Assembly: GCA_963835065.1 (NCBI GenBank)
Contig: CAWIEK010000053.1
Coordinates: 1 to 64,000, forward strand
Length of the DNA stretch: 64,000 nucleotides
Direction of reading: 5' to 3'
DNA from: an uncultured Chthonomonadaceae bacterium
Lineage (GTDB): Bacteria > Armatimonadota > Chthonomonadetes > Chthonomonadales > Chthonomonadaceae
The notes under the pieces are model-generated. The model was given only the letters and a program-made list of their open reading frames with translations, had not been told where the DNA came from and searched no databases. This document shows, piece after piece, positions 1-64,000 of the stretch (position 1 is the first letter of the stretch; the number at the start of each line of letters is the position of its first letter). The translations under genes were made by a program, and so were the position numbers.

Positions 1-3000
1 CGCTTGTGTTTGCCTGGATGGTTCTGCTGGCAACCCCGGTTCAGGCGTGGGCACATCCTTCTGCGGAGAAGCGCATCGGCGTTCGGGTTCTGTCTGTGCG
101 TGAAATGCGGCAGATGGTGGGGGCACAAGGCGGCTTTCATCCCACATCGGTGAGTTTCGCCTCCGGTTCCACGTTCCCCTGGGAAGGCAACGTTGCCGGA
201 ACCAACACCGGCAACGGCAACAAGTTGACCTCTGTTCCCCTTGTCGGCTGGACACAACGCGGCGGCTTTCCCGTAGAGTTCACGCTCTTCCACAACAGCC
301 AATCCACGCACAACGGCGAAGTGGGGCAGAAGTGGACGCACAGCTACGACCTCTACCTGGTCAGCGGCGGCGGGTTCGGACTGTCGAGCAACATGAGCGT
401 GCATTGGGGCGATGACCTTTCCTACACCTTCACCCTCAGCGGCAGCGCGTACACGGCTCCCACAGGCATTTACGACACGCTGGTTCAGAATGTGGATGGC
501 ACGTACACGCTGACCACCAAGTCTCAGGTCAAGTACCACTTCAACACGAGCCTGTACTGCGACACCATCACCGATGAAAACGGCAACCAGGTCAGCATCA
601 GCCACAACACGGGTAACTACGTCACCAGTGTTGCCGATGCCACCGGGCGAACAATCACGCTCTCCTACGACACCAGCAACCGCATCAGCACTGTGACGGA
701 TCCTCTGAGCCGCGTATGGACGCTCAGTTACGACACGAACAACAACCTCAGCGGCATCAGCCTGCCCCTCCTTGCCGGGCAGACAGTGGGCAGCAACTAC
801 CACTACACGCTCGGCTACAACACGGCCCATGACCTCACGAGTTTCACCACGCCGGGAGGACGAGGCTGGACAGCCACCTACAACTCTGCCGACCAGAGCC
901 TTGCCACCCTCACCGATGGCTGCGGCAACCAGAGCAGTTATTCGTATACTTCCTCTGCAACCACCATCACGGACGCCAACAGCCATGTGGTCACGCACAA
1001 CTACTCCTCTGGCCGGTTGAGCAGCGAAGTGGACAACAGCAGCCATTCCGTGTCGTACACTTACGACACGAGCAACAACCAGACCGCCGTGCAGAACGAG
1101 TTGGGCAAAACGTGGAGCTACACCTTCGACAGCCGAGGGAACATGCTCACCAGCACCGATCCCCTCTCCAACGTCACGACTTGGACATACAACTCCCACA
1201 ACAAGGCGCTGACGGTCACGGATGCGCTCAGTCACGTACACCACCAACACCTACAACAGCAGCGACAATCTGCTCACGAGTACGGATGCCCTCAGCCACC
1301 AGACGAGCTACGGCTACGATGTCAATGGCTACGGCTTGCTCGTCAGCATCACCGATCCTCTGAGCCAGACAACCACATTGGGCTACGATGGAGATGGCAA
1401 CTGCACCAGCGTAGAGGACGCCAACCTCAACACTACCACCCTCAGCGTCAACGGCCTGGGCTGGCAGACGGGCACAACCGATGCTCTGAGCCATTCCACC
1501 ACCACCAGCTATGACAACTGGGGACGGGTCAGCAGCCTCACCACGCCCGCAGGCACAACATCCAGCGTCTACGATGCCGACAGCAACGTGACCAGCGTGA
1601 CCGATCCCAACAGCCATACCACGTCTACCACGTTTGACAACGACAGCAGGCCGCTCGTGGTCACCTCCGCGAATGGCGACACCTTCACCTATGCCTATGA
1701 CGGCACAGGGCAGAAGGGACTCCTCAGCAGCACCACAGACGGCAACAGCCACACCATCACGTTCAGCTATGACAGCCTGAACCGCAAGACCGGAGCCAGT
1801 TACCCGGACAGCACCAGCGAGAGTTGGAGCTATGACAATGCCAGCCACCTGAGCAGCCACACGGACGGCAACGGCAAAACTATCAGCTACGGCTACGATA
1901 ATGCGGGCAAGCTGACAACCGTGACCTACCCCACAGGCTCAGGAGCCGGCACAGGCATTTCGTACACGTTTGACGCTGCCGGACGCAAGACAGGCATGAC
2001 GGATGTGACCGGAACCTGGGGTTACACCTTCGACAACGCCAACCGGCTCACGCAAATCTCCGCTCCGAACGGCACAACCGGGTACGGCTATGACAACGCC
2101 AACCGGCGAACGAGCATGACCGTCAGCGGCGTCACGGGCAGTTGGACCTACTCCTATGATGTGGGCAACCGGCTCACGTCCGAGACAAACCCGTACTCGG
2201 AAAGCACCAGCCTGAGCTACGATGCGGCGAACCGGCTGACCACACAGACCAACGCCAACAGCAGCATAGCCACGTTCAGCTATGACAGCGCCAATCGAAC
2301 AACGGACGTGTGGCACAAGGACAGCAGCGCCAACGTTCTCGCCCACTTCAACTACGGTTATGACAACGCCAGCAATGTGACCAGCCGAACGGACACGAAC
2401 GGGGATGTGACCACGTTCGGCTATGACAATGCCGACCAACTCACCGGAGAAAGCCGAGGCAACGGACATGGCTTGGGCTACACGCTTGCCTTCACTTACG
2501 ACCACAACCACAACCGCCATACCAGAGTTCTCAACAGCGTCACGGACACATACAGTTATGATGCCCATGACAAGCTGACGGGCATAACGGGAGGCACGAA
2601 CAAGAGCTATGGTTATGACAGCAACGGCAACTGCACGTCCGTCACTGTCGGCAGCAGCGTCACCAGCCTCACCTACGATGTGGAAAACCGCGTTGTGGGC
2701 ATCACGTACCCCGGTTCTGCCACGAACAGCTTTGCCTACAATGGCGAAGACTTGCGGACGCAGAAGGTGGACAGCAGCGGCACGAAGAACTACGTTTGTG
2801 ACGGCAGCAGTCCGGCAAGTGCCGTTCTCAAAGACGGAATCTGCTGTCTACACGCCCGGATTGTCGGAACGAAGGGGAAGCGCGAGCAAGTTCCTTCATG
2901 CCGACGCGCTTGGCAGTACCAGAGGCATCACCGACAGCACCCAAGCCGTCACCGACAGCATGCTCTACGATGCGTTCGGCAACACGCTCAGTAGAACGGG

Positions 3001-3653
3001 AACCACACCTACTCCCTTCGGCTTTGTCGGCAGCAAGCAGTATCAGAGCGACAGCGACAGCAGGTCTGCAACTGCTCGGACACCGCTACTACGATCCCTC
3101 CATCGGCAGGTTCCTCTCCCAGGATCCCATTCAGGATGGAACTAACTGGTACGCCTACTGTGACAATAATCCGCTTGAAAAGATTGATCCAGATGGATTT
3201 GCTGCTGCTGTCAAGAAGCCTTGGAAACCCAAGAAGAAATACCCCTCCCCTAAACCAATCAAGAATTATCCGCCAAACGAAGGGTTTGACGGTCCTCCCA
3301 CTATCGTTACCTTACCTGTGAATACTCCCATTGATCACTTTGGCCCCATCCCCACGCCTACAAATCCAGACACAGGCAGATATATCACTGACCCGGGAAT
3401 GCCGCCTTGGGACATCTCATTACCGCCCGACAGTCCTGGCTGGCAGATCGGTGGACAGAGATACATCGTAAAAAAACCCATCACAGGAGTGAAGAAAGGT
3501 CCGGCAGCACCGTGGGATTGGGGTAAAAACAATCCGAATCTGAACCCTAAACCTCATAAAGATCAAGACCCTGGCAAGGGAGGTGGCATTCAGTATAAAC
3601 TGCCTAGATCAATTGATGACCTCATCAAGGATGGCTCTATCATTCCTGGATGA
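1..3653 (+). CDS. RHS/YD-repeat polymorphic toxin with C-terminal TNT-like (NAD glycohydrolase family) domain; probably begins upstream of the window; split by three +1 indels (~1238, ~2839, ~3062)
   Basis: Continuous YD repeats across ORFs 6..1514, 1222..2994, 2609..3145 and 2898..3653. RHS core RYYDPSIGRFLSQDP...NWYAYCDNNPLEKIDPDG. Tip YPPNEGF...IDHFG...SLPP...APW...GGGIQYKLP resembles TNT. The duplicate copy at 4929-5625 lacks the extra bases at ~2839 and ~3062. Confidence 0.9.
2468..3167 (+). repeat. ~700-bp direct repeat, copy 1 (3' RHS core); copy 2 at 4929..5625
   Basis: ATGGCTT(G/A)GGCTACACGCTTGCCTTCACTTACGA... through AACTGGTACGCCTACTGTGACAA is shared by both copies, with scattered substitutions. 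Confidence 0.95.
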
Positions 3654-3673
3654 TGGTTGATGTAGTTGTTACT

Positions 3674-3723
3674 GCCAGTCACTTGAAACATTGGATGAGA
3701 GTACAATGTTTCAAGTGACTGGC
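3674..3723. other. Perfect 20-bp stem / 10-nt loop hairpin after RHS tip 1
   Basis: GCCAGTCACTTGAAACATTG-gatgagagta-CAATGTTTCAAGTGACTGGC; no U-tract. Confidence 0.85.
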
Positions 3724-3746
3724 GGGATTAGGATTAAGGTGATCCG

Positions 3747-4889
3747 ATGGAAGTACATACATTGCGGCGCATCATGCAAAATTATGGAGCATTCGGCATC
3801 GTATTCGTCGCTTGCTGCCTCCTCCTCTACTCTTTTCGACGACGGCCTCAACGTCTGATGATGGCTGGAAGTTTGCTCGCTGGCTGCATGTGGATGCTGG
3901 AGACTACATGTAACGTCCGAATTGTATTTGGAAGCAGCTTCCCTCAACAGGCAGCAGAGATTCAAATGTACAAAATCATAGATTTGGGCGTTCTACCCAA
4001 TTGCGAGAACAACTCGCCGCAGGTACTCAATGCGCAGACACAGGTGGCAGGCAGGTGTTACTTTGCAAACGACCGGAACCTCTCCTATTTATGGGAGCAA
4101 GGGCATCTGCGCCCTCTTGGTACATTAGGAGGAACGGAGTGCGATGCCTTCGACCTCAATGATAATGGACAGGTGGTTGGTGTTTCTAGAACTGTACAAG
4201 GCGAAAAACGCGCCTTCCTATGGCAGAAGGACACTATATCTGACTTAGGTACACTTGGAGGTTCAGACAGCCTTGCTATTTCGCTCAACAATAAGGGGCA
4301 AATTGTTGGTTCCGCTGATACCTCTGCAAATAAATCCCGTCCTGTGTTGTGGGATCAGGAAGGCATTCACGATTTAAGCGCGTTGCTGCCTCCCAATAGT
4401 GGATTTCAACGTATCAACGACCGAGAACAAATCCTCGGCAGGACAATGACGCGCTCAGGATACGACAGTTTTCTCCTTGACCACAAGAAAGTAATTCGCA
4501 TTCAGACTGCGAAAGGAAATTACTGTCTTGCAAACGCTCTCAACGAACAAGGGGAGGTGGTAGGCTTGTGTCGGATAGACCGCAATCTGCGTGCTTTCCT
4601 CTGGAAGAGGGGTTCTCTGCTTGATTTGGGCACATTGGGAGGGGCAAGTAGTTCTGCTCGCAGTATCAACAACAATGCTAAGGTTGTGGGCGTTGCAGAT
4701 ACTAGCAATGTAGAGAGCCACGCATTCCTCTGGCAAGCAGGCCACATGCAGGACTTGAACGCTCTTGTGCCACAAGGCAGCGAATGGGTGTTGGAAAGGG
4801 CTGTCAGTATCAATGACAGGGACGAGATCATCGGAACCGGCAGTCACGCCGGAAAACCTGCGGCCTTTTTGCTCCTACCTGTGAAGTAG
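3747..4889 (+). CDS. HAF-family extracellular repeat protein with N-terminal hydrophobic anchor
   Basis: Repeated AFLW...DLGTLGG..S.A..IN..GQVVG units including HAFLW; hydrophobic N-terminal segments. Confidence 0.85.
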   Translation: MEVHTLRRIMQNYGAFGIVFVACCLLLYSFRRRPQRLMMAGSLLAGCMWMLETTCNVRIVFGSSFPQQAAEIQMYKIIDLGVLPNCENNSPQVLNAQTQVAGRCYFANDRNLSYLWEQGHLRPLGTLGGTECDAFDLNDNGQVVGVSRTVQGEKRAFLWQKDTISDLGTLGGSDSLAISLNNKGQIVGSADTSANKSRPVLWDQEGIHDLSALLPPNSGFQRINDREQILGRTMTRSGYDSFLLDHKKVIRIQTAKGNYCLANALNEQGEVVGLCRIDRNLRAFLWKRGSLLDLGTLGGASSSARSINNNAKVVGVADTSNVESHAFLWQAGHMQDLNALVPQGSEWVLERAVSINDRDEIIGTGSHAGKPAAFLLLPVK

Positions 4890-4928
4890 ATAACATCTGT
4901 CATCCTGCCCAATGTTGGGATGAGGTCA

Positions 4929-6097
4929 ATGGCTTAGGCTACACGCTTGCCTTCACTTACGATCACAACCACAACCGCCATACCAGAGTTCTCAACAGCG
5001 TCACGGACACCTACAGCTACGATGCCCATGACAAGCTGACGGGCATCACAGGAGGCACGAACAAGAGCTACGGCTATGACAGCAACGGCAACTGCACGTC
5101 CGTCACTGTCGGCAGCAGCGTCACCAGCCTCACTTACGATGTGGAGAACCGCGTCACCAGCATCACGTACCCCGGTTCTGCCACGAACAGCTTTGCCTAC
5201 AACGGCGAAGACTTGCGGACGCAGAAGGTAGACAGCAGCGGCACCAAGAACTATGTCTGTGACGGCAGCAGTCCGGCAAGTGCCGTTCTCAAAGATGGAA
5301 GCGCGGTGTACACTTCTGGCCTGTCGGAACGAAGGGGAAGCACAAGCAAGTTCCTTCACGCGGATGAGCTTGGTTCCACGCGGGGCATCACCGACAGCAC
5401 ACAGACAGTCACCGACAGTATGCTCTACGATGCGTTCGGCAACACGCTCAGTAGAACGGGAACTACGCCCACTCCGTTCGGTTTTGTCGGAGCCAGTCAG
5501 TACCAAAGTGACAGCGACAGTGGGTTGCAACTGCTCGGATACCGCTACTACGATCCTTCCATCGGACGCTTCCTCTCCTCTGATCCCGCCAAAGCCGGAA
5601 TCAACTGGTACGCCTACTGTGACAACGATCCGCTTAACAGCACAGATGCCGAGGGGCTGGATCGAACTTACACGTATGGCGCCATTACCATCACCATTGA
5701 TGACAATGGACATATCACCTCCAAAGTTTCCATCGGGAACCAAGATGGAGGAGGACAAGGGCAGCAGCCCGGTGGAGGCATCCCTGGCACGGGTTATGGC
5801 AATGGTATACCTGAGGTTCCTGGGATACCACCCATTAAAGGCGGGTCTCCCTTCCCAATTCCTACCGATGGTGGGACAGGCAGTGGCATAGTAAGCTTGA
5901 ATCCTTTCAAAGGCTCAGGGGGCATTTCGGGAAAAATCCCCATACGCCCGCGGCGTGGCCGAGACCCGATCATGGCGATAGGCGGAGGCATATACTACCC
6001 TGGTACGGGGAAACTCCAGTGGGGTGTAGGAGTTGGACTCCGATGGGGGCCTGTCCCCAAACCCCAAAAAGATCTTATGGCCCCCGGTCCGTTCTGA
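4929..6097 (+). CDS. Orphan RHS core fragment with alternative Gly/Pro-rich C-terminal tip (ORF 5141..6097)
   Basis: Duplicates 2468-3167, has core motif RYYDPSIGRFLSSDP...PLNSTDAEG, then an unrelated tip; lacks the RHS N-terminus. Confidence 0.85.
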
Positions 6098-6106
6098 ATT
6101 TAACTC

Positions 6107-6145
6107 CAAGTTGTTCAGGCACTCATTTTGTGCCTGAACAACTTG
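6107..6145. other. Perfect 16-bp stem / 7-nt loop hairpin after RHS tip 2
   Basis: CAAGTTGTTCAGGCAC-tcatttt-GTGCCTGAACAACTTG; no U-tract. Confidence 0.85.
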
Positions 6146-6231
6146 TGACCGACAAAGATAGATATGAAATTGCCTGTAGGTCCAGTCCCTTGCACCTATA
6201 TTCGCAGATGTTCTTTCCAATGGATACCCGC

Positions 6232-8298
6232 ATGAAGTTATACTCGAATGTTCTTAGCGTTCTAATTTGTCTTACTTGGTCAGGCGCGTTTATGCTCCTG
6301 GCAGTTCCTCTCTCCGCGCAGCGAACGCCGCCCATTGAGATTTCATTCGACACGTTTGGGGATGGCAAATCTCCTCTGGTTAATGCCCGCATCAATGGGC
6401 GACTGGCTACAAGATTTGTGTTTGATACGGGAGCCAATACCTGCATTATCACGGACAAACTTGTTGCGCAACTAGGCTTGACCCCGACACCGGCAGTCAT
6501 GTCTAATGGCAAGCCGTTCTGTGACGTGGATGGCAAGCAGTTTCAGGCCGTGACCCTCACCGTTCAAATCGGGGACTGGCAGCGCGAAGGGCCGTTCATG
6601 GTTCTACCTGAGAAGCGAATACCGTTAGCACAAGAGAAATCAATAGGCGGATTATTGGGCGCGAACATCCTGTTTGACAGCAGCGCTTACTTCGATTTTG
6701 AACATCAGAAAATCAAGGTCTATGACAGACGCTCCCCCTCTGAGGAAGACATCAAGGCGCTGGGAATGTCTGAAGCGGTCTGCCTGCCCCTGCTCAAGGC
6801 GGACAAGTTTACACCTGCCGTGCATGTACGCTTCCGAGAGGGTGTGGAACTGGACATGCTGCTTGATACGGGCGCTGCTGCAACGTTTCTGTCGTCTTCT
6901 GTTGTGTCCCAACTACATCTGAAGAGTTCCCGCAAATCCTCAGCCGCCCCGACGCTCTATGGCACTCTCCACAAGTACACCGCGATTGTTCCGCAGATGT
7001 GGTTTGGTCCCTTGCTGCTGCGTAATCTGGAAGCAGATTGGGCGAAGGATGCTCCGTCTTTCTTCATCAGTCACATTGGAACGGATGCTATGAGCCAATT
7101 CCTCATGCTCATTGATTATCCTGCTCACAAGCTCTACCTGAAACCAACCGTGGAGTTTGCTATCAAGCCAGAAGCTCTACAAGCAACCAATGCGCCTACT
7201 GTTGCCACCATGCCTCTGGAATACATAGAACGCACTCAGGCTCCTTTTGTACGCCTGACGCTGCAAGATGGCAAGCCGTACCTGTTCCAACTGGATACCG
7301 GTGCAACGACTTCCTATTTTGACCGCAGCCTGACCGAGCAAGCAAAGTTTCCTGTGGAAGACGCTAAAGATGAGGTGGGACATACGATTGCGGCGTTTCG
7401 CGCCACGCTGCGCCTGTCGCCGCAAGTGTCGCCCGTGGCTGCTGTACCTGAAATGCCCGTTCCCCTGATAGTGCAAGACCTGACCGACTGGCGCGCAGGC
7501 TTTCCCGGCGCGGCAGGTATCCTGGGAATCAACGTGCTGGCACAAGTGCCCTGGCAGTTCGACTTCGGCAGAAAACAGGTGACGTTCTTTCTGCCGGGTG
7601 ACAGACCCGGCACCCTCCCCAAGCCTAAAGCGGCCCTGCGCCTGCCCCTGCATTCCGAAAACGGCTTGCTCTATGTCGAGGGCGAAGTAGATGGCACAAA
7701 GACGCGCTTCCTGCTTTCCACCAGTCAAAACACGCAACTGCGTTCCCCGACAACCCTGGCCGCTCTCAAGCCCTTAGGCCGTCTGGAATTTACCGACGAT
7801 GTGGCCGCAACGGTGATGCCGGAAGGGAAGGCGCGTCTGCACGAGATGCGCGTAGGCAATCTTACCTGGAAAGAGCCGGTAGTGGCGGTGCAGGCCGGAG
7901 AGAAGGCGACACAGCCGGACATTCTGGGACTGGATTTTTTGTATCAGTATCGCATCACCATAGATGTACCCTCGCACAGCTTGTACTTACAGCCCGATCC
8001 CGCCTACAAAGCGGTTTCGGATACCATCGTCAACATCGGTGTCACGCCGCGCGTTACCGCCGAGAAAGCGGTTGTGGTCAACTACCTGATCCTCCACTCG
8101 CCTGCTGCCGAAGCCGGTTTGCAGGTGGGCGATACCATCCTGAGCGTCAATGGGATTCAGGCGACTTCCGAGGCCACGTATGCGCAATTGGTTGCCTTGT
8201 TGCGCAGTCCTGTGGGAACCGAACTGACGCTGAGTATCCGGCGCAAAGGAGAGGACAAGCCACGCGAAGTCAAGATGAAAACGCGCAAACTCCTGTAA
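6232..8298 (+). CDS. Exported tandem retropepsin-like aspartyl protease (4 lobes) with C-terminal PDZ domain; start uncertain (6208/6220/6232)
   Basis: FDTGA, LDTGA, LDTGA and degenerate LSTSQ motifs, each followed by GLLG/HIG/GILG/ILG; PDZ SPAAEAGLQVGDTILSVNG; signal-peptide-like N-terminus. Confidence 0.85.
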   Translation: MKLYSNVLSVLICLTWSGAFMLLAVPLSAQRTPPIEISFDTFGDGKSPLVNARINGRLATRFVFDTGANTCIITDKLVAQLGLTPTPAVMSNGKPFCDVDGKQFQAVTLTVQIGDWQREGPFMVLPEKRIPLAQEKSIGGLLGANILFDSSAYFDFEHQKIKVYDRRSPSEEDIKALGMSEAVCLPLLKADKFTPAVHVRFREGVELDMLLDTGAAATFLSSSVVSQLHLKSSRKSSAAPTLYGTLHKYTAIVPQMWFGPLLLRNLEADWAKDAPSFFISHIGTDAMSQFLMLIDYPAHKLYLKPTVEFAIKPEALQATNAPTVATMPLEYIERTQAPFVRLTLQDGKPYLFQLDTGATTSYFDRSLTEQAKFPVEDAKDEVGHTIAAFRATLRLSPQVSPVAAVPEMPVPLIVQDLTDWRAGFPGAAGILGINVLAQVPWQFDFGRKQVTFFLPGDRPGTLPKPKAALRLPLHSENGLLYVEGEVDGTKTRFLLSTSQNTQLRSPTTLAALKPLGRLEFTDDVAATVMPEGKARLHEMRVGNLTWKEPVVAVQAGEKATQPDILGLDFLYQYRITIDVPSHSLYLQPDPAYKAVSDTIVNIGVTPRVTAEKAVVVNYLILHSPAAEAGLQVGDTILSVNGIQATSEATYAQLVALLRSPVGTELTLSIRRKGEDKPREVKMKTRKLL

Positions 8299-8415
8299 AC
8301 AGACACAGCAGCCAGAGCATTACAGGAACGCTGACGATGGATGGCTTCGGCTGCATTGTGGCAAATAGCAGCAATCCTTAAAGTGCAGGTTCGGGGCATG
8401 TTTGGCTTTGCAGCT

Positions 8416-8455
8416 AAAAAGCGCCGTGACGAACCTTGTGTCGTCACGGCGCTTT
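8416..8455 (-). terminator. Rho-independent terminator of transaldolase (possibly bidirectional)
   Basis: AAAAA-GCGCCGTGACGA-accttgtg-TCGTCACGGCGC-TTT between convergent genes. Confidence 0.85.
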
Positions 8456-8477
8456 AACCTTTACAAGCCACAAGCAG

Positions 8478-9740
8478 TTACGCTTTGGCGGCAACCTGGC
8501 GGATGCGGGCGTCCAATGCGCCCTGATCCACGATGAACGATTGCAGCGCGGACTCGGTCATCACGTCATCAAGGGCGGCGCGGCCCGCCCAGCGCGCCGT
8601 GTCGGGGATTTTGCCTTTGGTTTTGATCTCGTTGGCTTCCTCCACCGAAAAGCCGCTGAACAGCATCGTGCCGTGATCTTTGTCGGCTTGGCGCAGATCG
8701 TCGCCCGTCAGGTTCGCCCCGCCCCGGCTTGCCAACTCCTGCGCGAACTTCTTGAACGCATCGTCTATCGTCCACAGCACTTCCACGCTGGCCTTGTCGG
8801 TGTCGTTGCCCAACTTGACCTCGTAGTTTTCCTGCATCCGCCCCACGATGTCTGCGGGATTGGGGCTGTTCTTATAGAACTCCTCAACGGCTTTCGGCGG
8901 AATGGTGTACACGTCCAGACCGGCCAGTGACAACATCTGGTCGGCATTGCGCATGGACGCGGCGATCTGGTGCGTGGGAATGTCGTCGTGCGCTTCGCGC
9001 AGGTCGCGGACGCCCTTTTGCGAGGCAAGCGTTGTTTTCTCGCCCACGTACTTGCCGTCGCCGAGTTTGTTGTCCGCCACAACCGCGTTCAAGCGTCCCA
9101 AAAACACGTTGCAGTAGTTGGGCTTGGAAAGCAGGGCCGCGAGATAGTTTTGCCGCGCGGAAAAGCCGAGCGTGTAGTTGATGGGAATGCCTTCCTGCCG
9201 GACGCGGGCAACCGCGCAGAAGCCTTCGGGCGTCATGGGAATTTTCACGATGAAGCGATCCGGGTTGACGGCGTAATAGCGCTGCGCGTACCGAACCGTT
9301 TTCTCGATGTCGTAGCCGACGCCGGGATGCAGTTCCACGCTGACAAGCGCGTCGAAGGCATGGACAAGCCGCTGCGCGATGTGGCAGTTGACCACGAACG
9401 CAATGTCCATCACCATATCTTCTTCGGAAATGCCGGGTTCCACGTCCTTAATGCGCTTGGCTGCTTCCTGAATGTCCTCGTCCATGATGCCGGTCTGCAC
9501 CACCTGATTGGCGAGCGTGTTATTGGTCGTCAGGGCGCCCATTTCCTGCCGCCACAGTTTGCTGGCTTCTTCCAGATTGCCCGTGTCCAGCCAGAGTTGG
9601 GTTCCCAGAGCGCGCAGTTGCGCCAGAGCCGGGTCGCTTGCCGGAACGGGAACGCGGGCGGGCGGGTGCGCAATCGTGGCCGCCAGTTCCGCCAGCGTCG
9701 CTTCTTTGCGCGTCATGTCACTTACAGCGAGTGTCGCCAT
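8478..9740 (-). CDS. tal: Transaldolase family protein
   Basis: LWLDT, LTTNNTL, VSVELHP, FIVKIPMTPEG (Schiff-base Lys), INYTLGFS, FLGRL, IAASMRN; GGAG RBS before ATG 9740. Confidence 0.85.
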   Translation of the reverse strand: MATLAVSDMTRKEATLAELAATIAHPPARVPVPASDPALAQLRALGTQLWLDTGNLEEASKLWRQEMGALTTNNTLANQVVQTGIMDEDIQEAAKRIKDVEPGISEEDMVMDIAFVVNCHIAQRLVHAFDALVSVELHPGVGYDIEKTVRYAQRYYAVNPDRFIVKIPMTPEGFCAVARVRQEGIPINYTLGFSARQNYLAALLSKPNYCNVFLGRLNAVVADNKLGDGKYVGEKTTLASQKGVRDLREAHDDIPTHQIAASMRNADQMLSLAGLDVYTIPPKAVEEFYKNSPNPADIVGRMQENYEVKLGNDTDKASVEVLWTIDDAFKKFAQELASRGGANLTGDDLRQADKDHGTMLFSGFSVEEANEIKTKGKIPDTARWAGRAALDDVMTESALQSFIVDQGALDARIRQVAAKA

Positions 9741-9760
9741 GTCAAACTCCTTTTTCTCAA

Positions 9761-10487
<727 letters not shown>

Positions 10488-10507
10488 GGCAATCTCCCAA
10501 TTCTATA

Positions 10508-10612
10508 GGTATTCAGGTATTCGGGTGTTCGAGTGGTTCCCTCTCGTGCTAAAGCAAATATGTTACTCTTGTATTGTCCTGAACACTTGAACACCCGAAT
10601 ACCTGAATACCT
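10508..10612. repeat. Inverted pair of octamer arrays (GGTRTTCR / YGAAYACC)
   Basis: GGTATTCAGGTATTCGGGTGTTCGAG ... CTGAACACTTGAACACCCGAATACCTGAATACC. Confidence 0.85.
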
Positions 10613-11165
10613 ACTCCAGCGCGAACCACGCTTTCACCGGCTTTTGAAACCAGAAATAAGCGAAGGCGGCGGCTATAACGACCCAAATAACTGTGGCAAC
10701 AGTGAAGCCGTGCAGCAGGAAAGGCAATAAGGCCATGCCGACTAGCACGACCGCATTAGCCGTCCACGCCCAGCCGCGCTGCGTCCAGGTAAAATACGCG
10801 ACAATGCACAAAATGACGGCGACGGGAAGGAGGGTCAGCGTATAGACAATGGACACAAAGGTTCCCGCCGCCGACTGGACAGCGTTCGTGCCTTCCACGT
10901 TTACTTTGGGTCGCGTCGTCCAGGCGGCGATTACAGACCAGAGCGGTACGGCAAGCGCGTACAGCGCGTCGAAAACCGTCATCGCTGTGATGATGGCCGG
11001 GCGCTGTTCCAGGGCTTGCAGTTGCTGGTTGGAGCGCGTGACGTAGTTTTCCTCCTGTCCCACCTGTCCGCCATACGCCGTCAGGGGCGTGTGGCAGTTG
11101 GCGCAGGTCGCCATCGTGTTATCGTTGATCTCGCCGCAGTGTTTGCATTGCACGGTATCGGGCAT
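10611..11165 (-). CDS. Membrane protein with N-terminal zinc ribbon
   Basis: CKHC-x10-CANC followed by about 4 hydrophobic helices. Confidence 0.75.
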   Translation of the reverse strand: MPDTVQCKHCGEINDNTMATCANCHTPLTAYGGQVGQEENYVTRSNQQLQALEQRPAIITAMTVFDALYALAVPLWSVIAAWTTRPKVNVEGTNAVQSAAGTFVSIVYTLTLLPVAVILCIVAYFTWTQRGWAWTANAVVLVGMALLPFLLHGFTVATVIWVVIAAAFAYFWFQKPVKAWFALE

Positions 11166-11321
11166 GTTCGGTTCCGTCCTGTAGGGATAACGAAATTTAC
11201 TAAAATATGTTCGCAAAAATGTTTTTCAAGCCTCAGCGTTAGGACGGTGAAAACTGTGACTAGGTTCACCGAAAAAGATTCAGGGCAAGATAGCCTTTGT
11301 GAAGCGCATACCGGGCACAAT

Positions 11322-11915
11322 CTACGGCAGCAGGTCGGCCACGCGCACCTGCGCATCGGGGCGGGCAAGCGGGGCGACAACGGCATTTTCGTCATACATC
11401 TGCACGTCCGCGTATCCGTCGGCTGTCGGCTGCCGATGAACGATCAACTGCCGCGTGGGAATGGCGACTACCCAGTATTCCGGCAGGCCGTGCCGCGCAT
11501 AAATGGCGGCTTTCACCGTCGTATCACCCTTCACGCTGCTGTTGGCCGCTTCCACCAGAAGCAGAACGTCGGTGGCGGGATCAGGCTCGCGATCCGGGTA
11601 ATCGTCCACGCTGCCACGCAGGACAGCCACATCCGGTTCGGGGTCATTGAACTCGTCGCGTTCGCCGATGCCGATTTGCGCCTGATTTTGCAGGGCTTCC
11701 AGACCAAAAATCAACGCCAGAACCCTCAGAATGTGCGATATGGTGATAATGTGCGGACGTGACTGCCCCATTTTGAAAACAATCTCCCCTTCAATGAGTT
11801 CAAAACTGCCGGGTTCGAGCAGGCCATTGTCGGTCAGGAATCGGCACTCGCGGACGTTCCACTTCTTACGCGCCAATCCGTCTTCGCGCATGGGCAAAAT
11901 TGCTCGTTTGGACAT
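11322..11915 (-). CDS. Uma2-family (DUF820) endonuclease-like protein
   Basis: ELIEGEI, PEPDVAV, LLVEAANSS, KAAIYARHGLPEYWVV. Confidence 0.92.
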   Translation of the reverse strand: MSKRAILPMREDGLARKKWNVRECRFLTDNGLLEPGSFELIEGEIVFKMGQSRPHIITISHILRVLALIFGLEALQNQAQIGIGERDEFNDPEPDVAVLRGSVDDYPDREPDPATDVLLLVEAANSSVKGDTTVKAAIYARHGLPEYWVVAIPTRQLIVHRQPTADGYADVQMYDENAVVAPLARPDAQVRVADLLP

Positions 11916-11943
11916 AACTCTTTTCTCCTTGCTATCTGCCTGC

Positions 11944-12609
11944 TTACTTGCTGCCAGCTTCCGCTGCTTCGATGAGTTGTTTGATCAAGGTGAGGACGTT
12001 CGGCTTATCATCCGCAAAAATCCATTCCACTTCGATATGAAAGCCCGGTACGCTTGCAAATGTCAGTTGTCCTGCCGTGAGAATGGTTTCCTCATAATCG
12101 TTGGCGTTGGCGTTATCGTTCTTATGAATAACGCGCACCTGGCTTTTACGTGGGTTGATAAAAACAATTTCCGGGATGCCCAGGCTGCGGTAATCCGTTT
12201 CCAGGGGAATCAGGGTAGAAGGCCGGTCCCCTTCCGAAACGATTTCAATTACCAGGTCGGGAATGCCGTAGATGGCATCATTGTGAATGATATTGGTGTT
12301 GTCGGCGCGCACAAAAAGAATGTCCGGCAGCCTGCCGTCATTTCTGCCGATTTTGACTGCTGTGCGCGATCCTAACACGATGCCAAGATTGCGCTCTTCG
12401 ACAAAAATACCAAGCAGCCTGAACAGCCAGGCAAACATCCATTCGTGGGGGTATTGGGCAGACATTCTCGGTATCATCACTCCTCGGACAAGTTCCGTGT
12501 CCAACTCTTCGGCAAGTTCAATCCAGGTCGCAAAGTCTATCGGGCGGTCAGCGACGTAAGTGATGCGGTCGCCACAGTCACAGGAAGGGTGAATGTCCAG
12601 GTCGGTCAT
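11944..12609 (-). CDS. Uma2-family endonuclease-like protein
   Basis: ELVRGVM, LPDILFV, PDLVIEIVS, YRSLGIPEI; GGAGG RBS before ATG 12609. Confidence 0.9.
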   Translation of the reverse strand: MTDLDIHPSCDCGDRITYVADRPIDFATWIELAEELDTELVRGVMIPRMSAQYPHEWMFAWLFRLLGIFVEERNLGIVLGSRTAVKIGRNDGRLPDILFVRADNTNIIHNDAIYGIPDLVIEIVSEGDRPSTLIPLETDYRSLGIPEIVFINPRKSQVRVIHKNDNANANDYEETILTAGQLTFASVPGFHIEVEWIFADDKPNVLTLIKQLIEAAEAGSK

Positions 12610-12676
12610 GCAAGGCCTCCTCATCCAGAAATTCGGCGGCGAAAATTTGCCGCCGAAGAGTAATTCATCTTGCCTC

Positions 12677-12685
12677 ATTATAGCA
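12677..12685 (-). promoter_or_regulatory. Extended -10 promoter (TGcTATAAT) for the Uma2 pair
   Basis: Exact TGnTATAAT about 70 nt upstream of ATG 12609. Confidence 0.6.
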
Positions 12686-12727
12686 TAGAGGCGTTTATAG
12701 CATAGGGGCGTTTGGGAACACGGCTTT

Positions 12728-15310
12728 CTACAACGTTTTGCCGGGACGCGCGATACGACGGCGCAAGCGCTTGCGGCCTGCCCACAGGACTGCAAGCAGG
12801 AGGGCCAGTAAGCCAATAATCGCCTGCCACAAACGCGCTGAAGGACGAGCAACGGGTGGCGGCGCAATCAGCGTAACATCCACCGAACCGCGCGGCAGCA
12901 GGTGGAATTGCTTCGCGCCCTTTGCTGTCGGCAAGGCCCTTGTCACCAGTCCTGTGACCTCCATAATGGAGCCGGCGGCAGGGCGCAGGAGGGTCCATCC
13001 TCCCGCCTCGACCCCGAAATCCTTGCGCCCTGCAAGCGGTATGCGGATTTGCGCTTGCTCGGTTGCGCGGTTTGTTTTCTCGCCCGTCAGTGTAAAACCC
13101 CCGGCATCGGCCTGCGTCACCACTCCCCGGACGCGCGCAAAGCCATGTGTGGCAAGTGGCGGATTGGTGAGGCTGTTTAACGGCACGACCGGTACGGAAG
13201 CCGTTTCCGCTTCCAGAGCAATGTCGTTTAGACTGGCGGCGGCGTTGTCTAGAATGGGTTCGCCATCCGCAATGCCGGGCGTACCCAGAACATCTACAAT
13301 GTCGCCGGGCTGAAACGGAATCAGGGGCGCGGATTGCAGGCGAACATGCAGGCACAACCCCGTTTTGTCATTCGTATCGCGCGCATACAGATTGCCGGGG
13401 TAGGTATCGGTTCCTAGTACGACGGTGACATTGCGCAGGCGTACCCTCGATAGTGTCTGCGTTGTTACTGCGCTTTGCGTTGTTACTGCGGCTTGCCCTG
13501 TCACTGCGGATTGGGGCGCGGGGGCGGAAAGCATGGGGGAAGAAAGTATCGGAGAAGGATGGGCGCGTTCAATGACGGCCTGTACGCTGTCCAGCGTTTC
13601 AACGGGCGCAAGCGAAGTATCATCGGTTTGCGTAACCCCGGCGGCAGGCAGGTCAATAAGCAGGTCAATGGAGTAAGTCGCCACTTTGCCGGGTTGGACA
13701 GTAACCTTTTGCGGTTCCACATGTATATTATCGCCGCGCGCCGTTTCCGTCATCTCAATCGCGTAAGTATCTGAGGGCAAATCAACGAAGGCGTAAAAGC
13801 CGGTTCCGTCCGCATAGTGTGTCCACCGCCTGCCGGAGCGCGCGGCCTGAATTGTCACCCGCGCCCCGTCTACGGGCAGCAGGTTTGCGTTGCGCACAAA
13901 GCCTTTGAGAATTCCCCGCGTTGGTCGTTCCTTCCAGGGCATGGGCGGCGCGGCGGTATCGGCGGCAAAGGGCGGAAGAGGAGCATAAGCGGAAGGCCTA
14001 CTCAGCAGGGCGTAGAAATCGGGCTGTAATTCCAGTTCATGCAGTCCCGGCTTGCTGGGTTTTACGCCGAGATTGGTTCCCGCATACGAATACAGTATCA
14101 CGCCATACGGCAGACGCCCTTCGGCATCCGGCGCGCGGGCAATACGCATTTGCGCCAGCGTTTGCTCCGGCAATAATTGCCAGTTACCGACTGCCATAGA
14201 CGCCGCGCGCCCGTACTGATGCGCCTTGACCCACGCGCTCCACGTTCGCTCGTAGGCGAGTCCATGCCGCCCCGCAAAATACGTCATAGGGCAGGCCAGA
14301 TCAAGAATTCCTTCCTGAAGCCAACTGCGCCAATCCTGAAACACCTGATTCATGGCCGCCGATTTCTGCTGCCATTCCGTTTCATTATGCGGGCCGTTTC
14401 CCCACGCGATTGTAGCGGCGGAAACCACAATTCGCGGCTTGATGGCTGCGGCGTGTACATACACTTTCCGCACCAGAGCCGTCACCTGATCGCGCCGCCA
14501 TTGCTTCCATGTAGGATCGGTCGGCAGGGGCAGAGTGACTTCCGCGCCTGTTTCCGCGCCATCCGTATGCCCCAACACGGGAACAAGCGTGTTCCGGTGC
14601 GGACTCGATTGCCCTTCCCCACGCCCTGATATGGGAAAAGGACGGGGCTTGTCCCATTGAATGTGAGCGTGGCGGGGTAACTGAGTTAGGAAGCGCGATA
14701 CGCTTGCCGGATTGTAGCCGAAGCGCGGGCTGCCATAGCGGACAAAATCGAAATGGATGCCGTCCACATCATAGTGCCGAACCACATCCAGATACAGCCG
14801 GAATGTCCAGTCCGCCGCGTCCGGGTTGCCGGGATCAATTTTGCGTACCTCGCCATCGTCCGCCCGCCCCCGCGCATTGACCGACATCCACTCCGGATGC
14901 AATTGCGCGACGTGAAAACCGGGATGCTTCGTGCCCGTGCCAACCGCGCAGGTATTGATCCAGGCGTGAACGGCGATACGCGGCTGCATCCGGTGCGCTT
15001 TTTCGATCAGGCAGGCCAGCGCGTCGAAATGCTGCGCGTCATCGGACGCCCAGGGTTCATAGTGGGAAGCGTAGTAAGCGTCGCCGCCCTTGCGCATTTG
15101 CGCGAAAATGGCGTTGCAGTGCGCGTCATGCAGTCGCTGCAGGAGGGTGTCAATCTGCCCCGGCGTCTTGTATCCCTCGTTGAAGCCATCCGCCCAAAAC
15201 GCCCGCAGTTCCGGGCGCGGCGTTTGGGCGCGAACCGTTGTGGCAGGCAACAGCAGAAGCAGGCAGAAAATTCGGTTGAGAGTTGAGGGTTGCAGTTTGA
15301 GGGTGAACAC
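12728..15310 (-). CDS. Secreted glycoside hydrolase-like protein (GHL10/DUF187) with carboxypeptidase-regulatory-like domain and C-terminal TM anchor
   Basis: ELRAFW, VHAWIN, YDVDGIHFDFVRY, QDWRSWLQEGILD, PMTY; GARVTI...ADGTGFYAFVDLP; signal peptide. Confidence 0.85.
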   Translation of the reverse strand: MFTLKLQPSTLNRIFCLLLLLPATTVRAQTPRPELRAFWADGFNEGYKTPGQIDTLLQRLHDAHCNAIFAQMRKGGDAYYASHYEPWASDDAQHFDALACLIEKAHRMQPRIAVHAWINTCAVGTGTKHPGFHVAQLHPEWMSVNARGRADDGEVRKIDPGNPDAADWTFRLYLDVVRHYDVDGIHFDFVRYGSPRFGYNPASVSRFLTQLPRHAHIQWDKPRPFPISGRGEGQSSPHRNTLVPVLGHTDGAETGAEVTLPLPTDPTWKQWRRDQVTALVRKVYVHAAAIKPRIVVSAATIAWGNGPHNETEWQQKSAAMNQVFQDWRSWLQEGILDLACPMTYFAGRHGLAYERTWSAWVKAHQYGRAASMAVGNWQLLPEQTLAQMRIARAPDAEGRLPYGVILYSYAGTNLGVKPSKPGLHELELQPDFYALLSRPSAYAPLPPFAADTAAPPMPWKERPTRGILKGFVRNANLLPVDGARVTIQAARSGRRWTHYADGTGFYAFVDLPSDTYAIEMTETARGDNIHVEPQKVTVQPGKVATYSIDLLIDLPAAGVTQTDDTSLAPVETLDSVQAVIERAHPSPILSSPMLSAPAPQSAVTGQAAVTTQSAVTTQTLSRVRLRNVTVVLGTDTYPGNLYARDTNDKTGLCLHVRLQSAPLIPFQPGDIVDVLGTPGIADGEPILDNAAASLNDIALEAETASVPVVPLNSLTNPPLATHGFARVRGVVTQADAGGFTLTGEKTNRATEQAQIRIPLAGRKDFGVEAGGWTLLRPAAGSIMEVTGLVTRALPTAKGAKQFHLLPRGSVDVTLIAPPPVARPSARLWQAIIGLLALLLAVLWAGRKRLRRRIARPGKTL

Positions 15311-15350
15311 GACGAGATGCCTTTCCTTCTCATTCTATAACAAGTAAATT

Positions 15351-16415
15351 CTATAACATGTAAAGGGGATTGTGGCAGGCGTAACGATCCAGTTGGCCGA
15401 GCGGGCGCGTACACATGAACTGGTATTGAAATGCGATGCGCCAGCCGCAATCCAGCAGCCAGCCGAGCGTCTGTTCGTTGCTGCCCGCCACCGCCCAATA
15501 GGGTTCCGTCGGCTCGAAGAAGTCATGCCCCGGCGTGTTTCGCGCCTGAATTGCGGCCAGCCGCGTGACATGCGCGAGCAGCGCAGGAAGGATTTGGGGC
15601 GACGCGGCAAGCGCCGGGCCGCTACAATGCGTACCGCTGTAAGCGTAGCCCTCTATTTCCCCGGTGTCCGGCGCATAAAACAAGCGTGAAGCGCCCTTTT
15701 CACTTCCCATAATCTGCGTCCACAGCTGATGTTCGGAAGGGCGCGCATAGCCGACAACCGCGCGATCCAATTCGTCGAGCCTTGCCTGCACGGCGGGCGT
15801 CAGCATGAGGGGCGCGGACAGTAGTTGCTTTTGACCGATGTTGTGAGAAAGGGAGGCGGCGGGGCGCGCTTTGTACTCGTCGGCGGGATTGGCTTCCACA
15901 ATCACAGGCGCGCTTGCCGGGGCGCGCAGGTTGGCAGCGGGGCCGGACAGCAGCAGCATGGGCATACGGGGGTAACAGCCCGCCTGCCGCATGTACAGCG
16001 CGTTGGCGGACGGATGGTGCGACGCCAGCACAAGGCGCGTATCCGCCCCCTGCCGCTTGCCGTCTTCCAGGCAATGTTCCAAAAGCGCGCTCCCCACGCC
16101 CTGCCGATGATGGGTCGGCAGGACAAAAAATTCCGTCAGGCTCCACACGCGCTCGCGCGTGATGCTGTGGGCATAGCCGACGACATGCGGCCTGCTGAAC
16201 CGGGCGGTTTCTTCCGCCAGCCAGAAACTGGAATCGGGCGCATGGCGCAAATGGCGGCGCGTGGGCGCGTGGTGCTGCCAATTCATCTCGTAGCCCATCG
16301 CCCGACGCATCACGTCGAACGTGGCGGCCTCATCCTCATCCCGCGCGCGGCGTAAGCGGATGCTGCGCGGCAGAGAAGGGAAAGTTTCGGGCGCGAAGAA
16401 TGTGGAAAAAGTCAT
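15351..16415 (-). CDS. GNAT-family acetyltransferase
   Basis: FFVLPTHHRQGVGSALL acetyl-CoA motif; ANALY. Confidence 0.8.
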   Translation of the reverse strand: MTFSTFFAPETFPSLPRSIRLRRARDEDEAATFDVMRRAMGYEMNWQHHAPTRRHLRHAPDSSFWLAEETARFSRPHVVGYAHSITRERVWSLTEFFVLPTHHRQGVGSALLEHCLEDGKRQGADTRLVLASHHPSANALYMRQAGCYPRMPMLLLSGPAANLRAPASAPVIVEANPADEYKARPAASLSHNIGQKQLLSAPLMLTPAVQARLDELDRAVVGYARPSEHQLWTQIMGSEKGASRLFYAPDTGEIEGYAYSGTHCSGPALAASPQILPALLAHVTRLAAIQARNTPGHDFFEPTEPYWAVAGSNEQTLGWLLDCGWRIAFQYQFMCTRPLGQLDRYACHNPLYML

Positions 16416-16420
16416 GGTTT

Positions 16421-16460
16421 GGTGTTCGGTGTTCAGGTATTCAGGTGTTCAGGTGTTCGC
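16421..16460. repeat. Octamer array GGTGTTCA
   Basis: GGTGTTCGGTGTTCAGGTATTCAGGTGTTCAGGTGTTCG just upstream of the GNAT start. Confidence 0.8.
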
Positions 16461-16621
16461 TATTCGATAGTTGGTGTTCCGTAGTTGGTACTCCGTTGGT
16501 TTTTGGAGAGATGTAACTGTTGGATGGAGCGAACGCCTGCCTGTGGGGTATATTCGCTTCAGGCGCGGGGGTTTCCTATGCGCCCTGGAAGAAAGCGTAA
16601 AAGAAGGAGCAGGACGAACGT

Positions 16622-18019
16622 ATGAGCAGCGAAAACCGTGAAATTGTCTCAGGTGGGCAGGCGGATTTGCAGCCGTTTATGAATTTGCCGCTGCCGCTGC
16701 CGCAATCGAAACGCCCGCTTCGATTTTTGCAGTCGGAAACCGCGCCCGAAACACTGACGCGAGCGGCGGCGGCCAATCATACCGCCTGGTTTACGCGCAA
16801 TTCCCTGCTGTCGCCGAATTTTGAGGGACGGCGTTACAAAAACGCGCGCTGGCTGTATACGCCAAAAGAAACCATTGTTCCCTTCCCGCATCTGAGTAGG
16901 GCAAACGCGGACGAAACCCTGGATCATCTTGTCGCCTTTTGCCGTGAAAAAGCGACCAAAACCGTCGCGTGTTGGGCGCTGACGCCAACCTATCCGCATG
17001 ATTTGGGCACGCGGTTGTGCGCGCGGGGCTTTGAATGGGGCTGGCAGCCGCATTGGATGGTATTGGAGGCGGAGAAAATGCGCGCCGACTTCATGGTTCC
17101 CGCCGGCCTGCGCGTTGACATTGCCGATACCTGCGACTGGAAGGCGAGCGACCTTCCTTACTATGAACCAAACAGCGCTGCCACGCTGCCCGCGCCTGGT
17201 TCGGAGCGGGCGCGGCGAACGTGGCATTTCGGAGCCTGGCTGGACGGCGAAATCGTCGGCCATGCGATTCTATTTGTCAACACGGGCAAATTGGGAATTG
17301 GCGGCATTTATAATGTGGGCGTTGTGCCTGCCGCACGGCGGCGTGGGATTGGTGGCGCGGTCACGCTGGCGGCTTGTCGGTTCGCGTGGGCGATGGGGTG
17401 CCATTACGTCATGCTGAACTCGGCGGCAGATTTTCTCTATGAGCGGCTCGGCTTTCAGTCGCTTGGATACGGGCAAACGTGGTGGATGCAGGAAGCGGTT
17501 CTTGCCGCTCCGCCGCCTGCGCCCTCACAAGTCGCTTTTGCCGAAGCGATTGGGAGGGGCGATGTTCGCGCGCTGAAACGGTTTCCGCCCGCCGAACTGC
17601 CGCCCGACCTGAACGCGCCCCTGCCGAACGGCATGACGCCGATGGAACTGGCCGTTAAAACCCGGCAGCTGCGTTCCGCCGAATGGCTGCTGGCAAACGG
17701 GGCTGCCCTGGACGCGCTGCAAGCCTGGGATTTGGGCTGGAAAGAGCGCCTATCCGGTATGTTGGCTGCTCGTCCCGAACTGGTGAATCAACGCGCGGGG
17801 CGCTGGCAGATCACTCCCTTGCACGAGGCCGTTTCACGCAACGATATTCCCCTCGCCAAAATGCTGCTTGCCGCCCACCCCGACCTGACCATTCAGGATA
17901 CAGGCTTTCACAGTACTCCGCTCGGCTGGGCAAGGCACTTTGAACGAACGGAAATTATTGCGCTGATCGAAGAACATCTACAGCCTTCGCAGCGAACCTC
18001 GCCGCCTGCCGACACGTAA
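16622..18019 (+). CDS. GNAT acetyltransferase fused to ankyrin repeats
   Basis: YNVGVVPAARRRGIG, LYERLGF; GMTPMELAV, ITPLHEAV, STPLGWA. Confidence 0.85.
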   Translation: MSSENREIVSGGQADLQPFMNLPLPLPQSKRPLRFLQSETAPETLTRAAAANHTAWFTRNSLLSPNFEGRRYKNARWLYTPKETIVPFPHLSRANADETLDHLVAFCREKATKTVACWALTPTYPHDLGTRLCARGFEWGWQPHWMVLEAEKMRADFMVPAGLRVDIADTCDWKASDLPYYEPNSAATLPAPGSERARRTWHFGAWLDGEIVGHAILFVNTGKLGIGGIYNVGVVPAARRRGIGGAVTLAACRFAWAMGCHYVMLNSAADFLYERLGFQSLGYGQTWWMQEAVLAAPPPAPSQVAFAEAIGRGDVRALKRFPPAELPPDLNAPLPNGMTPMELAVKTRQLRSAEWLLANGAALDALQAWDLGWKERLSGMLAARPELVNQRAGRWQITPLHEAVSRNDIPLAKMLLAAHPDLTIQDTGFHSTPLGWARHFERTEIIALIEEHLQPSQRTSPPADT

Positions 18020-18090
18020 TGCAGGAAGAACAGGGAAGAACCGGCAAAACTATTCTCTTCCTTACCATAAACATCATAAGGAGTATCGGC

Positions 18091-19113
18091 GTGAAGATTT
18101 TGATTATCGGCGGCACGGGGCTGATCAGCACGGCTATTACCAAACAACTGCTGGCGCGGGGCGACGAGGTGACGCTGTACAACCGGGGCAAATCCGAAGC
18201 GCGTATCCCGGAGGGCGCGACGATTCTCAACGGCGACCGCAAGCAGTACGCCGAGTTCGAGAAGCAGATGGCCGACGCGGGGCATTTCGACTGCGTGATA
18301 GACATGGTAGGCTTCGTGCCCGAAGACGCGCAAAGCGTAATCCGCGCTTTTGAAGGGCGCATCGGGCACTTCATCTTTTGCAGCACGGTTTGCGTGTACG
18401 GCGGGCCGGCTTCGCGCTACCCAATTCAGGAAGACGAACCCCGCAACCCGACGGGCAGTTACGGCGCGAACAAAATCAAGTGCGAAGACCTGCTTTTGGC
18501 GGCAGGCGTAAGCGGCGCGTTCCCCGTCACCATCATGCGCCCGTCGCAAACCTACGGGGAGGGCGGAACCATCGTGCATAGCATCGGCGGACGCACCTAC
18601 TATCTGGACCGCATCCGCAAAGGCAAGCCCATTATTGTGCATGGCGACGGCAGTTGTCTGTGGGCGGCCTGCCACATTGACGACGTGGCGCGCGGGTTTG
18701 TCGGCGCGGCGGGCAATGAGAAAGCGTTCGGCAAGTCGTACAACGTGACTGGCGAAGAGTGGATGACCTGGAACCGCTACCATGAGGGCGTCGCGGAAGC
18801 CTTGAACGCGCCCAAACCGACGTTTGTTCACATCCCCACCGACCTGATGGCGCGGATTGCCCGCAAACACTTCGGCATCAGCATTGACATTTTCCAGTAC
18901 CCCAGCATCTTCGACAACAGCGCGGCCATGCGCGACCTGGGCTTTCAGTACACGATTCCCTGGGTGGAGGGCGTGAAGCGCACGGTTGCCTGGCTGGACG
19001 AGCGCGGCAAAGTGGAAAACAGCGACGACGAGCCATTCGACGACAAAATTATTGCCGAATGGAACCGCTTGAGCGACAGCATGGCGCAGGCGTTGCAGGG
19101 GGTGGATGGTTGA
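18091..19113 (+). CDS. NAD-dependent epimerase/dehydratase family protein
   Basis: ILIIGGTGLIS, YGANK, RPSQTYG; AGGAG RBS before GTG 18091. Confidence 0.9.
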   Translation: MKILIIGGTGLISTAITKQLLARGDEVTLYNRGKSEARIPEGATILNGDRKQYAEFEKQMADAGHFDCVIDMVGFVPEDAQSVIRAFEGRIGHFIFCSTVCVYGGPASRYPIQEDEPRNPTGSYGANKIKCEDLLLAAGVSGAFPVTIMRPSQTYGEGGTIVHSIGGRTYYLDRIRKGKPIIVHGDGSCLWAACHIDDVARGFVGAAGNEKAFGKSYNVTGEEWMTWNRYHEGVAEALNAPKPTFVHIPTDLMARIARKHFGISIDIFQYPSIFDNSAAMRDLGFQYTIPWVEGVKRTVAWLDERGKVENSDDEPFDDKIIAEWNRLSDSMAQALQGVDG

Positions 19114-19125
19114 GGGGAGCAGACA

Positions 19126-19220
19126 AGGATGAAGGATGAAGGATGAAGGATGAAGCATCTTCCCTTTCCCCTTTTTCCTTTTTTCCTTCCTCTGTCTCCT
19201 CTTCTCCTCTTCTCCTTTTC
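19126..19220. repeat. AAGGATG x4 heptamer array followed by CCTTTTY-like pyrimidine array
   Basis: AAGGATGAAGGATGAAGGATGAAGGATGAAG...CCCTTTTCCCCTTTTTCCTTTTTTCC. Confidence 0.8.
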
Positions 19221-19239
19221 TTAGCCCGGCGAGGAAGCT

Positions 19240-19911
19240 ATGAACTACAGTTTTGCGCTGACATTGCTGGGCGTGGCGCAACTGGTTCTTGCCTGGGATA
19301 AGGGGCTTGCCGGGTGGCTGTCAGCCTGGTCGGGCGTGAGTTTTGCGGTTGCCGGATTGGGCTATGGGCGTTTGGGTCCCCGCGTATTCGGCAAGCAGGC
19401 GGACGGGCGCATGGCGTGGCCGAACGTCGCCTTGCTGCTGCCGTTTCTGCTGCTCACATGGGGATTGTGGCATTTGCAGCGTCGGCTTGGGCGCGAAGCG
19501 GGCTGTCACGAAATCGCGCCCGGACTATGGCTCGGACGCCGTCCTTTTCCCGCTGACCTGCCGCCCGGTGTGACGCTGATTATAGACCTCACGGCAGAGT
19601 TTCCCGCAGCCAGAGGAATAATGACGCAAGGCCGGGATTATGTCTGTCTGCCCACGCTGGACACGGGCGTACCGGAACCGCAGGCATTGCGGCAAGTCGT
19701 GAAACAAGCCGCTACGCATAATGGCGGCATTTACGCGCATTGCGCACTTGGACATGGCCGCTCGGCAATGACAATAATGGCGATTCTGCTGGCGAAAGGA
19801 CTGGCTGCGGACGTAAACAGCGCTGAAGCCCTCGTCAAAGCCGCCCGCCCCGGCATCGCCCTGAGCCGAACCCAACGCGCCTTATTGGAACAACTCTGCC
19901 AATCCGCATAA
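19240..19911 (+). CDS. Membrane-anchored dual-specificity protein phosphatase
   Basis: HCALGHGRS (CX5R), LWLGRRP, IIDLTAEF; three N-terminal hydrophobic helices. Confidence 0.88.
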   Translation: MNYSFALTLLGVAQLVLAWDKGLAGWLSAWSGVSFAVAGLGYGRLGPRVFGKQADGRMAWPNVALLLPFLLLTWGLWHLQRRLGREAGCHEIAPGLWLGRRPFPADLPPGVTLIIDLTAEFPAARGIMTQGRDYVCLPTLDTGVPEPQALRQVVKQAATHNGGIYAHCALGHGRSAMTIMAILLAKGLAADVNSAEALVKAARPGIALSRTQRALLEQLCQSA

Positions 19912-19983
19912 GAGAAAATATTTTCGATTCAGTAACGCTGTACTGTGGTAACAGCGTTGACGAAGGGGATTGATGAAGTGGAA

Positions 19984-20523
19984 ATGCCTGAAGATATGTT
20001 TCTGAACCGATTGCGAGATGGATGTCCCGCGCTGGCAAGTGATGTTGGCGGTTCTATGGCTGAAGCTGCTTCTATTTGTCTGGAGGATCGCGGGCATGAA
20101 ATTGCGATCAACCTTGATGTACAGGGAGACTATAACAAGGCTTTCGCTCTGCATCGAATGTCCACAACGGATCAGATGCGCCGTTGTCATAACGACTTGC
20201 AAGATGCGACGGAATTAGGCGCTTATGGCGTTGCTATCTTGATTATTCGTAACTTGACAAATCTGACGGTGGTTGAACGCGCCCGCAAAGGAACAGGATT
20301 TGATTACTGGCTTGGTGATGAAGACGAATTGCCATTTCAATACAAAGCGCGTCTGGAAGTCTCCGGTGTTCTTGAGGGGGAATAAAGTGTCATTGATGCC
20401 AGAGTAAAGCAAAAGATTGAACAAACAACGCGCTCCGACTCAACGCGCTTGCCATCGTATGTTGCTGTGCTAGAATATAGTCAGCCCGTAATTTACGTTG
20501 TCAGAAGGACGGTAAAAGAATGA
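19984..20523 (+). CDS. Uncharacterised protein with possible restriction-endonuclease-like fold; internal in-frame TAA at 20383-20385
   Basis: ATELGA...KGTGFDYWLG...RLEVSG; the same frame continues after TAA (SVIDARVKQK...VKE*) to a TGA overlapping the next ATG (ATGA at 20520). Confidence 0.7.
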
Positions 20524-20864
20524 ACACTGTACGAGAGTACCATCACCGCGCCATGGAATTTGCGGATAAAGCCTGCGTTGCGAAACAGAACGGGCAAAAC
20601 GAGCAGGCAAATAGTTTGTTCCTGCAAGCCTTCGATCTGGAGCGTCATGCGGCGGAGATGGTGGCCTCAAACATGGAAGCCGAACCCACACGTTCTGTTT
20701 TACACCGTAGTGCGGCTTCGCTTGCAATGGATTGCGGGCGTTTGCGGGATGCGGAACGTCTTATCTGCATTGGCCTTGCCGGAAATCCGCCGGAAGAGAT
20801 TGCCGAAGAATTGCGCGAATTGCTGGAAGCAGTGTGGCGCGTGAAATCAAAATTAGCAGCGTAA
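20520..20864 (+). CDS. Small helical (TPR-like) hypothetical protein, coupled to the upstream gene
   Basis: 114-aa ORF with HHRAMEFAD...EPTRSVLHRSAASLA...PPEEIAEEL; ATGA overlap. Confidence 0.75.
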   Translation: MNTVREYHHRAMEFADKACVAKQNGQNEQANSLFLQAFDLERHAAEMVASNMEAEPTRSVLHRSAASLAMDCGRLRDAERLICIGLAGNPPEEIAEELRELLEAVWRVKSKLAA

Positions 20865-20889
20865 GCGAGCATGAAGAAGGCAGAAACTT

Positions 20890-21723
20890 GTGATCGATAC
20901 CGAGGCATCCAAAAACAAGGCGATGGCTTCCATTGTCCACGCTGGCACGATGGGATGGAGTTATGCGGATTGGGCGGGCGTATTTTATCCCGAAGGCGCG
21001 GCGTCGCGCGATTACATCACGCTGTACGCGCAAACTTTTGACACCGTAGAGATTGATTCCACTTTTTATGGGACGCCCCGCGAAACGCAGGTGAAGCAAT
21101 GGGCGCAAATCACGCCGCCGGGCTTTACGTTCTGCCCCAAAGCGCCCCGCGCGATTACCCATGATATGCGGCTTGTGGGCGTTGCGGAACCTCTGGGAGA
21201 ATTTGCGCGCGTGATGAGTCTGCTTGGCGCGAAATGCGGCCCCATTCTGCTGCAAATGCCGCCCGATTTCACCCGGCAGGAACTCGCCAATCTGCGCGAG
21301 TTCCTGCCCACGCTACGCCAAATCAGCCCTGCTGATCTCCGCTTCGCAATCGAATTTCGGCATCGTTCCCTGCTTGCGCCCGATGTATCACAATTGCTGC
21401 GCGAATACAACGTCGCCCTCGCGCTCACCGATTACGTTTCCATGCCCCGTCGCTTTGAACTCACCACCGACTTCCTGTACCTGCGCCTGATTGGACAGCA
21501 CGGAACTTACCCCCACCACGACAAACGCTACGGCGACCACACCCACGACATGCAAACCTGGGCCGACGCCATCCGCGCGCATCAATCCAATCTCAAGGCA
21601 GCCTATATCCAGTGCAACAACGATTACGAAGGCTACTCCCCCGACACCGCTTCCCGCTTCCTGCAAATGCTCGGCCTGCCCGTCCGCCCTGTTCCCGCTT
21701 CCGTGCAAGGCAGCCTTTTCTGA
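20890..21723 (+). CDS. DUF72 domain protein
   Basis: GTMGWSYADW, VEIDSTFYGTP, ITH, LLQMPP, AIEFRH, YLRLIG, NNDYEG. Confidence 0.92.
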   Translation: MIDTEASKNKAMASIVHAGTMGWSYADWAGVFYPEGAASRDYITLYAQTFDTVEIDSTFYGTPRETQVKQWAQITPPGFTFCPKAPRAITHDMRLVGVAEPLGEFARVMSLLGAKCGPILLQMPPDFTRQELANLREFLPTLRQISPADLRFAIEFRHRSLLAPDVSQLLREYNVALALTDYVSMPRRFELTTDFLYLRLIGQHGTYPHHDKRYGDHTHDMQTWADAIRAHQSNLKAAYIQCNNDYEGYSPDTASRFLQMLGLPVRPVPASVQGSLF

Positions 21724-21733
21724 CGACAGATTA

Positions 21734-21876
21734 AACCACGGAGAACACGGAGGACACGGAGAGTGAAGAGGAAAATACTTACCACGGATGAAACGGATAA
21801 CGCGGATTAACACGGATAAAGAGACGCCTTATGATTTGATCCGCGCTTATCTGTTCCATCCGTGTCCTCCGTGGTT
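21734..21876. repeat. Nested palindromic element A (CACGGAGRA outer arms, CACGGAT-type inner arms)
   Basis: AACCACGGAGAACACGGAGGACACGG ... CGCGGAT ... ATCCGCG ... CCGTGTCCTCCGTGGTT. Confidence 0.85.
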
Positions 21877-22809
21877 CTATTCTTTTCCTCGCAGTGTGAA
21901 GTGGTCCAAAATCGTGCCGTTGGCGCGCAGGGCGGTGATTGTTACCTGCGCGCCGTTGACATCGCAGACGACGGCGTTGTTCACGCTTTCATAACGGTCA
22001 CCGGCAATCGCGCCTTTTTTCGGGTTGACCGGGTACAGGGGAGCGCCGCCGCCGCCCGTGACAAGGTACGTCACGCCATCACGCCGGGTGCGGTAATAGT
22101 TATGGTCATGGCCGTTGAACACAATGTCTACGCCGTAGCGGATGAACAGCGGACACAATTGCCGCCGGACTTCGCGGTCGCTGCCGTGCGAGCCGATGGA
22201 ATACGGCGGCACGTGGAAAAACACGAAAATGTGCGCGGGATGCGTTTGGCGCGTGTTCTCCAGATCGCCGCGCAGCCATTTGTACTGCGCGCTTCCCTCG
22301 GCATACGCGGTCGCCTCGTCTACGGCAAGGCAGATGAAATGGCAGTTGCCTTTGTCGAACGAGTAGTATAGTTTGTTGCCGGATGTGAAAGGCGTTGTGA
22401 CCCGCGCTTCATATCCCGGCCCGCCCAGATCGTGGTTGCCGCGCGTCGGGTAGAACGGCACGGACTTGCGCGCTTCGCCCGTGATGCTGTCATAGATTTG
22501 CCACAGGCTGCGATTGCTGCCGTCATGGACTAAATCGCCCGTTTGCAGAATAAACTCAGGCTTCTGCTTCAGCAGCAGCGCCAATACTTTGCGGTGCATC
22601 GCGTGTCCGTCCCGCGTATCGCCATACACGCCGAAATGCAGGCGCGGGGGCGTGTTTTCCTCACTCCCATCCGCTTGCAACGCATACGCCCGCTTGTCTG
22701 CCAACGGGCTGTCGGCGGCAAGCCGACTTTGCGCGCCCATGAGCAACAGCAGCAGTCCCGCGAACCATAAAAGCAAAGGAACGCGCGAATCTCTTCCAGC
22801 AAATCTCAC
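21877..22809 (-). CDS. Secreted metallophosphoesterase (calcineurin-like / purple acid phosphatase-like)
   Basis: YGDTR, TGDLV, GNHD, FHVPPY, NGHDHNY, TGGGG. Confidence 0.9.
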   Translation of the reverse strand: MRFAGRDSRVPLLLWFAGLLLLLMGAQSRLAADSPLADKRAYALQADGSEENTPPRLHFGVYGDTRDGHAMHRKVLALLLKQKPEFILQTGDLVHDGSNRSLWQIYDSITGEARKSVPFYPTRGNHDLGGPGYEARVTTPFTSGNKLYYSFDKGNCHFICLAVDEATAYAEGSAQYKWLRGDLENTRQTHPAHIFVFFHVPPYSIGSHGSDREVRRQLCPLFIRYGVDIVFNGHDHNYYRTRRDGVTYLVTGGGGAPLYPVNPKKGAIAGDRYESVNNAVVCDVNGAQVTITALRANGTILDHFTLRGKE

Positions 22810-22983
22810 CGTTTTCTCCCTTCGAGAACACCACGTATGCTATAGGGGCAGGATGTGAGCCGCGCTTGCGGCAACATTCTCGTGGCTGAGGCCGCAGGCT
22901 AAACGTGGAATGCGAACTTCTCCTGAAAGCGGCGCGTATGAAACAAGCAGCCGCCGCAGAGTTGTTTCAGGAGAATGTTTTCA

Positions 22984-24548
22984 TGCTAAACGAAGCCCCC
23001 GTCCGCGCCCCGCAATTGCCTGCCGACCCTGCCGCGTGGCTCAACACGGAGGGCAGAGCGCTGTCGTTGCCGGCCCTGCGCGGCTGCGTGGTTTTGCTTG
23101 ACTTCTGGACGTATGGCTGTATCAACTGCCTGCATGTCCTGCCTGACCTCAAGTATCTGGAATCTAAATACGCGGACAGGCCCTTTGTTGTTGTCGGCGT
23201 CCATTCCGGCAAGTTCGATAACGAGCGGCAGCGCGACAACATCCAAAGCGCCCTGCTGCGCCATGACATTCGCCACCCGGTTGTTTGCGATAACGATCAC
23301 CGCGTCTGGCAGGAGTACGATGTCCATGCCTGGCCGACATTGGGCGTCATTGACCCGGAAGGCTACTATCTTGGCAGCGTGTCCGGGGAAGGGCATCGGG
23401 ACGAACTGGATCAGATTATCGGGCAACTGCTGACCGGCCTTGCCGCCAAAACTCCAATAGGCAAGAACCTTCCCGGCCAAGTAGGTTCACATAACTTTAC
23501 CAGAGAACAATCCAAAGAACATTCCAAAGCCCCCCTCCCGGAACAAACGGTTTCTGCTCCTGCGTCCCTGCGGTTTCCCGGCAAAATCGTAGCGGACGGG
23601 ATCGGGCAGCGCTTGTTTGTTGCCGACAGCGGACACCATCAGATCATCGTTTGCAGTCTGGACGGCAGCCATGCGCGTTCCATCGGCAGAAGTGAAGCGG
23701 GATGGACGGACGGAAACTGGCAGGAAGCCCGCTTCAGCTTTCCGCAGGGAATGGCGTTGGTGGGGGATGCGCTGTACGTATGCGACTGCGACAATCATCT
23801 GCTGCGCCGCGTAGATTTGGCGCTTGAGACGGTGACAACGGTTGCCGGCACGGGCGCGCAAAGCCAGGCGCGAACGCCGGGAGGGCCGGGAACGACGACG
23901 CCCCTTTCGTCTCCGTGGGACGTGTGTTACCACCAATCACAGGAAGGGCTATTAACGCTGGCGCTTGCGGGCATTCACCAATTGTGGCGCTACGATTTGC
24001 GGACGGGGGAAGTTCTGCCGTATGCGGGCAATGGGCGCGAAGCCCGCATAGATGGGGCCTTGAGGGCCACCTCGTTCGCGCAGCCGAGTGGCCTTGCAAT
24101 GGAGGAACGCGCCCTGTACATCGCCGACAGCGAAAGCAGCAGCCTGCGCCGTATTCTCGTTTCTCCCGATACCGGCGCGGAAATCGTGGAAACCGCAACG
24201 GGCGGCGACTTGTATGCGTGGGGCGACGTGGATGGAACGGGTGACAGCGCGTGTTTGCAGCATCCGCTCGGCGTGTGCGCGTATCGCGGCGCGGTTTATA
24301 TTGCCGACACCTACAACCACAAAATCAAGGTTTTCGATCCCCTTGCGAACAGCCTGCGAACGCTGGCGGGAACGGGCAAGCCGGGACTGGCAAACGGCTT
24401 CGGCGACGCGGCGCAGTTTTGCGAACCGGGCGGATTGAGCGCGGCCAACGGTTTCCTTTATATCGCGGACACGAACAACCACTGCGTCCGCCTGCTCGAT
24501 CTGGACACAAACATCGTGTCCACGCTGGACATCTATTCCGAAGGTTAG
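22984..24548 (+). CDS. Thioredoxin-like + NHL-repeat protein (NHLRC2-like); start may be 22938
   Basis: LDFWTYGCINC, GVHSGKF, AWPT, SGEGH; multiple NHL repeats (LYIADTNNH, QHPLGV). Confidence 0.9.
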
Positions 24549-24651
24549 ACAAAAACATGTTCGATCTTTTTAGGAACAATTCTCAGACCGCTGAAACGTT
24601 ATATAACCAGCGCATGTCCTCCTTTTCATAGAAGTCCATTAAGAAATGATG

Positions 24652-24697
24652 GAGCCTGTATCAAAGTTCTCAGGAACTTCGATACAGGTTTCTTTTT
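24652..24697 (+). terminator. Rho-independent terminator
   Basis: GAGCCTGTATCAAAGTT-ctcagg-AACTTCGATACAGGTTTC-TTTTT. Confidence 0.75.
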
Positions 24698-24741
24698 GCC
24701 TGCCCTATTCTCCTTCCTTCTTGTCTCCTGCTTCGCTGCAA

Positions 24742-24796
24742 TTTAATCTAATCTTAATTTCCGCTTAATTTATCCTTAACCTTGCTCCGGCATACT
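24742..24796 (+). promoter_or_regulatory. Four YTTAAYYT boxes at 11-bp period (Pho-box/OmpR-family-like) followed by a candidate -10 CATACT
   Basis: TTTAATCT, CTTAATTT, CTTAATTT, CTTAACCT with TTAA at 24743, 24754, 24765, 24776; CATACT at 24791. Confidence 0.6.
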
Positions 24797-25051
24797 GAAG
24801 GCGTTCGTGAAAACAATTACTGACGCGCGAGTCGGAATGGAAGGGGCAGGGAACGAGCCGGAACTTTTTTCTTGCCCCGCAAAGCCTGTCCGCGATTTCT
24901 GCGGCCTTTCCCACCATTGGCACAACCTTGCGCGTCCTTCCTGCCAACACGCAGAGATTATCGCTTTCACACGCGACTCACGCAGGAATTTGCATGTTTG
25001 CTTGCCTGCCATTTTACGGTCTGTTGCAGGACACTCTCGAAAGGACGTTCC

Positions 25052-26008
25052 ATGCCACTTTCTTACCCAACGCCCAATGCCCAACACCCAACACCCAATA
25101 CAGGGAACAGGGAACAGGAAACAGGGAACAGAAGAAACTCAATCGAAAATCGAAAATCGAAAATCGAAAATCCCTCAGCCCTCAACCGGGCTTTCACCCT
25201 GATTGAACTGCTCGTAGTTATCGCCATCATCGCTATTCTTGCCGCTATTCTGTTCCCTGTTTTTGCCCAGGCGCGCGAATCGGCGCGGCGCACAAGCTGC
25301 CTGAGCAACATGAAGCAAATGAGCGTCTCGACCATGATGTACGTGCAGGATTTTGATGAGACATTCCCCATTGTTTACACCTCCCCGTGCAGCCACGCCG
25401 AGTACGTTCTGCTGTATCCCTACATGAAGAACCTCAACATCATGCAGTGCCCGGATGGGGGCACAACCGGCGGCTCGATTCCCGGCTGCGCCGTGACTGC
25501 CGGAGAAATCCCGGCGCAATCCGCCACCTTCCACACCCACTACGGCTACAACTGGGGTCCGCTGATTTATGCGGGCGGCGGGCTGCATGGGCCGGTGCAG
25601 AACGCGCCGCAGGGCGGCACGTTTCAGGACGGCAAATCTATCGCCGCGCTGGTCGCGCCCGCCGATGTGTTCGTGTATGGCGACAGCTACGATACCTATC
25701 GCCCGACAATGGGCATGGACTGGACGCTGGACTCCTACCCCGCTGCGACGGGAACGCAGGGCAGCATCCGGCACGGCGGCAAGTGGCAAATGGCGTTTGC
25801 CGACGGCCACGCCAAAATGGTGCAGTTCCGGGGCGGCGTGGTGGGAACCCACAAGTATGGCATTCCGCGCAAGCAGGAAGACTGGCCCAAATACTGCGCC
25901 AATCCCGACGAAATCATTGACCTCGGCCCCTCCTATGGACAGCCCAAGACCAGGTGCGGCGACATCGGCGCGTTGGTGAATTCCAAAATCACCTACTGGC
26001 CGGAATAA
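25052..26008 (+). CDS. Prepilin-type N-terminal cleavage/methylation protein (DUF1559-like, H-X9-DG)
   Basis: [31 protein letters not shown]...CLSNMKQ...[31 protein letters not shown] before ATG 25052. Confidence 0.92.
25066..25184 (+). repeat. Compound array of 17 in-register heptamers encoding the prepilin leader
   Basis: CCCAAYR x5, CAGRRRA x5, AACTCAA, TCGAAAA x4, KCCCTCA x2. Confidence 0.92.
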
Positions 26009-26076
26009 TACAATCTCGGAAGAACATAATCATAATAGACACGCGCTGTTCCAAAACTAACAGAAAGGTTTCCACG

Positions 26077-26334
26077 ATGACACTTCGTAAACACGCGCTC
26101 CTCGCGCTTTCCGCCTGCGCCCTCATGGGCGTTCTGCTGCTCCCCGGCTGCGGCGGCAAAGCCAATGACGAAACGCCCGCTCCCACCAAAGACGCCATGA
26201 AAGCCAGCCGCGAAGGGGGAGACGCGGGCACAACCGGCGCAACGACGACGCCCGCCGCGAATGGCGCTTCCACTCCGTCCGGCGGCGGTTCCCTCGCCAA
26301 CCCGCAGGCTCCGGGCGGCGGCAGCGGCAAGTAA
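26077..26334 (+). CDS. Small low-complexity lipoprotein
   Basis: MTLRKH + hydrophobic stretch + lipobox LPGC; AAAGG RBS. Confidence 0.8.
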   Translation: MTLRKHALLALSACALMGVLLLPGCGGKANDETPAPTKDAMKASREGGDAGTTGATTTPAANGASTPSGGGSLANPQAPGGGSGK

Positions 26335-26344
26335 CTGAAGCCGC

Positions 26345-26390
26345 GAAGCCGGTCTTTCCCAATGATGTGAAAAGATCGGCTTCTTCATGT
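26345..26390. terminator. Stem-loop, probable terminator between convergent genes
   Basis: GAAGCCGGTCTTT...AAAGATCGGCTTC-TTCATGTT; weak U-tract. Confidence 0.55.
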
Positions 26391-26516
26391 TCCAATTTAG
26401 AGACTATCCCAATTGGCGCGGCATTTGCGTCCGCAGGACGCTTGTACTTTCCTGCCGGGGATTTTCAATCCCCGGCCAAGCGGGATAGCTTCTAAGCAAA
26501 TTCGTCAAGCAGATTG

Positions 26517-27236
26517 CTACAACGCCTCTACAAATCTATCGAACAACTTCTGCGAGGCCACATCATGTGCGGCGGTTTCTTCGGGGTGGAACTGAACGCC
26601 CAACACGTACCGATGCCTGCCACTTTCCACCGCTTCAATCACCGTGTCGGAAGCCGTTGCCGTAACAATGAGTGGTTCAGCCACATCGCGTAATGCTTGA
26701 TGATGGAAACTGTTCACGCGCATGGTTTTGCCGCCCACAATATCGGCAATGCGCGTATGGGGTTCAATGGCAATAGCATGGCAGGTTTCGTGCCGCGCCA
26801 GATCGTGCTTGTCCTGCGCATGAATTATTTCTGACGCCAACTCCGACGGCAAATCCTGATACAGCGTACCGCCCAATGCGACATTGAGCGCTTGTATGCC
26901 CCGGCAAATCGCAAAAATCGGCACGTCCTGTTCCAGCGCCGCCCGAATCAACGGCATCTCCGTCGCGTCCCGGTCATGGTCTACGTCGCCCAAAAACTCG
27001 TGCGGGTCGTGCCCATAGTGGTCGGGATGCACGTCCACGCCGCCCGACAGCAGCAGGCCGTCCACCACGCCCAGATACCGCGCGATCACTTCCGGCTCCC
27101 GCGTCACCGGCAGTATCAACGGGACGCCGCCCGCCCGCTCGATTGCCCACACATACGCGCGATTAAGCGTCTGCCGCGCCCCGGCCTTTCCCTTGGCCGC
27201 GCTCGTGCTGCACGTAATCCCTACAATCTTCTGCAT
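26517..27236 (-). CDS. Peptidase C26 / gamma-glutamyl-gamma-aminobutyrate hydrolase family (class I GATase)
   Basis: GLLLSGGVDV, AICRGIQ, GGTLYQD, VNSFHHQA, GVQFHPE. Confidence 0.93.
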   Translation of the reverse strand: MQKIVGITCSTSAAKGKAGARQTLNRAYVWAIERAGGVPLILPVTREPEVIARYLGVVDGLLLSGGVDVHPDHYGHDPHEFLGDVDHDRDATEMPLIRAALEQDVPIFAICRGIQALNVALGGTLYQDLPSELASEIIHAQDKHDLARHETCHAIAIEPHTRIADIVGGKTMRVNSFHHQALRDVAEPLIVTATASDTVIEAVESGRHRYVLGVQFHPEETAAHDVASQKLFDRFVEAL

Positions 27237-27251
27237 GATAATTAATCCTTC

Positions 27252-27553
27252 GAACCACGGGGAACACGGGGAACACGGGGAGGAAAAGGGAATACGAGGA
27301 GGGGAACCGCGAAACACACGAACCAAACGAAAGAAAGACAAAAAACAGAGAAAATAGACAGGATTAACGGGATTTTCAGGATTAAACAGGATTACAAACA
27401 ACAAGGGCAGCCTGTCTCGTTCTGCTAAACTCCGGCAATGATCTGTGGACACTTCTTTTTGGCTTCTTTTCGTTTATTTCGTGTCTTTCGCGGTTCCTTG
27501 TCTCCTCTTCTCTCCCTATCTCCTCCCCGTGTCCCCCGTGTTCCCCGTGGTTC
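27252..27553. repeat. Nested palindromic element B
   Basis: Outer GAACCACGGGGAACACGGGG / CCCCGTGTTCCCCGTGGTTC; inner GGAACCGCGAAACACACGAA / TTCGTGTCTTTCGCGGTTCC; core GACAGGATTAACGGGATTTTCAGGATT. Confidence 0.9.
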
Positions 27554-28442
27554 ATTCGTTTTCTTGGATGGCCGGGATGGGCGGCGGCGATTGGTAGATG
27601 GCGTCTTTGTACAGGGGGCGATGGCGGCGGAGCCACCAGATCGCGCTGACGGCTAAGACCATTTGCAGGACACTGACGATGTGCGTGTCCGTGATATGCA
27701 GTTGGGGAATGGCATACGTGGAGGTTGCGCCCGCCCGGAAATACTCGACCACAAAGCGATAAAACCCGTACAGGCCGATGTAGCCAAAAAACAAGTCGCC
27801 GTCTACGCGCCGCCGCTTTTCCCATTGCGCCATGAGGACAAAGAAGAGCAGGTTGAACGCGGTGGCGTAAAGCTGTACGGGATGGCTTGGCGGCGTGAGA
27901 ACAGTGGCGGATGTGATTGCGCCTGCGTCATGGGCGTAGCGCTCGTCGGGAAACACGCTGGCCCAGGGCAGATGGGAGTCACACGCGCCGCCGTAACAGC
28001 AGCCATTAAGGTAGCACCCGATGCGCCCTATGGCGTAGGCGAGCGCCCACGAAGTCGCGCACAGGTCGCCGATTTGCAGGGTCGGGGCTTTCTTTGCGCG
28101 GCAGGCCACGAGCATGTACATAATGCCGAAGAACATGCCGCCGTGCAGCGACAGCCCGCCCTCCCAAAACTTCAAGGCTTCGACGGGACGCGCGGAAAAA
28201 CTGTGCCAGTCCAGCAACACGAACGTCAGCCGCGCGCCCAAAATGCCCACGACAAAGCCCCAGAACCCGACATCAAACAGCGTGTCGGGATGGATGCGGC
28301 GCAAGGACCCAGCAGGTTCCGTGCGCCAGCGCCGCTCAGCCACGCGCAGCCCCCGCCAGATGCCCAGCATCAGGCCGATAACAATCAGCGCGCCATAGGA
28401 GCGCACGGGCAAACTTCCTATGTGAAACAAAATTGGGTGCAT
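27552..28442 (-). CDS. lgt: Prolipoprotein diacylglyceryl transferase
   Basis: MHPILF, SYG, GILGARL, WEGGLSLHGG, IGRIGCYLNGCCYG, HPVQLY, YRFVVEYFR. Confidence 0.95.
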   Translation of the reverse strand: MHPILFHIGSLPVRSYGALIVIGLMLGIWRGLRVAERRWRTEPAGSLRRIHPDTLFDVGFWGFVVGILGARLTFVLLDWHSFSARPVEALKFWEGGLSLHGGMFFGIMYMLVACRAKKAPTLQIGDLCATSWALAYAIGRIGCYLNGCCYGGACDSHLPWASVFPDERYAHDAGAITSATVLTPPSHPVQLYATAFNLLFFVLMAQWEKRRRVDGDLFFGYIGLYGFYRFVVEYFRAGATSTYAIPQLHITDTHIVSVLQMVLAVSAIWWLRRHRPLYKDAIYQSPPPIPAIQENE

Positions 28443-28453
28443 GGTGTACTTCT

Positions 28454-28571
28454 AGGCATCAGGCATTAGGCATTAGGCATTAGGAACATGCCTTATAGAA
28501 GGTGGCTCATGCGGCTAGAAAAACTTGACCGGGAGTACCCCTAGTGCCTGATGCCTAATGCCTAATGCCTT
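28454..28571. repeat. Inverted pair of GGCATTA heptamer arrays between lspA and lgt
   Basis: AGGCATCAGGCATTAGGCATTAGGCATTAGG ... TGCCTGATGCCTAATGCCTAATGCCT; supplies the lspA stop (EEGIRH*). Confidence 0.88.
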
Positions 28572-29124
28572 CCTCACGCGACGTTCTTACGAAATGCAGC
28601 AGCAGCAGGATAATGCCAACCGTGATGGCGGAGTCTGCTACGTTGAAAATCGGCCAGTGAATGATGTTGACGTTAAAGAAATCTATGACGGAGCCGAAGC
28701 GCAGGCGATCCAGCAGATTGCCCAACGCGCCGCCCAACGCCAGCGCAAAGGCCGTGCCGACAAACAATTCGATCTGCTGCATCCGGTGATACGCGATCAG
28801 CAGAGCGACAATGGCGACGGCGGCAAACAGGATGAACAGCATACCGTTGTGCGGCATGACTCCCCACGCCCCGCCCTGATTATGCGCCAGCGTCAGCAGA
28901 AAAGCGTTGCCGAAAATGGGACGTTCGCCTCCCATCGGCGGCAGCGTCTTCATTACCCACATTTTGCTCAGTTGGTCGCTGACGAAAACGAGCGCGACAA
29001 TCAGGTAAAACATGGACGGGCGCAGGGCGCGTATAGGCGTATGGGCGGTTGACGCAGAGCCGGCAGTTTCCGCCGAAGGAACGGCATCCATCATAGTTAA
29101 ATCATCCGTCGAATTGGGTTGCAA
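28555..29124 (-). CDS. lspA: Lipoprotein signal peptidase II (start uncertain)
   Basis: DQLSK, NQGGAWG, GGALGNLLDR, VIDF, WPIFNVADSAI. Confidence 0.95.
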   Translation of the reverse strand: MQPNSTDDLTMMDAVPSAETAGSASTAHTPIRALRPSMFYLIVALVFVSDQLSKMWVMKTLPPMGGERPIFGNAFLLTLAHNQGGAWGVMPHNGMLFILFAAVAIVALLIAYHRMQQIELFVGTAFALALGGALGNLLDRLRFGSVIDFFNVNIIHWPIFNVADSAITVGIILLLLHFVRTSREEGIRH

Positions 29125-29144
29125 GGTCGTCGTATTCGGTTCTA

Positions 29145-29555
29145 TTAGTTTTCCGTCGGGTAGCCGGTGTCGAGCATGTTTCCCGCCGCTTCCACTGTCA
29201 TGCTTGCCCAGGGCAGGTCGCGCAGGCGTTCAATGGGAATCGGCTTACCGGTCACGATGCAGATGCCATACGTGCCATTGGCGATGCGCTCCAATGCGGC
29301 GTTAATCTCGCCAATTTGCGCCCGCACTTCCACATCCTGCGCCCTGTCTCGGTCACGGTCGGACAGAGCGGCTCCAATATCGGCGGGTTCATTGAAGTCG
29401 GCAGTGGCGAGTTCATTTTCGGATACGTCCCGCGCTTCCTCTTCCATATCCGCGCGCTGCCGGTGGTGCAAATCCGTCAGGCGGACGCGCTCGTCCTCCA
29501 GCAGTTTGCGAAACTCTTCTACGTCAATGTCGGTGCGTTGGGCTGTCGCGGCCAT
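29145..29555 (-). CDS. TraR/DksA-family regulator (single-Cys variant)
   Basis: ALERIANGTYGICIVTGKPIPIERLRDLPWA; GAGGAGG RBS before ATG 29555. Confidence 0.88.
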   Translation of the reverse strand: MAATAQRTDIDVEEFRKLLEDERVRLTDLHHRQRADMEEEARDVSENELATADFNEPADIGAALSDRDRDRAQDVEVRAQIGEINAALERIANGTYGICIVTGKPIPIERLRDLPWASMTVEAAGNMLDTGYPTEN

Positions 29556-29666
29556 AACCGCCTCCTCATGTTCAAAATTCTCAAACTCTTGTATTCCATT
29601 TGAAGTTCGTGTACCTACAGTATACATCATAGATTCATCCGGCACACGTCCCTGTAAGCCTGCCGT

Positions 29667-29810
29667 GTTGTGGCGACGCACTGAAGTGCTTCGCTGTATG
29701 GCGTTCCGCCGACTGTCCTTCGGACAGAATACTCTTATAACTGAATAGCGTGTCCGAAGGACACTGGGCCGCAGGCCCTACAGCGAAGCACTTCAGTGCG
29801 TCGCCACAAC
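29667..29810. repeat. REP/REPIN-like palindrome: perfect 32-bp inverted repeat enclosing an inverted 13-bp cUUCGg hairpin pair
   Basis: GTTGTGGCGACGCACTGAAGTGCTTCGCTGTA (29667-29698) and its exact reverse complement (29779-29810); TGTCCTTCGGACA (29714-26) / TGTCCGAAGGACA (29751-63). Confidence 0.9.
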
Positions 29811-29819
29811 GCGGGAGCG

Positions 29820-32800
29820 TTATTTGCTGTCACGTTCCGCAACGGCGCGGGAACAGCGTTCGCACAGATCGGGATAAGCGGGGTTCCCGCCCACATCGCG
29901 TTTATCAAGCCAGCAGCGAGCGCACTTTTGGCCGACAGCAGTGTCTATCACGATACTATCTTGTTGATTTTGCTGCCCTTCGCTGATTGAAACATCCGAA
30001 ACGATAAATAGGGTCTTCATCATCTCTTCATACGTTCTTAGGAGCGCATAACGTTCGGGAGATAGCGTAATAGCTACTTGCGCTTCTAAAACTTTGCCAA
30101 TCTTACCAGATTGGCGCGCTACCTCCAACCCCTTCATTACTGCCTCGCGCAAAGCGAGTATTGGTTCCCACCGCGTCAGAAGATCAGTATCTACATTCGA
30201 GGCCGTCGGGAAATCCGCCAGATGAACGCTTTCCGCTTTGCCGGGCGTTTTCAGGTAATCCCACACTTCTTCGGTCGTGTGTACCAATATCGGGGCAAGC
30301 AGACGCGCCAGGGTTTCGGCAACGGTGTGCATGACCGTTTGCGCCGAGCGCCGTTCCCGCCAGTTTGCGCCGCTTGCGTACAGGCGATCCTTGATGACGT
30401 CGAGATAGAAACTGGACAGTTCCGTCGCGCAGAAGTTGAGAACCATCTGGTAGACGCGCTGAAACTCGTATTCTTCATACGCCGCCGTCGCGTTCTGCAC
30501 CAACCCGCCCAACTGCGCCAGCATCCAGCGATCCAGTTCCTCCATGTCCCCGACTTCTACCGTATCCGTCGCCGGGTTGAAGTCGTACAGGTTGTTGAGC
30601 AGGAAGCGGAACGTGTTGCGGACGCGCCGGTACATTTCGCCCACCTGTTTGAGCAGGTTTTCGCCGCACCGCGTATCCTCCATGAAACTTTGCGACGCCA
30701 CCCACCAGCGTACCACGTCCGCGCCGCTGTTTTTGATGACTTCCAGCGGGTTGACGCCGTTGCCCTTGCTTTTGCTGAACGCTTCGCCGTTTTCGTCCAG
30801 CGTCCAGCCGTTCGTGACCACGCTGCGATAGGGGGCGCGGCCTTTCGTGCCAACGCCGATCATCAGGCTGGAATTGAACCAACCCCGGTGCTGGTCGCCG
30901 CCTTCCAAATACAGGTCGGCGGGCCATTCCAGATCGGGCCAATGCGCCGTATTTTCCAAAACAGCGCGATTCGTGGAACCGGAATCGAACCACACGTCCA
31001 GCACATCGGTTTCCTTGCGCAGTTTGTCCACGCCCGAACCGCAGTGCGGACACGTAAAGCCGAGGGGCAGTATTTCGGACGCAGGCCGGGAGTACCAAAC
31101 ATCCGAGCCTTCCCGCGCCGTCATGTCCACCACCGCTTGTACGCTTTCTTTGGTCAGCACATGCTCGCCGCAATGGTCGCAGTAAAACGCCGGGATGCCT
31201 ACGCCCCACGCCCGCTGCCGCGACACGCACCAGTCGGGCCGATTGCCCACCATACTCGTGATCCGGTTCACGCTTTCACGCGGATACCACGCCACGTCGG
31301 CGATAGCGTTGAGCGCCTTCTGACGGAAAGGGAGTAGATGATAGTTGATGAGTGATGAGTTGATAGTTCGCTATCTTCTGTTCCCTGTTCCCTGTTCCCT
31401 GTTCCCTCACTTATCCCTTTTCCCTTATCCCTTATCCCTTCCTCATGGTCTATATTCATAAACCACTGCACGGTGGCGCGGAAGATGAGCGGGCTGTGGC
31501 AGCGCCAGCAGTGCGGGTAGGAGTGTTCGAACTTACTGGCTTGCAGCAGGTTGCCCGACTCGCGCAGGGCGTTGATGATAACCGGGTTGGCTTCCGCGTC
31601 CTGTCCTTTTTTGTCGCCCCAGGTTGTGACGCGCAGGCCCTCGAACTTGGTATCGCCGTATTCGCCCGCCTGCGCCGTGTAGCGTCCCGCCGCGTCAACC
31701 GGAGTCAGCACTTCCAGGCCGTACTTCAAGCCCGTCTCGAAGTCTTCCTTGCCATGCCCCGGCGCGGTATGCACCAGTCCCGTACCCGCATCCATCGTGA
31801 CGTAATCGGCCAGAACGACAGGCGACGTGCGATGAAACAGGGGATGCCGAAACACAAGCCCTTGCAGTCCCGCGCCGTTCAAGGTTTTCACCACTTCGTA
31901 GTTGTCTATTCCCGCCGCTTTCATCACCGAATCCACGAGCGGCACAGCAACCAGGTAAGCGTCCGTCTCGCCCTCGCTCCCTTTTGCCAGCACAACCGCA
32001 TACTCCGCGTCCGGGTGCGCCGCTATCGCCAGGTTCGCCGGTATCGTCCAGGGCGTCGTCGTCCAGATAACGGCGTAACAGTTGAGGGGATTGCCGATTG
32101 CCGATTGATCCTCTTCCGTATTCCCTTCCATGTTGAATACTCCCATCGGGTCATGGTGAAGCGGGAAGCGCACGTAGATGCTGTTGGACGTGTGATTTTC
32201 GTACTCCACTTCCGCGTCGGCGAGGGCGGTTTCGCAGGTCGCGCACCAGAACACGGGTTTGAGGCCGCGATAGATAAAGCCCTGCAAGGCCAGTTCGCCG
32301 AACACTTCAACGATTTTAGCCTCGAAGTCCTTGCTCATCGTTAAATACGGGATCGTCCCACTGCCCCCGTATGCCCAGCCGCTTGAACTGTTCGCGCTGC
32401 GTGTCCACCCACTTTGCCGCGTACTCACGACACGCCTGCCGCAGTTCCACGCGCCCCACCGCCTGCTTTTCCTCGCGGAATTTACGCGATACAGCGTTTT
32501 CGATGGGCATACCATGATTGTCCCAGCCCGGCACGTAGGGCGACGAATAGCCCTGCATCGTTCGGAAGCGGGTCACGATGTCTTTGGCGACTTTGTTGAG
32601 CGCATGACCCAGGTGGATGTCGCCGTTGCTGTAGGGCGGGCCGTCGTGCAGGATGAATTTGCCTTTGGGCGCGTGTTTGGCGACGCTTTTGCGGTACACG
32701 TCCAGGCTGTCCCAACGCGCCTGCACATCCGGCTCTTTGGCGGGCAGATTGCCCCGCTGCGGAAACGCGCCGGGGTCTTTGTCATTGAGCGTGATGTTGA

Positions 32801-32867
32801 GCGTGCCGCGATAATCGCGCTTCTCAGAAGTCGGTTGTTCTTGATCGGGTCGAACGGTAGTCGTCAT
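29820..32867 (-). CDS. ileS: Isoleucine--tRNA ligase (type 1); reading frame broken at ~32340 and ~31330-31350, probably sequence error
   Basis: LHDGPPYSNGDIHLGH, PGWDNHG, WTTTPWT, GTGLVHTAPGHG, HSYPHCWR, DWCVSRQR, DVWFDSG, EGGDQHRGWF, C-terminal CARCW...CERC. Confidence 0.95.
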
Positions 32868-32889
32868 TGTAAAAGTCCTCAATACGGTT

Positions 32890-33221
32890 TTCACCACCCG
32901 CTCCGCTAGAGGCACAGAGGCACAGAGGGGAAGAAAAGAAGAAAAGAAGAAGAGAAGAAAAGGAGATAGGGAACCGCGAAACACACGAAATAAACGAAAA
33001 AAGACGAAAAGAACACAAATAAATTTACAGATACCACCGCATATTTAGAACAAACAGGCTTACCTTCTCGGTTTTTAATCCTGCAAATCCCGTTAATCCT
33101 GTCTATTTCTTTTGTTCTTTTTTCGTCTTGGTTCGTGTGTTTCGCGGTTCCCCAGTTTCTCTCTTTCTCGTATTGGCTTTTCCTCTGTGTCTCTGTGCCT
33201 CTAGCCGTAGGCGGGTGGTTC
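32890..33221. repeat. Nested palindromic element C in the ileS leader
   Basis: Outer ACCACCCGC..GCTAGAGGCACAGAGGCACAGAG / CTCTGTGTCTCTGTGCCTCTAGC..GCGGGTGGT; inner GGGAACCGCGAAACACACGAA / TTCGTGTGTTTCGCGGTTCCC; core AATCCTGCAAATCCCGTTAATCCTGTC. Confidence 0.9.
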
Positions 33222-33237
33222 ATTTATAAAATTGGGC

Positions 33238-33429
33238 GCAAAAAACGCGCCGCCGCGATGGTCACAAAGACGTGCGGACAGGGCGCGGATGGACGGCGAC
33301 GCCGGAGCGGAACGAGCGTAAAACTCGTCAGGCTCCCGACGCCGCCTGCGTAATCACGCTAATCGTCAGCCGCGAGACGCAAAAACGCCGCAATCCATAA
33401 AGGGCGCGTATCAAGGTAACGATCTGCAT
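33238..33429 (-). promoter_or_regulatory. Candidate leader-peptide attenuator upstream of ileS (33-aa ORF 33429..33328, alternative hairpins, terminator with U6)
   Basis: MQIVTLIRALYGLRRFCVSRLTISVITQAASGA* (4 Ile); hairpin GGCGGCGTCGGGAGC/GCTCCGGCGTCGCC; CGCGCC..CCGC/GCGG..GGCGCG-TTTTTT. Confidence 0.55.
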
Positions 33430-33441
33430 GGGAGGAGTTCC

Positions 33442-34095
33442 TTACTTTTCCGTCGGCTGCTTTGCCGTAGTTTTGGGCGCGTCTTTCCCGGTGTTCTTCG
33501 CCGGGGCGTTCTTCTTGCGTGTTCTGCTTGTGGACACGGACGTTCCGGGCATGATAACCGGGCCGGGTTCCCAACGAAACGATGTGATTACTTTGTCAAA
33601 CAGCGTATCGTACTTCTTTATATTGGCGGGCAGCGTGGTCAGGGTCAGCGTAAGCGCCTGCGGGCCGCGCAGACATACGACCTGCCGATTTTCGTGCGCG
33701 GCCTGACCGGGCACATTGACGTGCATACGCCAACTGTAGGCTTTTTCGCCGCCCAGCGTCAGGGCTGTTTCGCCATAAATGCTCAAGCCCTTTTGCTTTG
33801 CGATTTCCCTGCGCGTAGACTTTATGTAGGCTTCCAGCGACATTCCGTGAACCGGCTCGCCATACGTGCCGATGGTGGCGGCCTCATCTTCCGGGCGGGC
33901 TGTCGGTTCTACCAGTACCGCGTAATGCGGAATCAGTTGTTGGTTTACCGTCCAGCCCGGCGGCGGAACGAGGGAAAATCGGTGCGCCGTATCTGTATAA
34001 CGCCCGTCAGTCGGCGTGGCGCAGACAACAGCGGCAGTTCCCAATCCCCAAATCGCCGGAACAAGCCAACGCATTGAACCCATTACTTTACCCAT
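33442..34095 (-). CDS. Exported hypothetical protein (PsbP/DcrB-like fold possible)
   Basis: Signal-like N-terminus; YTDTAHRFSLVPPPGW...TLGGEKAY...FDKVITSFRW pattern. Confidence 0.6.
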   Translation of the reverse strand: MGKVMGSMRWLVPAIWGLGTAAVVCATPTDGRYTDTAHRFSLVPPPGWTVNQQLIPHYAVLVEPTARPEDEAATIGTYGEPVHGMSLEAYIKSTRREIAKQKGLSIYGETALTLGGEKAYSWRMHVNVPGQAAHENRQVVCLRGPQALTLTLTTLPANIKKYDTLFDKVITSFRWEPGPVIMPGTSVSTSRTRKKNAPAKNTGKDAPKTTAKQPTEK

Positions 34096-34359
34096 TAAAA
34101 ATTCACGCTGAATGTAGCGAAAATCGCTTGACCCTGACCGTCAACTTGAAACGTCGTCAGCGCCACGCTCTAACCCTGTGTACTGCGCACGATAACTTGG
34201 GCGCGGTACAAAAGCTGGAAACCGCCCTGACTTTCTTGCTTTCTTTATATTATACCCCAAATGCCGCGTCGTGAAAGAAGCCGCGAAGCCGCCGCAAAGG
34301 AACGCAATCGGCAATCGGCAATCAGCAATGGGTTCATCCTTCATCCTTTCCTGCTACCC

Positions 34360-35232
34360 TCAACCCATCTCCGCGAGCAAGCCGCGCGTGTAGCCGACGC
34401 TTTCCGCCAGACCGGGCAGGGGATCGTCCGCGTCCTTTTCATACTCGAAGTTGGCGTAGTAGGGGTACTGAATTTTCAGCAACGCCTGCAGGATGGATTT
34501 TATGTTCAAGACGCCGCGCCCGACTTCAACGTTCGCGCCTTTGGGCGTGGTATTGTTGATGTCTTTGAGGTGCATGTCATACAGCCGTTCACGGTATTTC
34601 AGCACGGCTTCAGCCGGGTCGTCGCCGGCGCGGGCGGAATGGCCCACGTCAATGCACAGTCCGATGCGCTTGTCATACGGCTGCACAGCCTTCCATACAT
34701 CCGTAGGCGCGGGAAACCGCTTGTCTTCCGGCCCGTGATTGTGGATGGCGAGTTTGATGTCGAACTCCTTCACCATTTTGTCGAGCAAAGCCATGCTGTC
34801 GGGGTCGGGGGCGCAGACAATGGTGGGCAGGCCGATGTCGCGGGCATACTCAAACGCGGCGCGAATGTTGGCCTCGTCGTTCTTCATGGAAACGTTGCCG
34901 CAACTGACCGGCGTAATGCCCGCGTCCTTGAACTTCTGCGCCACCGCCTTGCGCTCGTCCGTCGCGCTGTTCATCGCCAAATGCGAGTCCTTGATGGAAA
35001 CGTATTTCAGGCCAACGCGCTGAATGTCCTTGATGGCAACATCGAGCGGGAGTTTGCGCAATGTGTACGAGGCGACGCCGATTTTCAATCCGTGCCACAA
35101 ATCGGCATGGGAAACCGTTTTCACAGGCGCGGTTTGCGCGTTCGCGCCCGTGCCGGACTGCGACAATGCCGCCAGCGCCGCCGCCCCGGTTACAAGCAGA
35201 TCACGGCGGGAAACCAAAGGTGAATGTGTCAT
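34360..35232 (-). CDS. Tat-exported sugar phosphate isomerase/epimerase (xylose-isomerase-like TIM barrel)
   Basis: SRRDLL Tat motif; [35 protein letters not shown]. Confidence 0.88.
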
Positions 35233-35243
35233 GGTGTCCTTCC

Positions 35244-35630
35244 TTATGCGGAGAGAGTGATGAGGCCGTTCTGAAAATCCAGCGTCAACGCGCGGTTGCG
35301 GAAGAAATCAAGCCCAAGTACGCCGTCAACAGACATGGACGGCGGCAAGGTATGCGCGACGACGGAAAACTGAAGCCGTTCCTGATCCAATGCTTCCACT
35401 TTGTCAACAGTCAGCCGGGATACGGCTTCCACGCTGCTTCCCGTCGTCATAGACACGGATTTCGGCTGCGCGTCAGGATCGTAGCCGATGGAAACAAGCA
35501 TCGCCTTACTGATGACCGTTGAAGACGAACCTGTATCCAGCGCAAGAGAAGATTGCACCATGCCGGTAGGTCCGTGAAGCGTTACCGGCACGACAATAAG
35601 ACCGTACTGCCCGTTAAAATTAGTTGTCAT
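35244..35630 (-). CDS. Single-domain retropepsin-like (clan AA) aspartic protease
   Basis: [12 protein letters not shown] and DGVLGLDFF motifs. Confidence 0.88.
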
Positions 35631-35639
35631 GGTATCGGC

Positions 35640-35963
35640 TCAGTAGTTAAGAAGAATGTTGTCGGGAGTCGGACCCATATAGAGAAACGCCGAATGTTTC
35701 GGACGCAGGCGCATCGCCATTTGATCTCTTTCCTCCCGGTTTTTGCTGTGGCACAGAACTTTGCCACCCGCTACTTGCTTGTGTTCATCCAGATACGGGT
35801 CTTCGAGCAGCACCCATTCGCCGTCGAATTGCTTTTTGATTTCCTCCAGCGTCATAACTTCGTTCATGGCCTCGCGGCTCTCCTCCGGCGCGGCTTCACC
35901 GGACAAACGCGCCACTTTCTGTTCCAAAAGCGCAAGCCGTTCTTCGATTGTCGGGGTTGTCAT
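35640..35963 (-). CDS. Small partner protein of the retropepsin gene, with an N-terminus copied from the antitoxin gene
   Basis: MTTPTIEERLALLEQKVARLSGEAAPEE identical to 36758..36501; then EIKKQFDGEWVLL...GGKVLCHS; AGGAGG RBS. Confidence 0.75.
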   Translation of the reverse strand: MTTPTIEERLALLEQKVARLSGEAAPEESREAMNEVMTLEEIKKQFDGEWVLLEDPYLDEHKQVAGGKVLCHSKNREERDQMAMRLRPKHSAFLYMGPTPDNILLNY

Positions 35964-36091
35964 AACAGATTCCTCCTGCCCCTTATACTACAACAATTCG
36001 TGAAATGTTTCGGGCTTCTGATGGCAGCTCTTTATATAGCGCGTGGCTGCGCTCCGTTTTGTTTGCTGCAATCATGCAGGCATTTGCTTTC

Positions 36092-36514
36092 TTATGCCGA
36101 CCAATCTTCAACGCGCAGATTGGGCACTTTGCCGAAGTCGGACGAGTTGCGGGAAACCAGCGTGAAGTTATTGGCAAGAGCGATGGACGCAATCTTCAAG
36201 TCCATTGTGCCCATTCGCAGCCGTTGAATCCAGAGATTCTGGAATACCGCGATTGCGGAATCATCAAAGGGCAGAATAGGCGTAGCGCAGTAATATCGCA
36301 GCATCCTGCCTAACTCGTAGTATTTGGACTTTTGGCGCTCCGGGGAACGCGCGGCGGCAATCTCGGCAAGCCAGCCGCGCATTTGTTCCTCGTAACTGAC
36401 AATGCAGACAGTGACTTCCGCAGGAGGAACAACAGCAATTCGGCGGACAATCCGCCCGCTTTCTGCTCCGCCCCTTGCGAGCAGCGAAATGTGATCGGTA
36501 TCAAGAAGATACAT
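36092..36514 (-). CDS. vapC: VapC/PIN-domain toxin
   Basis: MYLLDTDHIS, SYEEQMRGW, ILPFD, MDLKIASIA, LVSRNSSDF...VEDW. Confidence 0.92.
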   Translation of the reverse strand: MYLLDTDHISLLARGGAESGRIVRRIAVVPPAEVTVCIVSYEEQMRGWLAEIAAARSPERQKSKYYELGRMLRYYCATPILPFDDSAIAVFQNLWIQRLRMGTMDLKIASIALANNFTLVSRNSSDFGKVPNLRVEDWSA

Positions 36515-36758
36515 GGTTTTCGCCTTCTGCAATTTCGTTTTCTTCGTAGGCGGTGGGTTGTGAGCGGCGGTATTCCGCGCCGCGCTCCATAGCCGCATCA
36601 AAGTCAGGATTATCTTTGAATGCGCCGACCCATTGCTCCCACCAGGGGGCGGGCCTAATCTGCGGCGCGGCAGTTTCCTCCGGCGCGGCTTCGCCGGACA
36701 AACGCGCCACTTTCTGTTCCAAAAGGGCCAGCCGTTCTTCGATTGTGGGTGTCGTCAT
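36501..36758 (-). CDS. Putative antitoxin of the VapC gene
   Basis: 85-aa ORF overlapping the vapC start; PWWEQWVGAFKDNPDFDAAMERGAEYRRS; AGGAGG RBS and TATAAT (36779-36784). Confidence 0.8.
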   Translation of the reverse strand: MTTPTIEERLALLEQKVARLSGEAAPEETAAPQIRPAPWWEQWVGAFKDNPDFDAAMERGAEYRRSQPTAYEENEIAEGENHVSS

Positions 36759-36991
36759 AACAGGTTCCTCCTGCCCTGATTATACCGCAGTCATAGCAGT
36801 GGGGAAGCAAAGGATGAAGATGACAGGATGAAGGAGAAAAAGAGTATGTAGAGTCATCGTCGAAATCTTGGCAATACAGCGCTTCCAGCCCGATGTCTCG
36901 TTGTGTCAGATTGTAGGAGAGAGGCGTCGTGGCCTCAGCAGCGTCAGGGCGAGCGGGAGGGGTGAAACATAGGCTTGCACCTCCCTTCTTA

Positions 36992-37022
36992 AGTTGATAG
37001 TTGATAGTTGATAGTTGATAGG
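36992..37022. repeat. GTTGATA x4 heptamer array
   Basis: GTTGATAGTTGATAGTTGATAGTTGATAG. Confidence 0.85.
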
Positions 37023-37245
37023 AACTGCCAACGTTCAACCTTCGTCTCTGTATACTAGACGTTTGTACTGTATAGACAGGATGAGGAGGGCAAAAGGTTC
37101 ACCTTTTTTGTGTTGTGTGGCTTTTTTTCTGCGGGATGGTTGCTGTTGGCGTCGTGTGGGGAACGGAGAAGGGGGATGGCTTCAGGGCTGTACATCCAGC
37201 GCTTCTCGGCGGCACAATTAGCGCGACATATACCCGTCTGTCGCG

Positions 37246-40078
37246 TCAGGAATTCGGTTCGCCAAACTCCGCGTCAAGATACTCTTGTACGAGGTTGTCG
37301 AAACCGATGGACAGCCACGCAACGCGGGCGGCGGCGACATGCGCCTGCTGTGTGGCGGCATCGGGCGCGACTTGCGCCAGGCGGTAGCGCGTGACGCCGA
37401 TGGAATACGGTTCCGGTATTTGCGCGTACAGGCGTAACGCCTCCTCATAGCGCAGACGAGCCACATCGTTGTTTGCGCGCGAGCGCGCAATGTCGCCTAA
37501 ACTCTGGATGCAATTCGCCTGCCCCAACACATCGCCGACATTCTCATACAAGGGTTGCGCCTGTTCGTACAAGCGGCGGGCTTGTTCATGCTCGGAACGC
37601 GCCAGCGCAATGTCGCCTAAACTCTGGATACAATTCGCCTGCCCCAACACAGAGCCGACATTCTCATACAAGGGTTGCGCTTGTTCGTACAAGCGGCGGG
37701 CTTGTTCGTGTTCGGAACGCGCCAGCGCAATGTCGCCTAAACTCTGGATGCAGTTCGCCTGCCCCAACACAGAGCCGACATTCTCATACAAGGGTTGCGC
37801 TTGCTCGTACAAGCGGCGGGCTTGTTCGTGTTCGGAACGCGCCAGCGCAATGTCGCCTAAACTCTGGATGCAGTTCGCCTGCCCCAACACAGAGCCGACA
37901 TTCTCATACAAGGGTTGCGCCTGTTCGTACAAGCGGCGGGCTTGTTCGTGTTCGGAACGCGCCAGCGCAATGTCGCCTAAACTCTGGATGCAGTTCGCCT
38001 GCCCCAACACATCGCCGACCTGTACAAAGAGCGGCTGCGCCTGTTCGTACAAGCGGCGGGCTTGTTCGTGTTCGGAACGGCGCAGCGCAATGTCGCCTAA
38101 ACTACTGGATGCAGTTCGCCTGCCCCAACACATCGCCGACGCGCAACGCTGCGCGTTGCGCGGATTCCTGCAATTGAATTGCTTCCGCGCCGTAGATGCT
38201 CAGGTAGAGGAAATCGCGCAGGGAAGAGGCCAGAGGCATCAGCGCCTCCCAGTAGTCATTCGCTTGCTCCGCGAATTCAGCGGCGCGGAGGGCGTTGCGC
38301 CATTCAGCCCGCAGCACGGCATATTGTTCCGGGAGGTTGATGTTTCCATTTGCCTGTATCAACTGGACGTAGTGGGCAACGTACCGCTGCTGTATCGCCT
38401 CGGCATCCTGTGGCATTTCGGCGCGTAACCGCCGCAGGGCATACTCGCGGAACACGGGCAGCAGGCGATAGCGCACGATGTCGTCGGCTTCGCGGCTTTC
38501 CAGCAGGTGTATGTGGTTCCACTTGACCAGCAGCGCGTCGGCAACGCCGCAAATCGCTTCCGCCGCGTCCGGGGCGAAGTCGTAGGCGAAGATTCCCAGA
38601 CGCGGAAACAGCGCCTGCTGCGCGTCGGGGAGGGTCTGCACCGACCAGTGGATGCAGGCTTCCATGCTGACGTGGCGCAGACTGTCGGCGCGGGCATAGC
38701 CGTATTCCTCGCGCGTTTTTTGCCAATCCAGCAGGCTGTCGCTCAGGCCGTCGGCGATCTGTTTGAGCGTCTTCATCTGGCGCAGCGCGGCGGTCAACTC
38801 GATGCCGAGCGGAAACCCTGCCGTATGTTCCAGAATACGGCGCAGCGAGTTCACGTCGCTGATGTCCTTTACGGGCCGGTGCTGCTCCACGCGCGCCCGG
38901 AACAACTTGCAGCCGTCCAATGCCTCCATGTTTTCCCCGTCATGCGGCACGGGCAGGCCGGGAATCTCGTATGTTTCGCTGAACGGTTCCAGCATGATTT
39001 TGTCGCGGCTGGTGACGAGCCACCGCATGGCGTCCACGTTCTGAATCAGGTCGCCGAGCCAGCGCAGCGTAGCGGGATTGACCATGCTTTCGCCGTTGTC
39101 CAGAAACATCAGCGTGGACGCGCGGGTTTGCAGATGGTTTTCCAGCCGGGTTTTGCCGTTCGCGTCGGAGGCAAGCGGCTCCTCCATAACGGGTTTCGGG
39201 GCCTCAATGGCGCGGGCAATCGCTCCGGCCAGCAATTCGGGCGTCACCTTGTCGGGCGCGTTGCCGAACTCCCGGTCGAGCGACACGCCATGAATGTTGC
39301 CCCGGAAGTCGCCGCACACGGCCAGAATGGTTTGGATGGCAAGCCGGGTTTTACCGATGCCGCCCGGTCCGTGCAGCGTCAGGAGGGGTTTTTTGCCCCG
39401 CAGCCACGTTACCACGTCCTCAATCTGCCGGTCACGTCCGATGAATTTATTGCCTTCGCGCCGCATCCACGCGGGCAGCCAGCGCGTACCGGGTTCGCGC
39501 GGTTCCTGCCCCGCATACCACAGCAGTTCGTGAACCGTTTCGGGCTGCTGATGGTAGCTCTTGATATAGCGGTTGGGCCAGGGATAAAAGTCGTAGACCT
39601 GCCGACTGCCCGCGCGGTCATGGGCGGACGCCGACACGAGTATCTGCCCGCCCTTGCCCAAGTCTTCCACGCGCTTGGCGTAATTGATGTCCTCGCCATG
39701 ATACAGCCCGGCGGCGTCCGGCTTCATGTCTTTTTCCGCGCGATGCAGGCCGATGCGTATCTTGATTGTCCATGTCACGCCGTTTCGCGTACAGGTAATG
39801 GGCGCTTGCGTCAGACGTTCCTGCATGGCGCGGGCGCAGGCCAGCGCCTCGTCCACATGCTGAAACACGATCATCAGGCTGTCGCCGGCAGGCGTGCCGT
39901 TTTCGTAGCCGTTGTGTTCCGGCGCGTTCAGGCACTCGCGGAGAACGTCAAAATGCGGGTCGCGCAGTTCGCCGTGATAGAGAGCGTCGCCAAGCGCCTT
40001 GTTCATCAGCGACGAGTCCTCAACATCGGTAAACAAGATGGTGACGCTGCCATGCGGCAGTGGGGCGGGCGGTGTCAT
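37246..40078 (-). CDS. Class III nucleotide cyclase + STAND/NB-ARC NTPase + TPR repeat protein; +1 indel at ~38104
   Basis: LFTDVEDSS, AGDSLM, RIGLH, INYAKRV, GGQILVS; GPGGIGKTRLA, FLDNGE, LVTSR, GFPLGIEL; 40-aa TPR-like repeats. Confidence 0.9.
37487..38140 (-). repeat. 120-bp near-identical tandem repeat (~5.5 units) encoding TPR-like units
   Basis: GCAATGTCGCCTAAACTCTGGAT recurs at 37487, 37607, 37727, 37847, 37967 and 38087 (last has an extra A). Confidence 0.95.
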
Positions 40079-40342
40079 GTTGGCATGTCATCCTTACGAG
40101 ACGTGGCGAACCTGGAAGCCGCCGTAAAGCCTATTTATCGCGGGCGATCAAAGCTGACAGTGACTTGCGCAGTAAGAAGTTCCTCGTGCCTGAATTATAC
40201 CGCAGTTGCAGAAGCGAATGGAAACGAAGGCTATGATTTATGCCTACAGAGGGGTAACTCAGGCAAACGGAACAAGCGTCTACGCGAAAAGCGGCACTCA
40301 GAATGAAGCACAAAAGGATGCTTCTCTTTACCGCCCTTTATA

Positions 40343-40351
40343 TGTTATAAT
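40343..40351 (+). promoter_or_regulatory. Extended -10 promoter (TGtTATAAT) of mreBCD
   Basis: Exact TGnTATAAT about 40 nt before the mreB ATG; AGGAG RBS. Confidence 0.65.
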
Positions 40352-40389
40352 TGGGCGTCTATGAGCCGTTTAGGAGAAGCCAAAATTTC

Positions 40390-41433
40390 ATGAATATCAT
40401 ACGCGGCCTGCTGGGGCGCTACAATCGCGATATGGGCATTGACCTCGGCACCGCTAACACCCTGGTTCACGTGCGTGGACGAGGGATATTACTGCGCGAA
40501 CCCTCGGTTGTCGCTATCGAAAAGGACAACCATTCCAAAGTGCTGGCGGTGGGCGAAGAAGCCAAGCGGATGCTTGGGCGCACACCCGGCAGCATCATCG
40601 CCATTCGGCCCCTGCGCGACGGCGTGATTGCCGATTTTGAGCAGACTGAAGCCATGATACGCCGCTTCATTGAAAAGGTGCATCGGCGCAATTACATGCT
40701 TGCGCCGCGTATCGTCGTGGGTGTCCCTTCCGGCGTGACGGAAGTGGAAGAGCGGGCCGTCATGGAAGCCACGCGCAAGGCGGGCGCGAAGGAAGCGTAT
40801 ACCATTGAAGAGCCGATGGCAGCCGCGATTGGCGCGGGCCTGCCCGTTTCGGAGCCAACCGGTTCAATGATCGTGGACATTGGCGGCGGCACGACGGAAG
40901 TGGCGGTTATTTCCCTGGGCGGCATTGTCACGAGCCGCTCGATTCGCATTGCCGGGGATGAAATAGACGAGGCCATTGTTAATTATGTTCGGCGCACGTA
41001 CAACCTGTACATCGGCGACCGCACGGCGGAACAGGCCAAGTTTGAAGTCGGCTCCGCGTACCCCATCGGCCCGGAACGAACCATGAACGTGCGCGGGCGC
41101 GACCTGATTTCCGGCCTGCCGCGCAGCACGACAATCACGAGCAGCGAAATCCGCGAAGCCATTCAGGATCCCATCAACAGCATCGTGGAAGCGGTGAAGG
41201 TGACGCTGGAAGGGACGCCGCCCGAACTCGCGGCGGACATTTACGAGCGCGGCATTATTCTGGCCGGCGGCGGAGCCTTGCTTGAAGGGCTGGACCACCT
41301 GCTGGCACGCGAAACCTCCATGCCCGTCCACATCGCCACCGACCCGCTTTCCTGCGTCGTCCTGGGAACCGGCAAGGTGCTGGAAGAGATTGATACCAAC
41401 GCGATGCTGCGTAAAGTGCTGAAAAGCCGTTAA
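40390..41433 (+). CDS. mreB: Rod shape-determining protein MreB
   Basis: [57 protein letters not shown]. Confidence 0.98.
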
Positions 41434-41437
41434 GAGC

Positions 41438-41568
41438 AAGGATGAAGGATGAAGGATGAAGGATGAAAACTCCTTTTCCTTCATGTTTTGTGCGAGCGCG
41501 TAAGTCTTGAATGACGTGTGGAGAAGCAGGCATTGCCTTCATCCTTCATCCTTCATCCTTCATCCTTT
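41438..41568. repeat. Inverted pair of AAGGATG / CATCCTT heptamer arrays between mreB and mreC
   Basis: AAGGATG x4 ... CCTTCAT x4, ending directly at the mreC RBS. Confidence 0.9.
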
Positions 41569-41579
41569 CAGGAGTTTCC

Positions 41580-42446
41580 ATGCGCGCGCAAAAAGCGCCA
41601 CACGCCCGGCGGTATTGGGCGGCTTTGCTGTTTTTGATGACGGGAACCCTGGCGGGCGCGTGGCACAATCGCGCGACTGACCGGGGCAAACCGGATGCCG
41701 TCAGCGGCGCGGTACGCATGGGCGTGGCTCCCCCGGCGCGGGCGGCGGGCGGCGTATCGCGCTGGTTCGGCGATCAGGCGGGATGGCTGCTGCATGGCCG
41801 CTCGCTAGAAGCGGAAAACCGGAGACTGCGAACGCGCGTGGAAGAACTGGAAGGGCAGACGGCGGAACTGGCGGAAGCGCAGCGCGAAAACGAGCAATTG
41901 CGCGCGGATTTGAAGTTTGTGCAGGTTCAAAAACATGACCTGCTGGCGGCGGATGTGATTGCGCGGCGAGCCGACCCGAATTTTGATACCATTCTGATTT
42001 CGCGCGGCAGCCGGGATGGCGTACACGTCAACAGCATCGTCCGAACGCGCAACGGACTTGTCGGCAAGGTGTCGGAAGTGTCCCTGACAACCGCAACCGT
42101 GATTTTGCTGACCGACCCCAACGGCGGCGTGGGCGCGCGGGTGCAGCGCCCGGCTTCCAATGCGGTTGGCGTATGCAAGGGCGATTATTCCCCCCTCCTT
42201 CCCCTGCTCGATCTGGCCGGTGACGCCGACATCAAGCCAGGCGATGTTGTTGTCACGTCCGGTTTCAGCACGGTTGTTCCCGGCGGAGCGAAAAACAACC
42301 CCAACATTCTGCAAACCTACCCCAAAGGCATTCCCATCGGCGTGGTTGTTTCGGTAAAAGGAGAAGAAGGCAGTATCAGCAAAGTCGCCGTCATTCGACC
42401 GGGCGTGGATTTCGACCGCCTGGAAACGGTATTTGTGCTGCCATGA
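41580..42446 (+). CDS. mreC: Rod shape-determining protein MreC
   Basis: Coiled coil LEAENRRL/ENEQLR, ISRGSRDGV, GLVGKV, GDVVVTSG, YPKGIPIGVV; follows mreB. Confidence 0.93.
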   Translation: MRAQKAPHARRYWAALLFLMTGTLAGAWHNRATDRGKPDAVSGAVRMGVAPPARAAGGVSRWFGDQAGWLLHGRSLEAENRRLRTRVEELEGQTAELAEAQRENEQLRADLKFVQVQKHDLLAADVIARRADPNFDTILISRGSRDGVHVNSIVRTRNGLVGKVSEVSLTTATVILLTDPNGGVGARVQRPASNAVGVCKGDYSPLLPLLDLAGDADIKPGDVVVTSGFSTVVPGGAKNNPNILQTYPKGIPIGVVVSVKGEEGSISKVAVIRPGVDFDRLETVFVLP

Positions 42447-42946
42447 CGCCTGCCGCCCGACGCGCGCTTGGCCTGGGAGTGGCCGTGCTGCTGGCCGCGA
42501 TTGCGCAATCCGTTTGGGCTAATGCGGCGCGTATACACGGCGCACAGCCCGATTTCCTGACCGCGACGGCGATTGTCTGCGCCCTGTTTTGTGACGCCAA
42601 TGGCGGCGCGGGCGTGGGGTTGGTTTCCGGCCTGCTCCTCGCGTCGCTTGCCGCGCCCCCGCATGGCGGCTTTGGCAGCCTGATTGTGAGCCGCGTCCTG
42701 GTTGGATTTGGCGCGGGGTGGCTGGAAGAGCGCATTGAGCGCGACAATCCCCTGCTTGCCATCGGCCTGGTCACAGCCGGAACCGCGCTGGCCGAGTGCC
42801 TGTTCTTTTTGTTCGCGCCCCAACACTACATCAGCCATTGGGCGCGCAACATGCTGCTGACCACGCTGTACAACGCCGCGCTCGCCCTGCCCCTGTATTT
42901 TATTGTACGCTGGCTGGCGGGAGGGAGAGCGAAGGATGAAGGATAA
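42443..42946 (+). CDS. mreD: Rod shape-determining protein MreD
   Basis: Hydrophobic 167-aa ORF with GAQPDF, overlapping the mreC stop (ATGA). Confidence 0.85.
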   Translation: MTPAARRALGLGVAVLLAAIAQSVWANAARIHGAQPDFLTATAIVCALFCDANGGAGVGLVSGLLLASLAAPPHGGFGSLIVSRVLVGFGAGWLEERIERDNPLLAIGLVTAGTALAECLFFLFAPQHYISHWARNMLLTTLYNAALALPLYFIVRWLAGGRAKDEG

Positions 42947-43020
42947 TAGCGCAAGTTTACCAAGTTTATGGAATCATAACACTTTGTACTCATGTCTGGC
43001 GCGAACGAAAGAGAATAACG

Positions 43021-44256
43021 GTGTACATAGACCGATTGACAGTGGAAAATTTTCGATGTTTTGAGCAAGTCGAGATGGATTTCAATTGGCCTGACTGGCA
43101 TGGTTGGGCGGATTGGGCAAGCAAGACAGAACTACGCCTGCCCAACATAAATCTGCTCATCGGAAACAATGGAACAGGTAAGACAACTACATTTCAGGCG
43201 CTTGTCATAAGCGCGTTGCGAGTAATTTTAGGCACAAATTCTTCCGGCTTTCGGACGGACCGAATCATACGCCATACTCAGGAAACTGCTGATGTAAGCG
43301 CCAGAATAATGCGCTCGGAAATGGACAAGGGCGATGAGCCGGACAAAAGTGACATTCTCCCCGCCCTGAGTGGAGTCAAGGCAAATGCGACAATCAAACG
43401 CCAACAGAGTACGGAATTTATAGAAATGCGCGGGTCTACGCCCAAATGGGCCGACATTTTATATGATGACAAACATCCCGGTCTATTCATTGCTGCTTAC
43501 GGCGCAGGCCGTAGAACCGAGCGCCCGGAGGCTTACAATGAACGTTTACGCGCGGTTCGTTATCAACGGGTCGCTTCTCTCTTTGAGGCGCATGTTGGCT
43601 TAATTCCAGCCTCCAGAGCCTTTACACAATGCCGCGCGCATGAAAGGTGGGAAGAAGTTATCTTCCTTATAAACGAGTTGCTGCCTCTCCCTGTTCGTTT
43701 AACGGAGAAACTTGAAGATGACATTGAGCCTTTGTTCGATTACGGTGGCATACCTCTTCCGGCGAGCTACTTATCGGATGGCTATCGCTTGTTTGTTAGT
43801 TGGGTGATTGATTTGCTCACACACTTAGCGCTTGTCCTGCCCAAAAGGTACAGACTCAATGAAGCCACAGGAATAGTCATTGTTGATGAGGTTGATCTGT
43901 TCCTTGCGCCTCGGTGGCAGCGAACAGTGCTGGAATCTCTTTCGCGTACCTTTCCTGGCTTGCAATGGCTATGCAGTACACACAGCCCCCTCGTCGCCGG
44001 TTCACTTGACAATGACAACATTTATATCCTGGAACAAGACTCTTCCTATACCTCCTATGTGCGCCGTCCAACAAGCAAATTCGAGGGTAGAAGCGTGGAC
44101 GAAGTTCTAATAGAATTGTTTGATGTACAACAGCCGCGTTCGCCGCAGCTACAGCGGCAACTCAGTGACCTGGCGGAACAAGCCATGAATGGCGATTTAG
44201 ATGCTTCTTTACTCTATCTGCGCCGTCTCAATGAAGGGTCCAGACCGCTCCGATGA
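43021..44256 (+). CDS. ABC/AAA_21 ATPase, Septu PtuA-like
   Basis: VENFRCF, GNNGTGKT, YGAGRR, LSDGY, IVIVDEVD, PRWQR, STHSPLV. Confidence 0.85.
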   Translation: MYIDRLTVENFRCFEQVEMDFNWPDWHGWADWASKTELRLPNINLLIGNNGTGKTTTFQALVISALRVILGTNSSGFRTDRIIRHTQETADVSARIMRSEMDKGDEPDKSDILPALSGVKANATIKRQQSTEFIEMRGSTPKWADILYDDKHPGLFIAAYGAGRRTERPEAYNERLRAVRYQRVASLFEAHVGLIPASRAFTQCRAHERWEEVIFLINELLPLPVRLTEKLEDDIEPLFDYGGIPLPASYLSDGYRLFVSWVIDLLTHLALVLPKRYRLNEATGIVIVDEVDLFLAPRWQRTVLESLSRTFPGLQWLCSTHSPLVAGSLDNDNIYILEQDSSYTSYVRRPTSKFEGRSVDEVLIELFDVQQPRSPQLQRQLSDLAEQAMNGDLDASLLYLRRLNEGSRPLR

Positions 44257-45182
44257 TTCAATACCCTCTTGCTTTGCGAGAATTATCCCGTATTGTCAGC
44301 CGCAGGTTGCCAACAACACTCAATCAAGATGGTAAACCTCGCAAAAATGGCCGTGTCGCCTGGCGTATTCAGGCACGACAACAGACACAGCAGTTGCGAA
44401 GCCAAAGAACTTATAATCTTGATAAAGACTATGAAATTTGGCCGGAACTGAAGGATATATTTGCGGGCATACAGGGCGACAAGTGCGCTTTCTGTGAAAA
44501 GAGACTTCCTGATCATAGGAGTGGTCGCGTTGGTGGTGATATTGAGCATTACAGGCCGAAGAACGGCGTAGTGGCATGGCCTACCACGCACCCTATACCT
44601 GTGGGAAAGTCGGACACAGACTGCTACTATTTGCTTGCGTTCCATCTTCGCAATTATCTGCTTTCTTGCGGCATTTGCAATCAGGACTACAAACGTAACT
44701 ATTTTCCCATTGCAGGGCAGCGCTGCCCTGCACATTCCTGCCGTCCTCGTGATCTGCTTGCTGAACGCCCTTATCTTCTACATCCGCTGGATCCCAATGA
44801 TGAAGACCCGGAAGAATTAATTGAGTTTATAGGAATAGTCCCTGTGCCAAGAACTGCGAAGAATACGCCTTCTTATTGGCGGGCTGTAGTAACAATAGAA
44901 CTGCTTGGACTGACTGGCGGCAATCGCTTCGACTTAGATTTAGAGCGCGCAACAACAATTGTTTGTCTAAGCTTGGCACTAAAACTTCAAGCCAGCAAAG
45001 GAAACGATCCAGACGTCGTATTTACACTCAACGGATTAACAAACGACTCTCTGCCACATCGCAATTGCGCTCGTAGCTTCAAAAGACTGTATGATAGTGA
45101 TCCCATCCTGGCTGCGCATGTCGCCCGGGAAGCCCTAAAAATTGTAGATGACGATCAGCGTCGCAGACGTCGGGTAAATTGA
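44253..45182 (+). CDS. HNH endonuclease, Septu PtuB-like
   Basis: KCAFCE, DIEHYRPK, NYLLSCGICNQDYKRNYFP, LLHPLD..DP; ATGA overlap with the ATPase. Confidence 0.85.
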   Translation: MIQYPLALRELSRIVSRRLPTTLNQDGKPRKNGRVAWRIQARQQTQQLRSQRTYNLDKDYEIWPELKDIFAGIQGDKCAFCEKRLPDHRSGRVGGDIEHYRPKNGVVAWPTTHPIPVGKSDTDCYYLLAFHLRNYLLSCGICNQDYKRNYFPIAGQRCPAHSCRPRDLLAERPYLLHPLDPNDEDPEELIEFIGIVPVPRTAKNTPSYWRAVVTIELLGLTGGNRFDLDLERATTIVCLSLALKLQASKGNDPDVVFTLNGLTNDSLPHRNCARSFKRLYDSDPILAAHVAREALKIVDDDQRRRRRVN

Positions 45183-45188
45183 AATACT

Positions 45189-46521
45189 ATGAACGATACG
45201 GAAGCATTGAAGAATTATGTGCGGGCGGAAGATGGGGCGCTGCAATGGACGCTGCGCGGCGCGTCCCAACATGTGTACGCCACTATTTATGAGTTCGCGC
45301 TGACTTCGCAAATCTGGCAGGGACGCGCCTGGACGCACCGCCTGCAATTGTTCGTGCCGCATACGCCCCATGCGACGAAGCCTGACTCCGACATGCCTAT
45401 GGTGGTAAATTCGGCGGCGGACGCGGTTTTGCTGTACATCACCACGCAGGGCGGCAGCGCGGAAACCGAATTGGGCGTACAGGCGTGCGCGGCAACGGGC
45501 ATCGCCTGCGCTTTTTTGTACGATGTGCCCAACCAGCCGCTGTTTGAGGGCTTGATGGAAGATGCGCTGATTGCCCATACGTTTGTTCGCTATCTGGAAA
45601 CGGAGGACGCGACATGGCCCCTGCTGTTCCCGATGGTGAAAAGCGTAACGCGGGCAATGGACGCTTTGCAGGCGTTCAGCAGGGAAGCGTCCAACGCCAA
45701 AACGGTTCCCAATACGGCAAACGCAACCGTGCAGAATACTGCTCTTGTTCCCTTCACGCGCTTCCTGATTACGGGAGCCTCCAAACGGGGCTGGACCTCG
45801 TGGCTGACGGCTGTTGCCGAAGCGGAAACCGGGCGCGTGGCGGCGATTGCGCCGATGGTCTATGACAATCTCAACCTCCTGGCGCAGATGCCGCACCAAC
45901 GGGAAGTTACGGGCGGGTACAGCGCGTCCATCCACGATTATACCGAGCTGGACTTGCAGGCGCGCATGGCAACGCCCGAAGGCGCGCAATTGGCGCAAAT
46001 GGTGGACCCGTATACTTACCTTGACCGCCTGACGCTGCCCAAATTGATTATCAACGGCGCGAACGACTCCGTACTGGATGACCGATGCGCTCAATCTCTA
46101 CTGGCCCGCCCTGCCCGCGCCCAAGCACGTTTTGTACGCGCCGAACACGGGCCACTTTTTGGGCGATACCGCCCGCGTGTATGCCACGCTCGTCGCCTTC
46201 GTGCGCGCGGTTGTGGCCGACGACGCCCTGCCCGCGCCCGTTCTGAACGTGACGGCGACGGAGAGTTTTGTTACCATCAACGCCGGAAACATAACCGAAG
46301 ATGTGCGTCTTTGGGTTGCTTATTCCGCTTCCCGCGATTTTCGGGGCGCGTTCTGGAAATCGCCAACACATACGCCACGTGGCAAAGGGGAGGTATGGAC
46401 AACGACGGTTCGCAAACCTTCCGATGGTTTCATGGCGCTATTCGGCGAATTCGGCTTTGTGTATGACGGCTTGCCGTACACGCTTTCCACGCCAATAAAT
46501 ATTTTTTCCGATGCAGCTTAA
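45189..46521 (+). CDS. PqaA-type (PhoPQ-activated pathogenicity-related) alpha/beta hydrolase; indel at ~46070
   Basis: LTSQIWQ, VPNQPL, EDALIA, WPLLFPMVKS, GASKRGWTSWL, VDPYTY, then YAPNTGH in the next frame. Confidence 0.85.
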
Positions 46522-46626
46522 AATGCGCAAAAATACAGAGGAAAGCGCCGGTCAACATGCGAATATACCTGCGAAGTAGTAGACACAAGAGAGTAGACAC
46601 AAATTCAAAACAGGAGAAAACCCACT

Positions 46627-47097
46627 ATGTCGAACACGATGCAGGAATTCCTTGCCACCGCCACGCAAAAACAGGCGGAGAACTTGATTGCCGCGTACCT
46701 GCGCCTGCCCGAAGACAAGCGCGGCTGGAAGCCCGACGAGAAAGCCCGCTCCGCGTCCAACCAGTTCGCGGAGTGCGCGCTGCTCGCAGGCTACACCGCC
46801 GCGCTGCTCGAAACGCGCCAGATGCCGGCGGACGACAACATGATGGCAACGTTTTTCCGCGATATGGCCGCAACTGAAGCCCTGCCCTGGGATGAGCTTC
46901 ACGCGCGCCTGCTGGAAAACACGCAGAAAGTCGCCGCCGCCATTCGCGCCATGCCCGATGACGCGCTTGCCATCGAAATCCACATGCCCTGGGGCGTACA
47001 AACACTGGGGGCAATTCTGGCGTATCCCAACTGGAACATGACGTACCACGAAGGCCAGATCAATTACATCGCTTCGATGCTGGGCTGTCTGCCATAA
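46627..47097 (+). CDS. DinB-family protein
   Basis: WKP...RS, terminal YHEGQINYI; AGGAG RBS. Confidence 0.8.
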   Translation: MSNTMQEFLATATQKQAENLIAAYLRLPEDKRGWKPDEKARSASNQFAECALLAGYTAALLETRQMPADDNMMATFFRDMAATEALPWDELHARLLENTQKVAAAIRAMPDDALAIEIHMPWGVQTLGAILAYPNWNMTYHEGQINYIASMLGCLP

Positions 47098-47102
47098 ATT
47101 GG

Positions 47103-47222
47103 GCGTTCAGGTGTTCAGGTGTTCGGGTATTCAGGTGTTGAACTCATAGCTTTGCTGCGATGAACCAACCGTCTGTACTTTTGTATTTCCTGAATACCGA
47201 ACACCTGAACACCTGAATACCG
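47103..47222. repeat. Inverted pair of octamer arrays (GGTGTTCA / TGAACACC)
   Basis: GCGTTCAGGTGTTCAGGTGTTCGGGTATTCAGGTGTTG ... CCTGAATACCGAACACCTGAACACCTGAATACC. Confidence 0.88.
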
Positions 47223-47264
47223 ATTCAATGCCAACATCACAAGGAAGTGATTCAGGAAAATTAT

Positions 47265-48458
47265 ATGCCAATCATTGACGTGCCTATTCCGCAGATGGGC
47301 GAGGGTTTGCAGGAAGTCATTATCCAGAAGTTTTTGAAGCAGCCGGGCGATTTTGTCCGGCGGGATGAACTGCTGTATAATATGGAGACGGACAAAGCCG
47401 TCATGGAAGTGGAGTCGCCGCATGAGGGCGTTTTGCAGGCGTGGTTAGGCGAAGAGGGCGCGGTCATGCCCATCGGCGCGGCGATTGCCCGCATGGAAGT
47501 GACGGAAGCCGAAACAAACGCCGACGCCGCTATGCTGCCGACGCATATTTTCCCGGCTTCGGAGCAGCCTGCCGTTCGGAATGGGGCCGACCTGGTGATT
47601 CCGCCCCGCACCCGCGCCTATTGCCGTGAAAAGAGCATTGAAGAAGACGAAATGCGGCAAATTCCTGCCGTCACCGGCAAACTGCTGCCGTCCGATGTAG
47701 ACGCTTACCTGGCGAAGCGCGAAGCCGGGGAAGCGCAAACCGAAACCGAAGCCGTAAGCGAACCTGTACTCCCTTATGCCGAACGTTCGCTTACGGCGCA
47801 GCAGCGGACATTCATCTATCGCATCAAGCGCAGCGCGCAAATCGTCGTGCCCGCCACCGCCAAACGCTCCATCGAGTGGGGCAGCCTGCGCCAATTGGCC
47901 GAGCGCCTGCGCGGACAGAACCCGAATTTGCAGCCGTCCTCGTTCCAGATTTTCGCGTTTTGCGTGGCGCAGGTGATTAAGGCGCATCCCAAGTTTCGCT
48001 CTACGCTTGTCGGCGAAACGGTTCAGCGCGAGTACGAGCATGTGAATTTAGGGATTGCGGTAGGGCTGCCGCACGGCGAATTAACGATCGCTACCGTGCC
48101 GGATGCGGATACCCTAGATTTCACAGCCTTCGTGCAGACCGCGCAGGCCAACATCCACCGGGCGCGCGAGGGCGAGGATCAGGCCAGCGATACCACGCAG
48201 TTCTTGCTCACCTACATGGGACCGTATGAACTCACGGACGCCATCCCCGTGCTTGTCGCGCCCGCCGTCGCTGTCTTATTTATCGGTTCCACGTTCGAGC
48301 AGGGCGGCGAAACGGTTGCCAACCTCGCGCTCACGTTCGACCACCGCTTGATACAGGGCATCGAAGCGGCGGAATTTTTACGCGCCATCGTGCAGCAGTG
48401 CCGGAGTGTAGAAGAGTTGATACGCGGTGAGGGGGAAAGCGAAAAAACCGTATCCTGA
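47265..48458 (+). CDS. 2-oxoacid dehydrogenase E2-like acyltransferase with lipoyl domain
   Basis: PQMGEG, METDKAVMEVESP, HVNLGIAV, LTFDHRLIQG. Confidence 0.88.
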   Translation: MPIIDVPIPQMGEGLQEVIIQKFLKQPGDFVRRDELLYNMETDKAVMEVESPHEGVLQAWLGEEGAVMPIGAAIARMEVTEAETNADAAMLPTHIFPASEQPAVRNGADLVIPPRTRAYCREKSIEEDEMRQIPAVTGKLLPSDVDAYLAKREAGEAQTETEAVSEPVLPYAERSLTAQQRTFIYRIKRSAQIVVPATAKRSIEWGSLRQLAERLRGQNPNLQPSSFQIFAFCVAQVIKAHPKFRSTLVGETVQREYEHVNLGIAVGLPHGELTIATVPDADTLDFTAFVQTAQANIHRAREGEDQASDTTQFLLTYMGPYELTDAIPVLVAPAVAVLFIGSTFEQGGETVANLALTFDHRLIQGIEAAEFLRAIVQQCRSVEELIRGEGESEKTVS

Positions 48459-48564
48459 CGTATATTTACCGCAGGAACAGATTGGACAGACACGCTTGCC
48501 ATTGCTTTGATGCCCGTTAATCCGCGTTCTCCCTCCACAAAATAGCGTTTTGGTTTCGGCTTTC

Positions 48565-49161
48565 TTACACCGGCGGAAACAAGTCGGCAACGCGAATGGC
48601 GGTTTCAGGACGGTCAGCAATGAAAACTATTGCTTCCGGGTCATGCATGGTCACATCTGCGTAACCGTCCGGTGTGGGCGAGCGGTGAATATGAATTTGG
48701 CGTTCCGCAATGTCCATAACCCAGTATTCGCGGATGCCGACGCGGGCGTAAAGCAGGGCTTTCGTTGTCAGATCGAAACGGCGCGTGATATCCGACACTT
48801 CCACGACAAGCAACAGATCAGCGGGGCCGGGATGCGCGTTGATATAGGCGGTTGTCGGTTCGAGAGTGACGGCAACATCGGGTTCCGGTTCCGTCGTTTC
48901 GCCTTCTTCGCCGGGAATGGCAATCGGGTCTTCTGTTTGCACACGGAGAGCGCCAAAAAGGGCATTGAGCCACTCCGCCAGTAATCTGATAACAATACGA
49001 TGCGGCGGTTTCTGTCCCATTTTGGAAATAATCTCCCCGTCAATCAGTTCGTAGCGCCCGACAAGTTCCCCGATTTCGACGAGGCGTTCGCATTGCTGGC
49101 GCGTCCAGCGTCTGCGGTTAGGAAAGATTTCGTTGTCAGGGGCGATCAGCGCGCTTGTCAT
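48565..49161 (-). CDS. Uma2-family endonuclease-like protein
   Basis: YELIDGEIISKMGQ, EPEPDVAV, VVEVSD, KALLYARVGIREYWV. Confidence 0.92.
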   Translation of the reverse strand: MTSALIAPDNEIFPNRRRWTRQQCERLVEIGELVGRYELIDGEIISKMGQKPPHRIVIRLLAEWLNALFGALRVQTEDPIAIPGEEGETTEPEPDVAVTLEPTTAYINAHPGPADLLLVVEVSDITRRFDLTTKALLYARVGIREYWVMDIAERQIHIHRSPTPDGYADVTMHDPEAIVFIADRPETAIRVADLFPPV

Positions 49162-49395
49162 ACCGTTCCTTTCGGCTTTGTGTCACAGCATTACGCATAG
49201 CAACAAACGTTACCTGCATGGAAGCAAGTGGGCGATGCCCTCCCATAGTTCGGGTGCTTCCAGCGCATCGGCCAAATTTCTAACCCATGTTTCGATTCGC
49301 TTATCTGCCACCATGATACATCTATTATAGCGCAGATTCGCTGACAAGAGCGGGCTTTTGTCGTTTTATTATTTCGTTTCGTGTATACTGATATC

Positions 49396-52300
49396 ATGTT
49401 GAACTCTCTGATTGCCGCCAAAGTCCATGCCTGGTTTCAGCGCGAAGATTGCCCCGTTCGGCAGATCATTACGCACATCGAAACGGCGCGATTTTTTCGG
49501 GACGCGCAGATCGAAGCAATCAAGACGTATCTGTTTTTGAAAATCGAAGGCGGCAACCGTCCGCTGTGGCAGTTGTTTGCCGAAGGCTTTTTCAGTTCGC
49601 GGGAAGATTTGTCGCGCCTGGCGCTGCGTCAGGATACGCGCGAACTGCTGGAAACCGATACGGCGGCGCGGGCGCTGTTTGAGTTTACACGCCTCAAAGC
49701 CAATGGCGCGGCGAAAACCCTGCTGCCGGAACTGGAAAGGTTTCTGCTCGACCATGTCGCCGAAGTGGATTGCCCCGCCGTCATCAAGCAGTTATTCTAC
49801 GGCGTGGAGTACCCGGATTACCTGTTCAGCCTGCCGATGGGCGCGGGCAAAACGTTTCTGATGGCGGCGTTTATCTATCTGGATTTGTACTTCGCGCAGA
49901 ATGAACCTGCCAACAAAGCCTTTGCGCATAATTTTCTGCTGCTCGTCCCTTCCGGCCTCAAATCGTCCATTATTCCCAGTTTGAAAACCATTGAAAAGTT
50001 CGATCCGGCCTGGGTACTGCCTGAACCGGCGGCTTCCAATGTTCGCAAATTAATTAAATTCGAGATTCTGGATCAGCCCAAATCCGGCAGCAAAAGCAAC
50101 CGGGCGCGTAACCCCAACGCGCAGAAAATCAGCCGCTATCAGCCGTTCGACGCTCTGATGGGCCTGGTGATGGTGACGAACGCGGAAAAGGTGGTGCTGG
50201 ATCAGGCCAAGTTCGACGCGCAGATGCGCCTTGTGGAGCCGACCGAAGACGAAAAAGACAAAGCCGCCAACGAATTGCGCAACCTGATCGGCAAAGTGCC
50301 CAACCTGCAAATCCTGATTGACGAAGTGCATCACGCGGCAACCGATGAAATCAAACTGCGGCAGGTAGTCAACCAATGGCAAAAAGGCAACGCCAAAAAC
50401 CCAACACCTGAACACCGAACACCGAACACCGGCAACATTAACGGCGTTCTCGGCTTTTCCGGCACACCCTACCTGTCCTCACCCGAAGAAGTGACTATTG
50501 CGCCGAAAATGGCGGTGAAGTTCGCGCAGATTACGAACACGGTTTTTTATTATCCGCTTACCCGCGCTATTGCCGGGTTTTTGAAGAAGCCGACCGTGCG
50601 GACGATCAGCGAATTGGAAGGCAGCCGGATTGTGCGGCATGGCGTGGCGGATTTTCTGGCCCAATACGGCGACAAGGTGTACGCTAATGATGCGACCGCC
50701 AAACTTGCCATTTACTGCGGCAGCATCGAACGCCTGGAAGAAGAGGTTTATCCCCTGCTCATCGGCGAAATGGGAATTGCGCCCGCGGACATTCTGAAAT
50801 ACCATCGAGGCAACGCCAAATACAGGATTTCACCCGCAGACGGAGGCCGGGTGGAAGTATTTGGATACCCCCTGTCGCGCAAGCGGATCATCCTGCTGGT
50901 GCAGATCGGCAAGGAGGGCTGGGATTGCCGGAGCCTGACGGGGGTAATCCTGTCGCAAAAAGGGGATTGCCCCACGAATATGGTGCTGCAAACAAGTTGC
51001 CGATGCCTGCGCGAAATGGACGGCGACAGGGCGGGCGCTAAGGAAACGGCGGGAATCTGGCTCAATGCCGACAACGCCAAAAGCCTGGACAAGCAGCTCA
51101 AAGAAGAACAGCACACGAGCATTGAAGAGATCAACCGATTGGGCAACAGCGATGCGGTTCCCCTGCGCCCCCGCTACAATCGCATGGACGCGCTGAAACT
51201 GCCGCCCGTAGAGTTTTATCAACTGCGCGTCCGCTATGAAAACCTGACGCTGGAACCCGCGCAGCCGCAGGAGGCCCTTCGCTCGGTAGATGCCGCCCGG
51301 TTTCGCGCCAACGCCGCCAGTGTTACCCGCAGCCTGACCGCAAGCGAAGCCGACAGCCGGTGGTTCCACAAACAGGAACAGGGCGAGATTGCCGACTTTT
51401 CCGCCTGGCTCCTGCAAATCGCCAAAAGCAGCCTGGGCGCAATTTCCCTCGCCGCCCTGCGCCCCCACGCCCTGAGTTACGCGCCATCTTCGACGCGATC
51501 ACGTATATCGAGGGAAAAGGAAAAAGGGAAAAGGGAAAAGAACAGAATACGGAAGAAGAGGATGCTCTATCAACTATCAACTATCAACTATCAACTCCTG
51601 CATCCTTCTTTAACGCCCTCTACGACCTGGACGCTATTGCCGCCGAGATACGGCTGGCGTTTTATGCGCGACGGACATTGAACTCTGCGAGCGAGATCGT
51701 TCCCGATACCGCTCGCCTGCTGATTGCGGAAAAACTGATGGCGATTGCCGCCGATAAGAAGAACGTATATCCGGGCGAAAGCGACGTAGAGCAGATGCGG
51801 GAAATGGACGCGGCGGGACAGACCGCGTTTCAGTACGCCGAGGAGCAGCGCGCCAAATTGGAACAGGTGCGGGAAATGGCGAAAGCGGCCAATCTGGACA
51901 TCAACCTGTTTGCCCTGCGCGACAATGCTGTTTCTGCCGCCGCGCAGAATAAAGACCGCTCGTTCCATTATGCGCCGTACAGCTTCGACAGCAGTTTTGA
52001 AATGAAGTTTTTGCAGGAAGCGCTTACCCTGCAAGCCCTGCGCGACGGGCAGTTGGAATTGTACTTTAACGGCGCGGGCGAACTGACGGAGTTTCGCATC
52101 GAATGTTACGCGCCCCGGCCCGGCGGCTGGAACAAAGTGGGCAAGTACACGCCCGACTTTCTGCTGGTAGAGCGCAAAAACGGAGCCATTCACCGCGCCC
52201 TTATTATCGAAACCAAAGGCAGCGGGTATGCCGACCAGAAAGCGTTTCTCGCCCGCCGCGATTTCGTGCAGTCCCACTTTCTGCAAATGAACAATGACAA

Positions 52301-52425
52301 ATTCGGCTACGCGCGTTTCGAGTACCTGTACCTGTAGCGACGCCGACGAGATACCAGCCAACCTCCGCAAATTGTGCGATGCGGCGGCAGAAATTCTTCA
52401 CGGACAAACCCATCCATGCCTGTTA
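49396..52425 (+). CDS. Type III-like restriction subunit (SF2 helicase + PD-(D/E)xK); indels at ~50845-50870, ~51472 and ~52336; 3' end approximate
   Basis: LPMGAGKT, IDEVHH, GFSGTP, GKEGWDC, LQTSCRCLR; YTPDFL...IIETKG; adjacent methylase. Confidence 0.85.
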
Positions 52426-54998
52426 AATATATTCCCTACGTTCCCAACACGACTGCCGGGCAGGCGATTCTGGACAACATCACCCGTACCCGCCGCGTCC
52501 TGCGCTACCGGGACAACGACAAAGTGCTGGACCACATCCGGCGCGGCCTGCCCCTGTACGAAACCGCCTGCGTGGAAACGGTGGGCACGGAGGATGCGTC
52601 GGGCAATCTGCTGCTGCGCGGCGAGTGCCTGTCCGCCTGCGCGTACCTCAAAGACAAGGGCATCGAACTGGATTTGGTGTACATTGACCCGCCGTTCGCG
52701 TCCGGGGCCGATTACGCCAAAAGCGTGTATCTGCGCCGCAATCCCAAACAAGCGCAAATGCTTGCCGACGCCGAGCAGGAATTGGAACTCGACGAACTCC
52801 GCGCCTTTGAAGAAAAAATGTACGGCGACATCTGGAACAAGGAAGACTACCTGAACTGGATGTTTGAAAATCTGACGGCCATCAAGTCCGTAATGAGCGA
52901 AACCGCCAGTATCTACGTGCATCTCGACGAACATATTGGGCATTACGTTAAGATTTTGCTGGATGAGGTTTTTGGTGAAGACAACTTCCAACGAGAGATT
53001 ATATGGGACATTCAGGTTTTATCTGGCTTCAAAACCAAAGCTCAAAACTGGATTAGAGGTCACGACATAATCTTCTACTACACCAAAAACGAAAACGCGA
53101 AAGTTTTCAATAAGTTGACACAACCTCACACTGAAAAATATCTCGCTATGTTCGACAGAGAAGACCCAGATGGCCGTAAATACCTGATTGCACATGGTAG
53201 TAAAAGATATAGAGATCAAATTGAAGACAAGGGTAAGAATCTATCTCAAAACAAAAGTGGCTCTGCAACGGGCAAGATGACCTCTTGCTTTAATACGTGC
53301 AACTTGCGGAACCACAGGAGGGCACAGGCGAGTTTGCAGGTTGCCAGGTAGTTGCTGGGCTTTTTGTCCCACCGGATGAGGATGCCGCGCCAACGCGACA
53401 GCCAAGCAAACGTGCGCTCCACCACCCAACGCCGCGCCGGATGCGTTTTCTCGCCCGCTTCGTCTTTCTTTTCTTCGCCAATGCGGCGAATGTGGGGCGT
53501 ATAGCCTGCTTTCTTAGCGGCTTCTTCCCCACGCGGATTGTCATAGCCTTTGTCCAGGCACAGGTTTTGAGGTTCTTCGGGCGTGGGCTGCGGACGGCAC
53601 ACCACCACCGCGCTGATCGTGGCCGCGAGCAGATGCGCGTCATTGGTGTTGGCGCTGCTGATACAAATGCCGGTCGGCCCGCCGTCGCCTTCCACTAAAA
53701 GGCTCTTTTTGACGCCTTGCTTCCCACGATCCGTGGGATTGGGACCGACACAGGCGTCGTCTTGTGCCCCTTTTTAGGCACACCGCGCGCTTTGCTCAGG
53801 CAGGCATCGGCAGATTGCCAGTCCCACTTTACGCCGCCCAAGAAGTCGCAATTGCGCAGAAGAACCGCCCACAACTTGCCGAACAAGTCCAGCTTCTCCC
53901 ACCGCTGCAAGGTGCGGTGGATGCTGGCATCGTCGCCAAACTCCTTGGGGAGTTGGTTCCATTGGCAGCCGGTACGCGCTCGGTAGATAATGCCGTTGAG
54001 AGCAAGACGGGCATCAATGCGCTTGCGTCCGCGTTTGCAAGGGGGATCGTACTGGTTGATCAACGCCTGAATGTGTTCCCATAACTCGTCGGGAACACGC
54101 CAGATCGTCGGTAAAGAGGGTGTCTGCGCCATAAGTCACTCCAAAAAAGTAGTCGTAACTTTATCATCGGCAGGCCAATGGACAAGCTGAAAACGCAGAT
54201 CGTCGGCTTGAAAAACGAGGACGGCCTGGACTCCTTTTGGGAAGGCGCGATACACGACTCAAACTGGGCATGATGCCCGTGTACCTGCCCAACCTGCTCG
54301 ACCACCAAACCAAAGTGCTGGACATACCGCTCGTCAACGCCGTTCTGCACGAAGCCCTGCCCAATCTGCCGGATGGGGTGAAGCAGGCCATTCTTTATTA
54401 CGTGGACATTTATGACCGGGCGGGCGTGGAGAAGTTTATCGCGGACGGAAAACATGACCGGCATCCAATTGGAACTGCGCGACCTCAAAGAAATCCTGGA
54501 TGAAATCGTTCTCAACGACGAGGCCGAATTTAACGTGACGGGAACGCGGGCGGCGCGTATACGGTGGAAATTGCCGCGTTTGCCAGTGACCGCCTGCAAG
54601 CCAAAATCAGCGAGTACAACCAGAAGAAAGGCTTGACCGGCAGGGCCAAAACGCCGCTCCTCACACCCGACGCGCCCGAAGCGGACAGTGACACGAACGG
54701 CGACAACGATGACGGAGAACCTGCCGCGCCGCGCCGCAAAACGCCGTTCACGCCCATACAGATCAGCCCGGACGGTTTGGAACTCATTGAATGGCTTAGT
54801 CTTGATTGCGCGGCGAGCGAAGGAAGCTGGCATTCCGACGCGGAAATCAAGATTGACAAAAAGGCTTCGTGACCCACGACGGACGGAAAACCAAAACCTT
54901 TTGGGACGCGAAAATCGCCGATGCTCGCAAGCCCCTGCGCCTGAAAATCCGCAACATCGCCGGGGACGAAAGTATTTTTAGTCTTGAACTACGATTTA
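52416..54998 (+). pseudogene. Site-specific DNA methyltransferase (Mod-like) interrupted by IS5, with loss of the central part
   Basis: LVYIDPPF, YLNWM, IYVHLD, REIIW up to ~53235; resumes MDKLKTQ...RLKIRNIAGDE at ~54178-54998; no FxGSG motif in the translated pieces. Confidence 0.85.
53236..54165 (-). mobile_element. IS5-family insertion sequence (two-ORF transposase 54132..53246 joined by a -1 frameshift); upstream inverted repeat apparently missing
   Basis: DELW...GR...NGIIYRARTGCQW..LP; GPNPTDRGK; LCLDKGYD; RRWVVERTFAWL; AAAAAGGGG run at 53775-53767; end sequence TA-AGAATCTATCTCAAAA at 53234-53251. Confidence 0.9.
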
Positions 54999-55010
54999 AG
55001 AGGTTAGCGC

Positions 55011-56411
55011 ATGGATGTACCCCCTGAAGATATGGAGAAATGCCTTGAGGTGTTGCAGCGGATTGCTGATGGTCCGGGCAGCGTGTATCGTGACGCCCGT
55101 TTTCGCGGCCTGATTTCCAAAATCCATAAAGCGGGGATGCGGGACGACAAACGCGCCGAACGCTGGCGGCAAACGGTGGAAGACCGCGCCCTGCTGGCGA
55201 CGACGGGAATGGTGCAAATCCAGCGCGACGCTCTGCCGCCCCATGCGCTGCCGCCGCCCGATGTATCCGGGGAACGGACGCTGAACAACCCGGAAGCCTG
55301 CTACATCTGCAAAGCCGCCTATACCGAAGTCCACTTTTTCTATCATCTGCTGTGCCCGGACTGCGCGGCCTTCAACTATGAAATGCGCAATCGGCGCGCA
55401 AACCTGACGGGGCGCGTGGCACTCGTCACGGGCGGGCGCGTCAAGATCGGATTCCAGACCGTTTTGCGCCTGCTGCGCGACGGGGCCAAAGTAATCGTTA
55501 CGACGCGGTTTCCTCATGCCGCCGCGCGCCGGTTTGCCGCCGAAGCCGATAGCGGGCAATGGGAAGACCGCCTGCATCTGTATGGCCTCGATTTGCGCAA
55601 CATCCCGGCTGTGGAAGCGTTCGCGCGGCATCTTCTGGATACCGAACCGTATCTCGACATCATTATTCACAACGCCGCGCAAACCATTCGCCGCCCACAC
55701 GGGTTTTATCAGGAGTTGCTGGCGCAGGAGCAGTGTCCGCAGGAGACTTTGTCATTGGAAGCGCGGCGGCTGGTGCGGCAGGGATTGCCGTCCCTGCCCG
55801 CGCTGACGGATGGTTCCGCCCTGTTGCCTGCCGCCCCGTCCGCCGCGATGGACACGCTCCCCATTATGGACATTCTGCCCGCCGATGCTTACGAGGACCA
55901 TGAGGAGCGCGTTGATTCGAGTACTACCAATAGCTGGCTGCTCCGATTGGACGATGTGAGCGCGCCGGAAATGCTGGAAGTGCAGTTAGTCAACAGCGTC
56001 GCGCCGTTTCTGCTCAACAGCCGCCTGAAGCCGTGCCTCCTGCGCGCGCCTTTTGCCCGCCGCTTCATCGTCAACGTGTCCGCGATGGAGGGGCAGTTTC
56101 AGCGCCATAAAACCGTGTTTCATCCGCACACCAACATGGCAAAAGCCGCCCTGAACATGATGACGCGCACCAGTGGCGAAGACTATGCCCGCGACGGCAT
56201 TTACATGACCAGCGTGGATACGGGCTGGGTCACGGATGAAAACCCCACGCCCAAGCGTACCCGGCGTCAGGAAGATACTGGGTTCTTTCCTCCCTTAGAT
56301 ATTTTCGACGGCATGGCCCGCATCTACCACCCAATTGCGCAGGGCATCGAAAGCGACGAAGAGCCTTTCTTCGGCGTATTTCTAAAAGATTACGCGCCGT
56401 GTCCCTGGTGA
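55011..56411 (+). CDS. SDR-family oxidoreductase with N-terminal CxxC...CxxC zinc site
   Basis: CYICK...LCPDC, ALVTGGRVKIG, NAAQT, VSAMEG, HTNMAKAA, VDTGWVTDE. Confidence 0.88.
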   Translation: MDVPPEDMEKCLEVLQRIADGPGSVYRDARFRGLISKIHKAGMRDDKRAERWRQTVEDRALLATTGMVQIQRDALPPHALPPPDVSGERTLNNPEACYICKAAYTEVHFFYHLLCPDCAAFNYEMRNRRANLTGRVALVTGGRVKIGFQTVLRLLRDGAKVIVTTRFPHAAARRFAAEADSGQWEDRLHLYGLDLRNIPAVEAFARHLLDTEPYLDIIIHNAAQTIRRPHGFYQELLAQEQCPQETLSLEARRLVRQGLPSLPALTDGSALLPAAPSAAMDTLPIMDILPADAYEDHEERVDSSTTNSWLLRLDDVSAPEMLEVQLVNSVAPFLLNSRLKPCLLRAPFARRFIVNVSAMEGQFQRHKTVFHPHTNMAKAALNMMTRTSGEDYARDGIYMTSVDTGWVTDENPTPKRTRRQEDTGFFPPLDIFDGMARIYHPIAQGIESDEEPFFGVFLKDYAPCPW

Positions 56412-56456
56412 CACTGCTAATTTAATAATTTTTGCTTCTTTTGGAATGATTACACT

Positions 56457-57638
56457 ATGAAAACACACGATGTTGTGATTGTGGGGGCGGCGCGAACGCC
56501 GATTGGACGCGCGCCTAAAGGCACACTACGCTTGACGCGCCCGGACGATCTGGCCGCTATCGCCATTCGCGCCGCATTGGAACGGGCGCATGGAATCATG
56601 CCCGAACAGGTGGAAGATGTGATTTTGGGATGCGCCACGCCCGAAGCCGAACAGGGGTTGAACGTCGCCCGCATTGCCGCCCTGCGGGCCGGATTGCCTC
56701 AAAGCGTTTCCGGCCTGACGCTGAACCGCTTTTGCGCGTCCGGGCTGGAAGCCATTGCGGTTGCAGCCGCCAAAATCGCAACCGGGCAGGCGGAAATTAT
56801 CGTTGCGGGCGGCACGGAAAGCATGAGCCTGGTTCCCTTCATGGGCGACACGATGCGCCCCAACCCCTATTTAATGGAACGCGCGCCGGACACCTATATC
56901 AGCATGGGGCTGTCAGTGGAAGGCATAGCCCGCGAGTTCAACATCCGCCGGGACGCTTCCGACGCGCTTTCCCTGCAAAGCCACCAGCGCGCCCTGGCCG
57001 CGCAGGACGCGGGACGGTTTGACGAAGAGATTGTTCCCGTCTGTGTTCAAGTTCAGGCAGAGAATGAAAACGGGATGGATGCGCGGGAAATCGTGTTCGA
57101 CAAAGATGAAGGGCCGCGCCGCGAAACCTCCCCGGAAGCCCTGGCGAAATTGAAGCCCGCGTTTCTCCCGGAGGGCGTGATTACCGCCGGCAACGCTTCG
57201 CAGCGCAGCGATGGCGCGGCAGCCGTCGTGCTGACCACTGCGGAAAAAGCGGCAGAATTGGGCTTGAAACCCCTGGCGCGTTTCGTCGGGTATGCCGTGG
57301 CGGCTGTGGAACCGGAGCGCTTTGGCATTGCGCCCGCCTACGCGGTTCCCAAACTGCTCAAGCAAACCGGCATTAAATTGGAAGACATTAACCTGATTGA
57401 ATTCAACGAAGCCTTTGCCGCGCAGTTTTTGGCTTCGCAGGAGATATATCCGCTTCCCATTGAGCGCGTGAACGTCAACGGCGGCGCGATTGCCCTCGGC
57501 CATCCGCTCGGGGCAACGGGCGCGCGCCAAACCGTGACTCTACTGCACGAGGGCAAAAGGCGCAAGGCGAAGTACGGCATGGTGACAATGTGCGCCGCGC
57601 TGGGCATGGGCGCGGCGGGGCTGTTTGAACTGCTTTGA
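56457..57638 (+). CDS. Acetyl-CoA C-acyltransferase (thiolase)
   Basis: RTPIG, NRFCASGL, TAGNAS, NEAFA, GGAIALGHPLGATG, MCAALGMG. Confidence 0.96.
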   Translation: MKTHDVVIVGAARTPIGRAPKGTLRLTRPDDLAAIAIRAALERAHGIMPEQVEDVILGCATPEAEQGLNVARIAALRAGLPQSVSGLTLNRFCASGLEAIAVAAAKIATGQAEIIVAGGTESMSLVPFMGDTMRPNPYLMERAPDTYISMGLSVEGIAREFNIRRDASDALSLQSHQRALAAQDAGRFDEEIVPVCVQVQAENENGMDAREIVFDKDEGPRRETSPEALAKLKPAFLPEGVITAGNASQRSDGAAAVVLTTAEKAAELGLKPLARFVGYAVAAVEPERFGIAPAYAVPKLLKQTGIKLEDINLIEFNEAFAAQFLASQEIYPLPIERVNVNGGAIALGHPLGATGARQTVTLLHEGKRRKAKYGMVTMCAALGMGAAGLFELL

Positions 57639-57646
57639 GAAACGGG

Positions 57647-57684
57647 GTTCAGGTGTTCAGGTGTTCGGGTATTCAGGTGTTGGG
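57647..57684. repeat. Octamer array GGTGTTCA after the thiolase stop
   Basis: GGTTCAGGTGTTCAGGTGTTCGGGTATTCAGGTGTTGG. Confidence 0.85.
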
Positions 57685-57752
57685 ACACCTAGCGTTTTCA
57701 GCAGGGGTGGTGAACGCCGTTTGTAAGTTCTGCTGTGAAAGGAAGTGTAACT

Positions 57753-57986
57753 ATGTCGGCAGCAACGTTTGATTTTGAAGCGCGTTATCCGCATATCGCC
57801 GCCTGGATTGAATTGGAAGGCTCCATTGAAATCGGACACGAACCCAATACGGACAGCTACGCTCGCGCGCTGGATGAGGGCGGCATGGTTTGGTCGGGCG
57901 GGCATCAGAATGGTTCGCTCGATGACTGGCTGCAAGCGCTGGACGCGGGACTTGCAGACTTTATGGAGGCGGAGGGGATAGGCTAA
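57753..57986 (+). CDS. Small acidic hypothetical protein
   Basis: 77-aa ORF with AAGGA RBS; YPHIAAWI..GSIEIG...RALDEGGMVW; 3 nt from the next gene. Confidence 0.7.
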   Translation: MSAATFDFEARYPHIAAWIELEGSIEIGHEPNTDSYARALDEGGMVWSGGHQNGSLDDWLQALDAGLADFMEAEGIG

Positions 57987-57989
57987 ACG

Positions 57990-58706
57990 ATGCGCTTCCT
58001 GCAAAATCTGTTCAAATCTAAAGAAGAAGGCGATCTATCCGGTGTACCCGATTACCGCGTTGGCGACTCGGTTGTTGTCAAACAAGGCGTGATGTGTCCC
58101 GACAAGCCCGAACTCTCCCTCGCCGGCTGGCAGGGACGCATTACCGAACTGTACCTGGAAGAAGGCAATGTCTTCATTGATTGGGATACCCCAACGCTGC
58201 GGGCCATGCCGGACGATTACATCCGCGAGTGCGAGATAGAAGGGTTGGGATGGGACAGCATGGTATTGGGCGCAGACGAGGTACTCCCCGCCCAACCGCG
58301 CGACAATGAACAGGAACGGGCAAAAGTCAGTGAAGAAATCGAGAAACGTCACCAATGGGATTATCTTGCCGACGAAAATCCCGGTATCCGCGAGGTTCTC
58401 GGCGGCCTGGAAGACGGCGATATTATGTCGTGCCTGGCAGCGTGGGAGGAGCATCTCAGCGCCGCGCTGAAATTCCCCTTCGAGGCTAAAGTGGCGGAAC
58501 AAATCACCCGCTACCCGGTAGGCGTCGGCGAAAAAGTTCTATTGACCGGCCTTGAAGATGCAGATGATCTATACGGCCTTTTGGTGAATGTCCGGTTTGG
58601 CCGGAAGCAATATACGTTACCCCTGTGCGACCTTGAGGCAACAGATGAGAACTCTCCCAACTACCAGCCGCTCAGAGATTACGTCGTCTGGTTCGCCAAC
58701 CGTTAG
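57990..58706 (+). CDS. Protein with C-terminal CcbP-like (calcium-binding) domain
   Basis: WEEHL...LKFPFEA...YGLL...PLCDLE...NYQPLRDYVVWF; very acidic. Confidence 0.7.
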   Translation: MRFLQNLFKSKEEGDLSGVPDYRVGDSVVVKQGVMCPDKPELSLAGWQGRITELYLEEGNVFIDWDTPTLRAMPDDYIRECEIEGLGWDSMVLGADEVLPAQPRDNEQERAKVSEEIEKRHQWDYLADENPGIREVLGGLEDGDIMSCLAAWEEHLSAALKFPFEAKVAEQITRYPVGVGEKVLLTGLEDADDLYGLLVNVRFGRKQYTLPLCDLEATDENSPNYQPLRDYVVWFANR

Positions 58707-60205
58707 GTCTTGTTGCTTGCTCTTTTCTTAACTGCGTTTGTAAACCGCGTTTGCAGCAATGCCCAACCGCACAGCGCGACGGACACGAACAGGCACAACT
58801 GCCCGAAGCGCCAGCCGCCGCGCACAAAGATTGTCTGGCCTTGTATCCGCCCGACGGTAACATCAAGCCGCGCCGGACTGGTCGTGGCAACGCGGGCTGT
58901 TTCCTGGCCGTTGGGCGCGGCGACCGACGTTCCGCCCGCCACATCTGCCCGCGCCAGCCACTTCCCGCACTCCGCCGCCCGCATCTGGAACATCAGGCGG
59001 TGCTGAACGCGCTGCATCTCGCCCCATTCCGGCGGATCGTCGTTGGGAACCAGAAACACCTCGGCTCCATCCGCCGCCAATCGCCGCGCCACATCCGGGT
59101 AGTCCATGTCAAAGCAAATGGCGACGCCGATTTTACCGGGCGGGGTTGCGATAGCGGTTGACTGTGTGCCTGCCACGCCATCTCGTATAAAATGCACGGG
59201 ATGGTTTTTGACGTGCCGCCCCACTTCCCTGCCGGTCGGGTCGAGCAGATACGCGGTGTTGCGGAAGCCTGCGGGAGAATCGAGGTCGAACTGATCCGTC
59301 GCGCCAAACAGCAGATAGGCGGATTGCTCCCGCGCCACTTGCTGCAAACCCTTCCACACTTTGGCGTCACGGGTCGGGTCGCGGACAAAGCTGTATTCCG
59401 GCCACACGATCACATCGGGCTTGTGTGGAGCATCGGAATTGGAACGCGACAGCCGGTAGAAACTGTCTTCATCTTCGGAATTGGCCTGCACGAGTCGAAC
59501 ATGCAGCGGGCGCTCCGGCGCGGGAGTCGAAGCGGGAACCACAAACAGCAGCAGCCAGCCACAATACAGGGCAAGCGGTTTCCAAACCAGTTTTTCGCGG
59601 CTGTCTCTTCCGCCAGTAAATCCCTCTGCCAGCAATGCGCCGAGCAGAACGATGCCGAACGTCAGCCCATAGCACCCGAACCACGCCGCGCATTTCGCCA
59701 AAACGGGAACATTGACTACGCCGTAGCCCAATCCCATCCAGCCGAAATTCAGCGCGAACGGTTCGGAGCGATAATATTCAATGCCTGTCCACAGCACGGG
59801 CGCGAGCAGCCAACCTGGAAAACGGGGCAGGCGCTCACGCAGCCAGACATACGTAACGGCAAAAATGGTAGGAAATACGGCGAGCAACGCGCATAAACTG
59901 ACAACCGCCATGCCGAACAGCCGGGAAAACCAGTACAAATCCGCGCAAAACCACGTCAGCCCGAACACAAACCCAAGATAAAACGCCTGCCGCCGCGTCA
60001 CGCCATGCAGCAGGAACAAAAACGCCGCCACGCACAAAGGCAGGAGAAAAGCCCATCCAACCGGAGGAAAACAAGCCGCCAGCAAGCCGCCCACGCCGCA
60101 AGCCAGAAGCAGTCGCCACCGGAACGCCAATGCCGACGGCACAGGCGGAATGGCAGGCTCAGGCGATGTTTTCGCCTGCAACGGCGCGTTTGCCTGAATG
60201 TCCAT
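58703..60205 (-). CDS. lnt: Apolipoprotein N-acyltransferase-like (nitrilase fold)
   Basis: N-terminal TM bundle; VIVWPE, NTAYL, K, AICFD, RAAE. Confidence 0.8.
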   Translation of the reverse strand: MDIQANAPLQAKTSPEPAIPPVPSALAFRWRLLLACGVGGLLAACFPPVGWAFLLPLCVAAFLFLLHGVTRRQAFYLGFVFGLTWFCADLYWFSRLFGMAVVSLCALLAVFPTIFAVTYVWLRERLPRFPGWLLAPVLWTGIEYYRSEPFALNFGWMGLGYGVVNVPVLAKCAAWFGCYGLTFGIVLLGALLAEGFTGGRDSREKLVWKPLALYCGWLLLFVVPASTPAPERPLHVRLVQANSEDEDSFYRLSRSNSDAPHKPDVIVWPEYSFVRDPTRDAKVWKGLQQVAREQSAYLLFGATDQFDLDSPAGFRNTAYLLDPTGREVGRHVKNHPVHFIRDGVAGTQSTAIATPPGKIGVAICFDMDYPDVARRLAADGAEVFLVPNDDPPEWGEMQRVQHRLMFQMRAAECGKWLARADVAGGTSVAAPNGQETARVATTSPARLDVTVGRIQGQTIFVRGGWRFGQLCLFVSVALCGWALLQTRFTNAVKKRASNKT

Positions 60206-60217
60206 GTTCCTCTTCCT

Positions 60218-61120
60218 TCACTGACATTGGCGCAGGGAACGGTTCAGTTTGGATGCCAGAAAGCGCGTCGCCACTCCCACTTGTTCGGCATCAACGCCCG
60301 TTTCAATGCCCATGCCGCGCAGCAATCCAAGCAAATCTTCGGTTGCCAGATTGCCCGCCGCGCCGGGAGCAAACGGACAGCCGCCCACGCCGCCCGCCGC
60401 CGAGTCAAAATTGGCAACGCCATATTGCAATGCGGTTTGTACGTTTTCCAGCGCCATTCCGCGCGTGTCGTGGAAATGGTAGGCGGTTTGCGGCAGGGGC
60501 AGGACAGGGCGCAATGCTTCGGTCAAATCCGCCACTTGATCGGGGGTGGCGTGGCCGATGGTATCGCCAAGCGAAATCTCCGCAACGCCCATTGCCAGCA
60601 GTTCCGCAACAATGGGCGATACCTGCGCAGGCTGAATAACGCCCTCAAACGGACAAACGAACGCGGTGGAAACATACGCGCGCACCCACAAACCCTTTGC
60701 CTGCGCAAGGGGCATTAGAGCGCGAAAGTTGTCAAGCGATCCGGCAATCGTCGTGCCGATGTTGCGTTGCGTAAACGTTTCACTGGCCGCCGTAAACAGC
60801 GCAATCGCCTTCACGCCGGCATCGAGCGCGCGTTCCAATCCTTTCGCATTAGGAACAAGGGCCGAATAGCGCACATCGGCGCGGGGCGCAAGCCCGGCAA
60901 AAACTTCACTCGCATCCGCAAGCTGCGGCACGCGCGCCGGATTGACAAACGACGAAACTTCAATATCCGCAAACCCCGCTTCCGCAAGCATTTCAATAAA
61001 CTGAACTTTATCCTCTGTAGAAAGAATGACTGCCTCGTTTTGCAGCCCATCGCGCGGTCCAACCTCGACCACGCGCGCTTTTGTGGGAAGCGCCGCCCCA
61101 AATACCGACAACTCACCCAT
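60218..61120 (-). CDS. Hydroxymethylglutaryl-CoA lyase
   Basis: EVGPRDGLQNE, SFVNP, SLGDTIG, HFHDTRG, GGCPFAPGAAGNLATED. Confidence 0.95.
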   Translation of the reverse strand: MGELSVFGAALPTKARVVEVGPRDGLQNEAVILSTEDKVQFIEMLAEAGFADIEVSSFVNPARVPQLADASEVFAGLAPRADVRYSALVPNAKGLERALDAGVKAIALFTAASETFTQRNIGTTIAGSLDNFRALMPLAQAKGLWVRAYVSTAFVCPFEGVIQPAQVSPIVAELLAMGVAEISLGDTIGHATPDQVADLTEALRPVLPLPQTAYHFHDTRGMALENVQTALQYGVANFDSAAGGVGGCPFAPGAAGNLATEDLLGLLRGMGIETGVDAEQVGVATRFLASKLNRSLRQCQ

Positions 61121-61304
61121 TTCGGCCTCTTTCTTATAGAGCAGTCCCTCACACCTTGTATAATTGCGTCTTGTCCGGTATATACCATCTAAATTCTTTA
61201 CCGGATACGCAGGACTGCGGCCAATTGTCCTGCGGACACCACATTGTGCCATGTTTAAGCGGTTTGTCTATTACATCCTGCGCCAACCTCTATATTCTTT
61301 TGCA

Positions 61305-61415
61305 TCTTTTCGTTTCTTTCGTTTCTTTCGCGGTTCCTAATCTCTTCTTTTCTCCTTTTCTTCTTTTCTTTTTTTCTCTGTGCCCCCTCTGTGTCTCTGT
61401 GCCTCTGTGGTGGAA
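61305..61415. repeat. Half copy (D) of the nested palindromic element
   Basis: TTTCGTTTCTTTCGTTTCTTTCGCGGTTCC ... CTCTGTGTCTCTGTGCCTCTGTGGT; no matching left arms seen. Confidence 0.8.
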
Positions 61416-61416
61416 G

Positions 61417-61980
61417 TTACTCCTGCGCCGTAACTTCCACTACCAAAGCGCCGCGCCCGATCTGCTGCTTTTTCTCTACTGTTAATGACGTAACGGTTCC
61501 CGCAAACGGCGCTTCCAGCGTCGTCATAACTTTCATGGCTTCCAAAATTACGAGCGGCTGCCGCGCTTCCACCTGCTGCCCGACTGTCACCAGCACATCG
61601 GCGACAATGCCGGACATGGGCGCGGTTAAAACGCCCGATGCCGCCGTGTCTTTCCGTCCCGAAGCGCGCGTTGCAGGGACACTGAACGTATAAGCGTTGC
61701 CGTCATAAAAGAACGCGGCATCACTTCCCGAACGCGCAAAGGGGACGCGAAAAACCCGCGACGGCCTTATTCCCAATGATTCCGGTGCAGCCAAAGCGGA
61801 CGGCAAGACATTGGCCTCTTGCGAACCATCCACAGCCGTCACCTGTAAAACATCGTTGGCGTGGCGGATAGCCGTAATGCGGTGTTCAGAGCCGTCCGGC
61901 AGGCGAACGCGCCAGCCGTCGCCGTCCGGCTCTACATCCAGCGTAACCCGTTCATCTCCAAATTGCCGTTCTATCTGCAT
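61417..61980 (-). CDS. Biotin carboxyl carrier subunit
   Basis: LTAPMSG, ILEAMKV (biotin Lys), EAPFAG. Confidence 0.92.
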   Translation of the reverse strand: MQIERQFGDERVTLDVEPDGDGWRVRLPDGSEHRITAIRHANDVLQVTAVDGSQEANVLPSALAAPESLGIRPSRVFRVPFARSGSDAAFFYDGNAYTFSVPATRASGRKDTAASGVLTAPMSGIVADVLVTVGQQVEARQPLVILEAMKVMTTLEAPFAGTVTSLTVEKKQQIGRGALVVEVTAQE

Positions 61981-62126
61981 ATCAATTCCGCCGTGACCTT
62001 CCGCGTCAGGATGTCAGGAACACTCAACGAGTAAACTGTTCCCATGAGCCGAGTCGTGAACGACCCGTCTAAAGGGTGTTCCGCCAGCCAATCTGCGACC
62101 GGAAACCTTATGTTGTTGGGCTTCCC

Positions 62127-63675
62127 TTACACGTTGCGCCAGGAACCCAATTGCTGCCAGGGATTGGTGACTGGTGGCTGGTGATTGGTGGTTGGCATTT
62201 GACGTGTTGAGGACGTTGCCGTTGCTGTGACGGCTTCCGCCACCAGTGCCAACAGTACCTCCGGCGGTATCTCCGTTGCGGGTTTCCAATCGGAAAAATG
62301 GTCGCGCAAAAATTGCGTGGACAAATCGCCAGCTTGAAAGGCGGGGTGACGCCCAATCGCCAGCAGATACGCGATATTGGTTTGGATGCCCAGTACGGCG
62401 AATTGCCTCAGCGCCTGCTCCAAGCGGGCAAGGCTTTCCTGCCGCGTCGCGCCCGTTGCAATCAGTTTCGCCAGCATCGGGTCATAATAAGGCGAAACTT
62501 CGCCGCCACGCTCCACGCCCGCGTCCACGCGAATTCCCGGCCCGCCCGGTTCCTGCCACTGCGTCAGAACGCCAACGGAAGGCATAAAGCCCGTTGCCGG
62601 GTCTTCGGCATAAATACGCGCTTCAATCGCATGGCCGGACGCGCGTATATCTTCCTGCGCAAAGGGGAGGGGCTTGCCGTCCGCAATGTCCAATTGCAGG
62701 CGTACCAGGTCCAGGCCGGTAATCGCTTCCGTAACGGGATGCTCCACTTGCAGGCGCGTATTCACTTCCAGAAAGTAAAAGGCGGCTTGATCGGCTTCGC
62801 TTTGATTATGCGCTTGATTGTCTGCGCTGTGCGGGGTCGGTTCCAGCAGAAACTCCACCGTACCCGCGTTCACATAACCTGCCGCCCGTCCCGCCGTCAC
62901 CGCCGCGTTTGTGATTCGCGCCCGGAGTTCCGGCGTCAGGATTGGAGACGGACTCTCTTCCATGATTTTCTGGTGGCGGCGCTGAATGGAACACTCGCGT
63001 TCATACAGATGGACGACATTGCCCTGCATGTCGCCAAATATCTGTACTTCAATATGACGTGGACGGGCTAGATAGCGCTCCAATAGCAGCCTGTCATCGC
63101 CAAACGCGGCCTGCGCTTCCCGCCGCGCTTCCACAATGGCATCCGCCAGTTGATCGCTTTGCGTAACCACGCGCATACCCCGCCCGCCGCCGCCCGCCGC
63201 CGCTTTTACCAACAGCGGCAAGGGAATCAGCGCGGCTTCGGCCAACAAACGCGCGTCGCTTTGATCGTCGCCATTATAGCCCGGCACAACGGGTACGCCC
63301 GCCTGCTGCATCAAGCGCTTGGCCGCAATCTTATCCCCAAGCCGCCGTATCACGCCCGACGGTGGCCCGACAAAGATTAACCCGGCTTCCTCACAGGCGG
63401 CGGCAAAATCCGCGTTTTCCGACAAAAACCCGTAACCCGGATGAACCGCGTCCGCCCCACCCGCCTTTGCCGCAGCCAGCAAATTGGCGATGTTCAGGTA
63501 GCTGTCTTTGGCCGGGGCCGCGACCAATGCAGTACGCTTCCTCCGCCAAACCCATATACAGCGCGTCCCGGTCCGCTTCCGAATACACGGCCAGCGGCGT
63601 AATGCCCGCTTCCCAGCAGGCGCGTATGATGCGAACGGCGATTTCGCCGCGATTTGCAATGAGGAGACGGTTCAT
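62127..63675 (-). CDS. Biotin carboxylase subunit (methylcrotonyl-CoA carboxylase alpha-like); indel at ~63523
   Basis: [62 protein letters not shown]. Confidence 0.93.
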
Positions 63676-63711
63676 AGGGTTTTAGGGTTTTAGGGTTTTA
63701 GGGTTTTAGGT
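63676..63711. repeat. AGGGTTTT x4 octamer array abutting the biotin carboxylase start codon
   Basis: AGGGTTTTAGGGTTTTAGGGTTTTAGGGTTTTAGG. Confidence 0.9.
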
Positions 63712-63763
63712 GAGAAGAACAAGCGCCTGCCTGATTCCCCTAACACCATAGAACCTTAAAAAC

Positions 63764-64000
63764 CTACTGCGTCCATTGCGGCTTGCGTTTTTCCAGAAAC
63801 GCGCGGATGCCTTCCTCTGCCTTCGGGACTGACGCGCAGGGCGGCAATGCAGTCAATGGTGATTTCGGCGGCTTCGTCAGGGGTTTTGTCGGCTATAACC
63901 GTCAGCAGGCGCTTGGCAGCGGCAATCGCTTGCGGGCCGGCCTGCAAAATCAGTTCTAGTTTCTTTTAAATCGCCGCGTCCAGTTCGTCGGCAGACTTGA
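63764..64000 (-). CDS. Enoyl-CoA hydratase family (methylglutaconyl-CoA hydratase-like), C-terminal part only, with indels
   Basis: GPQAIAAAKRLL...IAALRVSPEG, then GIRAFLEKRKPQW in a shifted frame; liu-type context. Confidence 0.75.

What the first reader, a model, noticed from the sequence alone, without database searches (positions are those of the whole stretch)
21734..61415. Nested palindromic elements with interchangeable outer arms
Seen: four related intergenic elements (A 21734-21876, B 27252-27553, C 32890-33221, half-element D 61305-61415). B and C share, in opposite orientation, an ~80-nt inner module (GGAACCGCGAAACACACGAACCAA...GAAATAGACAGGATTAACGGGATTTKCAGGATTAAA) and its inverted partner. 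Their outer arms differ: 9-mer CACGGGGAA in B, 8-mer CACAGAGG in C and D. A has B-like outer arms with a different inner layer. Outer ends share ACCAC/GTGGT; A, B and D abut or overlap stop codons; purine and pyrimidine tracts separate layers. Inference: a non-autonomous element family built by successive nesting or arm swapping, unlike standard MITEs (no fixed TIR, no obvious target duplication).
Basis: partly seen in the sequence, partly recalled or inferred. Interest (0 to 1): 0.72.

Follow-up and report, generated by a model that had tools for sequence, protein, structure and literature searches.

The report
Swappable-layer hairpins from nuclease gene cassettes
The four nested hairpins belong to about 460 such sites in this bacterial genome; they carry the same mirror-image arms that flank a small unstudied nuclease-like gene (GxxExxY), their layers differ between related genomes at the same gene junctions, and they are likely selfish DNA whose contents are swapped in place by cutting and copying.

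Summary
A-D are 4 of 459 arm clusters (927 arms, nine types; reversed-genome control 33). 209 are closed palindromes in 59 layer combinations. Layers are interchangeable but ordered: P8/H8/G9 outside, R9 middle, D9/K9/W9 inside. At 33 junctions occupied in both this genome and a congener, only 9 share an architecture; in 8 the shell stays and the core differs. B is a C-type element whose outer arms were replaced. Whole elements and cores occur as near-copies at unrelated loci. There is no target duplication and no RNA-strand bias. Best reading: empty derivatives of GxxExxY cassettes, exchanged in place by recombinational repair of a cut hairpin. The cutting is inferred, not shown. It works like REPIN/RAYT and NTS/Ssn but belongs to neither. 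The G9 arm was published as a Geobacter 'regulator site'. This scan noted the arm-GxxExxY link before on other genomes; I found no paper describing it.

The parts
21735..21875 (.). Element A: G9 arms (CACGGAG 9-mers) around a W9 (CACGGAT) layer, between convergent DUF72 and metallophosphoesterase genes; right end abuts a TAG
   Evidence: congener G002 has R9> P8> <D9 <R9 at this junction
27254..27551 (.). Element B: G9 shell, R9 pair, one-sided D9; lies between the lgt stop and the peptidase C26 start
   Evidence: G002 has a degenerate R9 pair inside purine/pyrimidine tracts without G9 or D9
27279..27299 (+). H8-type linker tract next to B's left G9 arm; trace of an outer-arm swap (ends approximate)
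   Evidence: tract next to 34 of 97 H8 arms and 1 of 142 G9 arms, which is B
27303..27386 (+). Inner module of B (R9 arm plus D9 arm) shared with C in opposite orientation
   Evidence: 72 of 85 columns identical
32893..33219 (.). Element C: H8 shell, R9 pair, one-sided D9; sits in the ileS leader, about 25 nt upstream of the start codon
   Evidence: site empty in G002, degenerate H8 element in G001
33074..33151 (-). Inner module of C (R9 plus D9)
61308..61411 (-). Half-element D: P8 arm, purine tract, R9 arm, starting 5 nt after a TAA; no partner arms (left end approximate)
   Evidence: an S9 half-arm at the projected G002 junction

Best explanation
A-D are gene-less, layered palindromes built from the same tandem-repeat arms that flank GxxExxY genes, and their layers are likely exchanged in place: the GxxExxY protein, a predicted PD-(D/E)xK nuclease, would cut a hairpin extruded by an element, and the break would be repaired by copying another element through shared arms or purine tracts. 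Shown: arms flank the genes; arm class follows protein clade; junctions keep an element while its interior, one arm, both arms or the whole element differ between congeners; whole elements and cores occur as near-copies at unrelated loci; half-elements can be deletion relics of cassettes. Inferred: (1) the nuclease acts in trans on hairpin or cruciform DNA; (2) repair is templated by another copy, a homing-like cassette exchange that leaves no target duplication and would also spread the gene; (3) template switching makes the two outer arms match; (4) hairpin collapse gives empty shells and halves like D; (5) new sites are seeded now and then just after stop codons. My odds: empty derivatives of GxxExxY cassettes about 0.9; in-place exchange about 0.8; the nuclease as the driver about 0.55.
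For: All 3 GxxExxY genes in G000 are flanked by H8|Q9, G9|G9 and nested K9 arms. 82 of 110 loci from many phyla have inverted arms above all 50 shuffles. Arm class needs 11 changes on the protein tree against 21.6 shuffled, 0 of 200 as low. D74, E84 and K86 are invariant in 68 sequences, Q98 and Y102 are at least 90% conserved; model pLDDT 92.5; top fold matches are PD-(D/E)xK proteins (Cas4 SSO0001 E 6e-4; Z 7.4). dN/dS is 0.09 for one orthologous pair. Of 631 orthologous junctions, 33 have arms in both genomes; 9 are identical, 10 keep the outer type with a different inside (8 of these differ by a paired R9 core), 5 share a type, 9 share none. One GxxExxY gene stays in place while its left arm changes from Q9 to H8. 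The 10-nt H8 insert appears on both arms at once at two sites, and G9 replaces Q9 at the same position at another. Near-copies: whole H8 element, 205 nt at 94%, ends at -1/0; whole Q9 element, 158 nt at 97.5%; R9 core, 189 nt at 95%, in P8 and G9 shells. Shell type is only weakly clustered on the core tree, 10 changes against 12.1, 9 of 200 as low. A G002 S9 cassette corresponds to a half-arm with gene remnants in G000. 10 of 25 gene-positive and 1 of 17 gene-negative genomes of the family have 10 or more exact arms.
Against: No cleavage, excision or intermediate was observed, and no clean pre-insertion target was found. R9 is the commonest arm (222), yet no gene with R9 arms was found in G000 (92% complete); K9 has a resident gene but is paired in only 5 of 57 clusters. 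One gene-negative genome (G031, 93% complete) has 21 R9 arms, and 15 of 25 gene-positive genomes have few of the three motifs tested. None of 62 viral loci with a P8 arm has the gene within 700 nt; this fits action in trans but does not support it. Junctions also switch between unrelated hairpin families with no shared arms, which homology-based exchange does not explain. Arm matching within an element beats shuffles for G9 and P8 only, not H8 or Q9, and R9 arms match less than shuffled. The direct-orientation control reached the same score in 31 of 110 loci. Fold Z-scores are under 8 and do not give a substrate. Direction of change is unrooted at most sites.
Confidence: 0.5

Rival explanations
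1. REPIN-like transposition with successive nesting: GxxExxY excises or copies whole hairpins and inserts them into existing hairpin loops (terminators or older elements), so inner layers are later arrivals.
For: Whole-element near-copies end at the arm ends. In 8 orthologous sites the shell is shared and only G000 has the R9 core. Elements are enriched at convergent junctions (6.8% of such junctions, against 1.5% of divergent ones). Mirrored flanks of 6 nt or more occur in 4 of 33 G9 and 3 of 35 P8 elements. Empty P8 elements occur in viral contigs, and some sites are filled in one genome of three.
Against: One-sided arm replacement around a resident gene and B's swapped shell are not insertions. 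The fixed layer order (R9 encloses D9 34 times, never the reverse) is not expected from free nesting. Several 'empty' shells in G002 keep remnants of the R9 end, so they are deletions. No transposase fold was found.
Confidence: 0.25
2. Host processes alone: the arms are unstable dispersed repeats reshuffled by RecA gene conversion, template switching and palindrome deletion, and GxxExxY is a passenger or binder that does not drive the changes.
For: Template switching is proposed to perfect inverted repeats in bacteria (PMC5941160, abstract). 7-mer hairpins at fixed junctions also swap their unit on both arms. R9 is abundant without a known cognate gene. Arms also flank unrelated cargo genes.
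Against: It does not explain why arm class tracks nuclease clade (kin share labels, so this is not proof of co-evolution), the conserved catalytic triad, or arm-rich genomes mostly carrying the gene.
Confidence: 0.15
3. The elements are host-selected regulatory parts (mRNA stems for processing or stability, or protein-binding sites, as proposed for the Geobacter class 2 sites), kept at particular junctions while their sequence drifts.
For: Junction occupancy is shared between congeners far above chance (33 of 49 G000 sites, odds ratio 78). Median distance from the upstream stop is 11 nt, and 79 of 131 lie within 15 nt. Folding is very stable.
Against: No transcribed-strand bias: G-U-type mismatches 79 against A-C-type 72, and the sense strand folds better in 71 of 130, P 0.09. 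The C site is empty in G002 with the ileS leader intact. No Rfam match. Shared occupancy may simply be shared ancestry.
Confidence: 0.1

Closest known systems
REPIN / RAYT (Bertels and Rainey 2011, PMC3116915, passages read)
   Same: Inverted doublets that form hairpins in extragenic space, many empty copies with a few cognate genes, singlets as decayed doublets; two GxxExxY genes are kept in place between congeners.
   Different: Arms are runs of 8-9-nt units; layers of different classes nest in a fixed order; the partner is PF13366 with a predicted PD-(D/E)xK fold, not a tyrosine transposase; content changes in place.
NTS/SRM repeats with Ssn nucleases (Chenal et al. 2025, PMC11893778, abstract and Discussion read)
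   Same: A small single-domain nuclease gene flanked by its own dispersed hairpin repeats, in many families.
   Different: Ssn is GIY-YIG and SRMs are 20-50-nt inverted repeats; here the enzyme is PD-(D/E)xK-type, elements are about 100-440 nt and layered, and no activity has been measured.
Geobacter metallireducens 'class 2 predicted global regulator binding sites' (Aklujkar et al. 2009, PMC2700814, passages and supplement S8 read)
   Same: Paired sites on opposite strands with three tandem TCTCCGTS(Y) units; essentially the G9 arm of A and B.
   Different: Interpreted there as regulator sites; the passages and supplement I read make no link to GxxExxY, nesting or exchange.
Heptamer repeat families: GGGAATC in Xanthomonas and Nostoc (PMC4692102, abstract) and TAACTGA in Beggiatoaceae (PMC4679880, passages)
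   Same: Dispersed short tandem units at co-directional junctions, scarce between divergent genes in the first case; origin unexplained.
   Different: These resemble the 7-mer sister family, which in G000 flanks four-helix-bundle genes, not the 8/9-mer arms of A-D.
MITEs (recalled, no call)
   Same: Non-autonomous, terminal inverted repeats, copies at unrelated loci.
   Different: No target duplication, no transposase gene between such ends among the genes listed, and interchangeable interiors.
Homing endonuclease elements (recalled, no call)
   Same: Proposed logic: a nuclease cuts an empty site and repair copies the gene-bearing donor.
   Different: Targets would be hundreds of dispersed self-made hairpins rather than one allelic site; untested.

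Membership tests
MITE / IS-derived non-autonomous element | Terminal inverted repeats | tested here: met
   187 of 209 closed elements have the same arm type at both ends
MITE / IS-derived non-autonomous element | Target-site duplication | tested here: not met
   2-nt 17 (21.8 shuffled), 3-nt 8 (4.7), 4-nt 2 (1.5), 5-9-nt 0, of 187
MITE / IS-derived non-autonomous element | Ends shared with an autonomous transposase-bearing element | tested here: inconclusive
   Genes between open arm pairs under 2.5 kb apart in G000 are GxxExxY, a cyclase-like gene, toxin-antitoxin and host genes (judged by eye from the sequences); longer elements were not searched
REPIN / RAYT | Inverted doublet forming a hairpin in extragenic space | tested here: met
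   209 closed elements, none inside a called gene; z -15 to -17 for B and C
REPIN / RAYT | Associated gene is a RAYT tyrosine transposase | tested here: not met
   The flanked gene is PF13366 / TIGR04256 with PD-(D/E)xK-type fold matches; G000 was not searched for a RAYT elsewhere
REPIN / RAYT | Excision intermediates in reads | not testable with these tools
   Only assembled contigs of other strains were available
NTS/SRM - Ssn | Repeat-gene-repeat architecture with a small nuclease | tested here: met
   3 of 3 genes in G000, 82 of 110 overall
NTS/SRM - Ssn | GIY-YIG nuclease | tested here: not met
   Family hit is GxxExxY only; D74/E84/K86 invariant
NTS/SRM - Ssn | Site-specific ssDNA cleavage at the repeat | not testable with these tools
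   Needs biochemistry
PD-(D/E)xK nuclease (for GxxExxY) | Fold and catalytic D...E-x-K triad | tested here: met
   listed in the superfamily with function 'Unknown' (PMC3424549, passage)
Known structured RNA family | Rfam match | tested here: not met
   0 matches at gathering score in the window and in the three GxxExxY loci
Homing endonuclease element | Nuclease cuts empty sites and repair copies the donor | not testable with these tools
   Only the evolutionary outcome (replacement in place, no duplication) was seen

The most novel reading that the evidence does not exclude
A widespread, undescribed class of selfish DNA: tiny PD-(D/E)xK nucleases, each clade with its own tandem-repeat arm class, that home among hundreds of self-made hairpin landing pads at gene junctions by cut-and-copy cassette exchange. 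Competing clades overwrite one another's pads and leave layered chimeras such as B and C, and the pads can capture foreign genes. The nucleases would be hairpin-specific cutters with a readable repeat code.
Probability: 0.35. Interest if true: 0.85.

Novelty: new variant of a known kind. Interest (0 to 1): 0.64.

Why it matters
GxxExxY (PF13366 / TIGR04256) occurs across prokaryotes with function listed as unknown, and its arms have been annotated as regulator sites. This finding ties the two together and gives each protein clade a candidate substrate, so the function can be tested directly with a 130-residue protein and short hairpins. If exchange in place is enzyme-driven, it is a way for selfish DNA to persist without a transposase and to rewrite the spacing next to stop codons and ribosome-binding sites at hundreds of junctions. 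The parallel Ssn family has already yielded sequence-specific ssDNA cutters.

Tried and rejected
Rfam: nothing. RNA data: no RNA holder listed; contigs of three related DNA runs cover the flanks but do not bridge the elements, so an inversion hinted at C (joint 32890-33219) could not be judged. Metagenome scan with Lgt gave no close strain (best 60% identity). Search for a clean target site in viral contigs: three queries gave only themselves or distant hits; the fourth gave three prophages at 94-96% identity in which a different GC-rich hairpin fills the junction, so no naive target. Target duplication and RNA-strand bias were tested and not found. A general three-unit arm pattern was too strict, with hits in 4 of 42 genomes. 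dN/dS for the second gene pair failed because synonymous sites were saturated (75% nucleotide, 88% amino-acid identity). No solved relative by sequence. Homodimer prediction gave no verdict. The PHROGs check of phage flanking genes was not completed. Literature searches for a description of the system found none: GxxExxY (2 papers listed, one passage read and unrelated); PDDEXK_3/PF13366/TIGR04256; four-helix/intervening-sequence terms; nested-repeat terms. The library lacks most subscription journals. Free nesting in any order was rejected on the enclosure table. Programmed frameshifting in ileS was set aside because 224 of 849 aligned genes show frame-breaking indels between these assemblies.
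Full report
Observation. A-D are as described. I named arm types by their unit: P8 (CACAGAG), H8 (P8 with a GC insert), G9 (CACGGRG), R9 (CGCGAAA), K9 (CGCAAAG), Q9 (CACCAAG), D9 (CAGGATT), W9 (CACGGAT), S9 (CGCGAAT); the names are mine. A is G9> W9> <G9, B is G9> R9> D9> <R9 <G9, C is H8> R9> <D9 <R9 <H8, D is the half <R9 <P8. B and C share the R9-D9 module at 72 of 85 columns and fold far better than shuffles. D does not fold.

The family. The genome (G000, 8.0 Mb, 92% complete) holds 927 arms in 459 clusters; the reversed genome gives 33. 209 clusters are closed and 250 one-sided; the closed ones show 59 architectures, and 187 have matching outermost types. The order is a hierarchy: H8, P8 and G9 enclose R9 (19, 12, 15 times); R9 encloses D9, K9, G9 and W9 (34, 22, 9, 8); D9 and W9 never enclose R9. 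The 68 paired R9 cores sit in no shell (21), H8 (18), G9 (12), P8 (8) or one-sided or mixed shells (9). Using my own gene caller (which misses some genes), closed elements fill 6.8% of convergent, 2.7% of co-directional and 1.5% of divergent junctions, a median 11 nt after the upstream stop. There is no clear target duplication and no bias towards the transcribed strand, which points to a DNA-level rather than an RNA-level structure.

The gene-bearing form. G000 has three GxxExxY genes, all between these arms. Of 110 scorable loci (6 more skipped for short flanks or fragments) from GTDB genomes and this family, 82 have inverted arms above all 50 shuffles; 31 also score in direct orientation, probably from repeated arms. 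On a tree of the 82 proteins, arm class needs 11 changes against 21.6 shuffled. The sample is biased to one clade by the search pattern, the labels are my regular expressions, and kin share labels, so this shows clustering, not proven co-evolution. The genes with D9, W9-like, S9 and R9-like arms fall outside the clade of the G9/P8/Q9/K9 genes, so B and C combine arms of three clades. The protein model (pLDDT 92.5) matches PD-(D/E)xK nucleases, best Cas4 SSO0001, with Hjc resolvases lower (Z under 8). D74, E84 and K86 are invariant in 68 sequences. Two genes sit at the same locus in G000 and G002, one pair with dN/dS 0.09. Within the family, 10 of 25 gene-positive and 1 of 17 gene-negative genomes have 10 or more exact copies of one of three arm motifs (P 0.016, kin not independent).

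What changes at a site. I compared G000 with 2.07 Mb of the roughly 7.5-Mb congener G002. Of 631 orthologous junctions, 33 have arms in both, 16 only in G000, 15 only in G002 (four pairs of rows are duplicated segments). Of the 33, 9 are identical, 10 keep the outer type with another interior (8 of them differ by a paired R9 core present only in G000), 5 share a type and 9 share none. At two sites H8 and P8 replace each other on both arms; at one, G9 and Q9 occupy the same position. One GxxExxY gene has Q9|Q9 arms in G002 and H8|Q9 in G000. An S9 cassette of G002 is a half-arm with gene remnants in G000, which shows one origin for halves like D. Several G002 'empty' shells keep a scrap of R9, so cores are also lost by collapse. 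In the window: A's junction holds other layers in G002; B's holds a degenerate R9 pair; C's is empty in G002 and holds a decayed H8 element in the more distant G001; D's projected junction holds an S9 half. Some junctions are filled in only one of three genomes (output partly cut), so sites are gained or lost as well. Both assemblies carry many indel errors, which affects single bases but not layer content.

Copying within the genome. Of 73 near-identical pairs (75 nt or more, 94% or more), 24 reached far into the flanks and were set aside. The rest include whole elements whose identity stops at or near the arm ends, an R9 core shared by a P8 and a G9 shell, and many tracts that end inside arms or linkers. 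On a tree of 23 R9-D9 cores, shell type needs 10 changes against 12.1 shuffled. B's core groups (support 98) with eight H8 and two P8 elements, C among them, and B is the only one of 142 G9 arms with the H8 linker. B is therefore most simply a C-type element with replaced outer arms. Left and right arms match better than shuffled pairs for G9 and P8, not for H8 or Q9, and R9 pairs are fixed asymmetric variants. P8 arms occur at 62 viral loci, 35 distinct ones as closed empty elements, none with GxxExxY within 700 nt.

Mechanism. The pattern (junction kept, content replaced at any layer, no duplication, tracts ending in shared sequence) is what cutting of a hairpin followed by repair from another copy would leave, with template switching (PMC5941160, abstract) matching the outer arms and collapse removing cores. 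The resident nuclease is the obvious cutter, but that step is inference. Abundant R9 without a known cognate gene, mostly unpaired K9 with one, and swaps between unrelated hairpin families are not explained. Insertion into hairpin loops is the main rival and may be how new sites arise.

Known systems. It works like REPIN/RAYT (PMC3116915, passages) and NTS/Ssn (PMC11893778, abstract and Discussion) but fails the enzyme test for both and the duplication test for MITEs. The G9 arm is in print as Geobacter 'class 2 regulator sites' (PMC2700814, passages and supplement S8; its other supplements were not read and may list neighbouring genes). PF13366 is listed as function unknown with multiple transfers (PMC3424549, passages). 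Five searches found no description of the arm-gene system. I had the GxxExxY link before consulting earlier scan notes, eight of which, on other genomes, describe the same kind of element. They gave me the Geobacter, Ssn, REPIN and Xanthomonas/Nostoc papers as leads.

Verdict. Real, ordered and dynamic; a new variant of the repeat-plus-cognate-nuclease kind, with a testable and possibly new mode of spread. Interest 0.64.

Noticed in passing
window 33328-33429 (-) and about 33240-33310: A 33-codon leader ORF with a conserved Ile-rich patch (ISVIT, IIVIT, SIVIM in G000, G002, G001) followed by a GC hairpin and T-run upstream of ileS; likely a ribosome-controlled attenuator. Element C lies between it and the ileS start.
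   Followed up: partly
window about 31340-31445 (-), inside ileS: 7-mer repeat arms inside the ileS coding sequence; in frame in G001, out of frame in G000 and G002. ileS has a second frame break near 32345. Probably assembly errors.
   Followed up: partly
window 9759-9833, 10506-10613, 19125-19155, 28455-28575, 41438-41567, 47090-47233 and others: A sister family of 7/8-mer hairpins; all three four-helix-bundle (PF05635) genes of G000 are flanked by such arms. Orthologous junctions keep a hairpin but change its unit on both arms.
   Followed up: partly
window 29655-29822: A GC-rich hairpin of a different family after the ileS stop; a contig of run X2 skips it.
   Followed up: no
G000:C9:133485-134952 and G000:C59:31861-33376: G9 arms around a 450-residue membrane/cyclase-like gene, and P8 arms around toxin-antitoxin-like genes (labels by eye): possible cargo capture.
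   Followed up: no
G000:C2 near 195150, C49 near 600800, C53 near 362500: A separate ~150-nt structured repeat lies next to or inside several arm clusters; it may be the family in earlier notes e1-8417203 and e1-9895131, not checked.
   Followed up: no
L432 against L433-L435 (prophages, 94-96% protein identity): One carries a P8 element and three carry an unrelated GC-rich hairpin at the same junction; the replaced stretch includes both gene ends.
   Followed up: partly
L042/L043 (G001:C2 about 2993800-2995409): A GxxExxY gene in two pieces about 1.3 kb apart, apparently split by an insertion.
   Followed up: no
window 1-6100 and 37300-38140: Repeat-rich coding region with a 2.46-kb duplication (YD/RHS-like by eye), and a 120-nt tandem coding repeat.
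   Followed up: no

Follow-up and report, generated by a model that had tools for sequence, protein, structure and literature searches.

The 47-residue leader of a predicted prepilin gene is, with a probability that we put at about 0.7, an in-frame patchwork of four arms drawn from a genome-wide heptamer repeat family; on this reading its predicted removal is the likely reason for its tolerance, and it was probably acquired from a sister prepilin by recombination. The arrays are likely a recent, frame-filtered passenger of that dispersed family rather than an on/off switch, and in the leader they are probably neutral. All positions are those of the window, the whole stretch of 64,000 nucleotides that was analyzed.

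A predicted prepilin gene with a long leader

The gene, the parts of its leader and the neighboring gene are as follows.

25041..25054, + strand: SD-like word and ATG start, the SD word lying 6 nt 5' of ATG 25052
25052..26008, + strand: prepilin-type N-methylation / DUF1559 gene with a C-terminal H-X9-DG, 318 aa (PF07963, PF07596, TIGR02532)
25052..25192, + strand: leader of 47 residues, predicted to be removed by prepilin peptidase
25065..25098, + strand: array 1, 4.9 units, C-rich "right-arm" type (Tandem Repeats Finder)
25100..25131, + strand: array 2, 4.6 units, G-rich "left-arm" type (Tandem Repeats Finder)
25132..25140, + strand: unique spacer, 9 nt
25141..25172, + strand: array 3, 4.6 perfect units, right-arm type, non-complementary to array 2 (Tandem Repeats Finder)
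25173..25186, + strand: array 4, 2-unit remnant of a right arm
25190..25207, + strand: predicted prepilin peptidase site A/FTLIE, cut at 25192/25193 (PF07963, translation)
26077..26334, + strand: small lipoprotein-like gene, 85 aa (lipobox by eye)

The protein encoded at 25052-26008 scored above the cut-offs of PF07963 (30.4 bits), PF07596 (34.2 bits) and TIGR02532, and its C-terminal H-X9-DG was read from the translation, no model of that element being among those listed for the protein. It has the N-terminal methylation motif, with a small residue at position -1, F at +1 and E at +5, and the genome has 77 genes with the prepilin motif, this one included, as well as a prepilin peptidase gene (PF01478). 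The names given to homologues of the protein suggest Armatimonadota. The leader is not of the short basic kind: its array part has a net charge of +3, and its 47 residues compare with 4 to 19 in the homologues that have the motif (62/62). ATG 25052 is the sole in-frame ATG across the 240 nt upstream of the cleavage site, and we infer that translation starts there. The original prediction had placed the array in frame between the RBS/ATG 25052 and the RA/FTLIE site, which we confirmed, as no in-frame ATG, GTG or TTG lies between 25052 and the cleavage site. That the arrays are untranslated, with a start farther downstream, or are an assembly artefact is extremely improbable: translation of the leader is a prediction and near-duplicate segments of this genome contain 616 1-nt indels in 302 kb, but an internal start codon is missing, all 24 array leaders of the genome are in open frames, and the same composite of arrays is present in other genomes.

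The small lipoprotein-like gene has counterparts in the orthologues L002-L005, where a similar small ORF also lies 3'. Upstream of the prepilin gene, at 24745-24780, A/T-rich direct repeats with an 11-bp period were seen, with similar boxes before several orthologues; they are possibly a response-regulator site.

Composition of the leader arrays

The 25066-25184 stretch had originally been parsed into 17 heptamer blocks. The text of this parse was correct, but two of its blocks cover the 9-nt spacer, so that the four runs comprise about 15 units. The "preserved 7-nt register" of these blocks proved to be a parsing artefact: all 7 starting offsets yielded runs of identical heptamers, and register is uninformative because a period-7 run parses into identical blocks from any phase. 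Genome-wide, the phase offsets between neighboring families take many values and are clustered for some family pairs only, a clustering that probably stems from a shared inherited spacer. Since all offsets parse and genome-wide offsets vary, we rejected register as evidence of mechanism.

Array 2 belongs to the most abundant family of the genome (303 arrays). The core formed by array 2, the spacer at 25132-25140 and array 3 recurs at about 9 non-prepilin sites here and also in the genomes G002 and G049; the spacer is further shared with 3 paralogous leaders. Elsewhere, this composite lies mostly in frame within unrelated proteins, and the final 13 nt of the leader were found once more, within a non-prepilin gene. 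Folding gave no RNA hairpin in the 25052-25192 leader (z=-0.07), from which convergent complementary arms are absent though they are present genome-wide; a cognate inverted pair elsewhere in the window folds at z=-8.96.

The arrays belong to a dispersed repeat family

The genome contains 1,330 exact heptamer arrays of at least 3 copies and a codon-shuffled version contains none; just 22 of the 1,330 are longer than 35 nt. With mismatches allowed, we counted 2,334 heptamer and 592 octamer arrays, compared to 1 and 0 after shuffling. Array size is mostly 4 to 5 units genome-wide, usually as inverted pairs, and 2,849 of the 2,926 arrays fall into 25 families, several of which lack any run of three G. 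The 25052-25192 locus is not special; it is one among ∼2,900 such arrays. The inverted pairs follow one order in 546 cases and the opposite in 10, with the G- or purine-rich arm first, and this majority order defines the "left" arm. Stacked arms of differing families also show a preferred order; in the two most frequent pairs, one order outnumbers the other by 28 to 2 and 25 to 0.

Genes were called with a simple purpose-made gene finder, which gave 4,688 well-scored genes, and 723 of these (15%) have an array at most 100 nt upstream. Array clusters internal to the 4,688 genes number ∼338, and 38 clusters are N-terminally translated, of which 15 are in prepilins. Among 200 arrays with coding DNA on both flanks, 187 were in frame and 13 apparently out of frame, far fewer than the two thirds that would be out of frame if nothing constrained them; coding arrays with 2, 3, and 5 units also exist. 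Apparent frameshifts were nonetheless in threefold excess over control windows (13/200 vs 41/2,035, p=6.5e-4), an excess that could come from sequencing error or from a degree of genuine slippage. We also considered RNA-level excision of the out-of-frame arrays and dropped it, because with 187/200 arrays in frame it is not needed.

Left and right neighbors were cognate in 456/632 cases outside coding DNA but in 13/185 inside, coding copies being nearly all non-complementary hybrids and most non-coding copies hairpin-forming pairs. On the sense strand, each family is mainly used in one orientation. Coding DNA thus presumably filters out stop codons and hydrophobic readings, and therefore hybrids such as the 25052-25192 leader remain. 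In 100/147 internal copies of the family of array 2, translation exits the array in one and the same frame, and this exit frame is used by 3/18 prepilin leaders, a low use that may be explained by their shared ancestry.

Frame breaks were also seen in the window in an ileS-like gene on the minus strand (29820-32984), which we take to be ileS and which lies in three pieces. It has an extra base near 32350, where there is no array, and a frame break in the compound array at 31335-31440, at which the frame is also broken in G002 and intact in G001. The breaks are probably assembly errors, to which the one-base break at an array-free site points.

Array leaders among prepilin paralogues

Inspection of the leaders of other prepilin paralogues, which had been proposed along with the original prediction, revealed array leaders of 16 to 58 residues in 24 of the 77 prepilin-motif genes, all 24 being open with an in-frame upstream start; for this count, 2 false motif hits were removed and 1 degenerate array was added by eye, and the 24 include 1 duplicate. 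When starts were searched for without regard to frame, an SD-preceded start was present in 19 leaders, in frame in 17 of them, and absent from 4. The array rate of prepilin leaders (31%) compares with at most 85 of ∼4,600 other N-termini, an enrichment whose p-values overstate the case because paralogues are not independent. Repeat families differ between leaders. In G001 and G002, none of the top-scoring loci has an array leader, and in G002 8 of 15 loci picked for a weak N-terminal match do.

The enrichment, a fixed array size of ∼4.5 units and the G002 array leaders are what one would expect if the arrays were domesticated, with a repeat-binding protein (possibly a four-helix-bundle protein) tuning translation, or with the long leader altering processing. 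We regard such a regulatory role as improbable. Paralogue transfer alone can explain the enrichment, families vary from leader to leader, a relative 95% identical to the protein lacks the array, and RNA structure is lacking. Nor did we detect charge selection on the leaders relative to their two other frames (n=22, p=0.97), and selection for a basic leader was discarded on these numbers.

The relative in question, P0002, is 95% identical over 45% of the query and has a 14-residue non-repeat leader. A leader wholly different in so close a relative, together with the lack of charge selection, bears out the earlier view that the leader sequence is nearly unconstrained. By eye, 19 related loci showed no arrays. 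Because P0002 and the 62/62 motif-bearing homologues have short leaders, that of P0002 being non-repeat, the array leader of the 25052-26008 gene appears to be a recent gain. A metagenome scan returned 3 loci at 38-67% identity, and a literature search on the tolerance of leader length found nothing.

The phylogeny of the paralogues gave no support to a single array-bearing clade: in a quick-search tree of 62 paralogues, weak in that 5/58 inner branches are well supported, the array state needs 18 changes for 22 array leaves, against a shuffled mean of 18.2. The nearest paralogues of the 25052-26008 gene are without arrays, and its leader aligns with those of three distant paralogues whose C-terminal domain is just 21-25% identical. 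These four paralogues have in common the 3' junction of the leader and a rare right-to-left junction, which lies at the start of this leader; right-arm-to-left-arm junctions of at most 25 nt number 4 in the genome, and 4/4 are in prepilin leaders. A second leader type is confined to 5 prepilins. Between the C1 and C29 paralogues, 0/90 leader nt and 4/90 of the next nt differ, followed by full divergence, and this tract, which extends into the N-methyl helix, is a clear case of transfer. The leader ends in Ala in 21/22 array leaders vs 16/40 plain leaders.

Mobile array units might instead have been inserted directly and independently into each leader, the similar leaders then reflecting a common donor element. 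Direct insertion of this kind is possible given the core composite at non-prepilin sites here and in G002 and G049, and the single copy of the last 13 leader nt within a non-prepilin gene fits it as well. In addition, the transfer signal of this leader's own group is not significant (11.5 differences in the 84 nt past the cleavage site vs 13.9 in random paralogues, p=0.12), which leaves room for direct insertion. It is nevertheless rather unlikely in our judgment, as it has to accommodate the two junctions common to the four paralogues, the restriction of the second leader type to 5 prepilins, the entry of the C1/C29 tract into the N-methyl helix, and the bias toward Ala-ending array leaders. 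Copying from a sister prepilin by recombination is the reading that we prefer.

Length changes and phase variation

The original prediction had also proposed a possible ON/OFF switch, in which gain or loss of one or two units would frameshift the gene. We compared such a switch with that of neuO in E. coli K1. In the available excerpt on neuO (PMC3046976), a heptanucleotide repeat present in 2-93 copies lies right after the start codon. As in neuO, a non-triplet repeat unit occupies the 5' coding region at 25052-25192, here of a predicted surface protein, and the frame is kept only by multiples of three units. Array 3, with its 4.6 perfect copies, might seem suited to slippage, prepilin leaders are enriched in arrays (24/77, against the 15% of genes with an array upstream), single-unit changes do exist, and apparent frameshifts at coding arrays are about three times the control rate.

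However, none of the 24 array leaders is closed, and the 3/3 indels among four homologous leaders are exactly 21 nt, two of them possibly representing one event. We then counted unit changes in near-duplicate segments, probably strain haplotypes, which total 302 kb at ∼2% divergence, with a few segments counted in more than one pair. Unit number differed, by one, in 2/111 arrays, both at gene ends, and was unchanged in the other 109. The ∼338 internal sites, moreover, hold the same kind of arrays in frame. Long variable copy number and out-of-frame alleles were not found, as runs do not exceed 5 units and 0/24 leaders are closed, whereas neuO, according to the same excerpt, has a single long pure array that switches frequently; the four short runs here are apparently stable. 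On these comparisons phase variation is unlikely for this leader, and a slippage switch of the neuO type is among the readings to which we give very little weight. Among the sequencing runs that were screened, none contained as many as half of the sequence words, and no RNA run was among those listed. In contigs of relatives from four sequencing runs, no piece spans the array; the match of one relative's piece ends at 25054, and the listed joints are probably derived from paralogues.

Turnover of arrays at fixed sites

Among 16 gaps between aligned blocks of the duplicate segments, 3 gene junctions hold different 7/8-mer families. At one of them, a full four-helix-bundle cassette (G000:C25:13979-14571) stands opposite a gene-less pair of another heptamer family at the same junction (G000:C37:183100-183225). 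At another (G000:C36:2014-2179 vs G000:C61:8573-8755), both arms switch family, 7-mer vs 8-mer, and the spacers retain partial homology. As to a possible MITE or IS derivative, none of the 16 gaps sets a 7/8-mer array against an empty site, the 3 differing sites being replacements. In ileS, one loop carries arrays that differ among 3 genomes of the same genus, and 2 other genera have no array there. The suggestion of one mechanism that adds units thus survives in part: its argument from register falls, while the junction swaps and the ileS loop indicate that arrays seem to be repeatedly added or replaced at occupied sites, apparently by one process. Recombination with diverged strains could be an alternative source of the family swaps. 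We also noted a 9-mer-like repeat hairpin at G000:C8:207-384 opposite a REP-like palindrome at the same site in G000:C20:16212-16370.

Four-helix-bundle cassettes and a proposed origin

PF05635 proteins have an Avd-like fold and form pentamers, and PF05635 / TIGR02436 is the 23S rRNA intervening-sequence protein. All 3/3 PF05635 genes of this genome are bracketed by inverted arrays, as judged by eye, with a different family at each. We surveyed the 44 best-scoring PF05635 loci (one search alone gave 243 matches); 3 of them gave no hit in tblastn, and the flanks of 4 were truncated. Among the 37 scored best-scoring loci, arrays lie on one side or both at 33 and on both sides at 13, and a cognate inverted pair is present at 11/37, compared to 0/70 control windows. 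The arms at these 37 loci include 2 of the 4 families of the leader: the family of array 2 flanks a four-helix-bundle gene in L021, with a variant of it at G000:C25, and that of array 4 flanks such genes in L024, L026, and L027. PF05635 / TIGR02436 genes are thus bracketed by the same kind of arrays as those in the leader. Unlike such a cassette, the 25052-25192 locus has no PF05635 gene, the 3 of this genome lying elsewhere; the genome has these 3 genes for 25 repeat families, and G001 has arrays of the same kind and no PF05635 hit. A role of the protein in moving arrays is a proposal, and the heptamer arms of the leader would be gene-less derivatives of a four-helix-bundle cassette.

The leader could have arisen as follows. 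A four-helix-bundle cassette would lose its gene and leave arms, and occupied sites would be overwritten or extended again and again, giving composites. Within coding DNA, only in-frame, stop-free arm orientations would survive. With the conserved DNA of the N-methyl helix as one recombination anchor, an array leader could then pass between paralogues, after which a change in length would persist only if it comprised three units (21 nt) or a multiple of that.

A broader reading, which we hold only tentatively and think more doubtful than probable, is that an undescribed mobile system has left the arrays behind as its footprints. In it, four-helix-bundle proteins, each recognizing ∼5 heptamers of its own, would help to write 4-5-unit arms at junctions and occupied sites by overwriting and stacking; the cleaved leader would record successive events, and recombination at the N-methyl helix would spread them over the 77 paralogues. 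This reading builds on a single writing mechanism, for which the junction swaps and the ileS loop provide support.

Relation to known repeats

The comparisons below refer to the excerpts available of each cited source. The heptamers of Xanthomonas and Nostoc are dispersed, prefer four units and form convergent inverted pairs, with the G-rich arm just past stop codons, and phase variation was deemed unlikely for them (Rehm et al. 2015, PMC4692102). The arrays described here resemble them in having about four units, in their dispersal and in their inverted pairs genome-wide, and differ in that 25 families coexist, many without G-tracts, and in that they form non-complementary composites and are translated in hundreds of copies; the excerpt of that paper connects its repeats neither with four-helix-bundle genes nor with pilin leaders. 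That heptamers are in excess in bacteria was first remarked on in 2007 and is still without an explanation, as summarized in excerpts of PMC4692102 and PMC4679880.

Rickettsia palindromic elements lie in frame in many unrelated genes and are predicted to be tolerated (Ogata et al. 2000, 2002, via an excerpt of PMC10969869). In-frame insertion in many unrelated genes is likewise seen here (338 clusters, 187/200 arrays), but these elements are ∼150-bp palindromes with a conserved peptide, whereas ours are tandem heptamer arms, mostly non-palindromic hybrids, read in any frame. The leader array works like a Rickettsia palindromic element but is not one. In the P6b stem of the Nostoc tRNA-Leu(UAA) intron, heptamer classes replace each other at one site by a mechanism that the excerpt gives as unknown (PMC4476775); that case concerns one non-coding site and two classes, the present one many families genome-wide and coding sites too. 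The TAACTGA repeats of Beggiatoaceae form heptamer sets near start codons, are patchy across phyla and are found within some ORFs (PMC4679880); in that excerpt they are a single unit, mostly untranslated and proposed as a regulator binding site. Our literature search, which covered few subscription journals, found nothing that ties heptamer arrays to four-helix-bundle genes or prepilin leaders.

For the leader itself, the outcome is mostly sobering, the arrays being in all likelihood a passenger and no switch. The genome is an extreme and quantifiable case, with 25 families, hundreds of translated copies and family swaps between near-identical segments, one of them involving a full four-helix-bundle cassette, and this makes the origin of the repeats directly testable. 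What it adds is scale, the contrast between cognate and hybrid copies, the evidence of transfer among paralogues, and counts of swaps and slips. It also carries a warning: automated gene calling will place the starts of such pilins wrongly, and an array leader can pass from one paralogue to another.

Other repeats and genes

Two reverse transcriptases are encoded in the genome, and we saw no link between them and the arrays. One, at G000:C49:681483-683452, lies between a cas2-like and a cas1-like gene, neighbors that we take to be CRISPR cas1/cas2-like; the second is presumably retron-like. The 3/3 GxxExxY (PF13366) genes (G000:C19:8329, C39:76631, and C3:174084) are flanked by inverted 8/9-mer repeats, which resemble repeats in the window at 21737-21820, 27256-27549, and 32908-33202. 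The window also contains, at 37485-38140, a 120-bp tandem repeat of 5.5 copies with 95% identity, which lies within a minus-strand ORF.
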